From: Escherichia coli | GTDB lineage: Bacteria; Pseudomonadota; Gammaproteobacteria; Enterobacterales; Enterobacteriaceae | Length of the DNA stretch: 64,000 nt | Strand: one strand, 5' to 3' | NCBI RefSeq assembly: GCF_009931435.1 | Contig: NZ_CP043414.1 | In this document: positions 1 through 64,000 of the stretch, piece after piece | Layout of the letters: every line of letters begins with the position of its first letter | Position numbering within the stretch: the stretch's first letter is position 1 | The notes under the pieces: model-generated | Databases searched by the model: none | What the model was told of the DNA's origin: nothing | The model's input: the letters and a program-made list of their open reading frames with translations, nothing else | Translations under genes and position numbers: made by a program

Positions 1-2616
1 TAGTTGACCGTTATTACCGTGGTAGTTCCCCTTCACCACCAACACGTTGCCAGCTTGCTGTCCTGACATTCCGGTCATCAGCGTACCGTTGTTGGTCAGA
101 TTGCCACCCAGGGTGTAATTCACTGGTGCAGCCGCTCTTTTTTCAGCGCTATTATTCAGCGCCAGGGTGCCGTTGTTCTCAATGTTTGCGTTACCCATTC
201 CCTGCGCATGACTAACCAGGACATTAGCCGAGCTAGCAATGTTCACATTCGCCGTCAGGTTGCTATTATCGCCCGCTATGTCCAGCGTGCCGCCCTGGAT
301 ATTCAGTTCCCCGTCGCCGCTTAACGAACCGCTTGAAGTCCCCCCGTTGGCAACCGTCAGAGTGCCGCCGTTTAAGTTCAGCAACGAATCGGCGCTAGCC
401 TTGAGCGTACCCACGGTCTGGCTGTGACCATTCATATCCAGTTCAGTCTCTGCCGCCAGACGCAGTTCATGGGTATTACCCAACACGTTATCGTTATTCA
501 ACAAAAGCGTCCCGCTACGCAGATCGGTAACACCGGTATAGTCATTGTCTTTGTTTGAAAGCGATACGGTCTGACCTTTCTGGCTGCTGAAGGCCAGGTC
601 ACCACTGCCGGTAACCTTTGCACTGAGATCGGCGGCATTCTCGCTCTTACCGTTGGCACTCAGCACCAGGGCGTCACTGTCGGTAGCCTGCAAATCAAGC
701 TGGGTCAGGCCGTAACCGATATACAGACCGTCATTGTTTACCCCACTCGTCAGGCGATAATCATAAGTGCCGACGGCCGCTTTTTGCCCATTCTGCTGAA
801 TATCACGCTGTGATCTGCTGGAGAGGATTTGCCCATTTTTATTCTGTAGTTGAAGATTACCCGCATCCCCCAGAACTTCCGCACCCTGTGCATCAACCAG
901 CTTAATGGTGCTGTTACCATCATCGACTTCAGTGAGCGATAACGCAGAGTCAATATCACGAGAAACAGAGCGTACAACGTCACTGTCAGTAACCTGAATC
1001 ACACCCTCGCCGCGCAAATCCAGCGTTTTACTAACGTTGACCGTCCCTTCTGTCATCTGCGCGCCAGCGGCCAGGGCACCAAAATCAACGGTTCCGCCCG
1101 AGAATCCCAGAGTGCTAATGGAGTGAGCGCCCTTACCCACTGTTATCTGGCTTCCCTGACCCGCAGTGATCCCGCCTTTCTGCAGAAACTCAGCATTTTT
1201 TTCCAGGTTAAATGTCGTGTTCTGGAACGCCAGTGAACCCTGGAACCAGTCTGTATAAGCAAACTCATCGAAGGAGAATTCGTGATTCCCCATGTTTATT
1301 TCAACAATGCCTTTACCTTCAAGATCGTTATCAAATACCCAATCTTTGTTGGCATTAATTTGCAGTTTGCCATCAACATCCAGTTCTGCACGGCCGATGT
1401 TCTTATCTTCAGAAATAACAGCGACAGCATCGGAAGCGACATCAATATATCCGCTGAATGCATAGTTATTGCCGGTCAACTCCACCGTCCCACTGTCGAT
1501 ACTTATTGTACCGTTGCCGGAAATCTTATTGGCAAAGGTCATGCTATCGTCAGCCTTCAGGTGTAATTTCCCGCGGTTGGTGATTTCTGCTGTACCTATA
1601 TTTTGGGTGATCCCTAAAGCCCCGTTTTTCTCAATTTTGACTTTACCGCTAAAGGCGGAGTTATCCCCGGTTAAGTAAGTTGTACCATTGAGCGCATTGA
1701 TATAGCCCAGGCCCTCGCTGCCACTGACAATATCCGCGGAAATAGTCGCGTTTTTATCCGTGTGGTTTAAAGTGATTTTCTTATCTGATGTCGAAGCCCA
1801 CACAAACTCAATTTTTTCGGCATCAATAATCCCTGCCGCTTTCGCATCACTCCCTTCCTGGGCACCTAACGCCAACTCAGAGTTGGTGCTTAAACTAATA
1901 GTCGGCGCAGAAACTTTACCGCCTTCTGAAACGGCAAGTGTTGTATCGGAGTTTTGGTTATAATAGCCCAGGCTAATTTGCTTACTGGCATTAACTTCAC
2001 CGCCGTTATTAACTGACAGGTACTGATTACCACCGTAACTGCTGTAAACGCCCATAAAGAAGGTTTCAGAATTTACCTGGCTGCCTTCACCACTGACATT
2101 TCCCTGCAAATAGGTCAGACGACTGGTGCCCTTAACATGGATTTTGCCGCCATTGGAGACGTTAAAATAGCCGCGATCATGCCAGGAGCCGGAGTTTGAG
2201 TCATATAAATCATCTGCATACAACTCACTACCAGCATTGGAGACGTTCAGGAAACCTGTACCTTTCAGCAGGACGTCAAGCTGACCATTGATATACACTT
2301 TCCCTCCGGTGATATCCAATCCACCACCAGAATTGAGCGTAAAGCGTGGACGCGAGGTGTCTGTTACGTTAATAACCAGATTAGCATTATCAGTCACCGT
2401 AATACGGTAATCGATGTTCTGATCGGTTTTGCCGTAATCAACAGTCTTATCCTGGTTCACGATGAAATCACCAGAGAACGCCAGAGATGAATATAAACTT
2501 ATCGCGCTAATTAAAACAGCCCGGGACTTTTTTCCTTTTACTCTGCTCCCCAGCTCCGAGCAGACGCTCCAACAGTTACGGGACCTGTTCCACTTTAGCC
2601 GATATATTTTATTCAT
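1..2616 (-). CDS. AIDA-I/Ag43-type autotransporter adhesin, N-terminal ~872 codons (gene continues past the window start)
   Basis: Manual translation of the minus strand from ATG at 2616..2614 (GGAGA RBS upstream) gives MNKIYRLKWNRSRNCWSVCSELGSRV..., the extended signal peptide typical of type Va autotransporters, followed by a Gly/Asn/Thr-rich repetitive passenger region. No complete ORF is listed by the track because the frame runs off the edge. The hand translation may contain errors. Confidence 0.7.
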   Translation of the reverse strand, partial: MNKIYRLKWNRSRNCWSVCSELGSRVKGKKSRAVLISAISLYSSLAFSGDFIVNQDKTVDYGKTDQNIDYRITVTDNANLVINVTDTSRPRFTLNSGGGLDITGGKVYINGQLDVLLKGTGFLNVSNAGSELYADDLYDSNSGSWHDRGYFNVSNGGKIHVKGTSRLTYLQGNVSGEGSQVNSETFFMGVYSSYGGNQYLSVNNGGEVNASKQISLGYYNQNSDTTLAVSEGGKVSAPTISLSTNSELALGAQEGSDAKAAGIIDAEKIEFVWASTSDKKITLNHTDKNATISADIVSGSEGLGYINALNGTTYLTGDNSAFSGKVKIEKNGALGITQNIGTAEITNRGKLHLKADDSMTFANKISGNGTISIDSGTVELTGNNYAFSGYIDVASDAVAVISEDKNIGRAELDVDGKLQINANKDWVFDNDLEGKGIVEINMGNHEFSFDEFAYTDWFQGSLAFQNTTFNLEKNAEFLQKGGITAGQGSQITVGKGAHSISTLGFSGGTVDFGALAAGAQMTEGTVNVSKTLDLRGEGVIQVTDSDVVRSVSRDIDSALSLTEVDDGNSTIKLVDAQGAEVLGDAGNLQLQNKNGQILSSRSQRDIQQNGQKAAVGTYDYRLTSGVNNDGLYIGYGLTQLDLQATDSDALVLSANGKSENAADLSAKVTGSGDLAFSSQKGQTVSLSNKDNDYTGVTDLRSGTLLLNNDNVLGNTHELRLAAETELDMNGHSQTVGTLKASADSLLNLNGGTLTVANGGTSSGSLSGDGELNIQGGTLDIAGDNSNLTANVNIASSANVLVSHAQGMGNANIENNGTLALNNSAEKRAAAPVNYTLGGNLTNNGTLMTGMSGQQAGNVLVVKGNYHGNNGQL

Positions 2617-3188
2617 CACAATCTCCAGCAATACATCCAAATAAAACTAAGATTGCATAAACAGCAACGCATTAAATGCCATTCCGGTTACTGTTCATCG
2701 CATATAAAAATTCAAAAATTTTGCATAGCATTGACAACCACATATCTGAGTATGTAGTTCAGAGGGTAATAAAATAGCAAGTTACTACTGAAAACTTATT
2801 TTAAGTTAACACTATTAACTTTATCATTACATTCCACCCAGTCTCGAATACATGCGCATTATATGTATCCAGGAACTCAAATCAACTCAAAATATAAACA
2901 AAAGCAGGAGGAATACATTTAATATACAGCCGGTAAAAGTGGTAACTCTTATTAGGTATCAAAATATAAGAATCGTCTTATTAATAAATATATAACTCTA
3001 TAGGACTGAATCCATTCAGCTAATGCAAAATAAAATCGTTAATTAATAAAATATAAAATCATGAAGTGATACAAGAGGAATTGCAGGATATGACATGACA
3101 ATCATATATAATATATGCATAATTTTTTACAGCGAGTCAATGATTTCCGCGCCATATGCAGACATGGCGCGGTTTTATGCAAAAATAA

Positions 3189-5222
3189 TCACACGTCCGG
3201 GAACATTACGCTATTACCCGGCGCTTCACGATGGAGATGGATAAAGTTTAGGTGCCGCTCGTACTGATCGAGAATATCGGTGATCACCTGCTCTTTGCTG
3301 TAGTCCATCAGGTCGTTGCCCTGGCTGCCTTCTAACAGGAAGGTTTCCAGCCGGTAGTAGGTCGATTTACCGCTACGTGCGCGGTAGGTAAAGCCCGGCA
3401 CCGAATATTGCTGCGGCCAAATCTGATAGACAAAGTTTTGCTCTTCGCCCATATGCACCAACAAATCCAGATGCCCCAACTGTTGTCCCTCTTCCGGCGG
3501 CAGGCTTTTTAGCTCCACGTACGCGCCGCGCAACCGCAGCTCCTGCGCCACTTCTTCCATTGCCGGGTAACAGACCGTCTCCATCATCTGTTTAGTGTAA
3601 CGCGTGCCCGGATAATTCATCAGGCGCGAGAGACGTTTTTTCCAGCTCAGGCGATCCTGAAGCCCCAGCGGTCGCGGCGCGGTATCACGGTTGGCACTTT
3701 CACGGCGGTAATCTTCTACCTTCAGAGATTTATACAATCCCGCCATCACGAAGAAAATCACAAAGCTGAACGGCAGCCCCATGATTACCGTGGTGTTTTG
3801 CAGCGCGGATATCCCGTTGGTCATCAGCATGCCAAGCGTCAGCAGACCAATGGCAACCGACCAGAAGACACGCAGCCAGCCCGGCGCGTCGCTGTTGATA
3901 TCTTTAAGCTGCGAGGTGAAATTCCCCAGCACCAGCGCCCCGGAATCCGCCGAAGTTACGTAGAACAGCAAGCCAGTGATGGTGGCAACCGAGGCGCTAA
4001 AGGTAAATGCCGGATATTGCGCCAGCAGGCTGTAGAAGCCGCGCTCCGGATGGACCATCGCTTCCTCGGCAAATGCCGCGCCGCCGTGGATGATTTCATA
4101 CAGCGCGCTATTGCCGAATACCGAGAGCCATAACAGCGTGAAGGTAAACGGAATAATCAACGTGCCCAGCACGAACTGGCGAATGGTACGCCCGCGCGAG
4201 ATACGCGCCAGGAACAGGCCGACAAACGGCGACCATGCCACCCACCATGCCCAGAAGAAGAGCGTCCAGTTATTCATCCACTCAACCGGACGGTCGAAGG
4301 CAAAACTGTTGAGCGTCATTCCCATAAAGCGATTCACATAGTCGCCAACGTTCAGCACCAGCGCATTAAGCAGGAACGAGGTGTCGCCCATAAACAGCAC
4401 GAACAGGATCAACCCCAGCGCCAGCGCAACGTTGAGTTCCGATAACACGCGAATGCCCTTATCGACACCGGAGGTGACAGAGATCGTTGCGATGATCACC
4501 GACAAGGCGATCAGTGCCGCTTTCGCCGCCATCGAATCGGGAATATCAAACAGTACGCTCAAGCCATAGTTAAGCTGCACCACGCCAATACCGAGCGTGG
4601 TCGCAATACCGAAAATGGTGCCGATTACCGCCGCGATATCTACCGTGTGACCAATCGGCCCGTTGATCCGTTTGCCGAAAATAGGATACAGCGCCGAGCG
4701 GATCGTGAGCGGTAAATCATAACGATAGCTAAAGTATCCAAGCGCCATGCCCATCAGCGCATACATCGACCAGCCGGTTAAGCCGTAGTGAAACAGCGTC
4801 CAGACCATCGCCTGACGCGCGGCCTCAATTGTCTGTCCCGCGCCTTCCGGCGGCTGCATATACTGCGTGACCGGCTCAGCAACGGAGAAGAACATCAGAT
4901 CAATACCAATCCCGGCAGCGAACAGCATCGCCGCCCAGCTCAGTAGACTGAATTCCGGTTTGGATTGTTCAGGCCCGAGCTTCACCGAACCAAAACGCGA
5001 ACAAGCGATGCAGACCACAAAGACAATATAGAGCGTTGCCGCCAGCAGATAGTACCAACCGAAGGTTTTAGAAACCCAGTCCAGCGTGCGGCCAATCCAC
5101 AGGGCCGAGAAGTCGCGAAACAGGATCGTTGTCAGGGAAAACAACAAAATCAGTCCGGCGGAGGTGTAAAACACCACCGGATTGATTTTGTCCTTTTCCC
5201 TGCTGTGCGAAAGGTCTGTCAT
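3189..5222 (-). CDS. betT: choline transporter BetT (BCCT family)
   Basis: 677-aa ORF, polytopic membrane protein with BCCT-like sequence; divergent from betIBA as in E. coli. Confidence 0.95.
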   Translation of the reverse strand: MTDLSHSREKDKINPVVFYTSAGLILLFSLTTILFRDFSALWIGRTLDWVSKTFGWYYLLAATLYIVFVVCIACSRFGSVKLGPEQSKPEFSLLSWAAMLFAAGIGIDLMFFSVAEPVTQYMQPPEGAGQTIEAARQAMVWTLFHYGLTGWSMYALMGMALGYFSYRYDLPLTIRSALYPIFGKRINGPIGHTVDIAAVIGTIFGIATTLGIGVVQLNYGLSVLFDIPDSMAAKAALIALSVIIATISVTSGVDKGIRVLSELNVALALGLILFVLFMGDTSFLLNALVLNVGDYVNRFMGMTLNSFAFDRPVEWMNNWTLFFWAWWVAWSPFVGLFLARISRGRTIRQFVLGTLIIPFTFTLLWLSVFGNSALYEIIHGGAAFAEEAMVHPERGFYSLLAQYPAFTFSASVATITGLLFYVTSADSGALVLGNFTSQLKDINSDAPGWLRVFWSVAIGLLTLGMLMTNGISALQNTTVIMGLPFSFVIFFVMAGLYKSLKVEDYRRESANRDTAPRPLGLQDRLSWKKRLSRLMNYPGTRYTKQMMETVCYPAMEEVAQELRLRGAYVELKSLPPEEGQQLGHLDLLVHMGEEQNFVYQIWPQQYSVPGFTYRARSGKSTYYRLETFLLEGSQGNDLMDYSKEQVITDILDQYERHLNFIHLHREAPGNSVMFPDV

Positions 5223-5350
5223 CCAGTATCCCCACTGTTATTGTTACCATTTAAAATCAAATTAGTAACAATTAAGACACATTTTATATTGAACGTCCAA
5301 TCAATAACGGCTTTAATAGATTAACAACGCTGATGAATGGAGTGGCAAAA
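5223..5350. promoter_or_regulatory. betT / betIBA divergent promoter region (expected BetI operator)
   Basis: Intergenic position between divergently transcribed betT and betI; the operator itself was not mapped by eye. Confidence 0.45.
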
Positions 5351-5938
5351 ATGCCCAAATTGGGGATGCAGTCGATCCGGCGCAGACAACTGATCGACGC
5401 CACGCTGGAAGCAATAAATGAAGTAGGTATGCACGATGCGACGATCGCGCAGATTGCCCGCCGGGCGGGCGTTTCCACCGGGATCATTAGCCACTATTTC
5501 AAAGATAAAAATGGTCTGCTGGAAGCAACCATGCGTGATATCACCAGCCAGCTGCGTGACGCGGTCTTGAACCGCTTACACGCGCTACCGGATGGCAGCC
5601 CTGAGCAGCGATTACAGGCGATTGTTGACGGAAATTTCGATGAGACTCAGGTCAGTAATGCTGCGATGAAAGCCTGGCTGGCGTTTTGGGCCAGCAGTAT
5701 GCATCAGCCGATGCTTTACCGTTTGCAGCAGGTGAGCAGCCGCCGCTTGTTGTCGAATCTGGTGAGCGAATTTCACCGCGAGTTACCGCGCAAAGAGGCA
5801 CAGGAGGCAGGTTATGGCCTGGCCGCGCTGATTGACGGTTTATGGCTGCGCGCGGCATTGAGCGGTAAACCGCTGGATAAACCTCTCGCACACTCGCTCA
5901 CCCGCCACTTTATCACTCAGCATTTACCCACCGATTAA
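5351..5938 (+). CDS. betI: TetR-family repressor BetI
   Basis: Track ORF 5333..5938; likely start at [19 protein letters not shown] giving 195 aa; TetR HTH N-terminus. Confidence 0.93.
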
Positions 5939-5948
5939 CCGAGGAGAC

Positions 5949-7424
5949 GTGATGTCCCGAATGGCAGAACAGCAGCTTTATATACATGGTGGTTATACCT
6001 CCGCCACCAGCGGTCGCACCTTCGAGACCATTAACCCGGCCAACGGTAACGTGCTGGCGACCGTGCAGGCCGCCGGGCGTGAGGATGTCGATCGCGCCGT
6101 GAAGAGCGCCCAGCAGGGGCAAAAAATCTGGGCGGCGATGACCGCCATGGAACGCTCGCGCATTCTGCGTCGGGCCGTTGATATTCTGCGCGAACGCAAT
6201 GACGAACTCGCTAAACTGGAAACCCTCGACACCGGGAAGGCGTATTCAGAAACCTCAACCGTCGATATCGTTACCGGCGCGGACGTACTGGAGTACTACG
6301 CCGGGCTGATCCCGGCGCTGGAAGGCAGCCAGATCCCGCTACGCGAGACGTCGTTTGTTTATACCCGCAGTGAACCGCTGGGCGTGGTCGCCGGAATTGG
6401 CGCATGGAACTACCCGATTCAGATTGCTTTGTGGAAATCCGCTCCGGCACTGGCCGCAGGCAACGCGATGATATTCAAACCGAGCGAAGTTACCCCGCTT
6501 ACCGCGTTAAAGCTGGCTGAAATCTACAGCGAAGCGGGCCTGCCGGACGGCGTATTTAACGTGTTGCCGGGCGTAGGTGCGGAAACCGGGCAGTATCTGA
6601 CCGAGCATCCGGGCATCGCCAAAGTGTCGTTTACCGGCGGCGTCGCCAGCGGCAAAAAGGTGATGGCTAACGCGGCGGCCTCTTCCCTGAAAGAGGTGAC
6701 CATGGAGCTGGGCGGTAAATCGCCGCTGATCGTTTTCGACGATGCAGACCTCGATCTCGCCGCCGATATCGCCATGATGGCGAACTTCTTTAGCTCCGGT
6801 CAGGTGTGTACCAATGGCACCCGCGTCTTCGTTCCGGCGAAATGCAAAGCCGCGTTTGAGCAGAAAATACTGGCGCGCGTTGAACGCATTCGCGCGGGCG
6901 ACGTTTTCGATCCGCAAACCAACTTTGGCCCGCTGGTCAGCTTCCCGCATCGCGATAACGTGCTGCGCTATATCGCCAAAGGTAAAGAGGAAGGCGCACG
7001 CGTGCTCTGCGGCGGCGATGTGCTGAAGGGTGATGGCTTCGATAACGGCGCATGGGTTGCACCGACCGTGTTCACCGATTGCCGCGACGAAATGACTATC
7101 GTGCGCGAAGAGATCTTCGGCCCGGTGATGTCGCTCCTCACGTATGAGTCTGAAGACGAAGTGATTCGCCGCGCCAATGATACCGACTACGGTCTGGCGG
7201 CGGGTATCGTCACGGCGGATCTGAACCGCGCGCATCGCGTCATTCATCAGCTGGAAGCCGGCATTTGCTGGATCAACACCTGGGGAGAATCCCCGGCGGA
7301 GATGCCCGTTGGCGGTTACAAACACTCCGGCATTGGCCGCGAGAACGGCGTGATGACGCTCCAGAGTTATACCCAGGTGAAGTCCATCCAGGTTGAGATG
7401 GCTAAATTCCAGTCCATATTCTAA
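5949..7424 (+). CDS. betB: betaine aldehyde dehydrogenase BetB
   Basis: 491-aa aldehyde dehydrogenase ORF immediately after betI. Confidence 0.96.
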
Positions 7425-7437
7425 CCAGGAGGTTTAT

Positions 7438-9126
7438 TTGCAATTTGACTACATCATTATTGGCGCCGGCTCTGCCGGCAACGTCCTCGCGACACGTCTG
7501 ACTGAAGATCCGAACACTACCGTGCTGCTGCTTGAAGCGGGCGGCCCGGACTATCGCTTTGACTTCCGTACCCAAATGCCCGCTGCGCTGGCGTTCCCGC
7601 TACAGGGTAAACGCTATAACTGGGCGTATGAGACCGAGCCGGAACCGTTTATGAACAACCGTCGCATGGAGTGCGGACGCGGTAAGGGGCTTGGTGGATC
7701 ATCACTGATCAACGGCATGTGTTACATCCGTGGTAACGCGCTGGATCTCGATAACTGGGCGAAAGAACCCGGTCTGGAGAACTGGAGCTACCTCGACTGT
7801 CTGCCCTACTATCGCAAGGCCGAGACTCGCGATGTGGGCGAGAACGACTACCACGGCGGTGATGGCCCGGTGAGCGTCACCACCTCCAAACCCGGCGTCA
7901 ATCCGCTGTTTGAAGCGATGATTGAAGCGGGCGTGCAGGCGGGCTACCCGCGCACGGACGATCTCAACGGCTATCAGCAGGAAGGTTTTGGCCCGATGGA
8001 TCGCACCGTCACGCCGCAGGGCCGTCGCGCCAGTACCGCGCGCGGTTATCTCGATCAGGCCAAATCGCGCCCTAACCTGACGATTCGTACTCACGCTATG
8101 ACCGATCACATCATTTTTGACGGCAAACGCGCGGTGGGCGTCGAGTGGCTGGAAGGCGACAGCACCATTCCGACCCGCTCGGCGGCGAATAAAGAAGTGC
8201 TGTTATGTGCAGGCGCGATTGCTTCACCGCAGATCCTGCAACGCTCCGGCGTCGGCAACGCTGGACTGCTGGCGGAGTTTGATATTCCGCTGGTGCATGA
8301 ATTACCTGGCGTCGGCGAAAATCTTCAGGATCACCTGGAGATGTATCTGCAATATGAGTGCAAAGAACCGGTTTCCCTCTACCCTGCCCTGCAGTGGTGG
8401 AATCAGCCGAAAATCGGTGCGGAGTGGCTGTTTGGCGGCACCGGCGTGGGTGCCAGCAACCACTTTGAAGCAGGTGGATTTATCCGCAGCCGTGAGGAAT
8501 TTGCGTGGCCGAACATTCAATACCACTTCCTGCCGGTAGCGATTAACTACAACGGCTCGAATGCGGTGAAAGAGCACGGTTTCCAGTGCCACGTTGGCTC
8601 AATGCGCTCGCCAAGCCGTGGGCATGTGCGGATTAAATCCCGCGACCCGCACCAGCATCCGGCGATTTTGTTTAACTACATGTCGCACGAACAGGACTGG
8701 CAGGAGTTCCGCGACGCGATTCGCATCACCCGCGAGATCATGCATCAACCGGCGCTGGATCAATACCGTGGCCGCGAAATCAGCCCCGGCGCGGAATGCC
8801 AGACAGATGAGCAGCTCGATGAGTTTGTGCGTAATCACGCCGAAACCGCCTTCCACCCATGCGGTACGTGCAAAATGGGGTACGACGAGATGTCCGTTGT
8901 GGATGGCGAAGGCCGCGTGCACGGGCTGGAAGGATTACGCGTAGTCGATGCGTCAATTATGCCGCAGATCATCACCGGCAATCTGAACGCCACGACCATT
9001 ATGATTGGCGAGAAAATGGCGGATATGATTCGCGGACGAGAAGCGTTGCCCAGAAGTCTGGCGGCGTATTTTGTGGCGAATGGGATGCCAGTAAGAGCGA
9101 AAAAACTGAATCGCGATTTGAACTAA
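7438..9126 (+). CDS. betA: choline dehydrogenase BetA (GMC oxidoreductase)
   Basis: FAD-binding motif [11 protein letters not shown] at the N-terminus; likely TTG start at 7438 preceded by AGGAGG and just after the betB stop. The track extends the ORF to 7393, overlapping betB. Confidence 0.93.
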
Positions 9127-9323
9127 CGCAGGAACTTACAAGATTGAGAGTTACCGTTCTACGATAAGGACCGAATCCTTATATAAAAAACATAGGTAAC
9201 TCTCATGCTTCATATCCAGTATTCATGATGCTGGTTTTTTGCTGATGTTTTTACCAGAATATTCCTGATACAGACTATTAATTCAAGCTTATCTGCGACA
9301 GATTTCATTTTCTGGATATATTA

Positions 9324-9906
9324 TGAGTGACAAATCAAACAGGATATCGATCTGATTGAAATTTTATTTTATCTGAAGAAAAAGATTCGTGTTATTCTGT
9401 TTATTATAGCTGTTTGTATGACAATGGTGCTATTATTTCTGTACATCAATAAAGACAATATAAAGCTGAGTTACAGCCTAAAAATAAACCACACAACATC
9501 AGGCATACTTGTAAGCTGTGATAGCAATAATAACTTTGCCTGTCAGACCACAATGACTGAAGATGTTATTCAGCGAATTACGAGTTTTTTAGACCAGTAC
9601 TAATGCTAAAAATTGCCTTGTCAAAAAAATGGTAGATGAATACAAACAAAACTCTGGGCAGTAATAAACAGCATTCTGATAGAGAGTGCCTGTATAAAGC
9701 TGAAGTGACAATGACCGGGAAGGGAGCCCGTCTTCAGGAATGGATTCCTGTCTTTTTCACTGTAAATATCCTGGCATTATTAATGTCAGGATATTTACAG
9801 AAGAGCAGCATAACCATGACGGAACGGGGTTAAGTCAGGTTGTCCTTAACGCTATTCACAACCTCGTATACCGCCTTCAGGTTTATGTCCAGACTTCATA
9901 TCTCTC
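9324..9906 (+). pseudogene. possible degraded gene (position where K-12 carries ykgH), frame-shifted short ORFs
   Basis: Three consecutive short ORFs in three different frames (9418..9603, 9636..9833, 9740..9952) in an AT-rich stretch; ATG at 9324 hits a stop after 10 codons and the +1 frame continues with a KKK-anchored hydrophobic segment. Assignment is by synteny only. Confidence 0.25.
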
Positions 9907-10602
9907 TCAGCAATCCTCAATAATCAGATACACCGCTTTCACCGGACCATGAACCCCGACGACTTTGATAAGCTCAATGTCCGCCGTTGAACTAGGACCA
10001 CTGATGATGTTAATACATGACGGCATTCGTTCACCGGCCTGCGCTTTCTGATGCAATTTTTCTGCGAGTTGCGCTACACGCGGCAGGATTGTGCTTTTAC
10101 GCAGGATAAAAAGAGAAGATTCCGGGAGCAGGCTCAATGAACGCCCGCGCCCGGCGGCGGAAAAAAGAACCACGCCACCCGATTCGGTTAAACCATATTC
10201 AGCATATACGACGCCCACTTTAGCCTGCTCTGCTTGTGATATGTTCTCAATACCTTTCGCCGGATCCCAAACAACGGCATTGCATTCCTGCTGCAAACGT
10301 TCGCTAATCCCCAATTCCTCCAGCCTCGTGTCACCGCTAATCACGACCGACTGCTCTCCCAGCTCTTTACACAGACATATTGCAGCTTCTGCGGCCTGCG
10401 CCTCGCTGGTCAGTTCACAGCGCGTCAACATAACATCGCTGGCAAACTGGATAAACGCGTCACAGCGCTGCTGTTGGTTAAGTTCGGTAAGCCGCTCGTT
10501 AGCATAGTTGTTAAGCGGCGCATCTTCTGCTTGCGGTTCAAGTCGCTGCGGGCGACCCAGTGCCTGAGCAACGTTATTCAAAAATTCGCTCCGATTATCC
10601 AT
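9907..10602 (-). CDS. ykgG: LutC-like protein YkgG
   Basis: Track ORF 9907..10755; likely start at MDNRSEF (231 aa), ATG overlapping the ykgF stop region. Confidence 0.88.
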   Translation of the reverse strand: MDNRSEFLNNVAQALGRPQRLEPQAEDAPLNNYANERLTELNQQQRCDAFIQFASDVMLTRCELTSEAQAAEAAICLCKELGEQSVVISGDTRLEELGISERLQQECNAVVWDPAKGIENISQAEQAKVGVVYAEYGLTESGGVVLFSAAGRGRSLSLLPESSLFILRKSTILPRVAQLAEKLHQKAQAGERMPSCINIISGPSSTADIELIKVVGVHGPVKAVYLIIEDC

Positions 10603-12022
10603 TCTTTTTCTCCTGCGCCTGATGTTTCTTAAACCAACTACGGAAACTCTCTCCGTCAGCTTCAGGAAGATCGCGTGCTTCCATCCAGTCGCTAATCGCG
10701 CCAAATTTGAGTGGTGTTTTGCCGCCATTGATAAACCAGCTTGCCGCATGAGCACCAGCCATCATCCCGACTTTCCACAATCCTGGATGACTATTGGCAT
10801 AAGCGAACATTTTTATCGCCCGTTGCTCTGCTTTTGCGGTGATCCCTTTTTCAGCCATCACCCGACGATGACGCAAAATCAGTTTTGACAGCGGAATACG
10901 CACCGGACACACGCTGTCACAAGCTGTGCATAAAGAGCAGGCGTAGGGTAAATCTTTAAAATCTTTATAGCCGCCAAGTAACGGGGAAATCACCGCACCA
11001 ATTGGCCCTGGATAAATAGAGCCATATCCATGACCGCCAATATGGCGATATGCCGGACAAGTATTCATACAAGCCCCGCAGCGAATACAGCGCAGCACAT
11101 CCCGAAATTCAGAAGCCAGCACCTCAGAACGCCCGTTATCGACAATAACCAGATGAAACTCTTCAGGACCATCAACGTGCCCCGCTTCGCGCGGTCCTGT
11201 CAGCCAGGTGTTGTATCCCGTCAAACGTGCACCAACGGCACTGCGCGCCAGCATGGTGATCAATACATCTACCTCGGCAAACGTGGGGGCAATACGCTCC
11301 ATTCCCATCACTGCAATATGCGTTTTAGGCAGCGTGGTACACATTCGCGCATTACCTTCATTGGTCACCAGGCATACCGAACCGGTCTCTGCCACCGCGA
11401 AATTACAGCCGGTAATACCTATTTCAGCACTGAGGAAATCTTCGCGGATTTTTTGCCGAATGAATAAGGTCATCGCTTCAGGCGTTTCCGGCCCCTCATA
11501 ACCCAGACGTTCGTGTAGCACTCGACGGATCTGATGGCGATCTTTATGAATTGCCGGGACCACAACATGAGAGGGCGGATCTTGATCCAGCTGGAGAATG
11601 TATTCACCCAGATCGGTTTCAATCACCTGAATACCAGCATCCTGCAACACATGATTGACACCAATCTCTTCGGTCACCATCGATTTAGATTTCACCACCT
11701 TCCGGGCATTTTTGCGTTGGGCGACCTGTAAAATGTAGCGGGTGGCGTCTTCTTTGGTTTTTGCAAAATAGACGTGACCGCCGTTTTGCGTCACTTTTTC
11801 AGAGAGCTGGTACAGATAAGCGTCGAGATTACTCAGAACATGATCACGTATCTGGGCGGCCCGGTCGCGCCACTCCTCCCAGTGCCCTAATTCATCGACC
11901 ATTTTTTGCCGATTTGCCCCAATACGCTGCTGCGCGTTTGCCACCGCTTTGCGCATGATCGGATCTTCAATTTGCTGACGGATGCGTGTCTTAAAATCTG
12001 TATTACTGGTTTTGATCGACAT
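10595..12022 (-). CDS. ykgF: LutB-like iron-sulfur protein YkgF
   Basis: 475-aa ORF with two CxxCxxC-type ferredoxin motifs (CIRCGACMNTCP, CSLCTACDSVCP). Confidence 0.92.
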   Translation of the reverse strand: MSIKTSNTDFKTRIRQQIEDPIMRKAVANAQQRIGANRQKMVDELGHWEEWRDRAAQIRDHVLSNLDAYLYQLSEKVTQNGGHVYFAKTKEDATRYILQVAQRKNARKVVKSKSMVTEEIGVNHVLQDAGIQVIETDLGEYILQLDQDPPSHVVVPAIHKDRHQIRRVLHERLGYEGPETPEAMTLFIRQKIREDFLSAEIGITGCNFAVAETGSVCLVTNEGNARMCTTLPKTHIAVMGMERIAPTFAEVDVLITMLARSAVGARLTGYNTWLTGPREAGHVDGPEEFHLVIVDNGRSEVLASEFRDVLRCIRCGACMNTCPAYRHIGGHGYGSIYPGPIGAVISPLLGGYKDFKDLPYACSLCTACDSVCPVRIPLSKLILRHRRVMAEKGITAKAEQRAIKMFAYANSHPGLWKVGMMAGAHAASWFINGGKTPLKFGAISDWMEARDLPEADGESFRSWFKKHQAQEKKNG

Positions 12023-12032
12023 CTTTATATCC

Positions 12033-12752
12033 TCAGCGGCTCATCAGCACTTCAGCAATATGCATCACTTTGACTTTCTGCCCTTCCCGTTGTAATCGTC
12101 CACTGATGTTCAGCAGGCAACTCACGTCAGCACCAATTAAATACTCAGGGCGGACTTCCATCAGGTGCGCAACCTTTTCTTTCACCATCTCGCCGGATAT
12201 TTCGGCCATTTTGACCGAGAACGTGCCGCCAAATCCGCAGCAGGTATCCTGTTCAGCAAAGGTCAACAGCTCCAGTCCACGCACATTTTTCAGCAGCGTA
12301 AGTGGCTCGTCCTTCACCCCCAGCTTACGGGCCAGGCTACAAGATGGGTGATACACCGCTCTCCCTTGCAAACTGGCACCTACATCGACTACCCCTAATG
12401 TATTAACAATAAAAGAGGTGAGATCCTGCATACGCGCGGCAACCTTTTCGGCACGTGATGCCCATTCAGGCTCATCCGCCAGATACGTTGGGTAACTTTT
12501 TACGGCATAGGTACAGGAGCCAGCCGGTGAAATAATGGGATCGTCGTTATCCTCCAGTGCGGCGATCAGATTTTTCATCCCTGGAATCGCTTCTTTGATA
12601 TAACCACTATTGATCGCAGGCTGACCGCAGCATCCCTGTTTCTCCGGGAAATTTACGCGACAGCCGAGTTTTTCCAGTAGCAGCACGGAGTCTCGTGCCA
12701 TTCTTGATTTCAGGGCGTCACCAATACAGGTGACAAAGAAATTGACATTCAC
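12033..12752 (-). CDS. ykgE: LutA-like Cys-rich protein YkgE
   Basis: 239-aa ORF with CCG-domain-like Cys motifs, first gene of the ykgEFG operon. Confidence 0.92.
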   Translation of the reverse strand: MNVNFFVTCIGDALKSRMARDSVLLLEKLGCRVNFPEKQGCCGQPAINSGYIKEAIPGMKNLIAALEDNDDPIISPAGSCTYAVKSYPTYLADEPEWASRAEKVAARMQDLTSFIVNTLGVVDVGASLQGRAVYHPSCSLARKLGVKDEPLTLLKNVRGLELLTFAEQDTCCGFGGTFSVKMAEISGEMVKEKVAHLMEVRPEYLIGADVSCLLNISGRLQREGQKVKVMHIAEVLMSR

Positions 12753-13269
12753 AACTAATACTCCATTACTTCATGCCCATTTATGCCCGATGCTTCCCCC
12801 CACCTGGGGATCAATCATCAATAAATATGGCGTTCTTTTTTAATTGGCTAGCAACATACCACCCCTCATTTGTATGACAAATGATAATCTTTCATCCAAA
12901 CTTCAAATGCAATAACTAATTTTATTTCTTTCGGCATCGCTCACATTTTATAGGGAAATCGACGATCATTTTTGGCATAAGAAATTCATTTAAAAAGGCC
13001 ACATCCCTTATACCTATTCAGAGCTACTTATTCAGGGGTTGTTGAGATATACAATGATGGTGTACTAACAAAATCACCGGCAATAATCAGGTATCAAGTA
13101 ATAGTCGGCATTTTATTTAATTAAAGCAATTTAGTTTGCGTTTTTATTTACATACTGGGCCTGCATTCTTCAAAAAAACATATAAAACACAGTTGGAAAT
13201 AGAAATAGTTGAAAGGCTCACAACACCCGGAATGCTGATTATCTTTGCTCCGATTCCTGGCGGTTTTAT

Positions 13270-14124
13270 TCAGGGTGCAAGCTGTCTGACTCTTTCCCGA
13301 TATTCTCCCGGGGTACAACCAAACTCGCGGACAAACGCCTTGTGAAAAGATGATTCACTGGCATAGCCTACTGACTCAGCGATCACCACAACAGGGAACG
13401 TTTCCCGGGAAAACATCTGGGCCGCTATTTGTAGACGCAACTTTGTTAATACAGCCAGCGGCGTGGTTCCGGAAACATCACGGAAAAGCTGGGCAAAACT
13501 TGCCCGGGACATGTGGGCGATGCTGGCCAGCGATTCGACGGTCCAGGCGTGTCCTGGCATTTCCAGCATTTGCTGTATTACCGCACCAAGACGTGGATGC
13601 AGAAGCAAACTGAGAATGTTTTTCTCAGTATTAACCTGTGCAATCCACTCACGCACCGCGAGGGTAAAGAATGTAGCGCAGATCTGGCTACACAGTGCAT
13701 CCACTCCCGGCATTGCCGATCTGGACTCCTGTTGTAAAAACGGGATCGCCTCCCTCAGCCAGTTATATTCCACGCTGTGGTTAACCGGTGCTAAAAACAG
13801 CGTTTCCGGCAAAGACGTTAAAAAATAACGCGCCGAATGTTGTAGCCGAAGAGTGCCACAGACAATACAGGTCGATTCATTATCGACATGACTCAGGCGA
13901 TGAGCTGAATTTTGTGGTAGCAGGACCACATTTCCCGGGCGTAATGTAAAAATCTCCCCCGTCGGCATTTCCAGCTTCGCCGCTCCTTGCGTTAACGCAT
14001 GCCAACGAATAACCGATAATTCCCCGGCACCATGTGGAAGCTGCCAGTCACTTCCTAACACGCAATTCTTATCGATCGTTCCTTGTGGAGCGTTAAGCAT
14101 CAACAAACGGCTAAGGGCATCCAT
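13270..14124 (-). CDS. rclR: AraC-family reactive-chlorine regulator RclR
   Basis: 284-aa ORF with C-terminal AraC HTH, divergent from rclABC. Confidence 0.88.
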   Translation of the reverse strand: MDALSRLLMLNAPQGTIDKNCVLGSDWQLPHGAGELSVIRWHALTQGAAKLEMPTGEIFTLRPGNVVLLPQNSAHRLSHVDNESTCIVCGTLRLQHSARYFLTSLPETLFLAPVNHSVEYNWLREAIPFLQQESRSAMPGVDALCSQICATFFTLAVREWIAQVNTEKNILSLLLHPRLGAVIQQMLEMPGHAWTVESLASIAHMSRASFAQLFRDVSGTTPLAVLTKLRLQIAAQMFSRETFPVVVIAESVGYASESSFHKAFVREFGCTPGEYRERVRQLAP

Positions 14125-14349
14125 ATCAGACTCCTGAGTGGTTTTTGATTACAAACACCAACAATCTTAGACAATAATTAATCTAATACCATCAAATGGT
14201 TAATCATGATTTTTGTTTTGTGATTCTGATTAATAAAAAGAAAATACCAGACGATAAGACAAAATATCAAGCGTTGTGAAGAAATGTTATTTGCTCTTTT
14301 GCGTCTATAGTCATGATGTCAAATGAACGCGTTTCGACAGGAAATCATC

Positions 14350-15675
14350 ATGAATAAATATCAGGCAGTTATTATTGGTTTTGGCAAGGCTGGAAAAACA
14401 TTAGCCGTCACGCTGGCAAAAGCAGGTTGGCGTGTGGCTCTCATCGAACAATCAAATGCAATGTATGGCGGGACCTGTATTAATATCGGCTGTATCCCAA
14501 CCAAAACATTGGTTCATGACGCACAGCAGCACACAGATTTTGTCCGTGCCATACAGCGTAAAAATGAAGTGGTTAATTTTTTACGTAATAAGAATTTTCA
14601 TAATCTTGCGGATATGCCCAATATCGACGTGATCGACGGCCAGGCGGAGTTTATCAATAATCATAGCCTGCGTGTTCATCGGCCTGGGGGAAATCTGGAG
14701 ATTCATGGCGAGAAAATTTTTATTAATACCGGTGCACAAGCCGTGGTTCCGCCAATTCCTGGAATTACCACCACGCCTGGTGTATATGACAGCACCGGAT
14801 TACTTAATCTAAAAGAATTGCCTGGGCATTTAGGTATTTTGGGCGGCGGATATATTGGCGTTGAGTTCGCCTCTATGTTCGCTAATTTTGGCAGCAAAGT
14901 AACCATTTTAGAGGCATCTTCGCTGTTTTTGCCTCGGGAAGATCGGGATATTGCTGATAATATCGCGACGATTTTACGCGATCAGGGCGTCGATATAATC
15001 CTCAATGCCCATGTGGAGCGAATCAGTCACCATGAAAATCAAGTGCAAGTGCATAGCGAGCACGCCCAACTGGCGGTGGATGCACTGTTAATAGCTTCCG
15101 GTCGTCAACCGGCTACCGCTTCGTTACATCCAGAAAATGCAGGTATCGCAGTAAACGAGCGCGGGGCAATTGTCGTTGACAAGCAATTACATACCACCGC
15201 AGACAATATTTGGGCGATGGGAGATGTTACCGGCGGGCTGCAATTTACTTACATTTCACTGGATGATTACCGCATTGTACGTGATGAGTTACTGGGTGAA
15301 GGCAAACGTAGTACTGATGATCGGAAAAATGTGCCTTATTCCGTATTTATGACACCGCCCCTGTCCAGGGTTGGTATGACAGAAGAACAAGCCAGAGAGA
15401 GTGGTGCTGATATTCAGGTGGTGACATTGCCTGTAGCTGCAATTCCGCGCGCCAGAGTGATGAACGATACCCGTGGGGTATTAAAAGCGATTGTTGATAA
15501 TAAAACCCAACGTATATTAGGGGCATCACTGCTGTGTGTTGACTCCCACGAGATGATTAATATAGTGAAAATGGTGATGGATGCCGGGCTGCCTTATAGC
15601 ATATTACGCGATCAGATATTTACTCATCCGTCGATGAGCGAATCACTCAATGATCTATTTTCATTAGTCAAATAA
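14350..15675 (+). CDS. rclA: pyridine nucleotide-disulfide oxidoreductase RclA
   Basis: Track ORF 14323..15675; start at MNKYQAVIIGFGKAG gives 441 aa; Rossmann GxGxxG and CINIGC redox-active disulfide motif. Confidence 0.9.
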   Translation: MNKYQAVIIGFGKAGKTLAVTLAKAGWRVALIEQSNAMYGGTCINIGCIPTKTLVHDAQQHTDFVRAIQRKNEVVNFLRNKNFHNLADMPNIDVIDGQAEFINNHSLRVHRPGGNLEIHGEKIFINTGAQAVVPPIPGITTTPGVYDSTGLLNLKELPGHLGILGGGYIGVEFASMFANFGSKVTILEASSLFLPREDRDIADNIATILRDQGVDIILNAHVERISHHENQVQVHSEHAQLAVDALLIASGRQPATASLHPENAGIAVNERGAIVVDKQLHTTADNIWAMGDVTGGLQFTYISLDDYRIVRDELLGEGKRSTDDRKNVPYSVFMTPPLSRVGMTEEQARESGADIQVVTLPVAAIPRARVMNDTRGVLKAIVDNKTQRILGASLLCVDSHEMINIVKMVMDAGLPYSILRDQIFTHPSMSESLNDLFSLVK

Positions 15676-15783
15676 ACTCAAAATCAGACGCCAGGACAAA
15701 TATTCTGGCGTCTCAGAGAAAAGAATCTTATTAATTCCTTGTTATTATATAACTTCTTAATCACTTCATTGATGGTATTTTAT

Positions 15784-16020
15784 ATGTTTAAAAAACCTGT
15801 TTTATTTGCAACACTATTATCTGGCGTTATGGCATTTTCCACCAATGCAGATGATAAAATAATTCTGAAACATATCAGCGTCTCGTCAGTATCAGCATCA
15901 CCGACAGTTCTGGAGGATGCCATTGCTGATATAGCCAGAAAATATAATGCTTCATCCTGGAAAGTCACATCGATGCGAATTGATAATAATTCAACCGCAA
16001 CAGCAGTATTGTATAAATAA
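15784..16020 (+). CDS. rclB: DUF1471 periplasmic protein RclB
   Basis: Track ORF 15739..16020; start at MFKKPVLFATLLSGVMAFSTNA (signal peptide), 78 aa. Confidence 0.8.
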   Translation: MFKKPVLFATLLSGVMAFSTNADDKIILKHISVSSVSASPTVLEDAIADIARKYNASSWKVTSMRIDNNSTATAVLYK

Positions 16021-16031
16021 GGATGTTCACA

Positions 16032-16625
16032 ATGGAAAAATACCTGCACCTGTTAAGTCGGGGAGATAAAATTGGCCTGACATTGATTCGTCTGAGTATT
16101 GCGATTGTTTTTATGTGGATTGGGTTATTAAAGTTTGTCCCTTACGAGGCAGACAGCATTACACCATTCGTCGCAAACAGTCCACTAATGTCGTTCTTTT
16201 ATGAACACCCGGAAGACTATAAACAGTATCTGACTCACGAAGGCGAATACAAACCAGAAGCAAGGGCATGGCAATCGGCCAATAATACCTATGGTTTTTC
16301 CAACGGTCTTGGCGTCGTGGAGGTGATTATTGCTCTGCTGGTTTTGGCTAATCCTGTCAATCGCTGGTTAGGTTTATTGGGAGGGCTGATGGCATTTACC
16401 ACACCGTTGGTAACACTCTCATTTTTAATCACCACCCCGGAGGCATGGGTACCCGCATTGGGTGACGCTCATCATGGTTTCCCTTATTTATCTGGTGCTG
16501 GTCGCCTGGTATTGAAAGATACTCTGATGCTGGCAGGTGCTGTCATGATAATGGCAGATTCGGCGCGGGATATTCTTAAACAACGCAGTAATGAATCCAG
16601 TTCAACGTTAAAAACTGAATATTGA
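16032..16625 (+). CDS. rclC: inner-membrane protein RclC
   Basis: Track ORF 16023..16625; start at MEKYLHLLS gives 197 aa; several hydrophobic segments. Confidence 0.85.
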   Translation: MEKYLHLLSRGDKIGLTLIRLSIAIVFMWIGLLKFVPYEADSITPFVANSPLMSFFYEHPEDYKQYLTHEGEYKPEARAWQSANNTYGFSNGLGVVEVIIALLVLANPVNRWLGLLGGLMAFTTPLVTLSFLITTPEAWVPALGDAHHGFPYLSGAGRLVLKDTLMLAGAVMIMADSARDILKQRSNESSSTLKTEY

Positions 16626-16658
16626 TAATCCGAACACTGTCTGTTGTTCACTTTTTCA

Positions 16659-16696
16659 GGCGTCAGGCTCCCTTTCTGATGATGAAGCCTGACGCC
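16659..16696. terminator. hairpin between convergent rclC and the aldo-keto reductase gene
   Basis: Inverted repeat GGCGTCAGGCT ... AGCCTGACGCC with about a 16-nt loop. Confidence 0.4.
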
Positions 16697-16784
16697 ATAT
16701 TACCGGAGATATGACAGAGTGAAGATCAATATCACTCCCCTGTTAAAAGATTCTTGTCGTCTCAGGTAAAATAAGTGATTAATA

Positions 16785-17669
16785 TCAATCATGTATTTTT
16801 ACAGCAAGACAACCACGAACAAACTCAGGATTAAAATGTTTTACCGATTCCCCAACATAACCCAAATCAAGCGAACTAATTTGCGCCATTTCTTTCTCTG
16901 TCAGTGAGAAATCCCAGATAGCAAAATTTTCTTCGATACGCTGTTGATGTGTCGATTTCGGAATAACGACCACTCCCCGTTGAATATTCCAACGCAGAAT
17001 GACCTGAGAAATCGATTTTTGATGGGCATCTGCAATATTCTGAAGCAGACTATTTTCAAAGGTTTTATGTCTTCCACCGCCTAACGGAGCCCATGCTTCA
17101 GGCTGCACGTTATAATACTTCATGGTTGCCAGCGCCTCTGGTTGGGCAAAATAGGGATGCAACTCGACCTGGTTGACCATCGGTTTAACTCTTACCGTCT
17201 CACAAAAGTTCGCCAGAACATGAGGGTAGAAATTGGAAACCCCAATCGCTTTTAATTTTCCCTCTTCATAGGCATCTTCGAGTGCACGCCACGCACTAAA
17301 ATAATCGCGCATGGCCTGGTGTAATAAATAGAGATCGAAGTATTCCAGTCCCGATTTTTTTAATGATGCTTCAATACCTGCTGCTGCAATATCCTGATTC
17401 AACATATCCTGCACCCACAATTTAGACGTTATAAATAACTCTTCTCGGGTACATAAACCTTCAGATATGGCTTCACGAACGGCTTCACCGACGGCATCTT
17501 CATTACCGTATACCGCTGCAGTGTCGATGAGTCGATAACCCGTGCGGATAGCATTCAACACTGACTGTTTGCACACGTCTTTATCGGTAACCTGAAAAAC
17601 ACCAAATCCCATCATCGGCATTTTCAGATTGTTACTTAATACGGAAAATTCCACTGTCAGTCCCTCCAT
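16785..17669 (-). CDS. aldo-keto reductase (2,5-diketogluconate reductase-like)
   Basis: 294-aa ORF with AKR motifs (MPMMGFGVFQ, LIDTAAVYGNE, IGVSNF, IPKS); a GTG at 17654 with a GGAGGGA RBS may be the true start. Confidence 0.85.
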   Translation of the reverse strand: MEGLTVEFSVLSNNLKMPMMGFGVFQVTDKDVCKQSVLNAIRTGYRLIDTAAVYGNEDAVGEAVREAISEGLCTREELFITSKLWVQDMLNQDIAAAGIEASLKKSGLEYFDLYLLHQAMRDYFSAWRALEDAYEEGKLKAIGVSNFYPHVLANFCETVRVKPMVNQVELHPYFAQPEALATMKYYNVQPEAWAPLGGGRHKTFENSLLQNIADAHQKSISQVILRWNIQRGVVVIPKSTHQQRIEENFAIWDFSLTEKEMAQISSLDLGYVGESVKHFNPEFVRGCLAVKIHD

Positions 17670-17869
17670 TAGGTATGAACAATGAGTCTACGTTAAAACG
17701 TAACCTCAAATTAGTATGTGGATTTTGATATCACTTATGCAAAAAATTCATTAATAATGTAGGACTGAAACCTCTCTATTTTCGGGGACAACGAAGCAGA
17801 CGCTACCAGTGCTTTTGCCTTCGCCCTTGCTGTTTTTGATACACTTAGGGCCCAGGGCATAACGAAAAT

Positions 17870-18760
17870 GTGCGATATGACAAAGAATTAACGGAGAATG
17901 TGATGATCAGGCAGAAGATTCTACAGCAGCTCCTGGAGTGGATTGAGTGCAATCTTGAGCACCCTATTTCAATCGAAGATATCGCACAGAAATCTGGCTA
18001 CAGCAGACGCAACATCCAGCTTCTGTTCCGAAATTTCATGCATGTGCCTTTGGGAGAATACATTCGCAAACGAAGGCTTTGTCGCGCCGCCATTCTTGTC
18101 CGGCTCACCGCGAAATCTATGCTTGATATTGCACTCTCTTTGCATTTTGATTCACAGCAGTCATTCAGCCGCGAATTTAAAAAGTTATTCGGCTGCTCTC
18201 CCCGTGAATACCGCCACCGTGATTATTGGGATCTCGCAAATATCTTCCCTTCTTTTTTAATACGTCAACAGCAAAAGACGGAGTGTAGATTAGTCAACTT
18301 TCCTGAGACGCCTATTTTTGGCAATTCATTTAAATATGATATTGAAGTGTCGAATAAATCACCGGATGAAGAAGTCAAACTGCGACGTCATCATTTAGCC
18401 AGATGTATGAAGAATTTTAAGACGGATATCTATTTCGTCTCCACGTTCGAACCGTCAACAAAATCGGTCGATTTGCTCACAGTTGAAACTTTTGCCGGTA
18501 CGGTATGCAAACAAACCGATTCAGAGATGTCGAAAGAGTGGACAATTAACCGAGGACTGTATGCCTCTTTCCGCTATGAAGGTGAGTGGGAGCACTACCC
18601 TGAATGGGCGCGAAACCTCTATCTGATGGAATTACCTGCCAGGGGGTTAGCCAGAGTGAACGGCAGTGATATTGAGCGATTTTATTACAATGAAGATTTC
18701 GTAGAAAAGGATAGCAATGATGTTGTTTGCGAAATATTTATCCCTGTTCGTCCGGTTTAG
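17870..18760 (+). CDS. AraC-family regulator with GyrI-like effector domain (ykgA-like)
   Basis: 296-aa ORF with N-terminal AraC HTH (SIEDIAQKSGYSRRNIQLLF); probable start at ATG 17903 (MIRQKILQQLL) after a GGAGA RBS. Confidence 0.8.
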   Translation: MRYDKELTENVMIRQKILQQLLEWIECNLEHPISIEDIAQKSGYSRRNIQLLFRNFMHVPLGEYIRKRRLCRAAILVRLTAKSMLDIALSLHFDSQQSFSREFKKLFGCSPREYRHRDYWDLANIFPSFLIRQQQKTECRLVNFPETPIFGNSFKYDIEVSNKSPDEEVKLRRHHLARCMKNFKTDIYFVSTFEPSTKSVDLLTVETFAGTVCKQTDSEMSKEWTINRGLYASFRYEGEWEHYPEWARNLYLMELPARGLARVNGSDIERFYYNEDFVEKDSNDVVCEIFIPVRPV

Positions 18761-18814
18761 TTATCGCTATGTCTAAATGAATTTATAACAAGACTACTGT
18801 CAGGCAATTCAATA

Positions 18815-18847
18815 AATAATGGCGTTGAAGATGTCAACGCCATTATT
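18815..18847. terminator. palindromic bidirectional terminator between convergent genes
   Basis: AATAATGGCGTTGA-AGATG-TCAACGCCATTATT, a perfect 14-bp inverted repeat. Confidence 0.5.
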
Positions 18848-18880
18848 GTTTATTAGAATGTTACTTTCATACTCTTAATA

Positions 18881-21800
18881 TTATTTCATCGCCTCCTCGC
18901 CCGTTGCCGTATTGGCATCCACCGCGGTAATGGTCACCGTCACTGGCTTCATTTCGTACCCGCCATAGGTCAGGGCGTTAAATGTGAACGTATAGACACC
19001 AGGCTTGCTGGTACTAAATGTACGCGTGATTTTTCCGCTCACGAAATGGTCATTTTTCGACGGCAGGAACTGATAATCCTTCTCCGTCACCCCTTCCGGC
19101 GTCTGAATGTCGACCCACATATTCCCGCCAACGGGGTTATTTGCCGACATCAGGGTCACCTCCAGCTTCGCAGTCGATTTCCCATCCGCCACCAGCGAAG
19201 GCACATTAGATGATGCGGTGAGCTGCGCGTTTTTATCATCCGCGACGAATTTAGCTTCGGCGGTTTTCGTTGATACCTGACCGTTGTTCTGACTCACTTG
19301 CGCCGTGAGTGTATATGTCGCCGCAACAGTCGTGGTGGCGGTGAAAATAGCCTGCCCTTGCTCATTCGTTGTCGCAGTGCCATTCGGTTCCAGGTTTAAC
19401 GAAGCCGGGCTGGCGGTCAGCGTCACTTCGCTATCTTTCACCAAATTCTTATTGGCATCAGTCACCGTAACTTTATACGTTTGTTTGGCTTTGCCGTCCG
19501 CCAGTGCATAGTTGCCAATCACCTCAATACTGGAGACGGTTGCGGTAGCCTTATCGGCTACAAACGTTATAGTCTGCGTATTCGAAGGCTGGCTATTCCC
19601 TGCCGATGCCGTGATCTCATACGTTCCGGCAGTCACTGAAACCACCTGCAACTCTGCTTTCCCCTCATCGTTGGCTTTCACCCAGACATTATCGCCAGTA
19701 AGCGGCTTGACACCCCGGGGCAGATTAAATGTCACCAGAGTTCCTGGAACAGGGTTACCGTTTTTATCCTCAACGGTCGCCGTCAGCGTAAAGGCATCTT
19801 TGCCGTTTGCCACTTTTTGAACGGCGGTGTCTACCTGCAGGTTTGCCTGACCGGTGCTGGCATCCGCGTTGAATTTCACCGTGACCGTCTTCTGAGAGTT
19901 TTTCACCGCGGCCGCGATTTCAAGTTCCCCTGCAACGGTTGATATCAACTCAATATCCGCTTTACCTGCCGCATTGGTTGTTACTGTATTCCCCGTCTTG
20001 CTAGTCACACCCTGCGGTAAAGTCAGCGTAACTTCTTGCCCCTGCAACGGGTTACCATAGCTGTCCACGACGGTCAGGGTTACCTGGTTAGCAGACTGTC
20101 CATTTGCCAGTTGGTTATTCACCTTCACCGCCATATCACTGATCACTGCCCGGGAAGCGTCGCCTGCAACATTCAGCACCAATGGCTGAGCAACGGCATT
20201 TTGGCCGTTCACGCGTGGCATGACAGACAACTGACCTGCAGCCGATCCCAGCGTTAAGGTCGCCACGTAGACCCCATTACCTTTCTCTGTCCAGTTACCT
20301 GCTGAAGGACGCTCACTCCCCGTGCTGGCGGCACCGCTAAACACGGGTGCATCGAGTTTCAGGTTACTAACAGGGTTGCCATACGCATCCTTCACGGTGA
20401 AGGTAAGTTCCGTCGTCGTTTTAACCGTTGGAGTCTTATTGTCCGCAACAAGCGTAGAGTTCGCTGATGACATCTCCCCGGCGATGACCGTCAACTGCGC
20501 GGCTTCGGTGGCTGCTGGCTGGCCGTTGAAGAGCGGCATGACACGAAGTTCGCCCGTCTTTCCGCCTGTGGTCAACGTAGCAACATAGGAACCGTCACCT
20601 TTTTCGGTCCAACTGGAAATAGTCGCCCCTTCAGAGGCGGTCCCCGTCAAACTTGCCGACAACGAAAGACCACTGATAGCGTTGCCATGCGCATCTTTCG
20701 CCACCAGCGTCACGGTTGTGCTTTCGCCTGCTTTTACGCGATCTGCGGCTACAGACACTGTCGACTGGCCTGAAGATAACGCATCAGCCACCACGGTTAC
20801 TTTTGCCGCGTTTGCTGCCGCATCCTGTCCATTTAGCTTCGGCATAACTTCTAATTCACCCGCCGTAGAGCCGAGAGTAATCTGCGCAGTCCACGTCCCA
20901 TCACCATTATTTGTCCAGCCAGATGCCGTAGAACCAGCAGCTGCTGCGCCCGATAATGACGGTGCATCCGGATTGAGGCCTGTTACAGGGTTGTCATTGG
21001 CATCTTTTGCCGTCCAGATTGCCGTAAGCGTACCGCCGACCACCGGTTTATCAGGATTCAGGGTGATGGACGAGTGTGCTGCATCAAGCGGCCCGGCAAC
21101 GAACTTCAGCGTTTGTTGTAATGTGCCCAGCTGATACTGCTCGCTGAAGGCACGCACAACAACGTTTCCGGCACGGGTCGAAGAAACCGTGGCGCTGTAA
21201 ACCCCTGGTTTTATTTCCGAAATGGCACCAACGGTTACACCATTAGTGTCTTGCGGAACAAGTCGCAGGCGGCTGGCTTCTCCCGTCACCGGATTACCCT
21301 CGGAGTCCACCGCTGTCAGTGTCAGCGTGTAGGCTTGCTGACCATCAGCAACCACGTCACCTGACGGCTCGTTAGCGCTCAGGGTGGAGTTTGCCACATC
21401 CATCATCGTGGCCCGCAGTTCTGCAGTGACGGTTTTGCTCATGCCATCAACGCTAACAGTAATCGTTGCCTCACCTGACTGCGTTCCGGTCGTAAAGACA
21501 GACTGGTACACCCCTGCTTCAGTTTCGGTGAACTCACCCAGTGTGGGTTTTGCCTGTGATTTAGTGGCCTTCAGGGTACGAGTCACAATATTTCCAGCCG
21601 GTTTGAAGGATAGTTCAGTCTTGATCTGATCTTTCATGCCCTTGACTGGCTGGCCCTCTGCGTCGCGCAGAGACAGCACCAGCGGCTTTTGCTCATTACC
21701 GTTAGCAAGCATTTGAATACGGCTCTGACCGTCAAGCGTTAACGCCGTACGATCGGCGCTCATACCAGCTCCGCTAATAACCACTTCTGTCTGCACACGT

Positions 21801-23134
21801 TTCGAGGCATTGCCTTTGTTATCGTAGGCAACTGCTGAAATCGCATAATAATTGTCTTTGCCTGGACGGTAAGCCGGGAGCGTTACTTGCCACTGACTAC
21901 CCTGACCGGTAATTTTGCCACCTTCAGCCAGTAATGACGGCGCTTCCCACTGCACATTTTTCAGTCCGTGAGTTGCTTTGCTGACCACAAGCCCCAGGGA
22001 AACCGTCTGACCGCCCTTGCCTTCAATACGCTCAGGCAGAGCAATACGGATCACTTCAGATTTGCGGTACTCAAGAACGATGTTGTTATTACGCTCAACC
22101 AGGTCATAGCGGCTGCCTGCCAGCATTCGACGCTCGCGAATGCTGTCTGTATCGAGTTGTTTTTGCAGAGGTTCGCCAATTCGGTAGTTAACTTCCAGGC
22201 CAAAGCGAGTGTCATTCTCACCACTCTTGCCCTGCTTATGCCCGGCGCTCAGTGTCAGAAGAGGCACTGGTGTATAGGTTACCTCGGCAGAAATAGCATG
22301 CGGGTCTTTCTGGCGTTTATCTTTACCAAACAGCCCGACTTCATCGCCATAATACTGCTCATACATCAGGCTTGCGCCAAGCTGCGGCCAGGCAGGTAAA
22401 TAGCCCTCAGCACGAATATCCCAGCCATTCGCCGGGCGTTCCTGATAATCCTCAACATCCGGCGATTTTTTCCAGCCAGAAGCCCGGATATAACCATTGG
22501 CGCTCAGTTTCAAATAATCACGCCAGTATTCCGCACCAACACCAATGCGGGTATGACTACGGGATAAATCATGATCGATAAAAGTATTCACCCCCGCCAT
22601 CCAGTCATTTCCTGAAAAATGACGCCAGCCAAAACCAATATTTGACTGAGTACGATCGTCGGTACGATGTATTGCCCCCTGAGTGAACAACATATTTGTC
22701 GGCGTGTCATAAATCGGATAAAGCATTTCCAGCGAAGAATCCTTCAGCGAGAAATCTTTATCGACATTCAGTTTGACGCGCGCTGTACCATATTTCCCGA
22801 GCCACTCCTGTATTTCCTGGTTAGCTTTAGCGGTGGCCATTCCGGTAATAAAATTACGTGTCGCATCGCTATCTGGCTGACTGCTTAAAAATGTCCCGGC
22901 ATTCGCGGCAAGCGACGCGACATTTTTCTCCACGTTATTATCAGCAGTTACCGTAGTATTTTCCATGCTCAATCGTGGCTGAACCGCATGCTGCGCATGT
23001 GCCGCCATTACTGGGGTAAAAGTGACTGCGAGTGGGAAAAGAACCTGAACAGAGATATTTGCCCACGCCACGCAGCGGGCCAGAACTGAATAACGAAATC
23101 GTGGTTGTTTATGACCTGTTTTATAACGTGACAT
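18881..23134 (-). CDS. fdeC: intimin/invasin-family adhesin FdeC (EaeH), full length
   Basis: 1417-aa ORF with signal peptide, N-terminal beta-barrel-like region and long Thr/Val/Ala-rich Ig-like repeat region; position matches eaeH. Confidence 0.9.
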   Translation of the reverse strand: MSRYKTGHKQPRFRYSVLARCVAWANISVQVLFPLAVTFTPVMAAHAQHAVQPRLSMENTTVTADNNVEKNVASLAANAGTFLSSQPDSDATRNFITGMATAKANQEIQEWLGKYGTARVKLNVDKDFSLKDSSLEMLYPIYDTPTNMLFTQGAIHRTDDRTQSNIGFGWRHFSGNDWMAGVNTFIDHDLSRSHTRIGVGAEYWRDYLKLSANGYIRASGWKKSPDVEDYQERPANGWDIRAEGYLPAWPQLGASLMYEQYYGDEVGLFGKDKRQKDPHAISAEVTYTPVPLLTLSAGHKQGKSGENDTRFGLEVNYRIGEPLQKQLDTDSIRERRMLAGSRYDLVERNNNIVLEYRKSEVIRIALPERIEGKGGQTVSLGLVVSKATHGLKNVQWEAPSLLAEGGKITGQGSQWQVTLPAYRPGKDNYYAISAVAYDNKGNASKRVQTEVVISGAGMSADRTALTLDGQSRIQMLANGNEQKPLVLSLRDAEGQPVKGMKDQIKTELSFKPAGNIVTRTLKATKSQAKPTLGEFTETEAGVYQSVFTTGTQSGEATITVSVDGMSKTVTAELRATMMDVANSTLSANEPSGDVVADGQQAYTLTLTAVDSEGNPVTGEASRLRLVPQDTNGVTVGAISEIKPGVYSATVSSTRAGNVVVRAFSEQYQLGTLQQTLKFVAGPLDAAHSSITLNPDKPVVGGTLTAIWTAKDANDNPVTGLNPDAPSLSGAAAAGSTASGWTNNGDGTWTAQITLGSTAGELEVMPKLNGQDAAANAAKVTVVADALSSGQSTVSVAADRVKAGESTTVTLVAKDAHGNAISGLSLSASLTGTASEGATISSWTEKGDGSYVATLTTGGKTGELRVMPLFNGQPAATEAAQLTVIAGEMSSANSTLVADNKTPTVKTTTELTFTVKDAYGNPVSNLKLDAPVFSGAASTGSERPSAGNWTEKGNGVYVATLTLGSAAGQLSVMPRVNGQNAVAQPLVLNVAGDASRAVISDMAVKVNNQLANGQSANQVTLTVVDSYGNPLQGQEVTLTLPQGVTSKTGNTVTTNAAGKADIELISTVAGELEIAAAVKNSQKTVTVKFNADASTGQANLQVDTAVQKVANGKDAFTLTATVEDKNGNPVPGTLVTFNLPRGVKPLTGDNVWVKANDEGKAELQVVSVTAGTYEITASAGNSQPSNTQTITFVADKATATVSSIEVIGNYALADGKAKQTYKVTVTDANKNLVKDSEVTLTASPASLNLEPNGTATTNEQGQAIFTATTTVAATYTLTAQVSQNNGQVSTKTAEAKFVADDKNAQLTASSNVPSLVADGKSTAKLEVTLMSANNPVGGNMWVDIQTPEGVTEKDYQFLPSKNDHFVSGKITRTFSTSKPGVYTFTFNALTYGGYEMKPVTVTITAVDANTATGEEAMK

Positions 23135-23684
23135 TGAGATAATTTCCTGATGAACGAATTAACGAACATAGGCAGACACAAATAATGGTGTCTGCTTGTC
23201 AGAAAAACCGGGGATTTCCCGGTTTCCTTTTCCGCAGAAAAGGAAATACCTTTATGTAAGAAAGTACACCGCCACCTAATATATCCAGTGCCTGTAGCCA
23301 CTCATCAGGTGGTTGGGCGCGGGATTATATTTTTATTTATGGGTGAGAATTTAGCTTTTTGTGCAAACCATTAAATAGATACCTAAGTTATATTTCTTAC
23401 TCTGCGGACAGTGAATAATTCATTATTCAGAGTGAATAATAATGACCTACCTTTAATTAGCAACTATCGGAAATACGTCGAAGTAGGTATATACGCCAGG
23501 ATAAACCGATATATTTTTTATGGATATTCATTTTCCTTCATCAGACTGTGAATTGCAGGGATATCGAACTTGCACGACTCATCGCAACACTCAAACAGAT
23601 TTATGAATTTCGTTCATAACCCCTGACAAATCCTGCCGTCTAATCGCGTGACTCCCTTTACGTTATGCTTCTCATGAACGATAA

Positions 23685-24275
<591 letters not shown>

Positions 24276-24467
24276 GCGATTATGCATCTACCTATTTACG
24301 TCGGTCACTCAGTCAGAGTCTTGCCCATATTCAATGAGGTTCAACACCGCAGCCAATGAAAAGTAGGCCATGCGGGGATTAATAGCATTACTCATTAATC
24401 AATCGCTCTTTTCATTTACGTGCTCTTTATGTAACATATTGCTTTTATTGATCTTCCTGGAGTTTGC

Positions 24468-24824
24468 ATGAATAAGAATCTCATCCTCGCATTTGCATTA
24501 TTTTCCTTACCTGTATTTGCAGAAGAAGATCTGGGGCCAGGCAAATATGTTTGTGACATTAGGATTTCCAGCCTGGATACCGCTACTCAAATTCTGTCAA
24601 AATCCGCAACAGTTCTCGATAATGGAAACAATTTCATCGTTCAAATGCCAAATGGAGATCAATTGTACTCTCCAGATCTGGAAAATGTTGATGATGGTAT
24701 AAAACAAAAAGCAACAATAGGTGGAGTGACATTTATTCGTCGTCCAACTTTTAACGATCGCTTCATCGTGGAAGATGGAAATACAGGATTCTTCTATAAG
24801 ATGCGAAACTGCGAGAAGAAATAA
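24468..24824 (+). CDS. hypothetical secreted protein (118 aa, two Cys)
   Basis: N-terminal signal peptide MNKNLILAFALFSLPVFA; no family recognised. Confidence 0.55.
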   Translation: MNKNLILAFALFSLPVFAEEDLGPGKYVCDIRISSLDTATQILSKSATVLDNGNNFIVQMPNGDQLYSPDLENVDDGIKQKATIGGVTFIRRPTFNDRFIVEDGNTGFFYKMRNCEKK

Positions 24825-25112
24825 AGGAAGTTTGATAGCGATATCCTCCTGATTTTCAGGCTTTGTACCTGTTCAAGACTTACAACTACAAGCCGCTACG
24901 TGTTAACGCCTCCCAAAATAACCACCGTTAACCGTAGCGGTCATAGATACTATTATTTTAGCCACATTACTGGTGATAATGATAATTGATATTATGGCCG
25001 TATAGAAAATAAGCATTAATTATCAGAAAGTTTATTATGTAAACGCGTCCTAATGATTACGTTATTCCTCTTACCGATATTCGCCCAGAGCAACCATCAA
25101 TTACACATATCA

Positions 25113-26039
25113 TCAATTTTCGAGTTTTACTCTTTTCTCCACCATAAAATCAATAAAAGCACGAACTTTAGAGGGCATTCTCACCCGTGATGAAACATAA
25201 ATATAAAATCCAGGAAATGAAACAGCCCAATCCTCAAGAATCGGCTGTAACTTGCCCGCATTGATATGTTCAGCGATTGCAAAATCCAGATGTTGAATGA
25301 TACCCGTTCCATTCAGCGCCATTCGTATCATGCTTTCGTCATCATTAGAAATATACTTACCTGAAACCTCTATTTCGAACTCTTCATTACCCCCCACAAC
25401 ATTAGAAAACTCCCATGCAGAGAGTGCACCGCTACTTTTATGCCGCAACCGAAGGCAATTATGGTTACTCAGTTCCTGAGGCGTTTCAGGAATACCGTGT
25501 TCTTTTAAATAATCTGGCGATGCCACAGTAACCAGTTTAATAAGCGGAGAAACAGGAACGGCAGTCATATGCTCATCCAGTCCTTGCTCAAGACGTATGC
25601 CCACATCACAGCCGTCCGCAATAATGTTAGATAAACCGTCATCCATAATGAGTTCTATCTTTGTTTTGGGGTAACGAGTAAGAAACTCGCCAATATGAGG
25701 CTCAACAAGCATCCGTGCTGCAACACGGGAGGAATTTATTCTCAACAGGCCTGTAGGTTCAAGTTGGGTATCACCAACATCTTTCAAAGCATCATCAATT
25801 TGCCCCAAAGCCGACACCAGCACTTCATACAGACGCTGTCCTTCCTCAGTAAGCGACATATTGCGGGTCGTACGGTATATCAGCTTGGTGTTAAGACGTT
25901 CCTCAAGAGATTTTAAATTCTGGGACAATGCGGCCCGCGTAATACCCATTTCAGAAGCGGCTCTGGAAAAACTGCCGGCACGAACAATCAGCGCAAACCA
26001 GGCAAGAGAAGGCAAAATTGAAGGCTCTATTTTCATCAT
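25113..26039 (-). CDS. LysR-family transcriptional regulator
   Basis: LysR HTH (GSFSRAASEMGITRAALSQNLKSLEERL); probable start at MMKIEPS; divergent from the hydrolase gene. Confidence 0.85.
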   Translation of the reverse strand: MMKIEPSILPSLAWFALIVRAGSFSRAASEMGITRAALSQNLKSLEERLNTKLIYRTTRNMSLTEEGQRLYEVLVSALGQIDDALKDVGDTQLEPTGLLRINSSRVAARMLVEPHIGEFLTRYPKTKIELIMDDGLSNIIADGCDVGIRLEQGLDEHMTAVPVSPLIKLVTVASPDYLKEHGIPETPQELSNHNCLRLRHKSSGALSAWEFSNVVGGNEEFEIEVSGKYISNDDESMIRMALNGTGIIQHLDFAIAEHINAGKLQPILEDWAVSFPGFYIYVSSRVRMPSKVRAFIDFMVEKRVKLEN

Positions 26040-26195
26040 TGTAAACCTTAACTTAACACTGTGATAGATATTAGACCATTGATGATAACCAATACAAGTC
26101 ATACTATTACGCCGTTCTCGATATGAACACAAATGCCAGTTGCGGATAATAGAAATGATATTTAAATCTGTTTAGGCAAATCCCTGGAGCTTGAA

Positions 26196-27116
26196 ATGAA
26201 AACGGTTTCGATAAAACACACTTACTGGGATATAGCTGCTGATATCTATTTCCCTGACGATTTTAATAGTGAAAAAAAGTATCCTGCCATTATCAGTGCC
26301 CATCCAATTGGAAGCTGCAAAGAACAGACATCGGGTAGTGTGTATGGTGCCGCCCTGGCAAAAGCTGGCTTTATCGTCATTGCTTTTGATGCCAGTTTTC
26401 AGGGAAGCAGCGGTGGAGAACCGCGTTATCTGGAAGATCCAACAATGCGAGTAAAAGACTTCAGCATTGTCGTTGATTACCTTACCACCTTACCTTACGT
26501 TGATGCCGGGCGTATTGGTGTACTGGGTATTTGTGGTGGAGGTGGATATGCCATTAATGCCGCAATGACAGAACGTCGGATTAAAGCCATTGGTACTGTC
26601 ACGGGTGCTAACTACGGGCGTCTTATGCGTGAGGGATTTACAGCGTTTAATCCTATCGGAGCACTCGAAGCAATGGCGCAACAAAGAACAGACGAAGCTA
26701 ACGGCGCAAAACTTCGCGTAGATGATTTGCTCCCTTCTTCTCCGGAAGCAGCTCTTGAAGCGGGATTAACAGAAATAGACCTTTTTGAAGCAACAGAATA
26801 TTATCGTTCGCCACGAGGCTGTGCGCCTAATGGGGTAAATCGTTCGCTATTTTCACATCAGACTGTTGCCGTGGGCTGGGATGCTTTTCATCTTGCAGAA
26901 GTCCTGTTAACTCAACCACTAATGGTTGTAGTGGGCGATAGAGTGGGCGCTTTTGGTGCCTATCGTGACGGCTGCGAAATTATTGGTCGTGCAGCCTCAA
27001 AACATAAAGAGTTGGTCGTGGTTGAAGGTTATTCACATTACGACCTGTATGATAAGCCAGAACCTGTGAAACAGGCGCTCGATAAATTAATTCCTTTTTA
27101 CAAAACACATTTGTAA
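26196..27116 (+). CDS. alpha/beta-fold hydrolase, no signal peptide
   Basis: 306-aa ORF with nucleophile-elbow-like LGICGGGGYA; paralogous to the ORF at 45817..46953. Confidence 0.8.
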   Translation: MKTVSIKHTYWDIAADIYFPDDFNSEKKYPAIISAHPIGSCKEQTSGSVYGAALAKAGFIVIAFDASFQGSSGGEPRYLEDPTMRVKDFSIVVDYLTTLPYVDAGRIGVLGICGGGGYAINAAMTERRIKAIGTVTGANYGRLMREGFTAFNPIGALEAMAQQRTDEANGAKLRVDDLLPSSPEAALEAGLTEIDLFEATEYYRSPRGCAPNGVNRSLFSHQTVAVGWDAFHLAEVLLTQPLMVVVGDRVGAFGAYRDGCEIIGRAASKHKELVVVEGYSHYDLYDKPEPVKQALDKLIPFYKTHL

Positions 27117-27288
27117 TAACCTTGCAGGGAGATTCATTATCTCCCTGAGATTTATCCTTTATTGACTACACGACAATAATAAAATTACTCAAAAAGAATT
27201 CTATTAAAGGAAAAAAGCATCAAAAAGTAGCAACTCAACTTATTAAGATTATACGCATTAAAATCAGATAAACATTTGAGGTATTGTT

Positions 27289-28431
27289 ATGATAAATAAA
27301 CACCCATCATTGTTTTCTCCTTTTATGCTGACAGAAAAAATAAAGCTACGTAATCGTATCGTTATGGCCCCTATGACGACCTGGTCAGCTAATCCTGATG
27401 GAACCATCTCTGAGCAAGAACTCGAATTTTATAAACGTCGCTCACAAAATGTTGGTTTAGTAATAACAGGATGCACCTATGTCACGCCAAGCGGCATTGG
27501 GTTTACTCATGAATTTGCCGCATATGACGACCGTTTCATTAACAGCCTTGAAAAGTTAGCTGCTGCAGCCAAAAGTGGCGGTGCTCCGGCTATTTTGCAG
27601 ATTTTCCACGCCGGTAATAAAGCCATCCCGGAGCTTGTGCCAAATTACGATGTTATTAGTGCCAGCGCATCAAGCGTAAAATCTGGTGACTTTATGAAGA
27701 GAGTGGTACAAAGCAGGGAAATGACTGAAAACGAAATTCAGGAAACCATTAGAGCATTCGGAGATGTCACAAAAAGGGCGATTAAAGCAGGTTTTGATGG
27801 CGTTGAACTTCATGGTGCGCACGGATTCCTTCTGCAGAATTTCTTCTCCCCTCTATTTAACCAGCGTAATGACCGATGGGGAGGAGATCTTGAAGGACGT
27901 ATGCGCTTCCCGCTGGCCGTATTACAGGAAGTAAAAAATGTAGTCTATGAATATGCGAAAAAGCCCTTTGCCATCGGTTACAGAATATCTCCTGAAGAAT
28001 CTGTAACAGGGGGGCTGCGGATAGAGGATACTTATAAACTCCTTGATCGGCTCATTTCATCCGGTATTTCGTATATACATACCTCGCTGGTCAGTATTAA
28101 CGATAGCTACCCTGTTGAGTCGCCAAATGGCCCCCGAACTATTGAATTGATTTTAAATCATATTGCAGGCAGAGTGCCGGTAATCGCCGCAGGTAAAATA
28201 CGCACACCTTCTCAGGCTCAAGAAGCAATTTCCGCTGGCCTGCCACTTGTTGCGATCGGTAAAGGGCTGGTGATAAATCCAGAATGGGTGACTTTAGCTG
28301 AATCAGGTAGAAGTCATGAAATTCAAACAGCCCTTAATCCACAACGCGTTCCTGAATTAACCATTCCGGATAAACTATGGGATCAAATTCAGGCATCGAA
28401 AGGAACTGGCTGGTTTCCGTTAATGGATTAA
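27289..28431 (+). CDS. NADH:flavin oxidoreductase (Old Yellow Enzyme family)
   Basis: 380-aa ORF; N-terminal LRNRIVMAPMTT and HGAHGFLLQNFFSP motifs typical of OYE/NemA-like enzymes. Confidence 0.85.
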   Translation: MINKHPSLFSPFMLTEKIKLRNRIVMAPMTTWSANPDGTISEQELEFYKRRSQNVGLVITGCTYVTPSGIGFTHEFAAYDDRFINSLEKLAAAAKSGGAPAILQIFHAGNKAIPELVPNYDVISASASSVKSGDFMKRVVQSREMTENEIQETIRAFGDVTKRAIKAGFDGVELHGAHGFLLQNFFSPLFNQRNDRWGGDLEGRMRFPLAVLQEVKNVVYEYAKKPFAIGYRISPEESVTGGLRIEDTYKLLDRLISSGISYIHTSLVSINDSYPVESPNGPRTIELILNHIAGRVPVIAAGKIRTPSQAQEAISAGLPLVAIGKGLVINPEWVTLAESGRSHEIQTALNPQRVPELTIPDKLWDQIQASKGTGWFPLMD

Positions 28432-28903
28432 ATATCTATTACTCTCCCGAGAGTAAAACTATCAAACCAATGAGTAACCGATACAGCCTCGCAAATTCTT
28501 TCAGATAATTAACCCGTCACTGCGGCACGTTCTCTCATAAGGCGTGCCTGCTGTGTAATCCAGTATGTATCCGGCATACTTGACGGTTTAATAGAACTCA
28601 ATTCCTTTCCCAGGTAACCAACAACGATATCTTGTATAACACCCCAGGAGATACGACATTATGATGAGATGAGGTATGCTCCTCAGCGCCAATCAACGCC
28701 AGGGCTGGGCCAGTTTTGAGATCAGACTCATTCCCGGACTGACTTCAGGCGACATATATCAATGACGTTGGGGCAATAAAAGATAGCCGATGTAATACAT
28801 CTATTCAAATTTGTGATACATGTCAAAAAATTGGTTGACCAAACTCGTTATTTATATAAGGGCACTTACGAAGTGCACTCTTTTTTAAAGCGAGGAAGTA
28901 CCA

Positions 28904-29005
28904 ATGAAAGAGAATAAAGTACAGCAAATCAGTCATAAACTGATTAATATCGTTGTTTTTGTCGCAATTGTAGAATACGCCTATTTATTTCTCCATTTCT
29001 ATTAA
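28904..29005 (+). CDS. ykgR: 33-aa hydrophobic small protein (likely YkgR by synteny)
   Basis: ATG at 28904 preceded by GAGGAAG; MKENKVQQISHKLINIVVFVAIVEYAYLFLHFY has a single TM-like segment; lies just upstream of ykgM. Confidence 0.5.
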   Translation: MKENKVQQISHKLINIVVFVAIVEYAYLFLHFY

Positions 29006-29047
29006 TAACGGCAATAAACTGTTCACTTCAGTGATATTTAAAATATG
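28940..29047 (+). repeat. dispersed repeat, copy A (second copy at 48263..48369, about 94% identical)
   Basis: By-eye alignment of about 108 nt shows roughly 6 mismatches and 1 indel. Confidence 0.7.
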
Positions 29048-29340
29048 CATCCTCTCCCTTTTTTTTAAGTGATTATTATATCCGTGGGAGAGGAATACAC
29101 GCTATCAGGTAATCAATCAAACTGCGATAAATCATCGGCCAGTAAAGTGGAGATAGCCTCCATTCTCGAAAAATTCATACTCTCAGCGAAACCATCATCA
29201 ATCACTCATCCAGGCGTTTATGGGAGCGTCGCCAATGGCTGCTAACAATGCCAGACTTCCCCGTTGCCGAAATTCCACATACCACAAATGGTCACAGGGA
29301 TTGGGTGTTGAAATGATCCGGATGAGCATGTATCTTTACG

Positions 29341-29358
29341 GTTATGTTATAACATAAC
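29341..29358. promoter_or_regulatory. Zur box upstream of ykgM
   Basis: Perfect 18-bp palindrome GTTATGTTATAACATAAC centred 17 bp upstream of the ykgM start; resembles the Zur operator. Confidence 0.7.
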
Positions 29359-29366
29359 AGGTAAAA

Positions 29367-29633
29367 ATGATGAAACCCAATATCCATCCTGAGTATCGTA
29401 CTGTGGTGTTCCACGACACCAGCGTTGATGAGTACTTTAAAATCGGCTCGACTATCAAAACAGACCGTGAGATTGAGCTGGATGGCGTAACGTATCCGTA
29501 CGTAACAATTGATGTCTCTTCGAAATCGCACCCGTTCTATACAGGGAAGCTGAGAACAGTGGCATCAGAAGGAAATGTTGCACGGTTCACCCAACGTTTT
29601 GGTCGTTTTGTTAGCACGAAAAAGGGGGCGTGA
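29367..29633 (+). CDS. ykgM: ribosomal protein L31 paralog (type B, zinc-independent)
   Basis: 88-aa [22 protein letters not shown]... with L31 signature and no CxxC zinc ribbon. Confidence 0.92.
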
Positions 29634-29773
29634 TGAAAGTCCTTAACTCTCTGCGTACCGCAAAAGAACGCCATCCAGACTGTCAGATTGTGAAGCGAAA
29701 AGGACGGCTGTATGTGATTTGTAAATCTAATCCACGTTTTAAGGCCGTTCAGGGGCGTAAGAAAAAGCGTTGA
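29633..29773 (+). CDS. ykgO: ribosomal protein L36 paralog
   Basis: Not in the track (below size cutoff). ATG overlaps the ykgM stop (TGATG); translates to [46 protein letters not shown], 46 aa. Confidence 0.88.
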
Positions 29774-29807
29774 TTCATAATTCGCCGGATTAACGATATT
29801 TGTCTGA

Positions 29808-30035
29808 TTAATAATCAGACCGGATTAATGTTGGTGTATTGATTACACCAACATTAATTTTCCTGGAAATATATTCTTTAAGTTCATTTAAAGCCAACTG
29901 CCTGACGTTTCTCTCCGAATATTCCATTATATTAATGTTGATTTGTTGACCAACTTCGCCCCTGTATGCTGGTATCAACTCTCTTTTAGACTGAACAAGC
30001 CACTCCGCCCCCTCCCTTTGCGGAGCAGCCTGCAT
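29808..30035 (-). CDS. hypothetical 75-aa protein (ykgL-like by position)
   Basis: Track ORF only; overlaps the ykgMO terminator hairpin, so it may be spurious. Confidence 0.3.
   Translation of the reverse strand: MQAAPQREGAEWLVQSKRELIPAYRGEVGQQININIMEYSERNVRQLALNELKEYISRKINVGVINTPTLIRSDY
29824..29858 (+). terminator. ykgMO terminator hairpin
   Basis: ATTAATGTTGGTGTA-TTGAT-TACACCAACATTAAT, a perfect 15-bp inverted repeat followed by TTTTCC. Confidence 0.5.
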
Positions 30036-30791
30036 TTACACTCAAACTGTTAAGATGATAAATGTGGTAAATCTGTTGGTACTAACATAAAAACGTTTAC
30101 GCCACAGGAACAGCCTGATCCACCGGTAACCCCATCGCCGACGTTCGAGTGCCAGTTAGAGTAACGCGCACAGATGACTGCACGCAGTGCCCTGTCAAAG
30201 AGGCCATCGTTCCTGTGACAGCTGGCAGCCTTCGTTTAACTTCACTTAATTTGGCTCTTGGGGGGGCTTACCGAACAGATGACGTAGTCACACCTATTCA
30301 ATTTTTCACCACTTATTGGAGTAAACACCCATAACCATTTTGTGCGGCATGTTAATCCATTAAAACACCTTATTTATTGTCAAATCTTCTTTAATGATGG
30401 TCAATAATAGTTTTATGTTCTATTTATTATCATTAAAACTTGTTTTTTTACTAGTCGAGCACAAAACGCATTAAGACTATTCCTAACACCTCAGGGCAAA
30501 GTTCCTGGCTAATATAAAATGCAAGTAAGAATTGAACGTTATATTGCCAATAACCTTATGAAACTGAATGTCTTTTTCTTCTTATCAAAAAAGCAATATT
30601 TTCATTTTTAGTAAATATTGACTTAACCATGGAATTCCTTTTCTGTTCACATATTGACACTCATCAGGAAAAAAACATAAATTTAAGCCCAATCGAAAAT
30701 AATTAAAACTTAATCTCGTTTAACCTATATTGATATGTGCTACGTATCTTATTTACTTCCGATTTACTAACAACACTGAATGTACTTGTAA

Positions 30792-31403
<612 letters not shown>

Positions 31404-31477
31404 ACTCCAGGCAAGTTAGTTTTAAAAAATGACTCACAGGGACATCATGTCCTCAATTTAACTCGGGAAGAAAAGCA

Positions 31478-32065
31478 ATGAAAAAAAAGGTTCTGGCAAT
31501 AGCTCTGGTAACGGTGTTTACCGGCATGGGTGTGGCGCAGGCTGCTGACGTAACAGCTCAGGCTGTAGCGACATGGTCGGCAACAGCCAAAAAAGACACC
31601 ACCAGTAAACTGGTGGTGACGCCACTCGGTAGCCTGGCGTTCCAGTATGCCGAAGGCATTAAAGGCTTTAACTCACAGAAAGGTCTATTTGACGTGGCTA
31701 TTGAGGGTGACTCAACGGCTACCGCCTTTAAACTGACCTCACGTCTTATCACCAACACCTTAACCCAGTTGGATACCTCAGGTTCCACACTGAATGTGGG
31801 CGTGGATTATAACGGCGCGGCAGTCGAAAAAACTGGCGATACCGTGATGATCGATACCGCCAACGGCGTACTGGGCGGCAACCTTAGCCCGCTGGCTAAC
31901 GGTTACAATGCCAGCAATCGTACCACCGCACAGGATGGTTTCACCTTCTCCATCATCAGCGGTACCACCAATGGTACCACCGCAGTAACCGATTACAGCA
32001 CTCTACCGGAAGGCATCTGGAGCGGCGACGTTAGCGTACAGTTCGACGCGACCTGGACCAGTTAA
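31478..32065 (+). CDS. ecpA: E. coli common pilus major subunit EcpA (MatB)
   Basis: 195-aa ORF with signal peptide [22 protein letters not shown]. Confidence 0.93.
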
Positions 32066-32122
32066 TCTCTCTGATGTACCAGCAGGGGTAGCCCCCCTGC
32101 TTTATTCCTGGACGGAATTGTT

Positions 32123-32791
32123 ATGAAAAAGCACCTTCTGCCTCTCGCTCTGCTGTTTGCCGGAATATCTCCGGCCCATGCGCTGGATGTCGGCGATATA
32201 TCATCGTTTATGAACAGTGACAGCAGCACGCTGAGCAAAACAATCAAAAACAGTACCGACAGTGGTCGCCTCATCAATATCCGTCTCGAACGGCTCTCTT
32301 CACCGCTTGACGACGGGCAGGTTATCGCAATGGACAAGCCGGATGAGTTGCTACTCACTCCCGCCAGCTTGCTGCTACCCGCCCAAGCCAGCGAAGTGAT
32401 CCGCTTCTTCTATAAGGGACCAGTAGATAAAAAAGAGCGCTACTACCGCATTGTCTGGTTTGATCAGGCCCTCAGTGATGCGCAGCGCGATAATGCCAAC
32501 CGCAGCGCTGTGGCCACTGCTTCCGCCCGCATCGGCACCATTCTGGTCGTCGCCCCCCGCCAGGCGAACTACCGCTTTCAGTACGCCAACGGCTCCCTGA
32601 CAAATACAGGAAATGCGACGCTGCGGATCCTCGCCTACGGCCCCTGCCTGAAAGCCGCCAATGGTAAGGAGTGTAAAGAGAACTACTACCTGATGCCGGG
32701 CAAGTCGCGTCGTTTTACCCGCGTGGACACGGCGGATAACAAAGGACGGGTTGCACTTTGGCAGGGTGATAAGTTCATTCCCGTGAAATAG
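32123..32791 (+). CDS. ecpB: ECP chaperone EcpB
   Basis: 222-aa ORF with signal peptide; operon position. Confidence 0.9.
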
Positions 32792-32816
32792 ATAGCTGTG
32801 CAGATGGATAACGACA

Positions 32817-35342
32817 ATGCCTTTACGACGGTTCTCCCCAGGACTGAAAGCCCAGTTTGCCTTCGGCATGGTCTTTTTGTTCGTTCAGCCCGATGCCAGC
32901 GCTGCTGACATAAGCGCGCAGCAAATAGGTGGGGTGATTATTCCGCAGGCCTTCAGTCAGGCGCTTCAGGACGGCATGAGCATCCCGCTCTATATTCATC
33001 TCGCCGGTAGCCAGGGTCGCCAGGACGATCAGCGAATCGGCAGCGCTTTTATCTGGTTGGATGATGGACAGTTACGCATCCGGAAAATACAGCTGGAAGA
33101 GAGTGAAGATAACGCCAGTGTCAGCGAACAAACTCGACAGCAACTGATGACTCTGGCCAACGCCCCGTTCAATGAGGCCCTTACCATCCCCCTGACTGAC
33201 AACGCGCAGTTGGATCTCAGCTTGCGCCAACTGCTGCTGCAGCTGGTGGTCAAGCGCGAAGCACTGGGCACCGTACTACGCTCACGTAGCGAAGACATCG
33301 GGCAATCCAGTGTTAACACCCTCAGCAGTAACCTGAGCTATAACTTCGGCATCTATAACAACCAGTTGCGTAACGGCGGGAACAATACATCCAGCTATCT
33401 GTCGCTAAATAACGTGACAGCACTGCGCGAACATCATGTGGTGCTCGACGGCTCGCTGTATGGGATCGGTAGCGGTCAACAGGACAGTGAATTATATAAA
33501 GCGATGTATGAACGCGATTTTGCTGGTCACCGATTTGCCGGTGGAATGCTCGACACCTGGAACTTGCAGTCCTTAGGGCCGATGACCGCCATTTCAGCAG
33601 GGAAGATTTACGGCCTTTCCTGGGGAAACCAGGCCAGCTCCACCATCTTCGACAGCAGCCAGTCGGCCACGCCAGTGATCGCCTTTTTACCGGCGGCGGG
33701 CGAAGTACATCTCACCCGTGATGGGCGGCTACTAAGCGTTCAGAACTTCACCATGGGCAATCATGAAGTGGATACCCGAGGTCTACCGTACGGTATTTAC
33801 GATGTGGAAGTTGAGGTGATCGTTAACGGTCGCGTGATCAGCAAACGCACCCAGCGGGTCAATAAGCTGTTTAGCCGGGGGCGCGGTGTCGGTGCGCCGC
33901 TGGCGTGGCAGATATGGGGCGGCAGCTTTCATATGGATCGCTGGTCGGAAAACGGGAAAAAGACGCGACCAGCTAAAGAGAGTTGGCTAGCAGGAGCCTC
34001 GACCTCCGGCTCACTGAGTACGCTTAGCTGGGCGGCAACGGGATATGGGTACGATAATCAGGCAGTAGGTGAAACCCGTCTGACGCTGCCGCTTGGGGGA
34101 GCAATCAACGTTAACCTGCAAAACATGCTGGCCAGTGACAGCTCATGGAGCAATATCGGCAGCATCAGCGCCACACTACCGGGAGGCTTCAGTTCGCTGT
34201 GGGTTAACCAGGAGAAAACCCGCATTGGCAATCAATTGCGGCGTAGCGATGCCGACAACCGTGCAATCGGCGGCACACTCAACCTGAACTCACTGTGGTC
34301 GAAGCTGGGCACATTCAGCATCAGCTACAATGATGACCGCCGCTACAACAGCCATTATTACACGGCAGATTACTATCAAAGTGTTTACAGCGGTACCTTT
34401 GGTTCGCTTGGCCTGCGAGCCGGTATTCAGCGCTATAACAACGGCGACAGCAGCGCCAATACAGGGAAATATATCGCTCTCGATCTCTCGCTACCTCTGG
34501 GCAACTGGTTTAGCGCAGGGATGACTCATCAAAACGGCTACACCATGGCAAACCTGTCAGCACGCAAGCAGTTTGATGAAGGAACCATTCGCACTGTTGG
34601 TGCCAATCTGTCACGAGCCATCTCCGGCGATACCGGTGATGACAAAACCCTCAGCGGTGGGGCGTATGCACAGTTCGACGCTCGTTACGCCAGCGGAACG
34701 CTGAACGTCAATAGCGCGGCGGACGGCTACGTCAATACCAACTTGACCGCCAATGGCAGCGTCGGCTGGCAGGGTAAAAACATCGCTGCCAGCGGGCGGA
34801 CTGATGGCAACGCTGGGGTGATATTCAACACCGGGCTGGAGGACGACGGTCAGATCAGCGCCAAAATCAACGGGCGGATTTTCCCGCTTAACGGCAAGCG
34901 CAACTACCTCCCGCTCTCTCCGTATGGGAGATATGAGGTGGAGTTGCAGAACAGCAAAAACTCACTCGACAGCTACGATATCGTCAGCGGCCGCAAAAGC
35001 CATCTGACCCTCTATCCAGGCAATGTCGCCGTCATTGAGCCAGAGGTGAAGCAGATGGTTACCGTCTCCGGTCGTATCCGTGCAGAAGACGGCACACTGC
35101 TGGCTAACGCACGGATTAACAACCATATCGGCCGAACCCGAACCGATGAAAACGGCGAGTTTGTCATGGACGTGGATAAGAAATACCCCACTATCGATTT
35201 TCGCTACAGTGGCAATAAAACCTGCGAAGTGGCACTGGAACTCGACCAGGCGCGCGGTGCCGTCTGGGTCGGTGATGTGGTCTGCAGCGGCCTCTCATCG
35301 TGGGCGGCGGTGACGCAGACAGGAGAAGAGAATGAGAGTTAA
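32817..35342 (+). CDS. ecpC: ECP outer-membrane usher EcpC
   Basis: 841-aa ORF with signal peptide; usher-sized. Confidence 0.93.
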
Positions 35343-36975
35343 CCTACTGATAGCGATGATAATCTTTGCGCTATTCTGGCCAGCAACCGCGCTCAGAGCT
35401 GCAGTGAGCAAAACAATCTGGACGGATGCACCGGCACGCGAGTTTGTGTTTGTCGAAAACAACTCAGACGACAACTTTTTCGTCACGCCTGGCGGGGCGC
35501 TGGATCCGCGCCTGACCGGTGCCAACCGCTGGACCGGTTTAAAATACACTGGCTCAGGAACCATCTATCAACAAAGCCTCGGCTACATTGATAACGGTTA
35601 CAACACCGGCCTTTATACCAACTGGAAGTTTGATATGTGGCTGGAAAATTCGCCGGTTTCATCTCCTTTAACTGGCTTGCGCTGCATCAACTGGTACGCA
35701 GGGTGTAATATGACCACCAGTCTTATCCTGCCGCAAACCACCGACGCCAGTGGATTTTATGGCGCGACGGTGACCAGCGGCGGCTCGAAGTGGATGCACG
35801 GCATGTTGTCAGACGCGTTTTACCAGTATCTGCAACAAATGCCCGTTGGCAGCAGCTTTACGATGACCATCAATGCCTGCCAAACCTCAGTGAACTATGA
35901 CGCCAGCAGCGGCGCGCGCTGTAAGGATCAGGCCTCCGGCAACTGGTATGTTCGCAACGTCACCCATACGAAAGCAGCAAATTTGCGGTTGATAAATACC
36001 CACTCGCTGGCGGAGGTATTTATCAACAGCGACGGAGTACCGACTCTGGGCGAAGGGAACGCCGACTGCCGGACGCAAACCATCGGCAGCCGTTCAGGAT
36101 TAAGTTGTAAGATGGTTAACTATACCCTGCAAACAAACGGGCTCAGCAACACCTCAATCCATATATTCCCGGCGATCGCCAACTCGTCGTTAGCCTCGGC
36201 CGTCGGGGCGTACGATATGCAGTTCAGTCTGAATGGTAGTTCATGGAAACCGGTGAGCAATACCGCTTATTACTACACCTTCAACGAGATGAAGAGCGCA
36301 GACTCGATCTATGTTTTCTTCTCGAGCAACTTCTTTAAGCAGATGGTGAACCTGGGGATCAGCGATATCAACACCAAAGATCTATTCAACTTTCGCTTTC
36401 AGAACACCACATCACCGGAGTCTGGCTGGTATGAATTTTCTACCTCCAACACGCTGATTATCAAACCCCGTGATTTCAGCATCAGTATTATCTCCGATGA
36501 ATATACTCAGACACCGTCGCGGGAGGGATATGTTGGCAGCGGCGAGTCGGCACTCGATTTCGGCTATATCGTAACCACCAGCGGTAAAACAGCTGCCGAC
36601 GAAGTGCTGATCAAGGTGACCGGACCCGCGCAGGTGATTGGCGGACGCTCCTATTGTGTCTTCAGCTCCGATGACGGTAAGGCGAAAGTACCGTTCCCGG
36701 CGACGCTTTCCTTTATTACCCGCAACGGAGCTACAAAAACCTACGATGCCGGGTGCGATGATAGCTGGCGGGATATGACCGATGCGCTGTGGCTAACCAC
36801 ACCGTGGACTGATATCTCTGGCGAAGTGGGGCAGATGGATAAGACCACTGTCAAATTTTCGATTCCAATGGATAACGCCATTTCGCTGCGTACGATAGAT
36901 GATAACGGCTGGTTTGGCGAAGTTAGCGCTTCAGGAGAGATTCATGTTCAGGCGACATGGCGTAACATTAACTAA
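35332..36975 (+). CDS. ecpD: ECP tip adhesin EcpD
   Basis: 547-aa ORF with signal peptide; start overlaps the ecpC stop. Confidence 0.9.
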
Positions 36976-37654
36976 GGCCCTGCTGACAGTGGTCTGTATG
37001 CTGGCGACACCTTTGACACAGGCGATTTCGGTCGGCAATCTGACTTTTTCACTGCCGTCCGAGACTGACTTTGTCAGCAAACGTGTAGTGAATAACAACA
37101 AAAGCGCGCGGATATACCGTATTGCCATCAGTGCCATCGATAGCCCAGGCAGCAGTGAATTGCGCACTCGACCGGTGGATGGTGAACTGCTTTTCGCTCC
37201 CCGCCAGCTGGCGTTGCAGGCTGGTGAGAGTGAGTATTTTAAATTTTACTATCATGGCCCCCAGGATAACCGCGAGCGCTACTACCGGGTCTCATTTCGC
37301 GAGGTCCCCACTCGCAACCAGACAAGACGCAGCCCAACCGGCGGCGAGGTCAGCACTGAGCCGGTGGTGGTGATGGATACCATTCTGGTAGTACGACCTC
37401 GTCAGGTTCAGTTTAAATGGTCCTTCGACCAGGTGACAGGAACGGTAAGTAACACCGGCAACACGTGGTTTAAGCTACTGATTAAACCAGGATGTGATTC
37501 GACCGAAGAGGAAGGCGACGCCTGGTATCTACGTCCGGGAGACGTAGTTCATCAGCCTGAGTTACGTCAGCCGGGGAATCATTATCTGGTCTATAACGAC
37601 AAATTCATTAAGATTAGCGATTCCTGTCCTGCTAAGCCCCCTTCGGCGGACTAA
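36944..37654 (+). CDS. ecpE: ECP chaperone EcpE
   Basis: Track ORF 36899..37654; likely start at MFRRHGVTL (236 aa); shares motifs with EcpB (RYYR, VVRPRQ). Confidence 0.88.
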
Positions 37655-37967
37655 GACTTATCCATCGGACGAGGGAAGAATTCCACCTCAGAGACTCAAA
37701 TAATCGTTTAAATGATGTGGAAGCGATCGTCAATGTCACCTGTAATGATGGGCTTTCTCATATGTACACCATAGTGTTCAGGAGACACGGAAAAGTGCCA
37801 GGCAGCCTGCTAACGAGTGGTTTCTTCACGAATTAGTACGTAAAATCGGTAACGGCTGGAAATCATTCAATACTCACACTATCGAAAGTTCCCCAGCCAA
37901 CCGCGGTACGTTCTTACATACGATGTACCGCTGTTCTCTTTACGATTTATAGCTGTACTGGTGAATT

Positions 37968-38297
37968 ATGAGCAATCTGAATCCATGCATGACGTGTGGT
38001 GCCTGTTGTGCATTTTTCCGCGTCTCTTTTTACTGGGCCGAAGCCGACGATGCTGGCGGTACCATTCCCGCCAGGCTCACTGAACAAATATCCCCTTTTC
38101 ACCGATGCATGAGCGGTACCAATCAGAAAAACCCCAGATGTATTGCCCTTGCAGGAACACCGGGCAAAAATGCCTGCTGCACGATATATAAAAATCGATC
38201 GTCCACGTGCAGAGAATTCGCCATGTCTGGTGAGAACGGAGAAGTCAATGAGGCTTGCAATCGTGCAAGAGCTAAATACGGGCTGACACCGTTATAA
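37968..38297 (+). CDS. ykgJ: Cys-rich putative iron-sulfur/zinc-binding protein YkgJ
   Basis: 109-aa ORF with CMTCGACC and further Cys clusters. Confidence 0.85.
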
Positions 38298-38545
38298 AGA
38301 TGCAATAATTAATTGCACTGCCCCGCCAGCTATAATCGCGGGGCTTCGTTTTTCAGGGATAACAAAACCCGAAACTTCTTCCATCTGCCAGCAACAATGC
38401 CTCTTCCTCTATAGGGTTCTCCGGATCTACAGCATCCTGAAGTAGCGCGATGTACTCACTGGCTATCTGCATCAGAAAGTTAAAAACAATGTTTTTAACC
38501 TATAAAAATGGCGCTGTATTTGCGCCATTTTTATCATTCAATGCA

Positions 38546-39160
38546 TTATCTGTTTGAGCCTAAAGGGATCTCAGGGTCTGGCTCATGAGTAATTCTGTTT
38601 CGTAAATCTCTGCGAATAATTTCAATGGACCAGAACCAGACTAAATGTCCAAAAATTTCAGAAACATTCTCATACCACGGGAGATCAAACAGAGGTGGCG
38701 TCAGTCCCATGAGAGGGAATGAAATCATATGAACAAAAAGTTGGGCTAAAGCACCTGCCAGTAAGCCCTGCCAGAGTTTAATTTTTGGAAATACTTCAGC
38801 GACCACACAATAACCGACAGCAAACACTATCGAAAAGATAATGTGCGTAACACCAACCCAGTTAAAGACATGCCCGGCAAAGGTATAAACAGCCGAATTT
38901 GGATCTGTCAGTCCCAGCCAGTCTCGAAGAAAAATATACGGAGGATTGAGAAAATTACGGGAGCAATCAATTTGCCCAGCAGCCCTGATTAATGATTCCG
39001 GGCCACACGCTGCATTAAACATATCCACCGGGCTACGTGGCGGCAATGGAACTTCAGCCCCCCACTTCACAAATGCGGAAACAACGCCAGCAATTAGCCC
39101 AATGAATGCAGCAAGACCATAACGTCTGCGGTTCGGTGGAGTTTGTTCAAATATATTCAT
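38546..39160 (-). CDS. yagU: DUF1440 inner-membrane protein YagU
   Basis: 204-aa hydrophobic ORF at the expected position next to paoA. Confidence 0.85.
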
Positions 39161-39565
39161 ATTTACCCTGTTTGTTTCATTATGTTGTACACCTCTTCAG
39201 GAGTATTCATAAAACAAGATAAATGTAAAGAACTGTATTGTTTTGTATAATGCAATGGTGACTAATCGCCAATTAATATAAGCACCATCATTTCTCCCTA
39301 TTTTTATGTTAGAAGTGACAACGACTTGCAGGGTGATGCAGAGCTGACAATCACAGGTTTCCTTATCGGTTTTTGCATCGCACAACTAAAGCAATAAACT
39401 AGCTCCCGTCATCGGCGAATATGAATTAATTAGCCGGGCTCATAGCTGCATTCGCGTTTTAAGAATAATCCTCCTGCTCTCACCGACTATGCTTAACGTT
39501 TAAAAAAGCATCAACACTCTCGCAACGCACTCTTATTTTCCCCTTTAGAATACCGGAGGCCTGGT

Positions 39566-40255
39566 ATGAGCAACCAAGGCGAATACCCCGAAGATAATCG
39601 GGTTGGGAAGCACGAGCCGCACGATTTTAGTTTGACCCGCCGCGATCTGATTAAAGTGAGCGCCGCAACGGCGGCGACCGCCGTGGTTTATCCTCATTCT
39701 ACGCTTGCGGCAAGCGTTCCGGCAGCTACACCCGCGCCAGAGATAATGCCCCTGACACTTAAGGTGAACGGCAAAACCGAGCAGCTTGAGGTGGATACCC
39801 GAACCACGCTACTGGACGCTTTGCGTGAAAATCTGCATCTGATCGGTACCAAGAAAGGTTGCGATCACGGACAGTGCGGAGCCTGTACCGTACTGGTCAA
39901 TGGTCGCAGGCTTAATGCCTGCCTGACGCTGGCAGTCATGCATCAGGGGGCCGAGATCACCACCATTGAAGGCCTGGGTTCACCAGAGAATCTTCACCCC
40001 ATGCAGGCGGCCTTTATCAAGCATGATGGCTTCCAGTGCGGCTACTGCACCTCCGGGCAAATTTGCTCATCAGTAGCGGTGCTAAAAGAGATTCAGGACG
40101 GCATTCCCAGTCACGTCACGGTCGATTTGGTTTCCCCTCCAGAAAGAACTGCCGATGAGATCCGTGAACGTATGAGCGGCAACATCTGTCGCTGTGGTGC
40201 ATACGCTAACATCCTTGCCGCCATTGAAGACGCTGCGGGGGAGATAAAATCATGA
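39566..40255 (+). CDS. paoA: periplasmic aldehyde oxidoreductase 2Fe-2S subunit PaoA
   Basis: 229-aa ORF with Tat-type signal ([18 protein letters not shown]) and two [2Fe-2S] Cys clusters. Confidence 0.93.
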
Positions 40256-41208
40256 AGGCGTTTACCTATGAACGTGTGAACACCCCTGCCGAGGCGGCAC
40301 TTAGCGCTCAGCGCGTACCCGGCGCAAAATTTATCGCTGGCGGGACCAATCTGCTGGACCTGATGAAGCTGGAAATTGAAACGCCAACCCACCTTATCGA
40401 TGTGAACGGGCTCGGGCTCGATAAGATTGAAGTGACCGACGCGGGTGGGCTGCGCATCGGCGCACTGGTACGGAACACCGACCTGGCGGCTCACGAGCGC
40501 GTGCGTCGTGATTACGCGGTACTCTCCCGCGCTCTGCTCGCTGGCGCGTCTGGTCAGTTACGTAATCAGGCAACCACCGCAGGTAATCTGCTCCAGCGCA
40601 CGCGCTGCCCCTATTTTTACGACACCAATCAGCCCTGCAATAAGCGCCTGCCCGGGAGCGGCTGCGCGGCACTTGAAGGCTTTAGCCGTCAGCACGCGGT
40701 GGTAGGCGTAAGCGAAGCCTGCATTGCCACCCATCCGAGCGATATGGCGGTCGCAATGCGGTTGCTGGATGCGGTGGTGGAAACCATCACGCCGGAGGGA
40801 AAAACTCGCAGTATCACACTGGCTGATTTTTATCACCCACCGGGGAAAACGCCGCACATTGAAACCGCCCTGCTTCCCGGTGAGCTTATCGTTGCGGTGA
40901 CGTTACCTCCGCCGCTCGGCGGAAAACATATCTACCGCAAGGTGCGCGATCGCGCCTCCTACGCCTTTGCCCTGGTATCGGTCGCGGCGATTATTCAGCC
41001 TGACGGCAGCGGGCGCGTCGCGCTGGGCGGAGTAGCACATAAGCCCTGGCGCATTGAGGCTGCGGATGCTCAGCTATCCCAGGGGGCGCAGGCCGTGTAT
41101 GACGCGCTGTTCGCCAGCGCCCATCCCACCGCTGAAAATACCTTTAAACTCCTGTTGGCGAAGCGAACGCTTGCCTCCGTACTGGCTGAAGCGAGGGCAC
41201 AGGCATGA
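40252..41208 (+). CDS. paoB: aldehyde oxidoreductase FAD-binding subunit PaoB
   Basis: 318-aa ORF, translationally coupled (ATGA overlap) to paoA. Confidence 0.93.
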
Positions 41209-43403
41209 AATTTGATAAACCCGCAGGGGAAAACCCGATCGATCAGCTGAAGGTTGTCGGTCGTCCCCATGACCGCATCGACGGACCGCTGAAAACTACC
41301 GGCACGGCACGCTACGCCTACGAATGGCATGAAGAAGCCCCCAACGCCGCCTATGGCTATATCGTCGGTTCCGCCATTGCCAAAGGACGCCTCACCGCCC
41401 TAGATACGGACGCCGCGCAAAAAGCGCCGGGCGTACTGGCTGTCATTACCGCCAGTAACGCTGGGGCACTCGGCAAAGGCGACAAAAACACCGCCAGGCT
41501 GTTAGGCGGCCCCACTATTGAGCACTATCATCAGGCCATTGCGCTGGTAGTGGCCGAGACCTTCGAACAGGCGCGAGCGGCGGCCTCGCTGGTGCAGGCG
41601 CACTATCGCCGTAATAAAGGAGCTTACTCCCTGGCGGACGAGAAACAGGCCGTCAGTCAGCCGCCGGAAGACACGCCCGATAAAAACGTTGGTGACTTTG
41701 ACGGGGCTTTCACCTCCGCTGCAGTGAAAATTGATGCTACATACACGACCCCGGACCAGAGCCATATGGCGATGGAGCCGCATGCCTCGATGGCCGTCTG
41801 GGATGGAAATAAGCTTACCCTCTGGACCTCAAATCAGATGATTGACTGGTGCCGCACCGATCTGGCAAAAACGCTGAAAGTGCCCGTGGAGAATGTGCGT
41901 ATTATCTCCCCGTATATCGGCGGAGGGTTTGGCGGCAAGCTATTCCTGAGAAGCGATGCGCTGCTGGCGGCCCTCGCCGCCCGTGCGGTGAAACGTCCGG
42001 TTAAAGTGATGCTCCCCCGCCCCACTATTCCCAATAACACCACGCACCGCCCCGCCACCCTTCAGCACCTGCGTATCGGTGCCGACCAGAGCGGGAAAAT
42101 CACCGCTATCTCACATGAAAGCTGGTCCGGAAACCTGCCCGGCGGCACGCCGGAAACGGCGGTACAGCAAAGCGAATTACTCTACGCAGGGGCAAACCGT
42201 CATACCGGCCTGCGGCTCGCCGCGCTTGATTTGCCGGAAGGGAACGCCATGCGTGCGCCCGGCGAAGCCCCCGGTCTGATGGCGCTCGAAATCGCGATCG
42301 ACGAACTGGCGGAAAAAGCGGGCATCGATCCCGTCGAGTTTCGCATCCTGAATGACACTCAGGTTGACCCCGCCGACCCGACGCGCCGCTTCTCTCGCCG
42401 TCAGCTTATCGAGTGCTTGCGCACCGGAGCGGATAAATTTGGCTGGAAGCAGCGCAACGCTACACCCGGACAGGTGCGCGACGGGGAGTGGCTAGTCGGC
42501 CACGGTGTTGCGGCGGGCTTTCGCAATAATCTGCTGGAAAAATCGGGTGCTCGGGTTCACCTCGAACAAAATGGCACCGTTACCGTAGAAACGGACATGA
42601 CCGACATTGGCACCGGCAGCTACACCATTCTGGCCCAGACGGCAGCGGAAATGCTTGGCGTACCGCTGGAGCAGGTTGCGGTTCACCTCGGCGATTCCAG
42701 TTTCCCGGTTTCTGCGGGTTCTGGTGGACAATGGGGCGCGAATACCTCCACCTCCGGCGTTTACGCCGCCTGTGTGAAACTTCGCGAAATGATTGCCTCG
42801 GCGGTCGGGTTTGATCCTGAGCAGTCGCAGTTTGCCGACGGCAAGATTACCAACGGTACCCGAAGCGCCACGCTACATGAGGCCACCGCAGGCGGCAGAC
42901 TGACAGCGGAAGAGAGCATTGAGTTCGGCACTCTCAGCAAGGAGTACCAGCAATCGACCTTTGCCGGGCATTTTGTGGAGGTCGGCGTGCATAGCGCGAC
43001 GGGAGAAGTTCGGGTCCGGCGTATGCTCGCCGTGTGCGCAGCGGGGCGCATTCTGAATCCGAAAACTGCACGCAGCCAGGTCATTGGCGCGATGACTATG
43101 GGCATGGGCGCGGCACTGATGGAGGAGCTGGCGGTAGATGACCGTTTGGGCTACTTCGTTAATCACGATATGGCGGGGTATGAGGTGCCGGTTCATGCGG
43201 ATATCCCAAAACAGGAGGTGATTTTCCTGGATGATACCGACCCCATCTCCTCCCCGATGAAGGCCAAAGGTGTCGGTGAGCTGGGCCTGTGCGGCGTGAG
43301 CGCGGCTATCGCCAACGCGGTGTATAACGCCACCGGTATTCGGGTACGGGATTATCCCATCACTCTGGATAAGCTGCTCGATAAACTGCCGGATGTGGTT
43401 TAA
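41205..43403 (+). CDS. paoC: aldehyde oxidoreductase molybdopterin subunit PaoC
   Basis: 732-aa ORF, xanthine dehydrogenase-family large subunit. Confidence 0.95.
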
Positions 43404-43412
43404 GGAGGAACA

Positions 43413-44369
43413 ATGTCATACTCGCTTTTTGACAAAGACGAGCACTGGCATAAGCCAGAGCAGGCGTTTCTCACCGATGACCACCGGACCATTCTGCGCT
43501 TCGCCGTAGAGGCGCTAATGTCCGGTAAAGGAGCGGTGCTGGTGACGCTGGTGAAGATACGCGGCGGCGCGGCGCGCCCGCTCGGAGCACAGATGGTGGT
43601 GCGCGAAGATGGTCGTTACTGCGGTTTTGTCTCTGGCGGCTGCGTGGAGGCCGCTGCCGCTTTTGAAGCGCTGGAGGTGATGGGCTCAGGCTGCGATCGC
43701 GAAATTCGCTATGGCGAAGGTTCGCCGTGGTTTGACATCGTTCTGCCCTGCGGCGGTGGGATCACGCTGACGCTCCATAAACTACGCTCGGCACAGCCTC
43801 TGCTCGCCGTGCTGAACCGCCTGGAACAGAGAAAACCGGCGGGTCTGCGCTACGATCCGCAAGCTCAATCGCTGGTGTGCCTGCCCACGCAAACCCGAAC
43901 GGGCTGGAATCTCAATGGCTTTGAGGTGGGGTTCAGGCCATGCGTCAGGCTGATGATTTACGGACGTTCTCTTGAGGCGCAGGCAACCGCGAGTCTTGCA
44001 GCAGCCACAGGCTATGACAGCCATATCTTCGATATTTTTCCGGCCTCAGCCAGCGCTCAGATCGATACCGATACGGCGGTCATTTTGCTGTGCCATGATC
44101 TCAACCGGGAGCTGCCAGTGTTGCAGGCCGCGCGAGAGGCAAAACCCTTTTATCTCGGCGCATTGGGCAGCTATCGAACCCACACGTTACGTCTGCAAAA
44201 GCTCCACGAGCTAGGATGGTCCAGGGAGGAGACAGCGCAAATCCGGGCACCCATCGGGATATTCCCCAAAGCCCGGGATGCGCATACTCTGGCACTCTCC
44301 GTGCTGGCAGAAGTCGCTTCTGTACGTCTCCATCAGGAGGAGGATTCATGCCTGCCCCCGTCGTCGTGA
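43413..44369 (+). CDS. paoD: molybdenum cofactor insertion chaperone PaoD (XdhC family)
   Basis: 318-aa ORF after paoC. Confidence 0.9.
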   Translation: MSYSLFDKDEHWHKPEQAFLTDDHRTILRFAVEALMSGKGAVLVTLVKIRGGAARPLGAQMVVREDGRYCGFVSGGCVEAAAAFEALEVMGSGCDREIRYGEGSPWFDIVLPCGGGITLTLHKLRSAQPLLAVLNRLEQRKPAGLRYDPQAQSLVCLPTQTRTGWNLNGFEVGFRPCVRLMIYGRSLEAQATASLAAATGYDSHIFDIFPASASAQIDTDTAVILLCHDLNRELPVLQAAREAKPFYLGALGSYRTHTLRLQKLHELGWSREETAQIRAPIGIFPKARDAHTLALSVLAEVASVRLHQEEDSCLPPSS

Positions 44370-44477
44370 TCCTTGCGGCCGGGCGTGGAGAGCGCTTTCT
44401 CGCCTCCGGGGGAAATACCATAAATTAAGAGAAAAATCTGCAGTAGCCGTTTTAGAAAATCACCTAAATCGTTTAAA

Positions 44478-44501
44478 AGAGCGCCCAACCCATAGTGGGC
44501 G
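44478..44501. terminator. hairpin between convergent paoD and the MFS gene
   Basis: AGCGCCCA-ACCCATAG-TGGGCGCT inverted repeat. Confidence 0.35.
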
Positions 44502-44547
44502 CTCATCGCCTTGTGTAACTTATTCAGCAACGCGCGCCCTCGCCGGA

Positions 44548-45741
44548 CTAAAGCGCACCGGCCTTCTGGCGTGCGGTAACAAAGGTCAGTACGCCAGCGC
44601 AAAGGAGCAGCACGCTACTCATAGCAAACGTGCTCTGCCAGCCAAGGCGGTCAAACACAATGCCTCCTGCCGTTGATCCAAGGGCGATGGCGAGCTGAAT
44701 CACCGCGACCATGAGCCCGCCTCCGGCTTCGGCGTTGTCAGGCAACGTACGCGCAATCCATGTCCACCATCCGGTTGGCGCGGCGGTGGCCAGCATGCCC
44801 CAGAGTCCTAACAGCAGCGAGACCGTCCAGACGTGATGCCCGATAAGCATCAGACCGATAGCAATGACGGCCATAAGTCCGGGTATGGCCATCAGCGTGG
44901 GGTAGAATTTTCTGTTGAGAAATGCCGAAACAACCAGCGTGCCAATAAAACCGGCCACGCCGATAATCAGCAAAATCAACGACAAGCCTGAGGAATTAAC
45001 CCGTGTCACCGACTCCAGAAACGGGCGCACATAGGTGAATAGCGCAAACTGCCCCATGAAAAACAGGCCACAAGCTATCATGCCGACCACAACCATGCGG
45101 CGGCTAAATAAGCGGAATACCGTGCCAAATGACGTGTGGCTTTTATTCGCATCCATACTGGGCAGGCTGATGCACTGCCAGATAAAGGCGACAACCGCCA
45201 TGGGCACCAGGCACAAGAAAGCGCCTCGCCATCCGACCGTAGCCCCCAGATAGCTTCCCAGCGGCGCGGCCACGACCGTCGCCAGCGCATTACCGGCATT
45301 GAAAATCGCCAGCGCACGCGTGACCTGTTGCTGCGGCACCAGACGAATCGCCGTTGCCGCAGACATCGACCAGAATCCGCCAATAGCCACACCAATCATC
45401 GCACGACCGACCATATACATCAGATAACTGGAAGCCAGCGCAATAATAAGCCCCGAGACGGCCATCAGAACCGTCATCCCCAGCAGCAGGAACTTACGAT
45501 TCATCTTTCCAGCTAGCGTTGAAAGCGTCAGGCTGGTCAGAACCGCCAGCGCGCCGGAGATAGCAATCCCCTGCCCTGCCAGCCCCTCCGTCACGCCTAA
45601 ATCGCGGGTAATCGGCGTGAGCAGGCTGACGGGCATAAATTCAGAAGCAATCAGCACAAACACGCACAGGGTCATGGCAAAAATACCGCCCCAGTATGCG
45701 TGCTGATGATGAGGTGATGGTGTTTGGCTTAGTGTCGACAT
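44548..45741 (-). CDS. MFS transporter (12-TM, drug/sugar efflux-like)
   Basis: 397-aa highly hydrophobic ORF with MFS-like loop motifs. Confidence 0.85.
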   Translation of the reverse strand: MSTLSQTPSPHHQHAYWGGIFAMTLCVFVLIASEFMPVSLLTPITRDLGVTEGLAGQGIAISGALAVLTSLTLSTLAGKMNRKFLLLGMTVLMAVSGLIIALASSYLMYMVGRAMIGVAIGGFWSMSAATAIRLVPQQQVTRALAIFNAGNALATVVAAPLGSYLGATVGWRGAFLCLVPMAVVAFIWQCISLPSMDANKSHTSFGTVFRLFSRRMVVVGMIACGLFFMGQFALFTYVRPFLESVTRVNSSGLSLILLIIGVAGFIGTLVVSAFLNRKFYPTLMAIPGLMAVIAIGLMLIGHHVWTVSLLLGLWGMLATAAPTGWWTWIARTLPDNAEAGGGLMVAVIQLAIALGSTAGGIVFDRLGWQSTFAMSSVLLLCAGVLTFVTARQKAGAL

Positions 45742-45816
45742 AGTGAAATTTCACAAAGATCAGGATAAAAGCCACCGGCCATAGACCGGTGGCTTTGCAT
45801 CAATTCAGGAGAGGTT

Positions 45817-46953
45817 TTATTTCAGTTTGGTCTGGAAAAATTGTTCGAACTTCGCGAAAGGTATTTTTCCGGCCACGTTATCGTACAGGTCCACGTGATT
45901 TGCCCCTGGTACCACCACCAGCTCTTTGTCTTTACTGCCAACCGCCTTGTAAGCATCTTCAGCAAAATAGCGTGAATGCGCTTTCTCACCGGTCACAATC
46001 AGCGTCGGAATGGTGATTTCACTGGCGTAGCTCAACAGCGGCATATTCATAAATGACAGCGGCATCGTTGCCGTCCACGCCCCGGTAGAGTTAACGGAAC
46101 GTTCGTGGAAGCCGCGCGGCATGCGATAGTAGTCAAAGAACTCTTTCAGTACCGGATGAGGATTTGCCGGCAGCGTTTCTGGCAGAATACGCTCGCCCGC
46201 ACTGACCTTGCCGTTGCTGTCGACATTAATATCATGACCACCGTGAGCGAACGTTCCGCTCTGCGCATCCTTCCAGCGCTGTTCATTCAGATATTGCAGA
46301 ACAGCACGACGGTCGGCGGTAGAATAACGGTCTTTGCCATCCCCCACACCATGGCCCATCGCCCGGCTCATGTCATACATCACGCTGGTAGCTACCGCTT
46401 TAACGCGGGTATCCATCGCCGCGTCGTTCAGCGCCATGCCGCCCCAGCCACAAATACCGAGCAGCCCGATACGGTTGCGATCTACCTCTTTTTGCAGCCC
46501 TAAGAAATCCACCGCCGCGCTGAAATCTTCAGTGTTGATATCCGGTGAAGCGACGTTTCGCGGATAGCCGCCGCTTTCCCCGGTGTAAGAAGGATCGAAC
46601 GCCAGGGTAACAAACCCTCGTTCCGCCAGCGTCTGCGCATACAGGCCGCTGGATTGCTCTTTCACCGCGCCAAATGGCCCACTGACCGCAATCGCCGCCA
46701 GCTTGCGATCGCCACGGTCTTTAGGCAGGTAAAGATCGCCCACTAAGGTGATGCCATATCGGTTCGGGAACGAGACTTTACGGTGATCGACTTTCTGGCT
46801 CTCGGCGAACGTTTTATCCCATTTATCTGTCATGGACACAGGGGCATTAGGATTGGTTGAATCAGCATAACTCATTGTCGTGACTCCACTTAATGATGCG
46901 AAAAGCAGCATGGTCGGCATCGCGATTTTTAGCGTTCGGGTGAAGGCTTTCAT
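45817..46953 (-). CDS. secreted alpha/beta-fold hydrolase
   Basis: Track ORF 45817..46974; probable start at MKAFTRTLKIAMPTMLLFASLSGVTTMSYA (signal peptide); LGICGWGGMA motif; paralog of 26196..27116. Confidence 0.8.
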   Translation of the reverse strand: MKAFTRTLKIAMPTMLLFASLSGVTTMSYADSTNPNAPVSMTDKWDKTFAESQKVDHRKVSFPNRYGITLVGDLYLPKDRGDRKLAAIAVSGPFGAVKEQSSGLYAQTLAERGFVTLAFDPSYTGESGGYPRNVASPDINTEDFSAAVDFLGLQKEVDRNRIGLLGICGWGGMALNDAAMDTRVKAVATSVMYDMSRAMGHGVGDGKDRYSTADRRAVLQYLNEQRWKDAQSGTFAHGGHDINVDSNGKVSAGERILPETLPANPHPVLKEFFDYYRMPRGFHERSVNSTGAWTATMPLSFMNMPLLSYASEITIPTLIVTGEKAHSRYFAEDAYKAVGSKDKELVVVPGANHVDLYDNVAGKIPFAKFEQFFQTKLK

Positions 46954-47139
46954 AAAAATCCCCATAAAAAACAACAGAGAGATACAGGTTTCCGACGGAC
47001 AACACTGCGGTGCTTTACTTTGATGGGGTCATTATAGTGAGCAGAATTAGTGCTGATTAGGGGGCGATTAATGCTAAGATTAATACCATATTGTTATAAA
47101 TTAATGCGGAGATTGCCGGCATGAAGGGGGGATGTTTCA

Positions 47140-48024
47140 ATGGCGAAAAGGGAGAACTACAACGAGCTGTACCTGTTTATGCAGGTGGTGCGGGAAGGCA
47201 GCTTTACCGCAGCGGCTCAGCGGCTGGGTCTTGCTCAGTCAGGAGTCAGCCGTTCTGTTCGCGAGCTTGAAGAAAGGCTCGGCGTCCAGCTGCTGGTGCG
47301 CACCACGCGTAAACTGTCGCTGACGCAAGCAGGCGAGCAGCTCTACCAGAAGACGGCATCTGGATTTGAAATGTTAGATCTTGGGCTTGCCACACTGGCG
47401 CACTATCGAGAGACGCCCTCCGGCACGGTGCGTATCAATGCCAGCCAGCACGCGATTGATAAATGCCTGCTGCCAAAGCTGGCGGTATTTAAACAGCGAT
47501 ATCCTGATATCCGGCTTGAACTGATAAATGAGAGCCGGTTCGTCGATATCATCGAGGAAAGATTCGATGCTGGTGTCCGCCTGGGGCCTGAAGTCGGCCA
47601 GGGTATGGTCGCGGTACGCATCACGCCCGATATGGAGATGGCAATTGTGGGGACTCCGGAACATTTTCGTCGCTATGGTTTTCCGCAAACCCCGGCGGAT
47701 TTAAAGGCGCATCCCTGTATCGCCTATCAGTTTGCCGACGGCAGCGTATACCAGTGGGAACTCAATCAGGATGATAAAAAAATCACTCATCGCCCTGAAG
47801 GGCAATGGGCCCTATCCGACAGCTATATGGAAGCAGAAGCCGCACGGCTGGGCCTCGGATTGGCCTATGTTCCTGTTGAACTGGTTGCGGATGATTTAGA
47901 ACACGGTAAGCTTATCAGAGTGTTGCAGCGTTACAGCCTGCGAATGGAGGGATTGTTTCTCTATTACCCTCATCGCAACGTCTCCCCCGCTCTGCGGATG
48001 GTCATTGATACATTGAAAATCTGA
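47140..48024 (+). CDS. LysR-family transcriptional regulator
   Basis: 294-aa ORF with LysR HTH (GSFTAAAQRLGLAQSGVSRSVRELEERL). Confidence 0.85.
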   Translation: MAKRENYNELYLFMQVVREGSFTAAAQRLGLAQSGVSRSVRELEERLGVQLLVRTTRKLSLTQAGEQLYQKTASGFEMLDLGLATLAHYRETPSGTVRINASQHAIDKCLLPKLAVFKQRYPDIRLELINESRFVDIIEERFDAGVRLGPEVGQGMVAVRITPDMEMAIVGTPEHFRRYGFPQTPADLKAHPCIAYQFADGSVYQWELNQDDKKITHRPEGQWALSDSYMEAEAARLGLGLAYVPVELVADDLEHGKLIRVLQRYSLRMEGLFLYYPHRNVSPALRMVIDTLKI

Positions 48025-48262
48025 ACGTTAACAACGACCGACTCTTCACTGTGCAATATTGTGTCAGGTAGTCACTCTGCGTTCAATTCCAGGGGCCGCT
48101 TTGAGCGAGAAAGAGCGGACTTATCTGTACAAGGGGACTATCCAGCAATGGAGATCACCCATAAGAAAAAAGTACCTGGCTCCCTCGACAACCTTCATCC
48201 GGGAATTTAGCCTCAATCAACATTTTTATATCTGTCAGGTTACTTCATTATGAAAACCGATC

Positions 48263-48369
48263 AATATCGTTGTTTTTGTTGCAATAGTAGAATACGCCTA
48301 TTTATTCCTCCATTTCTATTAATAACGGCCATAAACCGTTCACTTCACTGATATTTAAAATATGCATCC
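48263..48369 (+). repeat. dispersed repeat, copy B (decayed ykgR-like segment)
   Basis: About 94% identical to 28940..29047; the upstream part differs by a roughly 30-nt deletion plus a 1-nt insertion, which destroys the ykgR reading frame. Confidence 0.7.
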
Positions 48370-48734
48370 TTTTCCTGCTTTTCAAGTTGTTCAGCGGCGT
48401 AAGAAAACGTATTAAATATGAATTCGACGATTTAACCATTTCTGTCTGATTGGTAATCATCTGTGATTAATGCTGGTCTATTGATTACGCCAGCATTAAC
48501 CGCTTAGGGATGTATTCTTCCTGATCATATACATCCCTCGAAAAAGAGAGAAAATAAAACTGTGTCCAATATTACTCTACCACTCCAGACCGAAGTATCG
48601 GTAGAATTAGCAGAACGACTGGTACAATAGATTGGGATAGCGTCATTTGTCAGGTATTCCATTGCCTGACAAATGACAATTTTGAGTCAATAGACGTGCT
48701 TCTTGATCATGTCTTACAAATTATACCATGAACC

Positions 48735-49007
48735 TTATGAAGCATCATTTTTACTGACTGGTGTTAACTTTGCTATCATATAAACTCTGTTCTTAAAAAA
48801 CGCGCCCAGAATTTTATATGATTTCCCTTGTTTTTCTGCCTGTAAAGAAATTTCTTTTTCAGTGCTGTTAATGGTTGAACCGACGGCAGTAATCTTTTTG
48901 GCGACGCTACTGAATGATAATAAAGACAGTGTAACCACAACAATTAAAGAACAGATAGTATTCACGTTAATTCTCCTGACAATTGAGAGGGTGAGTTTTA
49001 TATACAT
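48735..49007 (-). CDS. small secreted DUF1471-like protein
   Basis: 90-aa ORF with hydrophobic N-terminus; loose resemblance to YhcN/BhsA-type proteins. Confidence 0.45.
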   Translation of the reverse strand: MYIKLTLSIVRRINVNTICSLIVVVTLSLLSFSSVAKKITAVGSTINSTEKEISLQAEKQGKSYKILGAFFKNRVYMIAKLTPVSKNDAS

Positions 49008-49176
49008 AGGTATTAAACATGAGTCATATTTACTCCAAGAGAAAACACTCCTTCTGTAATTAAACCTTCATCTCCTTCGGGGTGAGCAATACATAATGCA
49101 TCTTGCTATGCAAAACAGGTGGATATCAATTTTCCTCCCGACCTATTTAATAAAACGTGAATATAAAAGTTATTCT

Positions 49177-49914
49177 TCAGTTTGCAGATGCAGTAGGTCT
49201 GATGGTAATTTCGGTTGTATCAACGCTTTCGGGAGATTCAATAATATGCCTTACAGCACGGGCAATATCCGCGGGTTGAAGTGCAACAGAACGGTAGGCG
49301 TTCATTGACTTCATGGTTTCCACATGGGTAATGGTTGAAGCCAGTTCACTTTCTACAACCCCAGGATTTACGCAGGTCACACGGATTTTCGAGCTTTCCT
49401 GCCGTAAGCCATCAGAAATAGCCCGTACTGCAAATTTTGATGCGCAATAGACTGCGCCTGTGGGCACAACAGAAAGGGCACCAATAGAACCAAGATTGAT
49501 TATCTGACCGGAACCCTGTGCTTCCATCACCGGAAGTACAGCGCCAATTCCCCAAAGTACGCCTTTGATATTCACGTCAATAGTGAGCTCCCATTCATTT
49601 TGTTTTCCTGCTGCAAGCGGTGAAAGCGGCATAACGCCCGCATTATTGATAAGAACATCAACTCGCCCCCAGCTATCCAGCGCTGCTTGCACGAAATCTG
49701 CCATGGACTGTCGGTCTGTGACATCCAACTCCCGCGCTTTAGCAATTCCTCCTGCGCGGCAGATTTCTTTTGCAATGGCTTCGATACGCTCAAGTCTGCG
49801 TGCTCCCAGTAAAACCTTTGCACCTGCCGTTCCCAGCTCTCTGGCAATACCTTCCCCAATACCACTTGATGCGCCGGTGATTAATATGACCTTATCCATT
49901 ACGTTCTCCTTCAA
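49177..49914 (-). CDS. short-chain dehydrogenase/reductase (SDR)
   Basis: 245-aa ORF with TGASSGIG Rossmann motif and NNAG. Confidence 0.88.
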   Translation of the reverse strand: MKENVMDKVILITGASSGIGEGIARELGTAGAKVLLGARRLERIEAIAKEICRAGGIAKARELDVTDRQSMADFVQAALDSWGRVDVLINNAGVMPLSPLAAGKQNEWELTIDVNIKGVLWGIGAVLPVMEAQGSGQIINLGSIGALSVVPTGAVYCASKFAVRAISDGLRQESSKIRVTCVNPGVVESELASTITHVETMKSMNAYRSVALQPADIARAVRHIIESPESVDTTEITIRPTASAN

Positions 49915-49997
49915 ATGTGTTCGGAGAGAGAATAGAACTTTATGATTGGTTCCAGTATCCTGCTTTCAATGTACTCAATGGTTAGCGGCATTAAACA

Positions 49998-50897
49998 ATG
50001 AAAATCGATCTTAATCTTTTACCCATTTTTATCGCGGTAGCAGAAGAGAGTAATTTCAGTAAAGCCGCCGCACGACTGGGCGTTACCCGTTCAGCGGTCA
50101 GTCAGGGAATAAGACGTCTTGAAGATGCATTCGGGACAATGCTTGTAATGCGGACCACGCGCTCAGTTAATTTGACGGAAGCGGGAGAACGGCTGCATAA
50201 ATCGTTGTCATTACCTTTATCCGGTATTGAGGCAGCGTTCGAAGAGATGGTCTCTGACCATGTACCACGTGGACATCTCAGAATCGCGGTGACGTCGATA
50301 GCAGAAGAATTTCTTTCAGGTCCGCTAATCGCTTCGTTTGCAGCTGCCAATCCAGCCGTTACGCTTGATATTGTTGTCACGGATGAGGAATTCGATATCG
50401 TTGCCGCAGGTTACGATGCTGGCGTAAGGCTCGGAGAGGTCATTGAAAAAGACATGATTGCTGTTCCCCTTACCGGTAAGCAGCGTGAGATGGTCGTTGC
50501 CTCTCCCTCCTATCTCGCAGCCAACAGCACACCTGTTCATCCGCGCGAACTTGTGAATCATAAGTGTATCGGCTGGCGTCAGTCCCCGGAGGTTGCGCCT
50601 TATCGCTGGCCATTTGAAGAAAACGGTAGAGCTTTCGACCTTGCGATTGAACCGCAGATTACGACGAATGATCTGCGTCTGATGTTGAGGCTGGCTCTTG
50701 CCGGCGGAGGAATAACAATTGCCACTCAGGAAACGTTCAGGCCATATATTGAAAGCGGTAAGCTTGTATCGCTGCTTGATGACTTTCTTCCACAATTTCC
50801 GGGCTTCTATCTGTATTTCCCACAGCGTCGCAATATTGCACCAAAGCTCCGCGCCCTGATTGACCACGTCAAGGAATGGCGGCAGCAATTGGCTTAA
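49998..50897 (+). CDS. LysR-family transcriptional regulator
   Basis: 299-aa ORF with LysR HTH; divergent from the SDR gene. Confidence 0.88.
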   Translation: MKIDLNLLPIFIAVAEESNFSKAAARLGVTRSAVSQGIRRLEDAFGTMLVMRTTRSVNLTEAGERLHKSLSLPLSGIEAAFEEMVSDHVPRGHLRIAVTSIAEEFLSGPLIASFAAANPAVTLDIVVTDEEFDIVAAGYDAGVRLGEVIEKDMIAVPLTGKQREMVVASPSYLAANSTPVHPRELVNHKCIGWRQSPEVAPYRWPFEENGRAFDLAIEPQITTNDLRLMLRLALAGGGITIATQETFRPYIESGKLVSLLDDFLPQFPGFYLYFPQRRNIAPKLRALIDHVKEWRQQLA

Positions 50898-51024
50898 ATG
50901 TCTGCACCTGCACTGCCTGATGTCAGAACAGTATTTTGAGAAATTGCCAGGGTTACAATGGCACAAATACGGCACAGGAGGAAAACGTGGTGTAATTGAA
51001 TGTGAGGTAACTTATTGATTTAAA

Positions 51025-51100
51025 TGGTGCCGATAATAGGAGTCGAACCTACGACCTTCGCATTACGAATGCGCTGCTCTACCAACTGAGCTATATCGGC
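51025..51100 (-). tRNA. thrW: tRNA-Thr (anticodon CGU)
   Basis: Reverse complement reads GCCGATATAGCTCAGTTGGTAGAGCAGCGCATTCGTAATGCGAAGGTCGTAGGTTCGACTCCTATTATCGGCACCA, a 76-nt cloverleaf with encoded CCA. Confidence 0.95.
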
Positions 51101-51214
51101 CCTGAAAGGACATGTTCACGAGCGTGAATCACGGTGGACAAGGTTAAAACTAACCGGGCGATGCGTCAATGGCCTTGTGAATCAAATGGCTACTTTTGCA
51201 TCACCCGGTTTTAT

Positions 51215-52468
51215 TTATGCACGAATGGTGTAATCACCAATGCCGATCCACTTGTAGGTGGTCAGAGCTTCCAGCCCCATTGGGCCGCGCGCGTGGAGTT
51301 TTTGTGTGCTTACCGCAACTTCCGCACCCAGACCAAACTGGCCGCCGTCGGTAAACCGCGTAGAGGCGTTAACGTAAACAGCGGAGGAATCCACTTCGTT
51401 GACAAAACGCTGGGCATTACGCATATCGCGGGTCAGGATCGCATCGGAGTGTTGCGTACCGTGTTCACGAATATGGGCGATGGCATCGTCAAGATCGCTG
51501 ACGATTTTGACGTTCAAGTCTAATGACAGGAACTCATCGTCATACTCTTCGGCTTTAACAGCCACCACCTTCGCGGGGCCTGCCTGCAACTGCGCCAGCG
51601 CAGTTGCGTCAGCGTGTAATGTCACGCCGCTTTCCGCCATTTGCTTGCTTAATGCGGGCAGGAAGCTATCTGCGATGTTTTTATTTACCAGCAACGTTTC
51701 TACCGTATTACACGTGCTCGGGCGCTGAGTTTTCGCGTTGACAATCACTTTCAATGCTTCAGCGATCTCTGCACTTTCATCAACGTAAATATGGCATACG
51801 CCTATACCACCTGTGATTACCGGAATCGTCGACTGCTCGCGGCACAGTTTATGCAACCCAGCCCCGCCGCGTGGGATCAGCATGTCGATGTATTTATCCA
51901 TACGCAGCAGTTCACTGACCAGCGCACGGTCAGGATTATCAATCGCCTGCACGGCACCCGCCGGTAAACCGCAGGATTTCAGGGCGTCCTGAATCACCGC
52001 CACCGTTGCAGCGTTAGTGCGACAGGTTTCTTTGCCGCCACGCAGAATCACTGCATTACCGGTTTTCAGGCACAGCGAAGCGACATCAACCGTCACGTTC
52101 GGGCGCGCTTCATAAATCACGCCAATCACCCCCAGCGGCACGCGACGGCGTTCCAGGCGCAGGCCACTGTCCAGCACGCCACCATCAATCACCTGCCCCA
52201 CCGGATCGGCGAGGTTACACACCTGGCGCACATCATCGGCAATGCTTTTCAGCCGTGCGGGCGTCAGTGCCAGGCGGTCAAGCATCGCTTCGCTAAGGCC
52301 ATTGGCACGCGCGTCAGCAACATCCTGGGCGTTAGCATTGAGGATGCTTTCGCTTTGTGCTTCCAGTTCATCGGCGATTTTTTCCAGCACGCGATTTTTT
52401 TCGCGACTGGAGAGTTGCGCTAAATTATACGAGGCTTGCTTCGCGGCAATGCCCATTTGTTCCAGCAT
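51215..52468 (-). CDS. proA: gamma-glutamyl phosphate reductase
   Basis: 417-aa ORF; proBA operon. Confidence 0.96.
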
Positions 52469-52478
52469 CGGCTGCTCC

Positions 52479-53582
52479 TTAACGGGTAATCATATCATCA
52501 CGGTGAACGGCAACCGGGCCGTATTCATATCCCAGTATTGCATCAATTTCTTGCGAGTGGTGTCCGGCAATACGGCGTAATGCATCGCTGTTGTAACGAC
52601 TGACGCCGTGGGCGATATCGCGACCTTCGAGGTTGCAAATGCGAATGACTTCACCACGCGAGAAGTTGCCGGTTACGCTTTTAATGCCTTTCGGCAACAG
52701 GGAGCTGCCGCGTTCAAGAATGGCGGCGGTTGCCCCTTCATCTACCGTGATTTCACCCGCAGGTGGCGCACCGAAAATCCAACGTTTGCGGTTTTCAAGC
52801 GGAGTCGCCTGGGCATGGAACAGCGTACCGACGGAAATACCTTCCATCACATCACCAATGACACCCGGCTTACTGCCCGCGGCAATAATGGTGTCGATAC
52901 CCGCACGGCAAGCCACGTCAGCGGCCTGCAATTTAGTGCTCATGCCGCCGGTTCCAAGACCTGAAACGCTGTCACCGGCAATCGCGCGCAGTGCGTCATC
53001 AATGCCGTACACATCTTTAATCAGTTCTGCCTGCGGATTGCTACGCGGGTCAGCGGTATACAAACCTTTTTGATCGGTCAGCAACAACAGTTTATCGGCA
53101 CCTGCCAGAATCGCCGCCAGCGCCGAAAGGTTATCGTTATCGCCGACTTTAATCTCTGCAGTAGCGACAGCATCGTTCTCATTAATTACCGGGACAATGT
53201 TGTTATCGAGCAGCGCACGAAGGGTATCCCGCGCGTTAAGGAAGCGTTCACGGTCTTCCATATCAGCACGAGTTAGCAGCATCTGCCCGACGTGAATGCC
53301 ATAAATCGAAAACAGCTGTTCCCACAGTTGAATCAGTCGACTCTGCCCTACCGCCGCCAGAAGTTGTTTCGAGGCGATAGTCGCTGGCAGTTCCGGGTAA
53401 CCCAGGTGCTCACGTCCGGCGGCAATCGCCCCCGACGTCACAATTACAATCCGATGCCCGGCGGCATGTAGCTGCGCGCACTGGCGAACAAGTTCAACGA
53501 TATGGGCACGGTTCAGGCGGCGCGATCCGCCTGTTAGCACACTGGTGCCGAGTTTTACCACCAGCGTCTGGCTGTCACTCAT
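52479..53582 (-). CDS. proB: glutamate 5-kinase
   Basis: Track ORF 52479..53669; start at [19 protein letters not shown] gives 367 aa. Confidence 0.96.
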
Positions 53583-53770
53583 GATTCTCTGCCATTCAAT
53601 TTTAGGGAAAATGATATCAAACGAACGTTTTAGCAGGACTGTCGCCGGTTGCCAACCATCTGCAAGCAAAGCATGGCGTTTTGTTGCGCGGGATCAGCAA
53701 GCGTAGCGGCAGTTGTTTACGCTTTTATTACAGATTTAATAAATTACCACATTTTAAGAATATCATTAAT

Positions 53771-53788
53771 CTGTAATATATCTTTAAC
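53771..53788 (+). promoter_or_regulatory. Pho box of the phoE promoter
   Basis: CTGTAATATATCTTTAAC matches the PhoB-box pattern about 80-100 bp upstream of the phoE start. Confidence 0.5.
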
Positions 53789-53869
53789 AATCTCAGGTTA
53801 AAAACTTTCCTGTTTTCAACGGGGCTCTCCCGCTGAATATTCGCGCGTTAATTAAAATCAGGAATGAAA

Positions 53870-54925
53870 ATGAAAAAGAGCACTCTGGCATTAGTGGTGA
53901 TGGGCATTGTGGCATCGGCATCCGTACAGGCCGCAGAAATATATAACAAAGACGGTAATAAACTGGATATCTATGGCAAAGTTAAAGCCATGCATTATAT
54001 GAGCGATAATGACAGTAAAGATGGCGACCAAAGTTATATCCGTTTTGGTTTTAAAGGCGAAACACAAATTAACGATCAACTGACCGGTTATGGTCGCTGG
54101 GAAGCAGAGTTTGCCGGAAATAAAGCAGAGAGTGATACTGCTCAGCAAAAAACGCGTCTTGCCTTTGCCGGGTTGAAATATAAAGATTTGGGTTCTTTCG
54201 ACTATGGTCGTAACCTGGGGGCGCTGTATGACGTGGAAGCATGGACCGATATGTTCCCGGAATTCGGCGGCGATTCCTCCGCGCAGACAGACAACTTTAT
54301 GACCAAACGCGCCAGCAGTCTGGCAACGTATCGGAACACCGACTTCTTCGGCGTTATCGATGGTCTGAACTTAACCCTGCAATATCAAGGAAAAAACGAA
54401 AACCGCGACGTTAAAAAGCAAAACGGTGATGGCTTCGGCACGTCATTGACATATGACTTTGGCGGCAGCGATTTTGCCATTAGTGGGGCCTATACCAACT
54501 CCGATCGCACCAACGAGCAGAACCTGCAAAGCCGTGGCACGGGCAAGCGTGCAGAAGCATGGGCAACAGGCCTGAAATACGATGCCAATAATATTTACCT
54601 GGCAACTTTCTATTCTGAAACGCGTAAAATGACGCCAATCTCTGGTGGTTTTGCCAATAAGACGCAGAACTTTGAAGCAGTCGCTCAATACCAATTCGAC
54701 TTTGGCCTGCGTCCATCGCTGGGTTATGTCTTATCGAAAGGGAAAGATATTGAGGGCATCGGTGATGAGGATCTGGTCAATTATATTGATGTCGGTGCTA
54801 CATATTATTTCAACAAAAATATGTCGGCCTTTGTTGATTATAAAATCAACCAACTGGACAGCGATAACAAATTAAATATTAATAATGATGATATTGTCGC
54901 GGTTGGGATGACCTATCAGTTTTAA
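53870..54925 (+). CDS. phoE: phosphate-starvation-inducible porin PhoE
   Basis: Start at [21 protein letters not shown]; C-terminal ...VAVGMTYQF. Confidence 0.95.
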
Positions 54926-54932
54926 TGGAGAT

Positions 54933-54955
54933 TGCCGGATGCGGCGCATCCGGCA
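54933..54955. repeat. REP-like palindromic unit
   Basis: TGCCGGATGCGGCGCATCCGGCA between convergent phoE and crl. Confidence 0.45.
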
Positions 54956-54963
54956 CTTTTCAC

Positions 54964-55422
<459 letters not shown>

Positions 55423-56667
55423 TTAACACAATCGTTTTTCGATCCAGCTCGTGATTTCCTGAAGACCTTTGTCAAAATTCCGATACACCGGATTAAATGG
55501 AATCTCTAACAATTTACCATCAGCAGATGATGAGGTGATTAAGCGTGAGTCCTCTTCCGGGCTGAACGGATCGTTCTTCCAGTAGCCTGATAACATTGGC
55601 GTCGGGCAGCGACGGCCCAGCAATCCTTGCACTTTTAATGAATAACGATTCAGTTCCACACGCAACGCTTCATCGGAAGCATCATGCATCCCCAAACGAC
55701 TCGCCAGAACGTCAAGATACATTTCCGGCACCTGTTGCTGGCACTTAAAATCACTCAACAGGGTATGAACTACCGGACCAAGACAAGCAACCGCTTTCAG
55801 ACGCGGCGATTCAAGATATGCCAGACGCACAGCAACGTTAGCGCCAAAACGGAAACCAAAGGCCGCGACACGGGTGTGATCCACCCACGGGACGTTAGGC
55901 AGCGCCTTTAAGACGTGCTGATGCAACAGGCTGGAGTCCTGGGTGAGCTTCCATTTTGAAGAAAAGCCCACCGACGGCATATCAATAGTCAGCATCGCAA
56001 TGCCGCGCGGGGCAAAATAACGTTCATACAGACTGTAATAATCCGTCTGCATCGCATCCAGACCACCACACATTAATACCGTCGGGAACGGGCCATCGCC
56101 TTTCGGCATATGCAAAAAGCCGGTGATGGGCGCACCGCCTGGTACGGTAAACTCCATCTGCCGCATCGTGCCCGGCAGACGTTGGGCGGCCTCTTCATAG
56201 GCACGGTTTGACAAAGCCTGCGCTTGCTCGGCCAGGTCATCCCCTTTCAGATGAGGATAGGCGGCAATGTTGTACAACGTGGCCGCATGCAGCCAGTGAC
56301 GACCACTGAGTTGTGGATCTTCTTCCGCACAAGCTTTTTGTTGCCACACCATCGCCTGGGTGGCCCATTCATAAATCCAGTTGCCGCCGCGGTAGCCAAT
56401 CACCGTATCGTATAAATCATCGTCGGTACGTTCAGCATCGCTCATCACAATACGCGCCTGAACGTCGAGGATTTCACGTGGGTCAATGCCGCGCCAGATC
56501 CACATCAGACGGTTTATCATGCGATACCAGTGGGGGATGGTTTTACCATCAAGGGCCGACTGCACAGGCGGTTGTGCGCCGTGATTAAAGCGGCGGACTA
56601 GCGTCGAGGTTTCAGGATGTTTAAAGCGGGGTTTGAACAGGGTTTCGCTCAGGTTTGCCTGTGTCAT
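55423..56667 (-). CDS. frsA: esterase FrsA
   Basis: 414-aa ORF. Confidence 0.93.
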
Positions 56668-56758
56668 GGATGCAGCCTCCAGAATACTTACTGGAAACTA
56701 TTGTAACCTGCCTGAAGTTAAAAAGAACAACGCCCGGCAGTGCCAGGCGTTGAAAAGA

Positions 56759-57217
56759 TTAGCGACCGGAGATTGGCGGGACGAATACGACGCCCATATC
56801 CCACGGCTGTTCAATCCAGGTATCTTGTGGGATATCAACAACATAATCATCAACCAGCGGACGACCTGCCGGTTTAGCGAAGATGGTGACAAAGTGCGCT
56901 TTTGGATACATTTCACGAATCGCAACCGCAGTACCGCCGGTATCCACCAGATCATCAATAACGATGAAGCCTTCGCCATCGCCTTCTGCGCGTTTCAGCA
57001 CTTTAAGCTCGCGCTGGTTGTCGTGATCGTAGCTGGAAATACAAACGGTATCGACATGACGAATACCCAGTTCACGCGCCAGTAACGCACCCGGTACCAG
57101 ACCGCCACGGCTTACGGCAATAATGCCTTTCCATTGTTCAGAAGGCATCAGTCGGCTTGCGAGTTTACGTGCATGGATCTGCAACATGTCCCAGGTGACG
57201 ATGTATTTTTCGCTCAT
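56759..57217 (-). CDS. gpt: xanthine-guanine phosphoribosyltransferase
   Basis: 152-aa ORF. Confidence 0.96.
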
Positions 57218-57477
57218 GTGAAGTGTCCCAGCCTGTTTATCTACGGCTTAAAAAGTGTTCGAGGGGAAAATAGGTTGCGCGAGATTATAGAGATCTGACG
57301 CACTAAAAACCAGTATTTCACATGAGTCCGCGTCTTTTTACGCACAGCCTCTCCCTGACGCGGGATAAAGTGGTATTCTCAAACATATCTCGCAAGCCTG
57401 TCTTGTGTTGACAACATTTTCTGCTAACCCTGTGACCTGCAATACTGTTTTGCGGGTGATCGACAAGGAGACTTAAC

Positions 57478-58935
57478 GTGTCTGAACTGTCTCAATTATC
57501 TCCACAGCCGCTGTGGGATATTTTTGCCAAAATCTGTTCTATTCCTCACCCGTCCTATCATGAAGAGCAACTCGCTGAATACATTGTTGGTTGGGCAAAA
57601 GAGAAAGGTTTCCATGTCGAACGCGATCAGGTGGGTAATATCCTGATTCGTAAACCTGCTACCGCAGGTATGGAAAATCGTAAACCGGTCGTCTTACAGG
57701 CCCACCTCGATATGGTGCCGCAGAAAAATAACGACACCGTGCATGACTTCACTAAAGATCCTATCCAGCCTTATATTGATGGCGAATGGGTTAAAGCGCG
57801 CGGTACCACGCTGGGCGCGGATAACGGCATTGGTATGGCCTCTGCACTGGCGGTTCTGGCTGACGAAAACGTGGTTCACGGCCCGCTGGAAGTGCTGCTA
57901 ACCATGACCGAAGAAGCCGGTATGGACGGGGCGTTCGGCTTACAGAGCAACTGGTTGCAGGCTGATATTCTGATTAACACCGACTCCGAAGAAGAAGGTG
58001 AAATCTACATGGGTTGTGCTGGGGGTATCGACTTCACCTCCAACCTGCATTTAGATCGTGAAGCCGTTCCGGCTGGTTTTGAAACCTTCAAATTAACCTT
58101 AAAAGGTCTGAAAGGCGGTCACTCCGGCGGTGAAATCCACGTTGGCCTGGGTAACGCGAACAAACTGCTGGTGCGCTTCCTGGCGGGACATGCAGAAGAA
58201 CTGGACCTGCGTCTTATTGATTTCAACGGCGGCACACTGCGTAACGCCATCCCGCGTGAAGCCTTTGCGACCATCGCTGTCGCAGCTGATAAAGTCGACG
58301 CACTGAAAACGCTGGTGAATACCTATCAGGACATCCTGAAAAACGAGCTGGCAGAGAAAGAGAAAAATCTGGCCTTGTTGCTGGACTCTGTTGCGAACGA
58401 TAAAGCTGCCCTGATTGCGAAATCTCGCGATACCTTTATTCGTCTGCTGAACGCCACCCCGAACGGTGTGATCCGCAACTCCGACGTGGCAAAAGGTGTG
58501 GTTGAAACCTCCCTGAACGTCGGTGTCGTGACCATGACCGACAACAACGTAGAAATTCACTGTCTGATCCGTTCTCTGATCGACAGCGGTAAAGACTACG
58601 TGGTGAGCATGCTGGATTCGCTGGGTAAACTGGCTGGCGCGAAAACCGAAGCGAAAGGCGCATATCCTGGCTGGCAGCCGGACGCTAATTCTCCGGTGAT
58701 GCATCTGGTACGTGAAACCTATCAGCGCCTGTTCAACAAGACGCCGAACATCCAGATTATTCACGCGGGCCTGGAATGTGGTCTGTTCAAAAAACCGTAT
58801 CCGGAAATGGACATGGTTTCTATCGGGCCAACCATCACCGGTCCGCACTCTCCGGATGAGCAGGTTCACATCGAAAGCGTAGGCCATTACTGGACACTGC
58901 TGACTGAACTGCTGAAAGAAATTCCGGCGAAGTAA
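57478..58935 (+). CDS. pepD: cytosol nonspecific dipeptidase PepD
   Basis: 485-aa M20-family peptidase ORF. Confidence 0.96.
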   Translation: MSELSQLSPQPLWDIFAKICSIPHPSYHEEQLAEYIVGWAKEKGFHVERDQVGNILIRKPATAGMENRKPVVLQAHLDMVPQKNNDTVHDFTKDPIQPYIDGEWVKARGTTLGADNGIGMASALAVLADENVVHGPLEVLLTMTEEAGMDGAFGLQSNWLQADILINTDSEEEGEIYMGCAGGIDFTSNLHLDREAVPAGFETFKLTLKGLKGGHSGGEIHVGLGNANKLLVRFLAGHAEELDLRLIDFNGGTLRNAIPREAFATIAVAADKVDALKTLVNTYQDILKNELAEKEKNLALLLDSVANDKAALIAKSRDTFIRLLNATPNGVIRNSDVAKGVVETSLNVGVVTMTDNNVEIHCLIRSLIDSGKDYVVSMLDSLGKLAGAKTEAKGAYPGWQPDANSPVMHLVRETYQRLFNKTPNIQIIHAGLECGLFKKPYPEMDMVSIGPTITGPHSPDEQVHIESVGHYWTLLTELLKEIPAK

Positions 58936-58991
58936 TTTTTTGATTTGCTGCCGGATGGCGTTTGATCGTCTTCCGGCAGTTTCATCCTTTC

Positions 58992-59606
58992 TTATCCTTC
59001 GATAAAAGCCATCCCTGTAAACGTCCGTCGCGGGTTGCCACGTTCAATCTGGTGATGGAACATTCGCCGCTGCGATTTCAGCGCCGCGCTATTTTCCTGT
59101 TGCTGTTGCTCCAGCTTCCAGGCAATCAGCAATCGCGCCAGCCGTTTGTTGGCATGTTGGCTGCGCTCTGACTGAACCTTCACGCTAATCCCGGATGCCA
59201 GATGCGTGGCGCGTACCGCCGAGTCGGTTTTATTGACATGTTGACCGCCCGGCCCCGACGAACGCAGCGTCTCATAACGGATTGCATCCGATTGTTCCTG
59301 CTCATCAGCGGTAAAACGCCCAATGCCCAGAAACCAGTTTTTGCGCCCATGATGAGGCCGATACGGGCTTGGGCAAATCCACTGAATAGTGCCGCACCAA
59401 CTTTCGCTTAATGCCCATGCGTTATCGCCATCCAGAGAAATCAGCGCCGAACGCAGCGTGTCAGAGTAGCGGCCCGTTTCTGTTTCCAGCACCGTTACCG
59501 CGACGTCTTGTCGGGTAGCTTCTTTAATCAACCTGTCCAGCGCCTTTTTCACTGCGAGACAACATTCTTCCGGTCCCTGAGCTGAGGAGAGTTGCAGCAA
59601 GATCAT
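58992..59606 (-). CDS. prfH: peptide-chain release factor homolog PrfH (intact)
   Basis: 204 aa from [15 protein letters not shown]; contains GGQ motif ([12 protein letters not shown]); ATGA overlap with the rtcB2 stop. Confidence 0.9.
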
Positions 59607-60754
59607 CCTTTTTTCCCTCCACTGTTTTTGAGCGTCAGCACCGGACGCAGTCGCGCGGCAGGAATAATTAAACCGGCCTGCACCAGACATTGCACCACAC
59701 TTTCAGCCGATTTATAGGCTTGTGGCGCTTCTTCAAAGATGAGTTGTTTATCGCGACAAATTACCCGACCGCCAAGTTCAGTACGTGAGAGTTGCGTCGC
59801 CGTGTATTTCGCTGCCAGACGCCCTTTACACTCGGTGCGCCCCCATTTACGCCCTGCCCCATGCGCCAGTGAGTGAAGCGTTTTTTCGTTCGCAACAGGT
59901 TTAACCAGCCAGGAGTAATCACCGCGTGAACCGGGAATAATCACCAGACCGTTGTCATCCGGCGTAGCCCCTTTACGGTGTAACCATCCTTGTTGATCGC
60001 CGATTCGACATGCGCTAACAAAGTTATGCGCCACATCCAGAACCGAATTTCCGTTGGCCTTAACTTGTTGCATTATGCGCAAAGCGATCAGCTGGCGATT
60101 AATACGCGCAAACGCCAGCGCATCATCATGTTCCGCAATATAACTTAGCGCGTCGTCACTGCCTTCCGGCAAACCATGATGCGAAAACGAGGCAATATGC
60201 CGCTGTAAAATAGACTGCCCTAAACCACGCGAGCCGCTATGGACCAGCAGTTGCAGATGCTGCGCATCCAGACCTGACAGTGCAAACAGTTCCGCATCGA
60301 TGATTTGATCAATCTGTTGCAGTTCTGCAAAGTGGTTACCGCCACCGATAGAGCCAAGCGCGCAGCGCCACGGATGCTGTGCAAACGCTGACGGCAGGTT
60401 TTCCTCCAGCCAGCTTTCTTCAGCAACGTCATCCAGCGCAGATAATCGCTTTTCAAACTTATCGGCGTTGTATTTACGCGCGAGAATATCTGTTTGCCAT
60501 AGCGCCATACCGCAGCCGATATCATTGCCGACCAGTGCCGGGTAAAAACGGCCTACGGAGAAGAACGCTGCGCCAATCGGATAGCCGCGTCCTGGGTGTA
60601 AATCTGGCATCCCTACGACGCGTTGCATGTCGGGTAAATTTGCCGTGGTGTGTAATTGTTGGATCGCTGAACTCTCGATCCACAGGTCATCAGATGCGAT
60701 GGTAAATACCGCATCGGATAAGGGACGAATATATTTGCCCATGTACCATTCCAT
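59603..60754 (-). CDS. rtcB: RtcB-family RNA ligase (RtcB2, intact)
   Basis: 383-aa ORF; position where K-12 has the ykfJ pseudogene. Confidence 0.88.
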
Positions 60755-61059
60755 TTATACTCGTCATACTTCAAGTTGCATGTACTGCGACTGCGTTCGT
60801 TCACCCCAGTCACTTACTTTAGTAAGCTCCTGGGGATTCACTCGCTTGTCGCCTTCCTGCAACTCGAATTATTTAGAGTATATAAATATAAAAATCAGGA
60901 AATGGCAGACGAATCCAGGGCAAGAAAAAAAGAATTAATCCTGGAAAGGTCTGCAAAGAGTCATTGATAAAGGATTTTTCATGATTTACCTCCTTGCAGT
61001 TTGTGGAATAAGAAAACGCGCACATATTAGGCGGGCGTTATTTTCATTGCAAGCTGGAT

Positions 61060-61512
61060 TTAGTGTTGCGGTTTATATCGCATATGAAAATTAGTAAACC
61101 ACGCTCCCCGGCATTCAACGCGCTGCTGCTTAACTGTCTGAAAACCATAACGTTCAAAAAAGGGTTTTGCGGTTATGCTGGCATCTACCGTAAGTTCGGA
61201 TTCAGACTTAATCAAAGGTTTTAACAAAGCGCTGGCAACCCCGCAGCGGTTGTATTTCGGATCAACAAATAACATATCGATATAATGCTCAATGCAGGTA
61301 ATAAAGCCGACCAGTTGTGTATTAATCACCGCAACCCGCACTTGTGATTTCGCGAGTTTCTCTTTCCATCGATGTTCATCAATCTGCGCCCAGGCGGCAA
61401 TTTGTTGTGGTGAATAATGCTGACTGGCGGTCATCGTAACCGCTCTAATAAAAATAGCGCATAGCTGCTGAAAATCGCCAGGCTGATAGTCTCTTATTTG
61501 TATATTATTCAT
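61060..61512 (-). CDS. yafP: GNAT-family N-acetyltransferase YafP
   Basis: 150-aa ORF immediately after dinB with a 4-nt gap/overlap. Confidence 0.85.
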
Positions 61513-62564
61513 AATCCCAGCACCAGTTGTCTTTCCATTTGCGGATCAAGCAACGTCACATGCAGCCCCACCAGTCGCACACCGCGTCCGCCCCGGCGTT
61601 CATCCCAGGTTTTACGCGCAGTGGCGATCAAGTCAGCTTTATTCAGCCGCGGCCAGACGTGTTCCTGGGTGGTTTGCTGAAAATCGTCGAACTTTAATTT
61701 CACCCCCTGGCGGGCAATCAGTAAATCAGGTTTTACCTTTGCCAGACGACGCTCCAGTTCAGGGTAAAGCCGCTCGATGATCGCTTCACATTCAGACCAG
61801 TGATGAATATCTTCCGCCATGGTGCGTTCTACACCGACGGATTTTCGCAACCTTTCGCTGTTAACGTCGCGCTCGTCAATCCCCTGACTACGCTCCCACA
61901 AAATGCGACCAAATTTGCCAAAGCGTTTAAGCAACGTCACCAGATCACACTTTTGTACATCGCCGCAGGTCCGCAGCCCCATCGCTTCCAGTTTTGCCGC
62001 CGAGACTTTGCCGACACCGGGAATTTTTGCCAGCGGTAAGGTTTGCAGAAATGCCGGGACGTCCGCCGGCGTAATCACAAACTGTCCGTTGGGTTTATTC
62101 ATATCAGAGGCGATTTTGGCGAGAAACTTGACCGGCGCAACGCCCGCAGACGCCGTCAGTTGCAGCTCGTTGAAGATCGTCTGGCGGATTTCCTGAGCGA
62201 TAAGGGTCGCAGAGCCGTGGCAATGTACGCTGTCGGTGACGTCGAGATAGGCTTCATCCAGTGACAGCGGCTCAATACGCGATGTGTAGCGAGAGAAGAT
62301 TTCGCGGATATGATTTGACGCTTCTTTGTAGGCGTCAAAGCGCCCTGGAAGCAAGGTGAGATGCGGACACAGTTTGAGCGCCATGCCGGTTGGCATTGCG
62401 CTACGCACGCCAAATTTACGCGCGGGATAATTGGCGGTGCTGATCACCCCCCGGCGTTCGCGGCTGCCGCCAATAGCAATAGGGATATCGCGCAGGGCGG
62501 GATTGTCGCGCATCTCCACCGCGGCGAAAAAGCAGTCCATATCCACATGAATGATTTTACGCAT
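61509..62564 (-). CDS. dinB: DNA polymerase IV
   Basis: 351-aa ORF beginning [26 protein letters not shown]. Confidence 0.97.
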
Positions 62565-62578
62565 TGCTCACCTCTCAA

Positions 62579-62598
62579 CACTGGTAAAGTATACAGTG
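62579..62598. promoter_or_regulatory. LexA (SOS) box of dinB
   Basis: CACTGGTAAAGTATACAGTG contains CTG-N10-CAG, 15-34 bp upstream of the dinB start. Confidence 0.7.
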
Positions 62599-62634
62599 AT
62601 TTCAGAGTTTGAGAAATGCGTAAAGATTCAGCAT

Positions 62635-63400
62635 TTAACGCGTTCGCTGCGAAAGCACCTGCTGCTTATCCAGCTTTTTCACCAGCGGCTGCACCACCTT
62701 ATCCCCATGCTGACCAAAATATTGATACAACGTATCAGACGCGCTTTTGGTGAGCACCATAATCTCAATGCGCCGGTTACCCGCACTTTGCGGATTTTTC
62801 GTGTCCAGCAGCATCTGGTCCGCCATTGCGCTCACCTGCATCACTTTATCTTCCGGCATCCCGGCCTCTTCCAGCACCCGACGAGCCGAGAGCGCACGAT
62901 CGCCCGAAAGGTTCCAGTTGTTGTAGATATTGCTTTTATAGGCCATCGCATCGGTATGCCCGGTAATAATAATTTTGTTATCGAGCGAGTCGAATACCGG
63001 CGCGAGCTCCACCAGCAGAGTTTTAAAGAACGGCATAATCTTCGCGCTGCCGCGTTCAAACATATTGCGGTTCTGGTCATCTTTAATCAGCACGCGTAAT
63101 CCCTGCGGGACAATCTCCATCTCCAGATTGGCTTCCATATGCGCATCGCGGGCGATGGTGTTGATACTGGTCGCCAGCTCGCCAAGCTCAGTGGCGGACT
63201 TCTTCTTCAGTAGCGCCGTTTTCTCGTTGACGTCGCGGGCTTTTTTCTCCGTCTCTTCCGGCACCGCCACGGTGGCAGGTTTCAGCGGATGCGTCGGGCT
63301 GATTTTATTTAACGGCGATAGCCCGCCGCCATTGAAAATCGACTGCCCGTGCAGCGCGGCGATAATGCTTTCACGCTCGGATTTACTGACGCTGTTGACA
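62635..63400 (-). pseudogene. lafU: lafU fragment (MotB-like, OmpA-type C-terminal domain; N-terminus deleted)
   Basis: Track ORF 62635..63552; the MotB/OmpA-like C-terminal domain is recognisable (IIITGHTDAMAYKS ... NRRIEIMVLTK), while the N-terminal extension is antisense to the lfhA fragment and lacks the TM anchor. Confidence 0.65.
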
Positions 63401-64000
63401 ATCAACTTTATTGTCGTCACCAAAGGGGCTGAGCGTATTTCCGAGGTTTCTGCCCGCTTTACCCTGGACGCGATGCCCGGCAAGCAAATGGCGATTGACG
63501 CCGATCTTAACGCCGGGTTGATCAACCAGGCGCAGGCGCAGACCCGCCGCAAAGATGTTGCCAGCGAGGCCGATTTCTACGGCGCGATGGACGGGGCATC
63601 GAAGTTTGTGCGCGGGGATGCCATCGCCGGGATGATGATTCTGGCGATCAACCTGATTGGCGGCGTTTGTATCGGGATCTTCAAATACAACCTGAGCGCC
63701 GATGCCGCCTTCCAGCAATATGTGCTGATGACCATCGGCGACGGCCTGGTGGCGCAGATCCCGTCCCTGCTGCTTTCCACCGCGGCGGCGATTATCGTCA
63801 CCCGCGTCAGCGACAACGGCGATATTGCCCATGACGTGCGCCACCAGTTGCTGGCAAGCCCGTCGGTGCTCTACACCGCCACCGGGATTATGTTCGTGCT
63901 GGCGGTGGTGCCGGGAATGCCGCACTTCCCGTTCCTGATGTTCAGCGCCCTGCTTGGTTTTACCGGCTGGCGAATGAGCAAACGCCCGCAGGCGGCGGAG
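63401..64000 (+). pseudogene. lfhA: lfhA fragment (FlhA-like export gate, internal portion; runs off window end)
   Basis: Plus-strand frame translates to INFIVVTKGAERISEVSARFTLDAMPGKQMAIDADLNAGLI..., matching FlhA from about residue 130 onward; no N-terminus. Confidence 0.65.

Follow-up and report, generated by a model that had tools for sequence, protein, structure and literature searches.

The two alpha/beta hydrolase genes in the window, the whole stretch of 64,000 nucleotides of Escherichia coli DNA that was analysed, are probably anciently diverged members of one enzyme family, each brought to this region in its own LysR-controlled cassette. Judged by sequence comparison, the two proteins, here called H1 and H2, are true paralogs within the YcjY/PA2218 family of alpha/beta hydrolases, in which the predicted nucleophile is a cysteine and not a serine. 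By the same comparisons, their paralogy and their difference in compartment are real, and both are older than E. coli. The features of the two loci are collected in Table 1.

Table 1. Position and basis of the features assigned at the H1 and H2 loci (positions in the window)
Feature	Position	Strand	Description or basis
LysR1, LysR-type regulator, 308 aa, divergent from H1	25113..26039	-	Pfam HTH_1 and LysR_substrate
LysR1/H1 divergent control region, 156 bp	26040..26195	.	Sequence inspection
H1, Cys-nucleophile alpha/beta hydrolase, predicted cytoplasmic	26196..27116	+	306 aa; YcjY/PA2218 family, subfamily A
H1 Cys113 codon, nucleophile elbow G-I-C-G-G	26532..26534	+	Alignment column
H1 His281 codon, H-x-D-L-Y-D motif	27036..27038	+	Alignment column; putative catalytic role, from position alone
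Stem-loop just past the H1 stop, possible weak terminator	27125..27147	+	Fold -15.3 kcal/mol, z -2.9, then a weak U-tract
Old-Yellow-Enzyme-type NADH:flavin oxidoreductase (OYE), 380 aa, downstream of H1	27289..28431	+	Pfam Oxidored_FMN, E 2e-77
MFS transporter, 397 aa, downstream of H2	44548..45741	-	Pfam MFS_1
Strong terminator-like hairpin with UUUUAU after it, separating H2 from the MFS gene	45764..45801	-	RNA fold
H2, Cys-nucleophile alpha/beta hydrolase, predicted exported	45817..46953	-	378-aa precursor; subfamily C, PA2218-like
H2 His353 codon (N-H-V-D-L-Y-D)	45895..45897	-	Alignment; putative catalytic role, from position alone
H2 Cys168 codon (G-I-C-G-W-G)	46450..46452	-	Alignment
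H2 predicted signal peptide, codons 1-30 (MKAFTRTLKIAMPTMLLFASLSGVTTMSYA)	46864..46953	-	Conservation and coding signature
H2/LysR2 divergent control region, 186 bp	46954..47139	.	Three ATTAAT palindromes: 47067, 47079, 47100
LysR2, LysR-type regulator, 294 aa, divergent from H2	47140..48024	+	Pfam HTH_1 and LysR_substrate

Family membership and predicted catalytic residues

Both open reading frames lie where a preliminary description of this DNA had placed them, the second on the minus strand, which had been left unstated. The pairwise alignment it had proposed returned 105 identities over 323 positions (BLASTP; 33% identity, 48% positives, E 1e-44), a similarity far greater than chance would give and above the 25% it had named as the threshold for dismissing the relationship, and spans residues 13-306 of H1 and 70-377 of H2. 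The collinear motifs on which it had based the comparison are both present in this alignment: LGICGGGGYA in H1 against LGICGWGGMA in H2, and AFDASFQGSSGGEPR against AFDPSYTGESGGYPR. Putative catalytic positions are shared as well, with the nucleophile column falling on C113 of H1 and C168 of H2, and the histidine of the H-x-D-L-Y-D motif on H281 and H353.

Both proteins match alpha/beta-hydrolase profiles above the curated cutoffs. For H1, these are Pfam Peptidase_S15 (40 bits against a cutoff of 23), Hydrolase_4 (28 against 27), Abhydrolase_6 (27 against 26.3) and DLH (25 against 21), the last being a marginal match to profile positions 12-123 of 217, about half of the model. For H2, they are a PETase-like profile (35.9 against 28), Hydrolase_4 (30 against 27) and DLH (21.2 against 21), which is again marginal and covers about half of the model. 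The top NCBIfam match for H1 (E 1e-20) and for H2 (E 2e-18) is the UilS family (NF047920); UilS is a cytoplasmic, lactone-hydrolysing alpha/beta hydrolase that acts as an acyl-homoserine lactonase (PMC11633161). Membership of this lactonase family was rejected, as the alignments are partial and reach 74.3 bits (H1) and 67.2 bits (H2) against a cutoff of 400.

The closest solved structures are E. coli YcjY for H1 (PDB 5XB6; E 3.7e-67, residues 12-304) and Pseudomonas aeruginosa PA2218 for H2 (PDB 2HDW; E 7.8e-125, residues 23-375), both from structural genomics, and K-E-Q, S-G-G-x-P-R, G-I-C and H-x-D-L-Y-D stand out as invariant motifs in common. YcjY has the family and fold of both hydrolases and, at 306 aa, the length of H1, with identities of 41% to H1 and 34% to H2. 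Like them, it combines an elbow cysteine (GICAG) and the H-x-D-L-Y-D motif with a divergent LysR regulator (PgrR/YcjZ); unlike them, it is a member of subfamily B, separate from theirs, and has a serine at the canonical acid position, where H1 has an aspartate. PA2218 resembles H2 in its GICGWGG elbow, in a WDKTF motif near the mature N terminus, in its N-terminal extension and in a near-full-length alignment, whereas H2 has an extra cap-region insertion of ~17 residues, around residues 236-262.

How general is the cysteine? Among 73 diverse family representatives, the nucleophile column holds Cys in 65 and Ser in just two, and the histidine of H-x-D-L-Y-D is kept in 67. The canonical acid position is D248 in H1 and E323 in H2, and across the 73 representatives it is S in 28, E in 17 and D in 12; because this position varies, a classical Cys-His-Asp triad in the YcjY/PA2218 family is unproven. 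Alternative acids that are nearly invariant are E43, D65 and D283 (H1 numbering). For the interpretation of the genome, the assignment changes little, since these are two accessory genes already annotated as 'alpha/beta hydrolase', in a family with solved structures. A family nucleophile that is Cys instead of Ser is nevertheless a useful point for function discovery, and with up to three LysR-paired members per E. coli strain (H1, H2 and YcjY) the family offers a tractable target for it.

Predicted cellular location of the two hydrolases

One hydrolase had been described as cytoplasmic and the other as secreted, and this division held. H1 begins at the first start codon past an in-frame stop, which makes an N-terminal extension impossible; a TGGAG Shine-Dalgarno-like motif lies 6 nt upstream of its ATG. 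By inspection, the N terminus of H2, MKAFTRTLKIAMPTMLLFASLSGVTTMSYA followed by DS, has a basic n-region (K2, R6, K9), a hydrophobic core that spans residues 10-26 and an S-Y-A just ahead of D31, where the signal would be cleaved. On these features and on its conservation, H2 is taken to carry a Sec-type signal peptide.

But could this stretch be an untranslated leader, with H2 translated from Met27 as a 352-aa protein that is not exported? PGAP does start the gene at M27 in strain 19KM1831 (1059 bp), 352-aa versions from Serratia, Buttiauxella and Citrobacter are found in RefSeq, and a GGAG motif lies 8 nt upstream of the Met27 codon. Against this, the DNA in question looks like coding sequence: in an alignment across 14 genera, the signal-peptide codons are conserved with in-frame 3-codon indels, and codons 1-26 retain their basic and hydrophobic character. 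Substitutions in codons 1-26/30 are biased to the third position, a periodicity that is absent from the 60 nt upstream, and a Shine-Dalgarno motif, GGGGA or AAGGAG, precedes the Met1 ATG in all four loci compared.

The relatives of H2 also speak against a leader. In clade C, the H2 clade, 12 of the 13 members sampled have signal-like N termini, including those from Rhizobiales, Gastranaerophilales and Fretibacterium; those of the distant members are unrelated yet still signal-like, some of them Tat-like. The H1-type members sampled contained none, as judged by a heuristic together with a check by eye; the heuristic is crude and gave false positives on the first beta-strand (...SLSAVIYFPP) of YcjY-type proteins and one H1-type protein, which were discounted by eye. 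Cysteine content follows the same line. C168 is the sole cysteine of the entire H2 protein, the catalytic Cys stands alone in eight of the nine clade-C domains examined, and the exceptional domain, with four Cys, belongs to the one member that has no signal-like N terminus. We consider a start at Met27, and with it a non-exported H2, very unlikely, and keep to an exported H2. Automatic annotation cuts H2 to Met27 inconsistently and thereby loses the signal peptide, which would mislead analyses based on localisation.

LysR-paired cassettes and their probable origin

As had been described, each hydrolase adjoins its own LysR gene; both regulators are divergent from their hydrolase and contain HTH_1 and LysR_substrate domains, and PGAP predicts the same 927-bp LysR1 gene in strain 19KM1831. 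A divergent pair of LysR and hydrolase is the commonest bacterial regulatory arrangement. In the H2/LysR2 control region, an ATTAAT-N6-ATTAAT element looks like, and may be, a LysR T-N11-A site; a further ATTAAT lies 33 bp away from the first copy. The LysR1/H1 control region contained weak inverted repeats alone, with no confident LysR box and no convincing dyad. On the H2 side of its control region there is also a TATAAT hexamer with a poor -35. Consensus scans for sigma-70 promoters and for terminators returned no more hits at either locus than in shuffled sequence, and the terminator scan missed the hairpins that RNA folding detected.

The downstream genes differ between the two cassettes. 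H1 is followed by the OYE gene, and the order LysR, hydrolase, OYE is the same in E. albertii; H2 is followed by the MFS gene, whose best NCBIfam match is NepI-like and below the cutoff. A protein match of 99% had raised E. albertii as a possible source of the window, a reading that was rejected on DNA identity, which is only 85-88% to E. albertii and 98-99% to E. coli. The hairpin between H2 and the MFS gene folds at -25.3 kcal/mol (z -4.7), and none of 200 shuffles folded as well. Because terminator-like hairpins follow both hydrolase genes, co-transcription of H1 with the OYE gene and of H2 with the MFS gene is uncertain.

Elsewhere, H1 orthologs remain grouped with a divergent regulator and an NAD(P)H reductase, which is mostly NmrA-like. 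LysR, hydrolase and NmrA-like reductase occur together in Paraburkholderia, Burkholderia, Stenotrophomonas and Myxococcus, and in Paraburkholderia nodosa the order is hydrolase-hydrolase-NmrA and then OYE. In many Proteobacteria, a B-type and an A-type hydrolase gene lie in tandem behind a single LysR. The order LysR-hydrolase-MFS of the H2 cassette is kept in Klebsiella, Dickeya and Yersinia, and its chromosomal neighbourhoods differ across Enterobacterales; in Bosea and Rhizobium, an MFS gene adjoins the H2-type hydrolase, upstream in both, with an adjacent LysR in Bosea only. In an unbiased census of neighbours, 21 of 38 A/B-type loci had a LysR gene beside the hydrolase, as did 7 of 13 C-type loci; an NmrA-like reductase was present in 12 of the A/B loci.

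Where, then, did the pair come from? The preliminary description had seen in it a duplication followed by divergence of compartment. The two proteins are indeed paralogs in different compartments, but an event within E. coli or the Enterobacteriaceae, in which a hydrolase, with or without its LysR, was copied and one copy then acquired a signal peptide and became periplasmic, fits the data poorly. H1 and H2 are homologous, lie just ~19 kb apart in one chromosome region, and have regulators that both fall in the broad YafC-like subgroup, all of which speaks for a local duplication. However, each hydrolase is two to three times more similar to proteins from distant phyla than to the other. Orthologs of H1 that are 76-84% identical to it, against 33% for H2, occur in Beta-, Gamma- and Alphaproteobacteria, Actinobacteria and one Firmicute, among them proteins from Burkholderia, Cupriavidus, Stenotrophomonas, Rhodococcus and Mycobacterium. 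Orthologs of H2 are 85-96% identical throughout Enterobacterales, and its homologs in Rhizobiales 57-60%; PA2218, too, is far nearer to H2 (E 7.8e-125) than H1 is.

The neighbour-joining tree separates clade C from all other sequences with 100% bootstrap and nests H1 among Burkholderia and Myxococcus sequences; the genome scan took the best 80 loci by match to H1, with clade C under-sampled. Since signal-like N termini are found in 12 of 13 clade-C members, from several phyla, export predates arrival in E. coli. The cassettes also differ in GC content by ~10 points (44-46% for H1, 54-57% for H2), and in other genera the H2 cassette lies in unrelated neighbourhoods. Among 5426 complete E. coli genomes, the H1 cassette is present in 2105 and the H2 cassette in 912.

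The regulators lead to the same answer. LysR1 is 51-57% identical to the LysRs that adjoin H1-type hydrolases in Burkholderia, Stenotrophomonas and Myxococcus, and LysR2 reaches 79-89% with its counterparts in the Klebsiella, Dickeya and Yersinia versions of the cassette. LysR1 and LysR2 share only 29%. Within the window itself, LysR1 has a nearer relative in a third LysR (49998..50897; 34%), and K-12 PgrR is 41% identical to LysR2, so that the adjacency of LysR genes is no evidence for a duplicated module. Co-duplication of LysR and hydrolase was rejected on these identities. Taken with the tree, these comparisons make a duplication within E. coli or the Enterobacteriaceae extremely improbable; the separate arrival of two old family members remains the likely history.

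The dN/dS is 0.007 for H1, measured against the E. albertii ortholog, and 0.044 for H2, and both genes are therefore functional. By this measure, purifying selection on H1 is extreme, and identity stays at 77-83% from E. coli to Rhodococcus and Propionispora, or ~80% across phyla. Such constraint, which is the single notable point of the whole comparison and places H1 among the most constrained accessory proteins likely to be met, argues for a specific and important substrate.

Proposed chemistry and competing roles

For the chemistry of H1 and H2, our best guess is that a Cys-His pair hydrolyses a small ester or lactone. A His-activated Cys thiolate would attack the carbonyl of an ester, lactone or thioester, forming an acyl-thioenzyme on the Cys that water would then resolve. 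Each LysR would sense the small-molecule substrate or product and activate the divergent hydrolase promoter. In the cytoplasm, the product of H1, probably an alpha,beta-unsaturated or quinone-like carbonyl, would pass to the adjacent NAD(P)H reductase for reduction; in the periplasm, H2 would act by the same mechanism on a compound that is exported or comes from outside, and the MFS protein would carry its substrate or product over the inner membrane. Tentatively, and with low confidence, we extend this to a horizontally mobile two-step module of an H1-type hydrolase and its adjacent NAD(P)H reductase, in which hydrolysis would be followed by reduction of a reactive metabolite of wide occurrence, be it a lactone, an ester or a derivative of a quinone; strains with H1, H2 and YcjY would then apply the same unusual Cys-hydrolase chemistry on both sides of the inner membrane, each enzyme with a dedicated LysR sensor, three in all.

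The logic of H1 and its reductase would be analogous to that of chlorocatechol pathways, in which dienelactone hydrolase and maleylacetate reductase are placed under ClcR/TfdR-type LysR regulators. Common to both, on the proposed reading of H1, are a Cys-nucleophile alpha/beta hydrolase, an NAD(P)H-dependent reductase that takes up its unsaturated product, and a LysR activator in divergent orientation. They differ in that the DLH match of H1 is confined to the N-terminal half, catechol dioxygenase and cycloisomerase genes are absent nearby, and the reductase beside H1-type hydrolases is an OYE or NmrA-like protein, whereas maleylacetate reductase is of the iron-type alcohol dehydrogenase family. 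The likeness, drawn by analogy, is one of shared logic and probably not of membership.

Instead of hydrolases, H1 and H2 could be acyltransferases or condensing enzymes that work through a covalent Cys-acyl, in the manner of fungal polyketide transferases or PHA-synthase-like enzymes. The UniProt grouping of YcjY in the 'polyketide transferase af380 family' is a lead in this direction, and the fungal relatives af380 (A. fumigatus) and GrgF are presumably acyltransferases and not hydrolases. There is weak similarity to GrgF (PDB 6LZH), but it is limited to the N-terminal half (E 1e-3 to 2e-7); a literature search on GrgF and af380 yielded fumagillin reviews only, with no usable mechanistic text. 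From its GXCXG motif, YcjY has been put forward as a candidate short-chain PHB polymerase (PMC3709699). The genomic context offers little to such an enzyme: the partners are reductases, transporters and regulators, with no acyl-carrier, CoA-ligase or PKS genes nearby, and a periplasmic H2 would have no access to CoA thioesters. We hold the acyltransferase reading to be unlikely and retain hydrolysis as the working assignment.

The YcjY operon suggests a different role again, in which the family would act on peptides, as peptidases or amidases tied to the recycling of peptidoglycan peptides. The K-12 genes ycjY and mpaA lie in one operon, and ycjY is regulated by its LysR partner PgrR, which is reported to repress genes for the recycling of peptidoglycan peptides (PMC5934670); over-expression of YcjY leads to filamentation (PMC3614548), and Peptidase_S15 is the top Pfam match of H1. 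That match is, however, limited to the generic N-terminal half of the fold. The linkage to mpaA looks secondary, as ymjC, which lies downstream of ycjY and between it and mpaA, is a remnant of the NmrA-like reductase found after the hydrolase in other bacteria, and the partners that recur across taxa are reductases and not peptidoglycan enzymes. A peptide-directed function of the family as a whole is thus distinctly improbable, and a small ester or lactone remains our preferred substrate. For bacterial family members, the literature searched contained just the GXCXG-based prediction and the over-expression phenotype, both for YcjY, and searches on PA2218, 5XB6 and 2HDW returned nothing on function and, for PA2218, no publication. 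The role of PgrR nevertheless suggests that at least one subfamily has a physiology of its own.

Two homologous hydrolases and their compartments

H1, a cytoplasmic alpha/beta hydrolase, and H2, a relative with a signal-peptide-like N-terminus, lie on an E. coli chromosome segment that carries bet genes, fdeC, ykgM/ykgO, ecp and pao; its DNA matches that of many complete E. coli genomes at 98-99% identity, against only 85-88% for E. albertii. The preliminary description regarded the two as homologs, each with its own LysR regulator. This observation is confirmed by a BLASTP alignment of 323 columns (E 1e-44; 33% identity, 48% positives) that takes in practically the whole catalytic domain, by the quoted motifs, both of which are present and collinear in H1 and H2, and by the divergent LysR gene that each hydrolase faces. 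The identity thus lies above the limit of about 25% that the preliminary description had set for itself.

Coordinates of the features discussed
Feature	Coordinates	Strand	Remarks
Truncated aldo/keto reductase ORF	23700..24275		191 aa; upstream of the 118-aa ORF
Replacement segment	24262..24942		681 bp
118-aa ORF	24468..24824		within the replacement segment; signal-like N-terminus
LysR1	25113..26039	-	HTH_1 and LysR_substrate domains; divergent from H1, gap 156 bp
H1	26196..27116	+	306 aa
OYE flavin reductase	27289..28431		H1 cassette
MFS transporter	44548..45741		H2 cassette
H2	45817..46953	-	378 aa; strand not given in the preliminary description
H2 codons 1-27	46873..46953		start annotated inconsistently among public records
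ATTAAT palindromes	47067..47105		starts 47067, 47079 and 47100
LysR2	47140..48024	+	HTH_1 and LysR_substrate domains; divergent from H2, gap 186 bp
SDR oxidoreductase gene	49177..49914	-	divergent partner of the third LysR
Third LysR	49998..50897	+	divergent from the SDR oxidoreductase gene

The proposed difference in compartment also holds. The H1 start, preceded by TGGAG, is the first start codon following an in-frame stop, which makes an N-terminal signal impossible. H2 begins with MKAFTRTLKIAMPTMLLFASLSGVTTMSYA, followed, after the likely cleavage site, by DSTNP: a basic n-region and a hydrophobic core, then S-Y-A. In strain 19KM1831, PGAP places the start at Met27 (352 aa) and thereby removes the signal segment; some records of Serratia, Buttiauxella and Citrobacter also have this form, most records the 378-aa one. 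Several lines of evidence argue for the long form. The signal-peptide character of residues 1-30 is kept across 14 genera, with in-frame three-codon indels, and in DNA comparisons codons 1-26 behave like downstream codons, with substitutions biased to the third position (e.g. 1, 2, 10 and 4, 4, 12 at positions 1, 2 and 3), a bias absent from the 60 nt upstream of Met1. Each of the four loci compared has a Shine-Dalgarno-like motif ahead of Met1 (GGGGA, in Dickeya AAGGAG), and distant members of the H2-type clade (C) have N-termini that are unrelated in sequence yet signal-like. Such N-termini are found in 12 of the 13 clade-C members sampled and, as real signal-like sequences, in none of 38 H1-type (A) members. 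We accept on these sequence features that H2 is probably exported to the periplasm. H2 has a single cysteine, the catalytic one, and H1 has four; among nine clade-C domains examined, extra cysteines occur only in the member without a signal-like N-terminus. That exception is the Coriobacteriaceae protein (L082), with four cysteines. Among the proteins compared (H2, L006, L008, L057, L061, L080-L082 and L089), the exported members have the catalytic residue as the only cysteine of the mature domain.

Separate arrival of two ancient subfamilies

The preliminary description had further proposed duplication followed by compartment divergence. Paralogy, LysR pairing and different compartments all stand, but the duplication did not take place in this lineage. 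Identity to E. coli YcjY is 41% for H1 and 34% for H2. Proteins 76-84% identical to H1 occur in Paraburkholderia, Burkholderia, Cupriavidus, Massilia, Pseudomonas and Stenotrophomonas as well as Shewanella, Hyphomonas, Rhodococcus, Mycobacterium and Propionispora; those in Actinobacteria and a Firmicute lie at 77-83%. A local duplication is thus contradicted by the far lower identity of H1 to H2 (33%). H2, in turn, is 85-96% identical to proteins of Serratia, Klebsiella, Buttiauxella, Kluyvera, Citrobacter, Yersinia, Dickeya, Erwinia, Rahnella and Hafnia, and 51-60% identical to homologs of Rhizobiales, Gastranaerophilales, Fretibacterium and Coriobacteriaceae. In a neighbour-joining tree, the only method used (49 domains, 298 columns, 100 bootstraps), clade C splits from all other domains at 100% bootstrap, which likewise speaks against a local duplication; clade A receives 62%, with H1 beside Burkholderia, Stenotrophomonas and Myxococcus sequences, and the YcjY-type sequences (B) form a third group. 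H1 and H2 are therefore ancient subfamilies that were acquired separately, and both their split and the gain of export lie deep in the history of the family.

Against a window GC content of 49.8%, the H1 cassette (LysR1, H1, OYE; 25113..28431) has 44-46% and the H2 cassette (LysR2, H2, MFS; 44548..48024) 54-57%, a contrast consistent with separate horizontal origins. Of 5426 complete E. coli genomes, 2105 contain the complete H1 locus, 912 the complete H2 locus and about 900 the whole segment bearing both. In a related strain tRNA-Thr and an integrase remnant are found close to the H2 cassette, and the LysR-hydrolase-MFS order recurs in Klebsiella, Dickeya and Yersinia within unrelated neighbourhoods.

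Scanning one genome per species gave 79 loci, annotated with small profile HMMs and unbiased clustering of neighbours; because they were ranked by similarity to H1, clade C is under-sampled. Among the loci best matching H1, the commonest neighbour is a divergent LysR (21 of 38 A/B-type and 7 of 13 C-type loci), replaced outside Proteobacteria by AraC_N-type, MmyB-like (MLTR) or HxlR regulators. The LysRs of the family form cognate lineages: LysR1-like regulators (51-57% identity to LysR1) go with A-type hydrolases that stand alone and with some tandems, PgrR-like ones (59-88%) with B+A tandems, and LysR2-like ones (79-89%) with the clade-C cassette. This conserved pairing of regulator and enzyme is probably functional. 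It is not evidence that the modules duplicated together: LysR1 and LysR2 are only 29% identical, below the 34% between LysR1 and the third LysR of the window, and LysR2 shares 41% with K-12 PgrR. Divergent pairs of a LysR and an enzyme are in any case frequent in this region.

Upstream of a TATAAT hexamer whose -35 is poor, the H2-LysR2 spacer contains three perfect ATTAAT palindromes, two of them arranged as ATTAAT-N6-ATTAAT, and two copies, 33 bp apart, of the 15-nt unit ATTAATGC(T/G)(A/G)AGATT. The repeats are a candidate LysR2 operator, and the pattern would fit an activator-dependent H2 promoter; nothing clearly comparable to this array was found in the H1-LysR1 spacer. Each hydrolase stop has a stable hairpin behind it (-15.3 kcal/mol after H1; -25.3 kcal/mol, plus UUUUAU, after H2), leaving co-transcription with OYE or MFS uncertain.

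Catalytic residues, neighbours and possible function

H1 and H2 belong to a known kind of protein, with solved homologs and routine annotation. Both score above several alpha/beta-hydrolase Pfam cutoffs, and their nearest solved structures are two structural-genomics entries, 5XB6 for H1 (E. coli YcjY, E 4e-67) and 2HDW for H2 (P. aeruginosa PA2218, E 8e-125); a literature search turned up no paper on the function of either protein. Among 1.84 billion representatives scanned, 250 clusters (50% identity level) match at E<=1e-30, a number that rises to 1626 at E<=1e-10. The nucleophile elbow reads G-I-C-G-G in H1 (C113) and G-I-C-G-W in H2 (C168), so that the predicted nucleophile is cysteine, not serine. 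Across 73 sequences (70 full-length representatives and three references), this column holds Cys in 65 and Ser in 2, the H-x-D-L-Y-D column holds His in 67, and there is almost no variation in K-E-Q, D65, S-G-G-x-P-R and R128. No residue is conserved at the canonical acid position following beta7, where 28 sequences have Ser, 17 Glu and 12 Asp; H1 has Asp there, H2 Glu and YcjY Ser. A UilS-type AHL lactonase identity was ruled out by score.

A-type hydrolases have an OYE flavin reductase as partner in E. coli, E. albertii and Paraburkholderia nodosa, and among the loci best matching H1, an NmrA-like NAD(P)H-binding protein (~210 aa) adjoins them, on either side, at 12. K-12 ymjC, just downstream of ycjY, is an N-terminal NmrA-like remnant (54% over 46 aa, E 6e-11), and the hydrolase-reductase pairing thus also underlies the YcjY locus; ymjC and ymjD occupy L010 4681..4934. 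The equivalent Pseudocitrobacter locus has a PgrR-like LysR, a YcjY-like (92%) and an H1-like (63%) hydrolase and an NmrA-like gene. The remnant and this gene order suggest that both the reductase and an A-type paralog were lost from K-12. Such B+A tandems (L017, L021, L023-L025, L027-L031, L035, L041, L042, L048 and others) occur in many Proteobacteria, mostly with a single divergent LysR, and in some Bacteroidota. In Gastranaerophilales, a distant YcjY/H1-like gene adjoins an H2-type exported gene. The best match of the H2-cassette MFS protein is NepI-like, below cutoff.

The data cover gene anatomy and its conservation only; substrate, chemistry and regulation we infer. A LysR would sense the substrate and activate the divergent hydrolase promoter, and Cys-His catalysis would hydrolyse a small ester, lactone or thioester via an acyl-thioenzyme. 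In the cytoplasm, the adjoining reductase would then process the product, while periplasmic H2, coupled to the MFS transporter, would have an external or exported compound as its substrate. Dienelactone hydrolase works with maleylacetate reductase under ClcR/TfdR, similarly combining a Cys-nucleophile hydrolase, a carbonyl/alkene reductase and a divergent LysR; the analogy is one of pattern only, as H1 and H2 are not members of that system. The neighbour census across taxa lends less support to two other readings. The GXCXG motif (PMC3709699) and weak similarity to GrgF would suit an acyltransferase or PHB-synthase-like family, and the PgrR regulon (PMC5934670), filamentation upon YcjY over-expression (PMC3614548) and a Peptidase_S15 match a peptidase in peptidoglycan-peptide recycling.

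Selection on H1 and a nearby replaced segment

Between H1 and its E. albertii ortholog (L011 4001..4918), dS is 0.58, dN 0.004 and dN/dS 0.007, about ten-fold tighter than for the neighbouring LysR1 (0.082) and OYE (0.069); H2 versus Klebsiella gives 0.044. Together with ~80% identity across phyla, this marks H1 as an unusually constrained accessory enzyme. We consider this extreme purifying selection the most interesting fact of the analysis, and H1 and H2 targets of modest upside for function discovery.

Upstream of the H1 cassette, the 118-aa product encoded in the replacement segment has no Pfam match. The segment takes the place of ~2.3 kb that in strain 19KM1831 hold a LysR gene, one aldo/keto reductase and the end of another.

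Follow-up and report, generated by a model that had tools for sequence, protein, structure and literature searches.

What is the function of a small hairpin and T-run that lie immediately ahead of the 33-aa gene ykgR in Escherichia coli? The hairpin sits at the upstream edge of positions 28860-29773 of the window (the whole 64,000-nt stretch of DNA analyzed here). This locus is the already characterized E. coli ykgR/ykgM-ykgO region, and its two independent transcription units, ykgM-ykgO and ykgR, are both known in E. coli. A sequence-only reading had described a palindrome upstream of ykgM, an overlap between ykgM and ykgO, a short hydrophobic ORF with a ribosome-binding site, and the hairpin with its T-run, and inspection of the sequence found all of these elements where it had placed them. 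The hairpin and T-run ahead of ykgR are the only element without an existing annotation.

Gene Content and Conservation of the Locus

RefSeq and K-12 annotation place ykgR (b4671), ykgM (L31B), and ykgO (L36B) in this interval. The locus was present in approximately 5,090 of 5,426 complete E. coli genomes at 95-99.5% identity, with the same genes annotated. The window comes from a non-K-12 E. coli whose surrounding spacers are about 96% identical to those of K-12. Across 28789-29011, which holds the ykgR promoter, leader, and coding sequence, the window and K-12 show 0 differences, and 35 differences were counted in the remaining 708 nt compared. Upstream, an intact ORF at 27289-28431 (plus strand) is annotated by RefSeq (strain RMDEC465) as a 380-aa NADH-dependent flavin oxidoreductase and matched Pfam Oxidored_FMN with an E-value of 1.6e-77, whereas in K-12 this gene is reduced to the ykgP pseudogene remnant. 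Downstream, ykgL (29808-30035, minus strand; RefSeq annotation, given for context only) is convergent with ykgO. A search of 27000-32000 against Rfam at a permissive E-value returned no match.

The ykgM-ykgO Operon and Its Zur Box

The ykgM gene (29370-29633, plus strand) encodes L31B, a ribosomal protein of the cysteine-free type B, as assigned by RefSeq, NCBIfam (NF002462, 122.9 bits; cutoff, 86), and Pfam (Ribosomal_L31). The type B ribosomal protein L36B is encoded by ykgO (29633-29773, plus strand), according to RefSeq and NCBIfam (NF002021, 91 bits; cutoff, 70). No Cys occurs in the translation of YkgM and only two, C17 and C30, in that of YkgO. Compared with RpmE and RpmJ and their CxxC motifs, both proteins have lost the Cys ligands of the zinc ribbon, and they are zinc-independent paralogues of L31 and L36. 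As had been read from the sequence, the start of ykgO overlaps the ykgM stop: the TGA at 29631-29633 and the ATG at 29633-35 share one base to give TGATG, in agreement with RefSeq. The two genes are probably coupled translationally through this overlap.

A consensus scan identified the ykgMO promoter, TTGAAA-17-TATCTT, at 29308-29336 (plus strand), and identical TTGAAA and TATCTT hexamers are given for ykgMO by Shimada et al. 2014 (PMC3946193). The perfect 18-bp palindrome GTTATGTTATAACATAAC, found at 29341-29358 (no strand assigned) by inverted-repeat and motif scans, begins 5 bp 3' of the -10 element TATCTT (29331-29336). It satisfies the Zur-box motif RxxxYRxxR*YxxYRxxxY (Gilston et al. 2014, PMC4219657) at every specified position (G-TTA-T-G-TT-A*T-AA-C-A-TAA-C) and was the sole match at three or fewer mismatches in the 64-kb window, where 0.03 would be expected by chance. 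The sequence is identical in K-12 (gap-free alignment). The suggestion that this palindrome is a Zur box is borne out by the motif fit and by published work on K-12, in which it is the Zur operator of ykgMO. The literature describes ykgMO as Zur-repressed; among four Zur sites compared by EMSA Kd, the ykgM (L31p) operator binds most tightly, and it gives 560-fold repression in vivo (PMC4219657). Transcription of ykgMO would start from TTGAAA-17-TATCTT and be repressed by Zn-Zur bound just 3' of the -10 element. The K-12 operon has the same genes, promoter, and 1-nt overlap and an identical palindrome, and no substantive difference was found.

The ykgR Gene and Its Distribution

The short hydrophobic ORF proved to be ykgR (28904-29005, plus strand; RefSeq WP_000662258.1, K-12 b4671), which encodes a 33-aa small inner-membrane protein identical in the window and K-12. 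The good ribosome-binding site ascribed to it is the Shine-Dalgarno sequence GAGGAAG (28892-28898, plus strand), 5 nt before the ATG. YkgR matched the NCBIfam equivalog NF041474 over residues 1-33 of 33 (78.1 bits, cutoff 40), and its translation contains a single hydrophobic segment, LINIVVFVAIV. No match was obtained with a local copy of Pfam, although homologues carry PF28062. In published work YkgR is a membrane protein that is a client of SRP and a substrate of RseP.

The YkgR family hardly occurs outside E. coli, and 1.84 billion representatives include only 9 of its members. A metagenome scan with a general pattern yielded 101 loci, and a metagenome scan for loci without the E. coli codon yielded none. 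Scanning genome contigs with a codon-degenerate motif returned only one chance match and two K-12-identical contamination contigs. L004/P0009 was discarded as a low-quality assembly full of indels, and the unusual C-terminus of P0006 was a Nextera adapter at the contig end. In a divergent locus, L003, the neighboring genes are about 83% identical to those of E. coli and ykgR lies behind a different gene. Homology between L003 and E. coli starts only at about 28789, and the promoter, hairpin, and coding sequence move together. The Shine-Dalgarno sequence showed no substitutions in the E. coli-type variants examined and reads GAGGAAA in L003.

The ykgR Transcript Ends before the ykgM Promoter

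An inverted repeat at 29050-29094 (plus strand) forms a ykgR 3' stem-loop with a perfect 9-bp GC-rich stem (TCCTCTCCC / GGGAGAGGA) and a 27-nt loop that contains a T-run (-16.6 kcal/mol, z -3.0). Its stems are invariant across E. coli variants, and the loop and downstream sequence vary. We compared this structure with the Term-seq data of Adams et al. 2021 (PMC7815308), moving the coordinates from K-12 to the window through a gap-free alignment. Supplementary file 1 of that study lists a 3' end at 313047 on the K-12 minus strand, with 48,378 and 59,236 reads in two condition sheets, which corresponds to position 29099 (plus strand) in the window. This RNA end lies 94 nt past the ykgR stop and 5 nt past the 9-bp GC stem, with the ykgM promoter farther downstream. 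It was published as an unassigned, "orphan" 3' end and coincides with the unusual long-loop stem-loop of ykgR. The ykgR mRNA ends at this stem-loop, 5' of the ykgM promoter.

Some lineages retain ykgR while ykgMO has been lost through a 667-bp deletion. We rejected a functional link between ykgR and ykgMO in view of the separate promoters, the ykgR 3' end between them, and the lineages without ykgMO.

A Conserved Promoter Block with a CRP-Like Site

The conserved ykgR module begins at the palindrome GATGTA-A-TACATC (28789-28801, no strand assigned), detected as an inverted repeat, and a further conserved palindrome lies in the promoter at 28831-28842. Between them, a motif scan found the CRP-like site TGTGA-TACATG-TCAAA at 28812-28827 (no strand assigned), centered at 28819.5. 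It has one mismatch to TGTGA-N6-TCACA and is the sole match at one or fewer mismatches in the window, where 1.9 would be expected by chance; by itself the match is statistically unexceptional. Its half-sites are invariant across lineages, and the spacer varies (TG to CC in L003, L036, and L057; G to A in L055). Hemm and coworkers are said to have found in 2010 that CRP activates ykgR, and detection of chromosomal YkgR together with CRP activation is reportedly to be found in the work of Hemm (2008/2010), Thomason (2015), and Weaver (2019). A literature search for a mapped ykgR transcription start or a CRP ChIP peak found neither.

Two overlapping candidate -10 elements for ykgR, suggested by sequence and alignment, lie at 28849-28858 (plus strand): TATTTA (28849-54), at a spacing suited to class II geometry, and TATATA (28853-58), which is kept in L003. 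Both lack the canonical T at -7, and a sigma-70 consensus scan reported no promoter in this block. The position 41.5 bp from the center of the CRP-like site is 28861, a G. On this spacing we infer a ykgR transcription start at about 28861 and a role for CRP at 28812-28827; the hairpin would then begin at +2. Like class II CRP promoters such as galP1, ykgR has a TGTGA-N6-TCAxA site just upstream of and overlapping the -35 region and a weak -10 element. Unlike in those promoters, the best-conserved -10-like hexamer of ykgR, TATATA, would place the CRP-like site at about -45. If transcription started 6-8 nt past TATATA (about 28864-28866), the mRNA would lack the 5' arm of the hairpin, and the hairpin could matter for read-through transcripts only.

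Structure of the Leader Hairpin and Comparison with Terminators

The hairpin GCACTT-ACG-AAGTGC (28862-28876, plus strand) has a 6-bp stem and a 3-nt loop (-6.5 kcal/mol) and lies about 42 bp downstream of the center of the CRP-like site. It is followed by ACTC and TTTTTT (28881-28886), the CTC and the run of six T together occupying 28878-28886 (plus strand), so that the hairpin and T-run stand directly 5' of the ykgR ribosome-binding site, as had been noticed. The 25-nt core folded better than shuffled sequences (z -3.97), and the fold of the 56-nt context was no better than shuffles (z -0.57). The hairpin was retained in both the MFE and the centroid fold of the whole predicted 239-nt mRNA.

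A stem-loop followed by six U is also what canonical Rho-independent terminators present, and one explanation is that the element halts RNA polymerase arriving from the oxidoreductase gene, leaving ykgR to be transcribed from its own promoter only. The sharpest form of this explanation holds that transcription of ykgR itself begins at the hairpin or within it and hence escapes termination; a start directed by the conserved TATATA (about 28864-66) would indeed fall within the 5' arm. The hairpin passed a minimal terminator scan (6 pairs, 3 GC) and was the sole terminator-like site on either strand of 28300-30200, a region that takes in the 430-nt spacer following the stop codon of the oxidoreductase gene. 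However, one site in this 1.9 kb equals the chance yield, 1.3 being expected in shuffles. The 6-bp stem has only three GC pairs, and the U-run begins 4 nt past it. Moreover, the hairpin is unchanged in K-12 despite the loss of the upstream gene, and in L003 it follows ykgR behind another gene, with homology starting only about 75 nt upstream of the hairpin.

The K-12 Term-seq tables (Adams et al. 2021) contain no 3' end anywhere at 3132xx, that is, at the hairpin. This absence is weak evidence on read-through termination because the upstream gene in K-12 is a remnant, and few polymerases may reach the hairpin from that side; in addition, Term-seq may miss very short RNAs. Taken together, we consider an insulating terminator rather unlikely, even though substitutions in the stem keep RNA pairing (see below).

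Natural Variation in the Hairpin

Natural variants affect three of the six hairpin pairs, in each case replacing the pair with G·U on the plus strand, and 100% of cells were paired. The substitutions are A28864G, A28872G (L003 and L062), and C28876T, each giving G·U on the plus strand and a C·A mismatch on the other. No double compensatory changes were found, the four changes all being one-sided. In L003, the stem is kept despite five changes across the 21 nt that span the hairpin. We take the hairpin as real because of its conservation and these pair-preserving substitutions, not because of its strength. A rare natural 13-nt deletion allele removes the hairpin but leaves ykgR intact; at least 3-5 complete genomes carry it, strains SCU-172 and MSB1_4I among them, indicating that the hairpin is dispensable.

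This variation bears on two further explanations. The repeat could have no function, being a chance inverted repeat kept as the ykgR block is young and near-invariant in E. coli. Such a view would be consistent with the chance-level number of terminator-like sites, the fold of the 56-nt context, the near restriction of the family to E. coli, and the hairpin-less allele. However, pairing survived all four stem substitutions, for which we estimate a neutral probability of roughly 0.01-0.04, and the stem withstood the changes in L003; we regard absence of function as very doubtful. Alternatively, GCACTT-N3-AAGTGC, at about +1 to +15, could act as DNA by binding some repressor of ykgR. A perfect 6-bp inverted repeat at the usual position of a repressor operator would suit this role, and the promoter has the other conserved palindromes at 28789-28801 and 28831-28842. 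In contrast, all four natural stem changes break the DNA symmetry and keep G·U pairing in RNA from one strand only. We know of no ykgR regulator besides CRP, and a DNA operator seems most improbable.

Possible Pairing between the Leader and the Start Region

The CTCTTT after the hairpin (28878-28883) is complementary to AAAGAG in codons 2-3 of ykgR (28907-28912), and the resulting helix appeared in the MFE and centroid folds. In the E3K variant L079 this helix is broken, and in L076 it is altered. A regulatory leader (an attenuator, translational switch, or thermometer) might use such pairing, its U-run alternating between a terminator and the Shine-Dalgarno sequence or codons 2-3 according to a signal, e.g., temperature. 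In short contexts the U-run pairs with GAGGAAG, in longer ones CUCUUUU-AAAGAGA pairing encloses the Shine-Dalgarno sequence and the AUG (z -2.35), and both partner sequences are retained in L003. However, the upstream sequence contains no antiterminator complement to either hairpin arm, the second helix does not survive in the E3K allele and changes in L076, the leader of L003 shows no gain in folding over shuffled sequences (z -0.66), and the Rfam search offered no match. A switch of this kind is highly doubtful. Attenuation through a leader peptide was rejected, since the sole ORF across the hairpin (28820-28888) has no Shine-Dalgarno sequence and has lost its start codon, ATG, in three lineages (L003, L036, and L057).

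The sequence-only reading had proposed that the hairpin and T-run insulate ykgR from upstream transcription or control it by attenuation. Neither role was supported: the stem is weak, the T-run stands 4 nt off, the hairpin lies 3' of ykgR's own promoter block, and there is no antiterminator partner, conserved leader ORF, or Term-seq 3' end at the hairpin. The 4-nt gap before the U-run, the lack of an antiterminator and a leader peptide, and the lack of a Term-seq end likewise set the element apart from canonical terminators and attenuators.

Discussion

The most likely explanation is that ykgR is transcribed into a monocistronic, CRP-dependent mRNA with the hairpin as its 5'-terminal stem-loop; we infer the start of this mRNA from the spacing of the promoter block. 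The data establish the identity of the genes, the operator for Zur, a separate 3' end for ykgR, and the conservation of the hairpin with pair-preserving substitutions. In the proposed scheme, ykgR would form a separate monocistronic unit with its own conserved promoter block, including the CRP-type site. As the 5'-terminal stem-loop, the hairpin may protect the mRNA from 5'-end-dependent decay, and the CUCUUU that follows it would pair weakly with codons 2-3 around the ykgR start region. The hairpin would be a candidate stabilizing element, and the conservation of its stem on the sense strand favors this role.

Emory, Bouvet, and Belasco reportedly described in 1992 the ompA 5' UTR hairpin as a 5'-terminal stabilizing stem-loop. 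The ykgR hairpin resembles it in being short, in leaving at most 1-2 unpaired 5' nt if the start is at 28860-28862, and in belonging to an abundant RNA. In contrast, the ykgR stem is shorter and weaker than that of ompA, and the likeness depends on the predicted start.

Two variants of this arrangement appear quite unlikely. In the first, a terminator embedded in the promoter may stop read-through, while CRP-dependent ykgR transcripts start at or inside the 5' arm and so escape. If the hairpin proved to be a terminator placed at the start site in this way, it would neatly illustrate how a promoter can be insulated and add no new principle. In the second, the abundant RNA of about 239 nt, flanked by 5' and 3' hairpins, may serve both as an mRNA and as a regulatory RNA, like azuC/AzuCR.

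The response of E. coli to zinc starvation, to which this locus belongs, has been studied in detail: one set of ribosomal proteins is exchanged for another, and L31B exerts feedback on rpmE. YkgR, for its part, is a model small membrane protein. What is new here is descriptive only, namely the conserved ykgR leader hairpin and the long-loop 3' stem-loop at an orphan Term-seq end. The natural alleles that lack the hairpin or lack ykgMO may offer ready-made test strains.

Gene order and the Zur-controlled ykgM-ykgO genes

Of 5,426 complete E. coli genomes, 5,090 matched the segment 28440-29900 (95-99.5% identity) and had ykgR, ykgM, ykgO, and ykgL annotated beneath the match. The closest record, RMDEC465 (flavin oxidoreductase, ykgR, ykgM, ykgO, ykgL, and ecpR), and K-12 MG1655 (ykgP remnant, ykgR (b4671), ykgM (b0296), ykgO (b4506), ykgL, and matA) have a common gene order at the ykgR-ykgL locus. 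YkgR, YkgM, and YkgO each scored above the curated cutoff of its NCBIfam model (YkgR, type B L31, and type B L36, respectively), and a Pfam search likewise recognized L31 and L36, as well as the Oxidored_FMN enzyme encoded upstream. The latter, a 380-aa NADH-dependent flavin oxidoreductase (27289-28431), is intact in the window, whereas its K-12 counterpart is the 90-bp pseudogene fragment ykgP. Every element listed in the sequence-only reading was found in the sequence.

The ykgMO genes are reportedly repressed by Zur. The perfect 18-bp palindrome GTTATGTTATAACATAAC (29341-29358) was unique within the window even at 3 mismatches (0.03 expected by chance), was identical in K-12, and fitted the Zur-box motif RxxxYRxxR*YxxYRxxxY (Gilston et al. 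2014) at all specified positions. Of the four E. coli Zur operators, that of L31p (ykgM) scored best and was bound most tightly, and repression from it in vivo was 560-fold (Gilston et al. 2014). A consensus scan detected a promoter-like site, TTGAAA-17-TATCTT, at 29308-29336. This hexamer pair is listed for ykgMO by Shimada et al. 2014, which places the start of the Zur box 5 bp past the -10 element. The TGA stop of the L31-like ORF (29631-29633) overlaps the ATG of the L36-like ORF (29633), giving the TGATG junction already seen in the sequence-only reading. Zur control of ykgMO, also proposed there, is borne out by the motif fit, the published operator, and the K-12 identity, and is established knowledge. 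Derepressed L31B represses rpmE via the rpmE 5' UTR (2022 study).

A long inverted repeat, ATTAATGTTGGTGT...ACACCAACATTAAT (29775-29870), lies between the convergent ykgO and ykgL. Its K-12 version surrounds a Term-seq 3' end classed by Adams et al. 2021 as internal to ykgL and antisense to ykgO, and the repeat is probably a bidirectional terminator.

YkgR and the 3' end of its RNA

The 33-aa hydrophobic ORF at 28904-29005, whose ATG is separated by 5 nt from the Shine-Dalgarno sequence (SD) GAGGAAG, had been rightly picked out as a small gene: it is ykgR. Its product is an established single-pass membrane protein that is recognized post-translationally by SRP and cleaved by the intramembrane protease RseP. 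The YkgR family is almost confined to E. coli: a search of 1.84 billion proteins gave just 9 matching cluster representatives, most of them truncated or frameshifted copies. Scanning a genome contig collection with a codon-degenerate YkgR core motif returned neither the E. coli species representative nor other Escherichia species; for the former, either ykgR is missing from that genome or the scan missed it. Short contigs in two unrelated genome assemblies, Sulfoacidibacillus thermotolerans Y002 (contig122, 403 bp) and Alkalicoccobacillus porphyridii P16 (NODE_260, 264 bp), also matched the ykgR locus. Both carried the K-12 allele at every site separating K-12 from the window and most likely stem from contaminating E. 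coli DNA.

On the minus strand, the Term-seq tables of Adams et al. 2021 place a strong, unassigned ("orphan") 3' end at K-12 position 313047; two condition sheets give it 48,378 and 59,236 reads. Transferred through a gap-free alignment, this position corresponds to 29099, which is 94 nt past the ykgR stop and 5 nt beyond a perfect, GC-rich 9-bp stem (29050-29058/29086-29094) with a 27-nt loop. The T-run lies within the loop rather than 3' of the stem; the arms were invariant across E. coli variants, and the loop and the sequence beyond varied. The region 29050-29099 is an atypical terminator or else a 3' structure that blocks exonucleases. The strong 3' end indicates that ykgR RNA is plentiful and stops short of the ykgM promoter, and ykgR is a transcription unit separate from ykgMO.

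The probable leader hairpin of ykgR

Transcription of ykgR is reportedly activated by CRP. The sequence TGTGA-TACATG-TCAAA (28812-28827, centre 28819.5) was the sole match in the window to the CRP core with at most 1 mismatch (1.9 expected by chance); its half-sites were invariant across lineages, and its 6-nt spacer varied (TG to CC, G to A). The centre lies 41.5 bp from G28861, a class II geometry. With transcription starting at this predicted position downstream of the CRP-type site, the stem-loop GCACTT-ACG-AAGTGC (28862-28876) would begin at +2 and form the 5' terminus of the ykgR mRNA. No canonical -10 hexamer was found by consensus scan among the candidates before ykgR, and the best-conserved candidate, TATATA (28853-58), would place the start inside the 5' arm of the hairpin. 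Two further palindromes, GATGTA-A-TACATC (28789-28801) and TTGGT-TG-ACCAA (28831-28842), are present in this promoter and are both kept in the divergent homologue L003; the second resembles GntR-family half-sites with a 2-nt spacer.

Three elements recurred in the minimum free energy and centroid folds of the predicted 239-nt transcript (28861-29099): the hairpins at its 5' and 3' ends, and a CUCUUUU/AAAGAGA helix that encloses the SD and AUG. Short stem-loops at the very 5' end, preceded by hardly any unpaired nucleotides, stabilise E. coli mRNAs such as ompA. We regard it as moderately probable that the hairpin belongs to ykgR's own leader, probably as a 5'-terminal stem-loop downstream of a CRP-type promoter.

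Window and K-12 differed at 35 of 931 nt, with zero differences within 28789-29011, and of 5,066 records matching the 118-nt ykgR promoter and leader, 4,331 did so at 99% identity or more. None of the polymorphisms seen there (28786-88, 28802, 28831, and 28877) fell in the stem, the U-run, the SD, or a CRP-like half-site. In L003, whose neighbouring genes are ~83% identical to E. coli, ykgR stands behind a different gene (YdgH/BhsA-like), and homology with the window starts only from ~28789. By these comparisons, the hairpin is part of a conserved ykgR module.

Among 101 metagenomic copies, extra genomes, and L003, the stem substitutions were A28864G, A28872G (in the homologous locus L062 and in L003), and C28876T. 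Read on the + strand, each turns a Watson-Crick pair into G·U; on the opposite strand it would be a C·A mismatch. The stem remained 100% paired: 3 of its 6 pairs varied, always on a single side, and there were no double compensatory changes. Taking the chance of preserved pairing as ~1/3, the 4 of 4 pair-preserving changes give P ~0.01, a rough estimate from small numbers. These changes speak for an RNA structure on the sense strand rather than for a DNA operator or chance.

The sequence-only reading had proposed that the hairpin insulates ykgR from upstream transcription or acts by attenuation. Beyond the stem come ACTC and a run of six T (28881-28886). The stem has 6 pairs (3 GC; -6.5 kcal/mol), the U-run starts 4 nt past it, and one terminator-like site in 1.9 kb equals the shuffled-sequence level. 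As a terminator, it is marginal. The Term-seq table of Adams et al. 2021 that lists the ykgR 3' end lists none at K-12 3132xx, where the U-run lies (~313260), although K-12 is without the upstream gene and very short RNAs may escape Term-seq. For attenuation, no upstream complement to either hairpin arm was found; the sole ORF across the hairpin (28820-28888) is without an SD and has no ATG in the homologous loci L003, L036, and L057. The helix formed by the U-run region and ykgR codons 2-3 is not strictly conserved, being broken by the E3K allele (G28910A) and lacking two bases in L076. Furthermore, a 13-nt deletion between AAG repeats (~28860-28872) removes the 5' arm and loop in a metagenome contig (L112) and in at least 3-5 complete E. 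coli genomes (H83-H87), where ykgR is still annotated intact. Thus, Zur, ykgMO, and the small ORF of the earlier reading stand, all being known, and insulation or attenuation is not supported; it is the weaker reading, with an insulating terminator unlikely. The leader hairpin of ykgR is nearly universal yet dispensable.

Separate fates of ykgR and ykgMO

The 667-bp segment 29070-29736 is missing from several metagenomic lineages (L036, L057, L076, L027, L063, L070, and L104), some of which keep ykgR. Lost with it are ykgM and its Zur box, most of ykgO, and the 3' arm of the ykgR 3' stem-loop. In the window, TTTTAAG is found at both ends of this segment, and in the lineages a 3' remnant of ykgO adjoins ykgR; they are natural ykgMO-deletion genotypes. 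In L027, L063, L070, and L104 (homologous to 28937-29053), unrelated sequence replaces the promoter, leader, and first ~11 ykgR codons, leaving only the C-terminal ~22 codons, and ykgR appears to be decaying in this lineage. In E. coli O157:H7 Z1832 (L008), loss of 1 nt at the position matching 28956 shifts the ykgR frame, and an ISEc8 transposase follows ykgR in place of ykgM; in strain 96_1414B (L012) ykgM is truncated by an IS600 element. ykgR and ykgMO are neighbours, not a functional pair.

Follow-up and report, generated by a model that had tools for sequence, protein, structure and literature searches.

Organization of the ykgR-thrW region

In the window (the whole 64,000-nucleotide stretch of E. 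coli DNA that was analysed), two same-orientation repeats made of pieces of ykgR and ykgO bracket a block of genes close to the tRNA gene thrW (Table 1). On the left lies an intact ykgR, encoding a small membrane protein of 33 codons, followed by ykgM and ykgO, the genes of the type B ribosomal proteins L31 and L36. These are Zur-regulated, zinc-free or zinc-sparing paralogues of L31 and L36. The tandem hairpins behind ykgO fold with -29 kcal/mol (z = -7.4), and copy 1 of the repeat belongs to an intact, working ykgR-ykgM-ykgO-terminator cassette. The interior of the block is a mosaic in GC content (37-61%). To its right, the flanking genes are common to genomes with and without the block. The gene thrW is an unoccupied integration site here, whereas in other strains a number of unrelated deletions and insertions are anchored at it.

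Table 1. Positions of features in the ykgR-thrW region (window coordinates)
Feature	Position	Strand	Basis or remark
ykgR, 33 codons, intact, in copy 1	28904-29005	+	Sequence reading; annotated ykgR in the 99%-identical genome R32_14_1F
D1, copy 1: ykgR codons 12-33 and 65 nt downstream	28937-29070	+	Repeat search and alignment
ykgM-ykgO (type B ribosomal proteins L31, L36)	29370-29773	+	Sequence reading and RefSeq annotation of a relative
D2, copy 1: last 12 ykgO codons and two tandem hairpins, then T-run	29737-29857	+	Alignment and folding
Block interior: ykgL, ecpRABCDE, ykgJ, yagU, paoABCD, MFS transporter, alpha/beta hydrolase, LysR, spacer	29858-48253	.	
LysR gene at the block end	47140-48024		Followed by a 229-nt spacer
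D1, copy 2 (ykgR relic portion 48254-48322)	48254-48387	+	Alignment; PGAP pseudogene in relatives
D2, copy 2: remnant of the ykgO end (11 codons) with one hairpin	48379-48499	+	Alignment and folding
Right flank: hypothetical gene (-), SDR oxidoreductase (-), LysR (+)	48735-50897		Common to two-copy and block-less genomes
thrW, tRNA-Thr (CGT), unoccupied integration site	51025-51100	-	2.5 kb from copy 2

Each repeat copy consists of two segments, D1 and D2, that are co-linear, have the same orientation in both copies and lie on one replicon. A repeat search of the window showed that D1 (134 nt) is identical at 121 of 134 positions (90.3%), with longest exact runs of 22, 22, 20 and 17 nt, while D2 (121 nt) is 75% identical with a longest exact run of 12 nt. 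When up to three mismatches are allowed, the window contains exactly two matches to a 57-nt core of D1, compared to 0.00 expected from 100 shuffles. The start-to-start distance between the copies is 19,317 nt. D1 and D2 are non-contiguous in copy 1, where about 667 nt (29071-29736) have no counterpart in copy 2, and are joined in copy 2. The first-pass annotation had described direct repeats of ykgR-like sequence, the ykgO 3′ end and a terminator around a block of roughly 19 kb. Orientation and content of the repeats were confirmed, the repeats being imperfect and the block measuring 19.3 kb, and the gene content given for the block agrees with the RefSeq annotation of R32_14_1F. The figures for the extent of the repeats differ slightly: the ykgR-like part measures 134 nt, against an earlier estimate of about 110 nt, and the second copy runs to 48499 rather than 48369.

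Copy 2 retains codons 12-33 of ykgR (22 codons) in frame, with one replacement and four synonymous changes. In the two-copy genomes it lacks the first 11 ykgR codons and the ykgR promoter: there is no start codon, an in-frame TGA lies directly upstream and no homology to the ykgR promoter was found ahead of the relic. Similarity upstream of 48254, as a longer original repeat would have left, was not detected either (local alignment score 25, shuffled sequences 24 ± 4). In R32_14_1F, LH50-c and O157, PGAP calls the copy a ykgR pseudogene truncated at the N-terminus. Its ykgO remnant reads FQVVQRRKKTY followed by a stop codon. Of the two hairpins only the second remains, altered by one compensatory pair change, and the T-run is gone as well. 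The similarity to ykgR and to the ykgO tail with its hairpin is co-linear and in register, as expected of a relic cassette but, given the missing start and promoter homology and the upstream TGA, not of an intact, expressible gene. We interpret copy 2 as the dead relic of a second version of the ykgR-ykgM-ykgO cassette. It would have lost ykgM and most of ykgO by a deletion of about 667 bp between TTTT(A/C)AAG microhomologies, at which the D1/D2 join sits.

Distribution of the block among E. coli genomes

Among the 5,426 complete E. coli genomes surveyed for the two repeat copies, 892 have the two-copy form, with coverage of 80% or more of the 22.5-kb region; the copy-2 flank is present in 912 and both copies are found in about 900. 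The 'yagP' fragment of K-12 corresponds to the 3′ end of the LysR gene on the right (window 50559-51076), so that K-12-type genomes are two-copy descendants that have lost 6.1 kb by deletion. When the complete genomes were searched with a chimeric 'deletion product' query, three block-less ones were found (6EVA, wlxctx60 and GF4-3). In all three, an intact ykgR runs directly into the copy-2 ykgO remnant, the hypothetical gene and the SDR gene, and ykgMO, ecpA and paoA are absent from the entire chromosome. The marker allele of 6EVA is indexed in 763 blocks of assemblies and is block-less in all eight places listed. E69 and its relatives, which form a separate species-level lineage of Escherichia, also carry a single intact ykgR on a copy-2 tail, and the block is missing at this locus. 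Their deletion junction is identical to that of the block-less E. coli, and the relic-type cassette is therefore older than the split between E. coli and E69.

Presence of the block therefore differs between strains with endpoints at the repeats, as had been proposed, in three complete genomes, in many further assemblies and in the E69 lineage. The same proposal had included duplications, for which no support was obtained. The junction of a tandem duplication (LysR spacer, repeat, ykgM) was found in 0 of the 5,426 genomes, the best coverage of 58% being the normal arrangement, and copy-number variation of the block is thus unsupported.

These counts also bear on the idea that the repeats are active now, so that two-copy strains would lose or tandemly amplify the block at appreciable frequency. 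Same-orientation copies of 134 and 121 nt are indeed present, and an analogous Salmonella locus between perfect 113-bp repeats undergoes excision and re-insertion (PMC12074656). Here, however, the copies are 90% and 75% identical, have perfect runs of at most 22 nt and are 19 kb apart, and the deletion junction occurs in just three of the complete genomes, all with old, diverged alleles. The minimal efficient processing segment is 23-27 bp for RecBCD and 44-90 bp for RecF (PMC12074656); a longest match of 22 nt is just under the former, a borderline case, and clearly short for the latter. With this match length and with no recent block-less derivative of a two-copy genome in the survey, the suggestion of the first-pass annotation that the repeats are active RecA substrates found no support. 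Present-day activity is largely refuted at the population level, and we consider it very improbable.

Age of the block-less alleles

The divergence of the alleles was compared over 348 nt adjoining the junction. Differences among the two-copy strains amount to 0.6-2.0%. From these strains 6EVA is 6.9-7.8% and GF4-3 5.5-6.4% divergent, and 6EVA and GF4-3 differ from each other by 8.4%. All E. coli alleles differ from the E69 clade by about 17.5%. The closest two-copy genome is 94.0% identical to 6EVA and 92.7% to GF4-3 next to the junction, and none of the near-identical pairs of block-less and two-copy genomes expected from recent, recurrent events was found. These distances indicate that the block-less allele is old and has persisted at low frequency, and that the difference is ancient and does not reflect ongoing instability.

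The single repeat of the block-less E. coli shares four derived bases with copy 2 (28945C, 28969A, 29054T and 29056T), which span the whole repeat, and one base with copy 1 (28990T), which is homoplastic. It does not have the later copy-2 changes 28941C, 29013C and 29031C/A. Because the copy-2-specific derived bases run from the 9th to the 120th nucleotide, the single repeat does not resemble the product of a crossover in mid-repeat. When it was checked as a copy-1/copy-2 chimera, matches to copy 1 were confined to ancestral or homoplastic sites, which fits no internal crossover or a heteroduplex over the whole repeat. In addition, the block-less alleles are more diverse than the tight cluster of copy-2 alleles and are, by distance, paraphyletic to it. 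A neighbour-joining tree of the whole right flank was nearly star-like. The E. coli-specific bases at 29011, 29015 and 29020 are common to copy 1, copy 2 and the block-less alleles, so that an incoming copy 1 would have come from an E. coli-like donor or been homogenised later by gene conversion.

An E. coli copy-1 allele with the bases of 6EVA was sought and rejected. The copy-1 alleles listed are all 98.3% identical to the 6EVA marker (3 mismatches in 174 nt), and in the four that were read the mismatches are sites 28945, 28963 and 28969. Identity of at least 99% to this marker was found, among the matches listed for 5,072 matching genomes, in the three block-less genomes alone.

Several relatives were tried as outgroups or as parents. 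In E. albertii the ykgR-ykgMO cassette stands in a different context (espG ... csiD-gab) and is uninformative. The SCPM-O-B-8794-type lineage has ecpE, about 390 nt of unrelated sequence and then thrW; the relic is absent, and the lineage does not tell whether it ever had copy 2. The E1V33 lineage has ykgR with a copy-1-type downstream region, followed by an island-associated deletion to the thrW att site, and a look-up of its flavin oxidoreductase protein matched the same strain alone. Homologues of the SDR protein and of the block-end LysR protein are 85-90% identical across many enterobacterial genera, form no separate clusters for the Escherichia species and gave no help with polarity. Of two near relatives of 6EVA, UTME-7 has a larger, IS1-bounded deletion and LHM10-1 carries more than 20 kb of prophage at thrW, and neither provides parental repeat sequences. 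An exact look-up of the GF4-3 hypothetical protein returned no record.

Origin of the repeats

On balance we find it somewhat probable that two old alternative arrangements were fused, that the short one is the older, and that the repeats are a scar of this fusion and passive today. The ykgR-thrW interval of Escherichia would have existed in a long arrangement (ykgR-ykgMO-ykgL-ecp-ykgJ-yagU-pao-MFS-hydrolase-LysR) and a short one (intact ykgR, deletion junction, ykgO remnant, hypothetical gene, SDR, LysR, thrW), and the window would hold the long form head-to-tail with the short form. As the join cuts the ykgR of the short form at codon 12, the direct repeats would be the scar it left. Most likely, we infer, the short form was the older resident and the 19.3-kb segment was inserted later; the argument for this direction draws on the four informative sites and on distances over short regions. 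The segment may have entered once, through a single homologous exchange inside ykgR or to its left and a single illegitimate join at 48253/48254. Block-less and two-copy alleles could then replace each other by ordinary homologous recombination in their long shared flanks. Intrachromosomal exchange between the repeats would not be required, and the repeats are presumably essentially inert at present.

The mechanism named in the first-pass annotation, placed in the distant past, is a real contender that we judge quite possible without expecting it to be correct. The two-copy form would then be ancestral, and homologous recombination between copies 1 and 2, RecA-dependent or of the annealing type, would have deleted the 19.3 kb on two or more occasions, one of them in the E69-type lineage and one or two in E. 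coli. Such an event predicts precisely the junction seen in block-less genomes (left flank, whole ykgR, copy-2 tail), and the 5′ two-thirds of the single repeat resembles copy 1 of the same species: 28987G is common to E69 and copy 1 of E1V33, and the E. coli sequences share 29011G, 29015T and 29020T. The two-copy form is the source of most E. coli arrangements, that of K-12 among them, and the thrW-proximal region is visibly deletion-prone. Moreover, the neighbouring core genes of 6EVA are 98.2-98.5% identical to those of K-12, HS and O157; this places 6EVA inside E. coli as an ordinary member, and strict vertical descent would therefore favour a derived deletion. Even the site pattern is compatible with deletion, because a heteroduplex over the whole repeat followed by repair or replication can give a pure copy-2 product. 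On the other hand, deletion needs two or three independent events at a single 134-nt target of about 90% identity with no perfect run above 22 nt, and in E. coli the derived bases of copy 2 already begin at nucleotide 9 of the single repeat. Both block-less alleles are distant from every two-copy allele sampled, and the greater diversity of the block-less alleles over the copy-2 alleles also speaks against it. Under either view, a free-standing short arrangement with the relic cassette must have existed at some time.

A mobile genomic island with the repeats as att sites of a site-specific recombinase would fit the position of the block near thrW, which is a known integration site of phages and islands and is occupied by integrase-bearing islands in relatives. 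However, neither the annotation nor the open reading frames of 28937-48253 include a gene for an integrase, excisionase or transposase, thrW itself lies outside the repeats, and D1 and D2, joined in copy 2, are separated in copy 1. As no recombinase is present and the repeats are ykgR and ykgO fragments rather than tRNA-derived att sites, we rejected this explanation, whose probability we regard as negligible.

Within the preferred fusion of a long and a short arrangement, the polymorphism might even be trans-specific, although we hold this to be a doubtful extension. The short allele would have persisted from before the split of E. coli and the E69-type lineage, and the near-universal E. coli form would be a later fusion of long and short that recombination carried across the species. 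If true, the repeat pair would be a datable scar of the (re-)acquisition by E. coli of ECP, Pao and the zinc-sparing ribosomal proteins.

Comparison with known systems and significance

The locus resembles the wzy locus of Salmonella Typhimurium DT8/DT30 (PMC12074656), where a gene block also lies between same-orientation repeats of about 110-130 nt, natural block-less strains keep a single repeat and no recombinase gene is associated. The wzy repeats, however, are two perfect 113-bp copies around 2.6 kb, compared to 90% and 75% identity, a longest run of 22 nt and 19.3 kb here. At wzy, excision and re-acquisition were seen in culture and the deleted strains are closely related to undeleted ones (PMC12074656), whereas no recent event was found here and the block-less alleles are 6-8% diverged. 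Like pseudogene relics of duplicated or allelic cassettes, copy 2 is annotated as a pseudogene by NCBI and retains frame and codon register; the ykgO remnant and hairpin beside its ykgR part are unannotated in the records examined. In the titles and abstracts of the listed papers that mention ykgR, 15 of 30, the relic, the block and the block-less allele are not connected.

The block shares its chromosomal neighbourhood with the thrW variable region (CP4-6 prophage in K-12; P22-type phages), where independent deletions and insertions with one end at thrW have occurred repeatedly: in K-12 (6.1-kb loss and CP4-6), E1V33, UTME-7 and LHM10-1. Integrases or IS elements accompany those events, whose ends lie at the tRNA or at an IS. 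The block polymorphism, in contrast, ends inside ykgR, 2.5 kb from thrW, without any mobile-element gene.

Neither new biology nor active instability of the locus is indicated by the findings; they are ordinary comparative genomics of modest interest, in which the repeat pair is a small, readable record of how the chromosome was assembled here. Three well-studied functions are encoded in the block. One is the E. coli common pilus, which is often treated as present in nearly all E. coli; the others are the periplasmic aldehyde oxidoreductase and the zinc-free, Zur-regulated paralogues of L31 and L36. All three are cleanly missing, at one junction, from an established E. coli lineage and from a species-level sister lineage. 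These lineages offer natural knock-outs and call for caution in taking ecp or ykgM for markers of the species.

Two diverged copies of a ykgR cassette bracket the ECP-Pao block

When 27500-50000 of the window was searched, two co-linear segments of direct repeat, D1 and D2, were found around the roughly 19-kb block. This confirmed the direct repeats described by the first-pass annotation, whose coordinates and gene list were also essentially correct. A ykgR-like part is indeed present, but it is longer than the estimated 110 nt or so, and copy 2 of the repeat reaches 48499, beyond the coordinate given for its end. The four longest exact stretches in D1 are 22, 22, 20 and 17 nt; in D2 the longest is 12 nt. 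With at most three mismatches allowed, a 57-nt core of D1 occurs at exactly two places in the window, with 0.00 expected from 100 shuffles. A 44-nt direct repeat (70% identical, 32405-32448 and 37244-37287) between ecpB and ecpE, paralogous chaperone genes of the ECP operon, is ordinary paralogy.

Features of the repeat-bracketed locus and divergence of its right flank
Feature	Position	Details
D1	28937-29070 vs 48254-48387	134 nt, 121 matches, 90.3%
D2	29737-29857 vs 48379-48499	121 nt, 75%
ykgR, copy 1	28904-29005	
Spacer, copy 1, ykgR to ykgM		364 nt
ykgM-ykgO, copy 1	29370-29773	
Terminator, copy 1		two tandem hairpins then T-run; -29 kcal/mol, z = -7.4
ykgR relic, copy 2	48254-48322	codons 12-33, in frame
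thrW	51025-51100	minus strand; unoccupied in the window strain
Gene order, left		bet, ..., fdeC, LysR, hydrolase, flavin oxidoreductase, copy 1
Gene order, block		ykgL, ecpRABCDE, ykgJ, yagU, paoABCD, MFS, hydrolase, LysR
Gene order, right		copy 2, hypothetical gene, SDR, LysR, thrW, proA, proB
Divergence, four two-copy strains among themselves	48388-48735	0.6-2.0%
Divergence, 6EVA vs two-copy strains	48388-48735	6.9-7.8%
Divergence, GF4-3 vs two-copy strains	48388-48735	5.5-6.4%
Divergence, 6EVA vs GF4-3	48388-48735	8.4%
Divergence, all vs E69 clade	48388-48735	about 17.5%

Codon 12 of ykgR is the exact start of D1, which ends 65 nt beyond the stop codon. In copy 2, D2 follows directly on D1, without the approximately 667 nt that separate them in copy 1 and hold the spacer, ykgM and the greater part of ykgO. 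The two segments meet at a TTTT(A/C)AAG microhomology, which is found at both edges in copy 1. The copy-2 ykgR relic carries one replacement (L13P) and four synonymous changes. It has a TGA directly upstream and no start codon, and nothing upstream of copy 2 was detectably homologous to the promoter or 5' end of ykgR (score 25 vs 24 ± 4 for shuffled sequence). The ykgO tail reads FQVVQRRKKTY*. Only the second hairpin of the terminator is retained, with one compensatory pair change (T-A to C-G), and the T-run is lost. In the NCBI pipeline annotation of three related genomes, the ykgR part is a truncated pseudogene and the ykgO part is not annotated. Copy 2 is a member of the ykgR-ykgMO cassette, as a pseudogene relic.

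Copy 1 itself varies between strains. In R32_14_1F, a genome 99% identical to the window overall, D1 of copy 1 (L001 7438-7571, window 28937-29070) differs at 8 of 134 positions (94%), and this patch is possibly a recombination or conversion tract. In O157 FDAARGOS_293 (L023 2906-5556), ykgR is frameshifted and ISEc8 (IS66-family) lies between ykgR and ykgM, within the stretch separating D1 and D2.

No recombinase or transposase gene was found between the repeats, and the GC content of the block is a mosaic of 37-61%. The locus does not qualify as an integrative island. To the right, the window proA (region 51215-53585, proA and proB) is 94.3-95.0% identical to proA of the two-copy genome LH50-c and of 6EVA and GF4-3, and about equally far (94.4%) from that of a different Escherichia species-level lineage, while the ProA proteins of LH50-c, 6EVA and GF4-3 are near-identical. 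This stretch may have been imported, or may be an allele of unusual divergence.

Block-less chromosomes exist in E. coli

Of the 5,426 complete E. coli genomes surveyed, 892 have the 22.5-kb region in one piece over at least 80% of its length, 912 have the copy-2 flank and about 5,070 have copy 1. K-12-type genomes match the window at 28340-44423 and then at 50559-51076. Therefore the K-12 'yagP' LysR pseudogene (L005 22089-22605) represents the 3' end of the right-hand LysR adjoining thrW (window 50559-50897), and is no remnant of the LysR at the block end. The 6.1 kb lost (44424-50558), adjoining the CP4-6 integrase, comprise the MFS, hydrolase and LysR genes, copy 2, the hypothetical gene, SDR and the 5' portion of that right-hand gene. 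It was by this deletion, which took out copy 2, that K-12 descended from the two-copy form.

The predicted deletion product (left flank, repeat and right flank) was covered to at least 80% in none of the 5,426 genomes. Three of them, 6EVA, wlxctx60 and GF4-3, showed a continuous match that begins 130 nt before ykgR, takes in the whole intact gene and continues into the copy-2 tail and right flank. Their annotated order is fdeC, flavin-oxidoreductase fragment, ykgR, hypothetical gene, SDR, LysR, ..., thrW, and a combined query for ykgMO, ecpA and paoA found none anywhere on the three chromosomes. The earlier suggestion that the block varies between strains holds for presence and absence at the repeats, but this variation is ancient, and no variation in copy number was seen: the predicted tandem-duplication junction was found in 0 of 5,426 genomes. 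At its TTTTCAAG deletion junction, GF4-3 (L003 about 20290-20315) carries the 9-nt unit TTCAAGCTG three times in tandem; the unit is single in the other block-less genomes and in copy 2.

Exact matches to the hypothetical protein of 6EVA (76 aa) are indexed in 763 blocks of public assemblies, and among the matches listed all eight distinct places had the block-less arrangement. The neighbouring core genes of 6EVA are 98.2-98.5% identical to those of K-12, HS and O157 and 96.9% to others, and by this measure 6EVA is an ordinary E. coli. In the 348 nt directly right of the repeat, divergence was measured as given in the table; it drops to about 2% some 1.2 kb further right. No two-copy sequence in any of the complete genomes came closer over the junction-proximal 670 nt or so than 94.0% for 6EVA and 92.7% for GF4-3. 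The block-less alleles are therefore old, and they do not derive recently from any sampled two-copy genome.

Two further strains, ET729 (H189) and CUPS05 (H191), have ykgM-ykgO-ykgL and paoA within about 3.1-3.6 kb of one another; the DNA between them contains an IS5 transposase in one strain and an HTH gene in the second. The ecp operon, ykgJ and yagU appear to have been deleted in a manner not connected with the repeats. UTME-7 (L021 16930-19886) is about 100% identical to 6EVA across proA-rtcB and has an IS1-bounded deletion from the HTH gene beside betA through to thrW, so that fdeC, ykgR and the right flank are gone; an ABC-three-component (defence-type) gene pair adjoins thrW.

The cassette in other Escherichia

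A ykgR C-terminal pattern, scanned against one genome of each GTDB species, matched four Escherichia species representatives and E. coli contaminant contigs. Contigs of unrelated Firmicutes assemblies, Sulfoacidibacillus thermotolerans contig122 (L007, 403 nt, 97.8% identical to the E. coli ykgR region) and Alkalicoccobacillus porphyridii NODE_260 (L011, 264 nt, 98.5%), are almost certainly E. coli contamination.

The E69 lineage is labelled E. coli, with core genes about 92-93% identical to the window. In all six places examined its order was thrW, LysR, SDR, hypothetical gene, intact ykgR, flavin oxidoreductase, and no ykgM, ykgO, ecp or pao genes were found at the locus. Because its TTTTCAAG junction and ykgO remnant are those of copy 2, the relic-type cassette predates the split of E69 and E. 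coli. The SCPM-O-B-8794-type lineage has ykgR-ykgMO-ykgL-ecpRABCDE, about 390 nt and then thrW. Escherichia sp. E1V33 has ykgR with copy-1-type downstream sequence, followed by an island-associated deletion to the thrW att site; at L010 10020-10363, about 30 nt of copy-1-type sequence after ykgR give way to unrelated DNA (about 250 nt), which is followed by a partial att copy of thrW and the island. The deletion spans about 22 kb and has its end just outside D1. In E. albertii (L024-L026), ykgR-ykgM-ykgO lies between an espG-containing region and csiD-lhgO-gabDTP, away from fdeC and ecp; the cassette therefore moved, or was separately acquired, within the genus.

Insertion or deletion of the block

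The D1 sites were compared in four E. coli copy-1, four copy-2, two E. coli block-less, three E69-clade and three outgroup sequences. From 29060 on, D1 groups by cassette type, with copy 2 and all block-less sequences including E69 on one side and all copy-1 sequences on the other. At 29011, 29015 and 29020, derived bases are common to all E. coli sequences of every type, so that copy 1 and the relic-type cassette must have exchanged sequence within E. coli. The E. coli block-less sequences and copy 2 have four derived bases in common, spread over the whole repeat (28945C, 28969A, 29054T and 29056T), and lack the later copy-2 changes 28941C, 29013C and 29031C/A. The ykgR-D1 stretch of 6EVA was 98.3% identical (three mismatches in 174 nt) to each E. 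coli copy-1 allele among the matches listed, with mismatches at 28945, 28963 and 28969 in the four alleles examined; none of 5,072 matching genomes reached at least 99% except the three block-less ones. On these bases, the simplest reading is that the block-less repeat would be the untruncated form of copy 2.

We lean, if modestly, towards an insertion of the block into an ancestral short form. The two-copy arrangement would then be the product of a single insertion of 28937-48253 into a short-form chromosome, which requires a homologous exchange at ykgR or to its left and, at 48253/48254, one illegitimate join. Such a single insertion fits the greater diversity of the block-less alleles compared with the tight copy-2 cluster. 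An ancient deletion from the two-copy form is a serious possibility, though we judge it somewhat short of probable: a heteroduplex over the whole 134-nt repeat can leave a product of copy-2 sequence alone, the core genes of 6EVA place it inside E. coli, and the evidence for insertion consists of four sites and short-region distances, the whole-flank tree being nearly star-like. Against deletion, copy-2 derived bases extend over the whole repeat in the E. coli block-less alleles, whereas the sole derived base in common with copy 1, 28990T, lies at a homoplastic site.

The repeats today

The longest perfect run between the copies, 22 nt, is to be compared with an MEPS of 23-27 bp for RecBCD and 44-90 bp for RecF, and divergence and distance reduce recombination efficiency (PMC12074656). 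Because of this short run, the 19.3 kb between the copies and the finding of neither a duplication junction nor a recent deletion junction in the 5,426 complete genomes, we infer that the repeats are probably not active now to a meaningful degree. Other rearrangements of this region, in K-12, E1V33, UTME-7 and one of the two ecp-less genomes, are associated with an IS or an integrase. As judged from the homology map, the block would be gained or lost between strains by ordinary allelic replacement, for which a long left arm to about 29053 and a long right arm from 48254 are available.

Among described systems, the wzy locus of S. Typhimurium comes closest, with perfect 113-bp direct repeats on both sides and demonstrated excision and re-acquisition (PMC12074656). 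Both loci have a repeat-bracketed architecture and single-repeat, block-less strains; the ECP-Pao locus, however, lacks perfect repeat identity, and neither recent events nor a reciprocal product were found there. In the titles and abstracts of the listed papers mentioning ykgR, we found no treatment of the relic, of the block between the repeats or of an allele without it. The repeats around the ECP-Pao block are ordinary, modestly interesting E. coli comparative genomics.

Follow-up and report, generated by a model that had tools for sequence, protein, structure and literature searches.

The closest described counterparts of the locus studied here are the thrW regions of E. coli O157:H7 Sakai and of K-12. 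In Sakai, thrW is occupied by the lambda-like Sp1 and the P4-like Sp2, and a run of seven features, ECs_0305-ECs_0311, lies between Sp2 and paoD, 23.5 kb away from the tRNA gene. In K-12 the region carries the 34-kb CP4-6. The 3' end of thrW contains a 46-nt att core, the sequence of which is listed for SfI, SfII, SfV, SfX, P22 and DLP12 (PMC3636060).

The window analysed here, a 64-kb stretch of E. coli DNA, has no CP4-6. The 6.6 kb of accessory genes between its thrW and paoD hold the same seven features as Sakai, in the same order and orientation, the genes being 97-98.8% identical and the AT-rich core 94.6%; unlike in Sakai, this block abuts thrW. With K-12 the region shares thrW, the att core, an integrase relic and the 3' end of a LysR gene (LysR2; a fragment, yagP, in K-12), whereas K-12 lacks the SDR gene, a 90-aa ORF, the ykgR' remnant, a further LysR gene (LysR1), the hydrolase gene and the MFS gene. 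The block is thus already known, being annotated in O157 and other strains, and a few small details are new. The initial annotation had listed a LysR/SDR pair, a ykgR/ykgO remnant and a LysR/hydrolase/MFS module running up to paoD, and this list agrees with the open reading frames. The features are as follows:

44420-50559: interval absent from K-12 and most E. coli; 6.14-kb deletion there, with microhomology of about CATAA at the junction
44480-44503: GC-rich 8-bp hairpin AGCGCCCA-N8-TGGGCGCT where the paoD and MFS genes converge; may act as a terminator, read by eye
44531-48109: LysR-hydrolase-MFS cassette, 3.6 kb, apparently horizontally shared, from nt identity across genera
44548-45741, minus: MFS transporter, 12 TMS, NepI-like (DHA1), from NCBIfam
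45817-46953, minus: alpha/beta hydrolase, 378 aa, PA2218/YcjY family, probably secreted, from PDB homologues
47031-47097, minus: putative regulatory region for the hydrolase operon, from alignment of orthologous intergenic regions
47140-48024, plus: LysR1 (ECs_0309), divergent from the hydrolase-MFS operon, from NCBIfam
48254-48528, plus: decayed partial ykgR-ykgM-ykgO duplicate, from blastn/tblastn against K-12 and a PGAP ykgR fragment
48735-49007, minus: ORF of 90 aa (ECs_0307), hydrophobic at its N-terminus, in DNA of 35% GC; PGAP hypothetical protein
49177-49899, minus: classical SDR (ECs_0306), from NCBIfam SDR models
49998-50897, plus: LysR2 (ECs_0305), full-length form of K-12 yagP, from NCBIfam LysR models
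50956-51024, plus: SfX/HK542-type integrase-gene relic (3' end of int) with the int-attP spacer, from blastn against phages
51025-51070, minus: vacant attB core at the 3' end of thrW (46 nt, ATTCGTAATGCGAAGGTCGTAGGTTCGACTCCTATTATCGGCACCA); single copy in the window
51025-51100, minus: thrW, tRNA-Thr(CGT), intact, from ARAGORN and Rfam (tRNA, 71.8 bits)

The only tRNA gene reported by ARAGORN in the 64-kb window is thrW; since it lies on the minus strand, its 3' end points at the block. The attB core is unoccupied, with no island, phage gene or att duplicate. Allowing up to 3 mismatches, the 25-mer from the thrW 3' end has no second copy in the 64 kb (0 expected by chance), blastn-short of the window with the whole tRNA gave only chance 9-14-mers (the top match in the block being 9 nt, E=13), and no direct or inverted repeats bound the block; the search for a repeat of the tRNA 3' end that had been proposed for this flank therefore yields a single copy and no partial repeat beyond chance. 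Similarly, there was no tblastn match in the window to K-12 IntF or to the CP4-type integrase of 2020CK-00188, the PHROGs matched in the block were generic MFS, LysR, SDR and esterase families with no integrase among them, and Rfam returned the tRNA and nothing else from 44000 to 51500. In a search of phage collections, only a 69-nt relic and look-alikes of the cassette were matched. The earlier statement that integrase, phage genes and att duplicates are absent thus holds for genes and for repeats, but has to be qualified by an 18-codon integrase relic beside thrW.

This 69-nt relic is 91% identical to phage SfX (E 3e-17) and 90% identical to HK542 (E 1e-15), where the match falls at the annotated int stop and attP. 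Its coding part (50957-51010) reads NGTNTAQEENVV up to a stop, the translation continuing *LNVR*, and the final 12 residues ahead of the relic stop codon are identical to the C-terminus of HK542 Int. The likeness to an SfX/HK542-type lambdoid integrase and attP therefore extends beyond the 46-nt core through a further 69 homologous nt; the window keeps only 18 codons with a premature stop, the remainder of int and the phage itself being missing. The same relic, frameshifted, is found in K-12 beside the CP4-6 attR. Because of this relic and its presence also in K-12, a lambdoid prophage was probably once integrated at thrW and later deleted. Host DNA captured by a phage could in principle give the same likeness, but the preserved reading frame and the mostly synonymous differences speak against it. 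“Empty” tRNA sites may therefore bear the scars of past occupants, which matters when they are used as ancestral references.

The flank beyond the relic has a clear relation to K-12. K-12 YagP aligns with residues 187-299 of LysR2 at 97% identity, its gene encodes the C-terminal 113 aa of LysR2 and is fused 50 bp past paoD, and the full-length Sakai gene is also annotated yagP. By these alignments, K-12 yagP is the stump of a LysR gene that the 6.14-kb deletion left behind, and the mapped deletion accounts for this pseudogene. The same breakpoint occurs in sampled genomes, island-bearing and island-free alike, and the flank has been deleted or replaced repeatedly and independently. Of 5426 complete E. 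coli genomes, 429 retain 80% or more of the block. An empty thrW is seen in at least 947 and turns up in several mutually unrelated lineages (O145:H28, isolates from baboons, strains from poultry and cattle); the combination seen in the window, an empty thrW with an intact LysR2, occurs in only 38. These strains would be clean recipients for integration studies with SfX/SfV-type, P22-type and CP4-type elements, although the practical value is modest.

The block had been taken to stand at thrW instead of a prophage. This did not survive the comparison: the same block lies beyond the islands in 2020CK-00188 and Sakai, and the empty junction is missing from no fewer than 391 of the 429 block-bearing genomes. 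Comparison with K-12 and other genomes thus bore out the vacant site and showed K-12 to be reduced by deletion, but not that a prophage had been replaced. Our inference that the block is ancestral to E. coli draws only on deletion logic and on levels of divergence. A gain of the full block later than the K-12-type junction is very unlikely because yagP is truncated, and its divergence, which is like that of paoC and paoD (97.5-97.9% identical to Sakai, close to the block genes), fits long residence in the species. A recent acquisition was rejected since divergence between lineages is about equal to that of the neighbouring pao genes. The proposed “unoccupied ancestral configuration” can be retained in that attB is vacant and the block predates the K-12 state; it cannot be retained as a pristine one, given the integrase relic and the shared cassette. 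Overall we are fairly confident of an account in which the window has a free attB and an undeleted, mosaic chromosomal flank, from which the K-12 arrangement was derived by deletion.

The mosaic nature of the flank is clear from its composition: GC content is 55%, 35% and 49% over three segments, and the flank is a layered mosaic, not a pristine core segment. From thrW to paoD the layers are the integrase relic, the divergent SDR and LysR2 genes, AT-rich debris and the cassette. The second of these, the divergent pair, is also found in Enterobacter cloacae at an unrelated locus, where the LysR2 homologue is not near thrW. The 90% cluster of LysR2 contains E. coli only, the next matches being from Enterobacter and Pantoea at about 91%; near-identical proteins carry PF00126 and PF03466, and its NCBIfam scores are all under the equivalog cut-offs. 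The solved structure nearest to the SDR is 3TFO (E=1e-120). LysR2 probably regulates the neighbouring SDR gene, as is proposed below for LysR1 and its operon.

The AT-rich core comprises about 1.1 kb at 35% GC and holds the ykgR/ykgO pseudo-copy and the 90-aa ORF. In the former, the last 22 codons of ykgR are fused directly to the 3' end of ykgO and the DNA downstream of it, the blastn matches to K-12 having 88.8% identity (134 nt) and 74.5% identity (145 nt). YkgR residues 12-33 alone are retained (95% identity by tblastn), so that the copy is incomplete relative to the 33-codon ORF; the upstream ATG lies in a different frame and PGAP flags the copy as incomplete. It is a pseudogene, and the intact ykgR-ykgM-ykgO locus lies at 28340-30148 of the window. 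The 90-aa ORF was initially called DUF1471-like, a description that finds no backing in Pfam (no match at E<=0.001), its sole support being BhsA in NCBIfam, which scores 18.5 bits where the cut-off is 90. Its place after the ykgO' remnant suggested a paralogue of YkgL, but the two have no similarity. Salmonella plasmids carry a true YdgH/BhsA gene beside the cassette, which is a lead only for the 90-aa ORF.

The last layer, the cassette, has a history of its own. It is 91.8% identical at the nucleotide level to a copy in Kluyvera genomosp. 1 and 86.7% identical to one in Serratia marcescens UMH3, where proA is only 71.7% identical and where the cassette, within a stretch of low GC, directly follows the 3' end of thrW; plasmids of Klebsiella, Kosakonia, Salmonella and Pantoea carry copies that are about 75% identical. 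Since these identities are far above those of core genes and plasmid copies exist, the cassette is, as judged from sequence comparison, horizontally shared among Enterobacterales. Escherichia sp. ESNIH1, the only Escherichia beyond E. coli among the matches listed, carries the hydrolase twice, in divergent versions (88% identity).

A rival idea is that much or all of the block is cargo of earlier thrW elements that lost their integrase and att sites, and hence no native chromosome, which we regard as rather unlikely. The integrase-gene relic right at thrW, the three compositionally distinct segments, the sharing of the cassette on plasmids and beside thrW in S. marcescens UMH3, and the recurrent independent deletions and replacements in the flank would all fit this reading. 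Against it, no att repeat and no other phage or island gene is left, the cassette lies away from thrW in Kluyvera, Enterobacter and other genera, the SDR-LysR pair has an ordinary chromosomal setting in E. cloacae, and E. coli lineages differ in the block about as much as in the pao genes. It is also improbable, though conceivable, that the flank is a graveyard of thrW-targeted insertions in which the cassette would be a mobile detoxification unit that came to lie beside thrW independently in Escherichia and Serratia.

Alternatively, the empty site itself could be derived, this strain or a recent ancestor having cleanly lost an island from thrW, a reading that we hold to be doubtful. No more than about 17% of the complete E. 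coli genomes show the empty junction, and the closest relative for the block, 2020CK-00188 (98.9%), bears a CP4-like island at the exact junction, where an approximately 46-nt partial copy of thrW is followed by the integrase gene. However, precise loss leaves no trace, so that nothing in the window favours excision, and the empty state is spread over several unrelated lineages. An empty attB is compatible with one that was never re-occupied and with one that was precisely excised alike; the account of an undeleted chromosomal flank beside a free attB is the one that we prefer.

Within the cassette, LysR1 is co-located with the hydrolase gene in all ten Enterobacterales loci considered (10/10) and in many other Proteobacteria, and co-location of all three genes extends from the Enterobacterales to alpha-, beta- and gamma-proteobacteria. 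LysR1 gives full-length matches to many NCBIfam LTTR models and has an HTH_1 and a LysR substrate-binding domain. A LysR-type box, ATAAC-N5-GGTAT (T-N11-A), is conserved at 47083-47097 in 12 orthologous intergenic regions including that of Aeromonas, and a conserved TATAAT lies at 47031-47036, 46 nt downstream of it; together they form a putative operator and promoter of the hydrolase operon. Consensus promoter and terminator scans of the block gave results at chance level, and the hairpin at 44480-44503 was unflagged by the terminator scan.

The hydrolase matches PA2218 (2HDW, E=8e-125) and YcjY (5XB6, E=5e-44) among PDB entries, and in Pfam has weak matches to PETase, Abhydrolase_1 and DLH, that to DLH (PF01738) being partial and marginal (50 residues, 139-188, E=0.0017). 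Its length of 378 aa is common among homologues, and a signal peptide, MKAF...SYA|DS, was judged by eye. The nucleophile elbow is G-I-C168-G-W-G (G-x-C-x-G); C168 is present in 81 of 81 family sequences and conservation of H353 and D194 is 97% or higher, making C168/H353/D194 a putative catalytic triad. The family is very widespread, at 50-60% identity from Bacteroides to Campylobacter, and literature searches found no published functional work on PA2218, YcjY or ECs0305-0311. The MFS gene lies 75 nt downstream, adjoins the hydrolase gene in 19 of 80 loci, and is probably co-transcribed with it. The three best NCBIfam matches of its product are NepI (297 bits), the sugar transporter model PRK03545 (179) and Cmx/CmrA chloramphenicol efflux (135); with a score of 297 bits against the cut-off of 584 for the NepI equivalog (NF007578) it is a broadly similar MFS protein and not NepI, and indeed the block proteins miss all NCBIfam equivalog cut-offs.

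A LysR-controlled pathway for uptake and hydrolysis had been suggested for these genes. The conserved unit with its LysR-type box agrees with that control, but uptake does not fit the best MFS matches, which are exporters; because of this resemblance, periplasmic hydrolysis coupled to efflux appears more likely than uptake. In the mechanism that we put forward tentatively, at a little under even confidence, LysR1 would bind the ATAAC-N5-GGTAT box, some 65 nt upstream of the hydrolase promoter, and turn the operon on in response to some small molecule; a periplasmic Cys-His-Asp alpha/beta hydrolase would then be made, probably cleaving an ester or lactone, together with a NepI-like MFS pump most likely exporting the compound or its hydrolysis product. 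A catabolic role, in which an external substrate is hydrolysed and the substrate or product imported, is unlikely in our estimation. It would suit an apparently secreted hydrolase in an operon with an MFS gene under a LysR regulator, and sialate, aromatic acid and galactonate symporters are among the MFS relatives, but only at E 1e-8 to 1e-10; the strongest matches are instead NepI, PRK03545 and Cmx/CmrA, no genes for downstream catabolic enzymes accompany the unit, and in other phyla the genes that recur next to it encode cupin, flavodoxin-like, acetyltransferase and SDR proteins. Such neighbours would suggest detoxification rather than catabolism. The cassette draws attention to a very broadly conserved family of secreted Cys-hydrolases that comes with an evident regulator and a partner transporter and could be deorphanised.

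The arrangement resembles classical LTTR units in the divergent regulator, the T-N11-A dyad about 65 nt upstream of the -10, conservation across genera, and the HTH and substrate-binding domains; it differs in that LysR1 matches no named LTTR at equivalog level, its best model, YafC, giving 192 bits where the cut-off is 470. With dienelactone hydrolase, PA2218 (2HDW) and YcjY (5XB6) the hydrolase shares the alpha/beta fold, the Cys in G-x-C-x-G and the invariant His and Asp, but it is about 120 residues longer and has in addition an N-terminal signal peptide.

The thrW site of the window is unoccupied. The gene is separated from paoD by a block of accessory genes of about 6.6 kb, whose features were checked with an ORF listing, NCBIfam models and the PGAP annotation of a genome of 98.9% identity. 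The interval and its borders are arranged as follows.

41205-44369: paoC and paoD, on the side of the block opposite thrW
44548-45741, minus strand: MFS transporter
45817-46953, minus strand: alpha/beta hydrolase
47140-48024, plus strand: LysR regulator #1, beside the hydrolase
about 1.1 kb between LysR #1 and the SDR gene: AT-rich stretch, 35% GC
49177-49899, minus strand: SDR
49998-50897, plus strand: LysR regulator #2, proximal to thrW
51025-51100, minus strand: thrW, tRNA-Thr(CGT), the sole tRNA gene of the window
51215-52468: proA, with proB also beyond thrW

The initial annotation had noted a thrW 3' flank without integrase gene, phage gene or duplicated attachment site, and this is correct: no repeats bounding the block were found, searches of the window for integrase-like proteins and for phage-specific protein families returned none, and Rfam reported the tRNA and no other RNA. 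The partial direct repeat of the thrW 3' end that it proposed to look for in the flank was not found: the terminal 25-mer has a single copy in the window (up to 3 mismatches allowed, 0 expected), and a sensitive scan of the window with the whole tRNA gave nothing past chance 9-14-mers. The empty status of the site is also demonstrated by comparison with the closest genome, E. coli 2020CK-00188, in which the same block stops at the same base and is followed by a partial copy of about 46 nt of the thrW 3' end, an integrase gene and a CP4-like island.

It was further suggested that the block stands at thrW instead of a prophage. This is not borne out, as the same genes form the chromosomal flank and are located beyond prophages Sp1 and Sp2 in O157:H7 Sakai, where the order is thrW, Sp1, Sp2, yagP (ECs_0305, full length), ECs_0306, ECs_0307, ECs_0309, ECs_0310, ECs_0311 and paoD. 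Annotation of the block thus already exists in a reference genome; functional studies of its genes were not found in the literature. Compared with Sakai, the block genes of the window show 97-98.8% identity and paoC/paoD a similar 97.5-97.9%, which is more consistent with a block long present in the species than with one recently gained. In K-12, yagP comes next after the cryptic prophage CP4-6 (262898-297205) and overlaps the paoD end; its product matches residues 187-299 of LysR #2 at 97% identity. The K-12 junction reads paoD plus 50 bp and then CATAAGTG..., which corresponds to deletion of window positions 44420-50559 (6.14 kb) with a microhomology of roughly CATAA.

The description of the interval as an unoccupied ancestral configuration is thus only partly right: the site is empty and the K-12 state is younger than the block, but the flank is not pristine, since it carries an integrase relic, debris in its AT-rich core and a shared cassette. 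The relic occupies the 69 nt adjoining thrW (50956-51024), which match the 3' end of an integrase gene and the int-attP spacer of phages SfX (91%) and HK542 (90%). It reads NGTNTAQEENVV and then a stop, where the HK542 Int C-terminus is ...NGTNTAQEENVVYLNAR, and the differences from the phage integrase upstream of the stop are mostly synonymous. The relic also occurs in K-12, in frameshifted form, alongside the CP4-6 attR. The published att core is just 46 nt and lies within the tRNA (PMC3636060). On the simplest reading, a lambdoid prophage with an SfX/HK542-type integrase would once have resided in thrW and been deleted, leaving 18 codons.

In the AT-rich core, part of the ykgR-ykgM-ykgO locus is present as a decayed copy, in which the last 22 codons of ykgR are joined straight to the 3' end of ykgO; the intact locus is found at 28340-30148, at a distance of 19 kb. 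Also in the non-coding part of this core is a hairpin at 48642-48677, with a perfect-looking 15-bp stem (GTCATTTGTCAGG...CCTGACAAATGAC) followed by AATTTTGAGT.

The population was surveyed in 5426 complete E. coli genomes, of which 3635 matched the block at least in part and 429 carry 80% or more of its length. Four block types were seen in an evenly spaced sample of the matches, from which the frequencies are taken: a K-12-type remnant, the majority type, that retains about 8%, the full block (about 12% of matching genomes), and types retaining 69% and 62%. In the 69% type (RM14516) thrW is empty and LysR #2 is truncated by a second deletion of independent origin. The cassette is retained in the 62% type (MRSN346647), whose thrW-proximal part is swapped for an AbiE toxin-antitoxin pair, a reverse transcriptase and an integrase remnant.

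11089-17469 of L087, the MRSN346647 locus: alternative thrW-proximal content in place of the SDR/LysR #2 part, listing the AbiEii/AbiEi pair, a 1069-aa reverse transcriptase gene, an ash-family gene and an integrase fragment abutting thrW

A deletion in the same genome fuses paoB and paoC. A contiguous junction of the LysR #2 end, thrW and proA was present in 947 of the 5426 genomes, which is a lower bound for empty thrW sites. The state of the window, intact LysR #2 with empty thrW, was found in only 38, mostly O145:H28 with the rest scattered animal and human isolates; therefore at least 391 of the 429 block-bearing genomes are without the empty junction.

Part of the block recurs across genera at the DNA level.

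44531-48109: shared cassette of LysR #1, hydrolase and MFS genes

Identity over the cassette is 91.8% with Kluyvera genomosp. 1 and 86.7% with Serratia marcescens UMH3, whose proA is just 71.7% identical. In UMH3 the cassette (L005, the thrW locus of that genome, 8438-12172) lies directly 3' of thrW, adjoining proA, within a patch of 49-55% GC in a 60-66% GC genome; its LysR, hydrolase and MFS proteins are 95%, 96% and 83% identical, and no att repeat or integrase was found in the 16 kb examined. Copies of about 75% identity are found on plasmids of Klebsiella, Kosakonia, Salmonella and Pantoea, and the hydrolase cluster at 90% identity takes in Citrobacter, Serratia and Salmonella proteins. 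The SDR-LysR #2 pair occurs at an unrelated locus in Enterobacter cloacae with 91% protein identity, and is therefore a portable two-gene unit too. Several further copies were observed: two Yersinia phage records (OR545056.1 and OR545057.1, 33 kb each) hold a 75%-identical cassette annotated nepI / hypothetical / pgrR; Salmonella plasmids NZ_CP130617.1, NZ_CP130620.1 and NZ_CP130622.1 combine the cassette with a YdgH/BhsA/McbA-like gene; Escherichia sp. ESNIH1 has two separate LysR #1-hydrolase pairs (L008, L009), both without the MFS gene; and some E. coli, e.g. NZ_CP147535.1, have a second copy, of 78% identity, at another place.

The genes for LysR #1 and the hydrolase adjoin each other, usually together with the MFS gene, in 10/10 Enterobacterales loci among the matches listed, and likewise in Aeromonas, Pseudomonas, Luteimonas, Bosea, Brevundimonas, Paracoccus and others. 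Kept across genera are an intergenic dyad, ATAAC-N5-GGTAT (T-N11-A), at 47083-47097 and a TATAAT at 47031-47036, 46 nt from it. Sites of LysR-type activators are usually laid out in this way, and LysR #1 may bind at the dyad. The hydrolase is closely homologous to PA2218 (2HDW, E=8e-125), a protein known from structural genomics, and has E. coli YcjY (5XB6) as a paralogue; its Pfam matches (PETase, Abhydrolase_1, DLH) are all weak. The nucleophile position in G-I-C-G-W-G is Cys in 81/81 family members from many phyla, in which H353 and D194 are likewise conserved, a pattern that is the signature of a dienelactone-hydrolase-type enzyme and not of a serine esterase. The conserved form is 378 aa, with a predicted, typical Sec signal (MKAF...SYA/DS) at its N-terminus. 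RefSeq/PGAP gives 352 aa starting MSYADS, which removes the signal-peptide-like N-terminus (window 45817-46974, minus strand; L001, the hydrolase locus coordinates, 7448-8506); this start is probably mis-called, because homologues from many genera are commonly 378 aa long.

In NCBIfam the MFS protein has its top scores with NepI (297 bits), the sugar transporter model PRK03545 (179 bits) and Cmx/CmrA (135 bits), all under the curated cut-offs; judged by these scores its best matches are exporter models. The favoured reading, a tentative one, is that the cassette can be induced and combines hydrolysis of an ester or lactone in the periplasm with efflux. Recurring neighbours in other phyla, labelled from cluster representatives judged by eye, are cupin, flavodoxin-like, acetyltransferase, cyclophilin-like and SDR genes, a mix that may point to detoxification. 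Alternatively, the cassette could serve the uptake pathway first proposed for it, which is unlikely given that the transporter scores best against exporters.

Elsewhere in the window, a stretch of about 4.65 kb (23685-28340) is absent from K-12; on the K-12 map its place would be between the ykgR and the ykgP/eaeH sides.

25113-26132, minus strand: ORF
26196-27116, plus strand: ORF
27289-28431, plus strand: ORF

An uninterrupted 1417-aa ORF (18881-23134, minus strand) adjoins, at its upstream end, DNA aligning to the K-12 ykgP-eaeH interval (K-12 314.0-314.4 kb); identified from position only, it is probably an intact eaeH adhesin gene, so read because K-12 eaeH is an IS3-disrupted pseudogene. 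On the far side of thrW, proA/proB (51215-53669) are just 94.4-96.1% identical to K-12, Sakai, 2020CK-00188 and MRSN346647, with paoC/paoD at 97.5-99.9% in the same comparison. The proBA-side alleles of this hotspot are unusually divergent, possibly through recombination.

Set against known genomes, the configuration is of low novelty, being already annotated in public sequences. The minor new points are that the origin of yagP is mapped, that an intact thrW-proximal LysR gene and an empty thrW are rarely combined, that an integrase relic is present, that the cassette is mobile and that a widespread orphan family of hydrolases has a Cys nucleophile.

Follow-up and report, generated by a model that had tools for sequence, protein, structure and literature searches.

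The ykgR-ykgM-ykgO-ykgL locus and its surroundings

The 64-kb stretch of Escherichia coli DNA analyzed here (the window) carries an intact ykgR-ykgM-ykgO-ykgL locus, which we call copy A, and, 19.3 kb away within the plastic pao-thrW region, a segment of 275 bases beside a LysR-family regulator gene (positions 48254-48528), which we call copy B (Table 1). The gene order, taken from the annotated record of strain 2020CK-00188 and from ARAGORN run on the window, begins on the left with LysR, alpha/beta hydrolase, and flavin oxidoreductase genes, continues with ykgR, ykgM, ykgO, and ykgL, and then passes through the ecp operon, ykgJ, yagU, paoABCD, an MFS transporter gene, an alpha/beta hydrolase gene, and LysR to copy B. 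To the right of copy B lie a hypothetical gene, an SDR oxidoreductase gene, a second LysR gene, thrW, and sequence matching proA-proB of other loci. Over positions 47900-48900 the identity of the window is 99.4% with 2020CK-00188 and 96.7% with strains of types O157:H7 and O55:H7.

Table 1. Features of the intact locus (copy A), of copy B, and of the genes that frame copy B, with the evidence for each.
Feature	Position	Strand	Evidence
ykgR, intact, 33 aa, MKENKVQQISHKLINIVVFVAIVEYAYLFLHFY	28904..29005	+	ORF list; RefSeq annotation of 2020CK-00188
Left TTTTAAG heptamer, at the left end of the interval that copy B lacks	29063..29069	+	Regex search; left blastn match ends at 29070
Zur-box-like palindrome TGTTATAACATAACA, upstream of ykgM, absent from copy B	29345..29359	+	Direct sequence reading
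ykgM, type B L31, 87 aa, absent from copy B	29370..29633	+	Translation; RefSeq annotation
ykgO, type B L36, 46 aa	29633..29773	+	Translation; annotation; alignment
Right TTTTAAG heptamer in ykgO (codons R-F-K), at the right end of that interval	29737..29743	+	Right blastn match starts at 29747
ykgL, 75 aa, convergent with ykgO	29808..30035	-	ORF list; K-12 and 2020CK annotation; alignment
Hairpin, 13-bp stem followed by TTTT, within the ykgL 3' coding end	29824..29858	+	RNA fold -23 kcal/mol, z -6.3
LysR-family regulator, left neighbor of copy B	47140..48024	+	ORF list; annotation
ykgR remnant, codons 12-33 plus stop, KPINIVVFVAIVEYAYLFLHFY	48254..48322	+	blastn; PGAP pseudogene in five strains
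ykgR 3' flank remnant, up to the putative deletion junction, ...CTTTTCAAGT	48323..48387	+	blastn
ykgO tail, GTT CAG CGG CGT AAG AAA ACG TAT TAA	48389..48415	+	Alignments; unannotated in RefSeq
ykgL 3' end remnant, holding the hairpin	48450..48528	-	Alignment to K-12 and to window copy A; 140-nt match
Copy B hairpin, homologous to 29824-29858	48466..48500	+	RNA fold -20.9 kcal/mol, z -5.1
thrW, tRNA-Thr(CGT), island-integration site 2.5 kb right of copy B	51025..51100	-	ARAGORN

The genes of copy A correspond to K-12 b4671 (ykgR), b0296 (ykgM), b4506 (ykgO), and b0295 (ykgL). YkgR is a known 33-aa membrane protein (PMC7549839), and the exact ykgR product of copy A is present in public collections under that name. 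Zur represses ykgMO via a Zur box (PMC9825181), and the palindrome TGTTATAACATAACA, which occurs once in the window at 29345, inside the interval absent from copy B, is probably that box. The ykgO-ykgL junction of copy A (around 29740-29900) is unusually variable among E. coli strains: over 181 nt the window and K-12 share 91.7% identity. The ykgR segment is 98.5% identical in the same comparison, and ykgL is frameshifted in strain 2020CK-00188. The hairpin in the 3' coding end of ykgL has a 9-nt loop by manual pairing and only TTTT behind its stem, and the terminator scan did not report it.

The LysR gene to the left of copy B is the last gene of a 3.6-kb MFS/alpha-beta-hydrolase/LysR module (44523-48120). 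The DNA of this module is 92 to 93% identical to that of Citrobacter amalonaticus, Klebsiella spallanzanii, and Kluyvera, with a LysR protein identity of 98%; with Serratia marcescens the DNA identity is 87%. The module is sharply bounded and resembles a three-gene cassette that was exchanged recently. Homology to the closest genera (Citrobacter, Klebsiella, and Kluyvera) stops at ∼48109-48123, some 130 nt short of copy B. On either side of copy B, the flanks (48110-48253 and 48529-48740) match only the same place in other E. coli. Other strains carry integrase genes between the LysR genes and thrW.

Pairs of LysR and alpha/beta-hydrolase genes occur near both copies, and we considered whether they extend the paralogy between the two regions. 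The pairs compared (25100-27100 versus 45800-48000 and 50000-50900) share only 35 to 43% protein identity and differ in arrangement and orientation, so this likeness is probably coincidence or very deep paralogy that lies outside the duplication.

Copy B retains fragments of three genes in their original order

A blastn comparison of 48100-48700 with 28700-30100, and of 48200-48560 with the entire window, yields two collinear plus/plus matches between the copies and, in the latter search, nothing comparable elsewhere in the 64 kb. The first joins 48254-48387 to 28937-29070 (121/134, 90.3% identity, E 1e-48) and covers on the copy A side ykgR codons 12 to 33 and the 3' flank; the second joins 48389-48499 to 29747-29857 (85/111, 76.6% identity, E 1e-18) and covers the final 8 codons and stop of ykgO plus the downstream hairpin. 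The two blocks lie within 1 nt of each other in copy B and 676 nt apart in copy A, and the gap corresponds to one contiguous copy A interval, the pattern of a relic. Beyond the hairpin, weaker homology extends to ∼48528 and takes in the 3' end of the minus-strand gene ykgL; the copy A counterpart runs from 29808 to ∼29885. The full 140 nt of the copy B tail (48389-48528) match the ykgO-ykgL junction at 74 to 76% identity in ∼2,087 E. coli records, with ykgL and ykgO annotated under these matches. Since they reach E values of about 1e-13 to 1e-15 in a 28-Gb search, even the weaker half of the alignment stands far above chance. Copy B thus consists of fragments of three genes of one module, with order and orientation kept.

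The first-pass annotation of this region had proposed a same-orientation alignment of the two segments and had named a lack of collinearity, or identity at background level, as grounds for giving it up; the matches above are collinear and their weaker half is well clear of background, so the proposal holds. Its figure of ∼94% identity for the ykgR-like stretch is borne out for a core of 96/102 positions (48263-48364 versus 28946-29047), with the copy A coordinates it gave being ∼6 nt off, and the roughly 30 nt that it described as lost from the 5' end of ykgR come to 33 nt (28904-28936) by alignment. It further described a match to the end of ykgO and its terminator hairpin. The ykgO codons are there and the hairpins are homologous, but the hairpin fails the terminator-scan criteria in both copies.

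The ykgR frame of copy B lacks the first 11 codons, ends at the stop of copy A, and agrees with copy A at 21/22 residues. A TGA lies directly upstream in frame, an in-frame ATG, GTG, or TTG is absent, and the same holds in 15/15 aligned copies. An 18-aa gene call at the homologous place in L112, another locus compared, carries a Pfam YkgR match (PF28062). Homology to ykgR is therefore clear, a complete ORF of ∼33 codons with a start is lacking, and because the start codon and the first 11 codons are missing we regard this stretch as a pseudogene rather than a gene. PGAP has marked it as such: its "small membrane protein YkgR, incomplete; missing N-terminus" coincides with the 69 nt of 48254-48322 and sits downstream of the same LysR gene (for example, IUB69_RS17270 in 2020CK-00188 and ECO55CA74_RS32585 in O55:H7 RM12579). 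That annotation ends at the ykgR stop and leaves the adjoining ykgO tail and ykgL 3' fragment unannotated. The ykgR half of copy B is thus already public as a truncated pseudogene, and the ykgO/ykgL half was previously without annotation. In the literature on ykgR and on ykgM/ykgO/Zur we found no mention of a second, collapsed copy, and neither the annotation nor the literature searched connects the PGAP pseudogene with a collapsed ykgMO copy.

All that copy B keeps of ykgO is the last 8 sense codons and the stop, which aligns in frame with the stop of copy A. The copy A sequence reads GTT CAG GGG CGT AAG AAA AAG CGT TGA; the allele of strain PCN033 (GTT CAG CGG CGT AAG AAA AAG CAT TAA) is nearer to it than that of the window. 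The copy B hairpin differs from its copy A homologue by one compensatory change of a T-A to a C-G pair, the loss of two pairs, and the absence of a T-run; CCGCTTAGG follows the stem, and the scan did not report an intrinsic terminator here. Neither ykgM, a complete ykgO, nor the Zur box is present, and copy B holds no ykgMO operon. Compared with the intact E. coli locus, copy B is collinear and 90% and 77% identical in its two halves, but it is without the promoter region, the Zur box, ykgM, and the ykgR start, and it cannot supply the zinc-independent L31/L36 paralogues.

We consider it very likely that copy B is the nonfunctional relic of a second, directly oriented copy of the Escherichia-specific ykgR-ykgM-ykgO-ykgL segment. 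The idea that copy B is a former duplicate that has since collapsed, as first put forward in the first-pass annotation, gains support from the ykgR frame, the in-frame ykgO stop, the ykgL 3' end, and a gap bounded by the same heptamer on both sides.

A probable internal deletion bounded by a short direct repeat

Deletions bounded by microhomology are a general phenomenon in decaying bacterial pseudogenes, and the interval missing from copy B fits this description. It spans 674 bp and holds the Zur box, ykgM, and codons 1 to 37 of ykgO, in agreement with the earlier claim that the Zur box, ykgM, and most of ykgO had been lost; these features all lie between two TTTTAAG heptamers. A microhomology on both sides of the missing interval had also been claimed; within 28901-29900 a regex search finds just two TTTTAAG sites, one at each edge of the interval (29063 and 29737). 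The heptamer has 6 occurrences on the plus strand of the 64-kb window, 2 of them in copy A. Each edge of the lost interval thus carries the same short repeat, and copy B reads TTTTCAAG at its junction. Since the gap equals the 674 bp between the two TTTTAAG copies, an internal deletion at the microhomology is the simplest reading of this structure.

The observed junction, TTTTCAAG(C/T)TGTTCAG, departs from the predicted product, TTTTAAGGCCGTTCAG, such that about three later changes would be needed, and because of these changes the exact crossover cannot be proven and is only deduced. As in other pseudogene deletions of this kind, a 7-nt direct repeat lies at both edges and one copy is kept at the junction; nothing sets this case apart from them as unusual, and the junction is blurred by substitutions and, in most strains, by a 9-nt deletion. 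This secondary 9-nt deletion is found in 12 of the 15 aligned copies, which come from different E. coli backgrounds and all carry the same collapse (15/15). The longer junction allele, found in the window, in 2020CK-00188, and in two further contigs (L110/L111), is ancestral, since it can be aligned with copy A up to AAGT.

Three events would account for the present form of copy B: a left truncation inside ykgR at codon 11/12, a right truncation inside ykgL, and the 674-bp internal deletion between the heptamers, which may have come about by replication slippage or by illegitimate recombination at the 7-nt microhomology. All three would have preceded the divergence of the E. coli lineages that carry the relic, which after its collapse would have drifted as unconstrained DNA. 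The order of the three events, the slippage mechanism, and an intragenomic duplication as the source of the second copy are our inferences from the present-day sequences.

Distribution of the relic and search for an intact second copy

At a threshold of ≥90% identity, the copy B tail is found in 911 records from 5,426 complete E. coli genomes (∼17%). About five-sixths of E. coli (∼83%) are without the relic, K-12 included, in which the entire neighborhood is missing and paoD adjoins the LysR fragment yagP and the CP4-6 prophage. Across the 5,426 genomes, no feature is annotated under the tail matches and no alleles of 80 to 90% identity bridge copy B to copy A.

The first-pass annotation had suggested that strains with an intact second ykgMO copy be sought, and none emerged from the 5,426 complete E. 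coli genomes or from the LysR loci of other genera. The body of ykgO (29633-29746) matches 5,068 places in 5,056 genomes of this collection, 12 more places than matched genomes, with 13 places on plasmid records; because every one of these matches is at ≥95% identity, the collection contains no diverged intact second ykgO. At 78 loci with LysR relatives, comprising 60 from Enterobacterales and distant LysR relatives at 28 to 42% identity, tblastn and blastn detected no ykgR, ykgM, or ykgO within 6 kb, and an L31/L36 gene lies downstream in none of ten diverse public contexts of the exact LysR protein. Because no intact second copy was found, the view that copy B was once complete draws on its fragments alone.

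Candidates for a second copy were also sought among genomes with 2 to 4 places matching the ykgM interval, and those examined are stand-alone ykgM paralogues without ykgR or ykgO-tail sequence. They lie either beside ureG-hok on a urease island (L086 and L089) or in a TraG/TraU conjugative element (L087 and L088). These mobile paralogues, known from the urease/tellurite island of O157:H7-type strains and from the conjugative element, resemble copy B in that pieces of the locus have been copied elsewhere. They are intact, with 77 to 81% DNA identity to the ykgM of the window, and lack ykgR, ykgO, and ykgL, whereas copy B keeps pieces only of the genes that they lack and is dead.

In Salmonella, Citrobacter, and Klebsiella (L098-L103), ykgM-ykgO lies between an EAL-domain gene (pdeB/ylaB-like) and ylaC-maa-hha-tomB-acrB. 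Since these three other genera use the pdeB-ylaC site, the ykgR-ykgMO-ykgL site near thrW is a different one, specific to the Escherichia lineage. The displacement of the locus from the pdeB-ylaC site, together with the occurrence of ykgM alone on the urease island and on the conjugative element, invites a more speculative reading, which we think has only a slim chance of being right: ykgR-ykgMO-ykgL might be a mobile or repeatedly copied cassette, copy B a second and independent landing of it near thrW, and the hairpin an RNA 3'-end or stability element still serving the adjacent LysR transcript.

Age and origin

Contigs taken as Escherichia fergusonii (L090-L097) carry an intact ykgR of the copy A type, with ykgMO, ecp, and pao all absent; ∼90 nt after ykgR they show either an integrase C-terminal scar and thrW or different integrated islands. 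Over 112 shared nucleotides, copy B differs from E. coli copy A by 7 to 10% and E. fergusonii differs from copy A by 15 to 16%. Two states (GTT and TTC) are common to copy B and E. fergusonii and are changed in copy A of both the window and K-12. These shared states and distances point to an origin of copy B after the split from E. fergusonii and before the common ancestor of the copy A sequences of the window and K-12.

The presence of ykgR without ykgMO in E. fergusonii, together with the mobility of ykgM cassettes, raises the question of whether the polarity might be reversed, with the short form ancestral and copy A made by insertion of ykgM-ykgO. We find this scarcely credible: the last 8 ykgO codons of copy B, with their stop in register, make sense only as the leftover of a full gene, the ykgR of copy B is itself truncated, and the homology of E. 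fergusonii to copy A stops at ∼29098 and gives way to the integrase scar and thrW rather than to the copy B junction.

The divergence between copies A and B is uneven, amounting to ∼5 fixed differences per 112 nt in the ykgR half and to 20 to 26% in the ykgO/ykgL half. One duplication evolving under a uniform clock would not give this pattern, which counts against the duplicate-relic reading that we favor. To account for it, either the ykgR half must have been under stronger constraint in the past or subject to A-to-B gene conversion, or the copy A tail must evolve fast. The copy A tail is indeed fast-evolving, with a 7% difference between the window and K-12 against 1% for ykgR, and this explains part of the tail divergence; constraint or gene conversion on the ykgR half may explain the rest. 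In the 22 ykgR codons the fixed differences between A and B are synonymous (4/4), and differences among copy B alleles are mostly nonsynonymous, which may be a faint sign that the ykgR of copy B was once under selection.

The same tail divergence, large for a within-lineage duplicate, is one of several grounds for asking whether copy B was instead imported from a closely related Escherichia lineage, carried in, for example, by a thrW-associated island or with its right-hand neighbors, and decayed later, so that it would be a xenologue relic. Gene flow is concentrated in this region: the neighboring MFS-hydrolase-LysR module shares ∼93% DNA identity with Citrobacter, Klebsiella, and Kluyvera, other strains carry integrases and different islands beside thrW, ykgM paralogues travel on the urease island and the conjugative element, and the ykgMO of Escherichia has itself been displaced from the pdeB-ylaC site. 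We nevertheless judge import to be rather unlikely. Relative to E. fergusonii, the ykgR half of copy B nests with E. coli copy A, to which it is closer than the E. fergusonii sequence is; the shared orientation and the 19-kb spacing suit a local duplication, a donor-type YkgO ending in VQRRKK... is absent among the 120 homologues listed, and the flanks of copy B are unmatched outside E. coli in the loci compared. From these sequences a former duplicate and a fragment from a close relative would nonetheless look the same, and in either case copy B is an old relic of a duplicate or close-relative copy, an ordinary genomic fossil.

Present-day function and significance

Between E. coli lineages, the hydrolase and LysR genes that flank copy B are 98 to 99% identical, the relic 91 to 97%, and the adjacent spacer 84 to 97%. 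Given the gap between 91 to 97% and the 98 to 99% of the flanking genes, the relic drifts like noncoding DNA. Nonsense and missense variants segregate in both possible frames of copy B, no Rfam family matches 47800-49100 at E ≤ 1, and promoter and terminator scans gave no signal from the relic above shuffled controls.

A part of the relic could in principle still work, either the hairpin as a transcription stop or stability element after LysR or the 33-codon ORF at 48250-48351, which is in the +1 frame relative to ykgR. The hairpin folds strongly (-20.9 kcal/mol, z -5.1), with a compensatory replacement of one T-A pair by C-G relative to copy A; a 24-nt stretch around its left arm does not vary among the 15 copies, and the ATG at 48250 is likewise present in 15/15. 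This possibility seems to us very remote. The hairpin has no T-run and is not terminator-like in the scan, one stem pair is disrupted in an O55:H7 allele (L002), and a rearrangement has removed the right arm in the AbiE-linked strains. The +1 ORF is without a Shine-Dalgarno sequence by eye and is interrupted by TAG in L114, and we rejected it as a gene given this stop codon and its lack of constraint. The relic also diverges 3 to 8 times faster than the flanking genes, and ∼83% of E. coli do without it. We conclude that the relic is nonfunctional.

The relic carries little biological weight, in that neither L31B nor L36B can be made from it and signs of selection are absent. It does explain the odd mid-contig partial ykgR pseudogene that PGAP calls in ∼900 complete E. 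coli genomes, and it brings to light two gene fragments that lack annotation, one from the tail of ykgO and one from the 3' end of ykgL. It also offers a clean, datable case of a microhomology-bounded deletion in a decaying duplicate and is one more marker of the heavy history of rearrangement between pao and thrW. Since it occurs in ∼17% of genomes and has two junction alleles, it may serve as a lineage marker. The copy-B-specific sequence of the ykgR flank is ...CACTTCACTGATATTTAAAATATG....

Two further observations concern the sequence to the right of the relic. In one strain group (L005, L108, L109, and L114) all the sequence rightward of the relic has given way to an AbiEii/AbiEi toxin-antitoxin island, with the breakpoint (∼48497 in window coordinates) inside the right arm of the relic hairpin. 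In the window, a second hairpin with a 15-bp stem (GTCATTTGTCAGGTA...) followed by AATTTTGAG occupies 48642-48677, between the relic and the convergent hypothetical gene at 48735-49007, and is the sole terminator-like site in 48000-48800.
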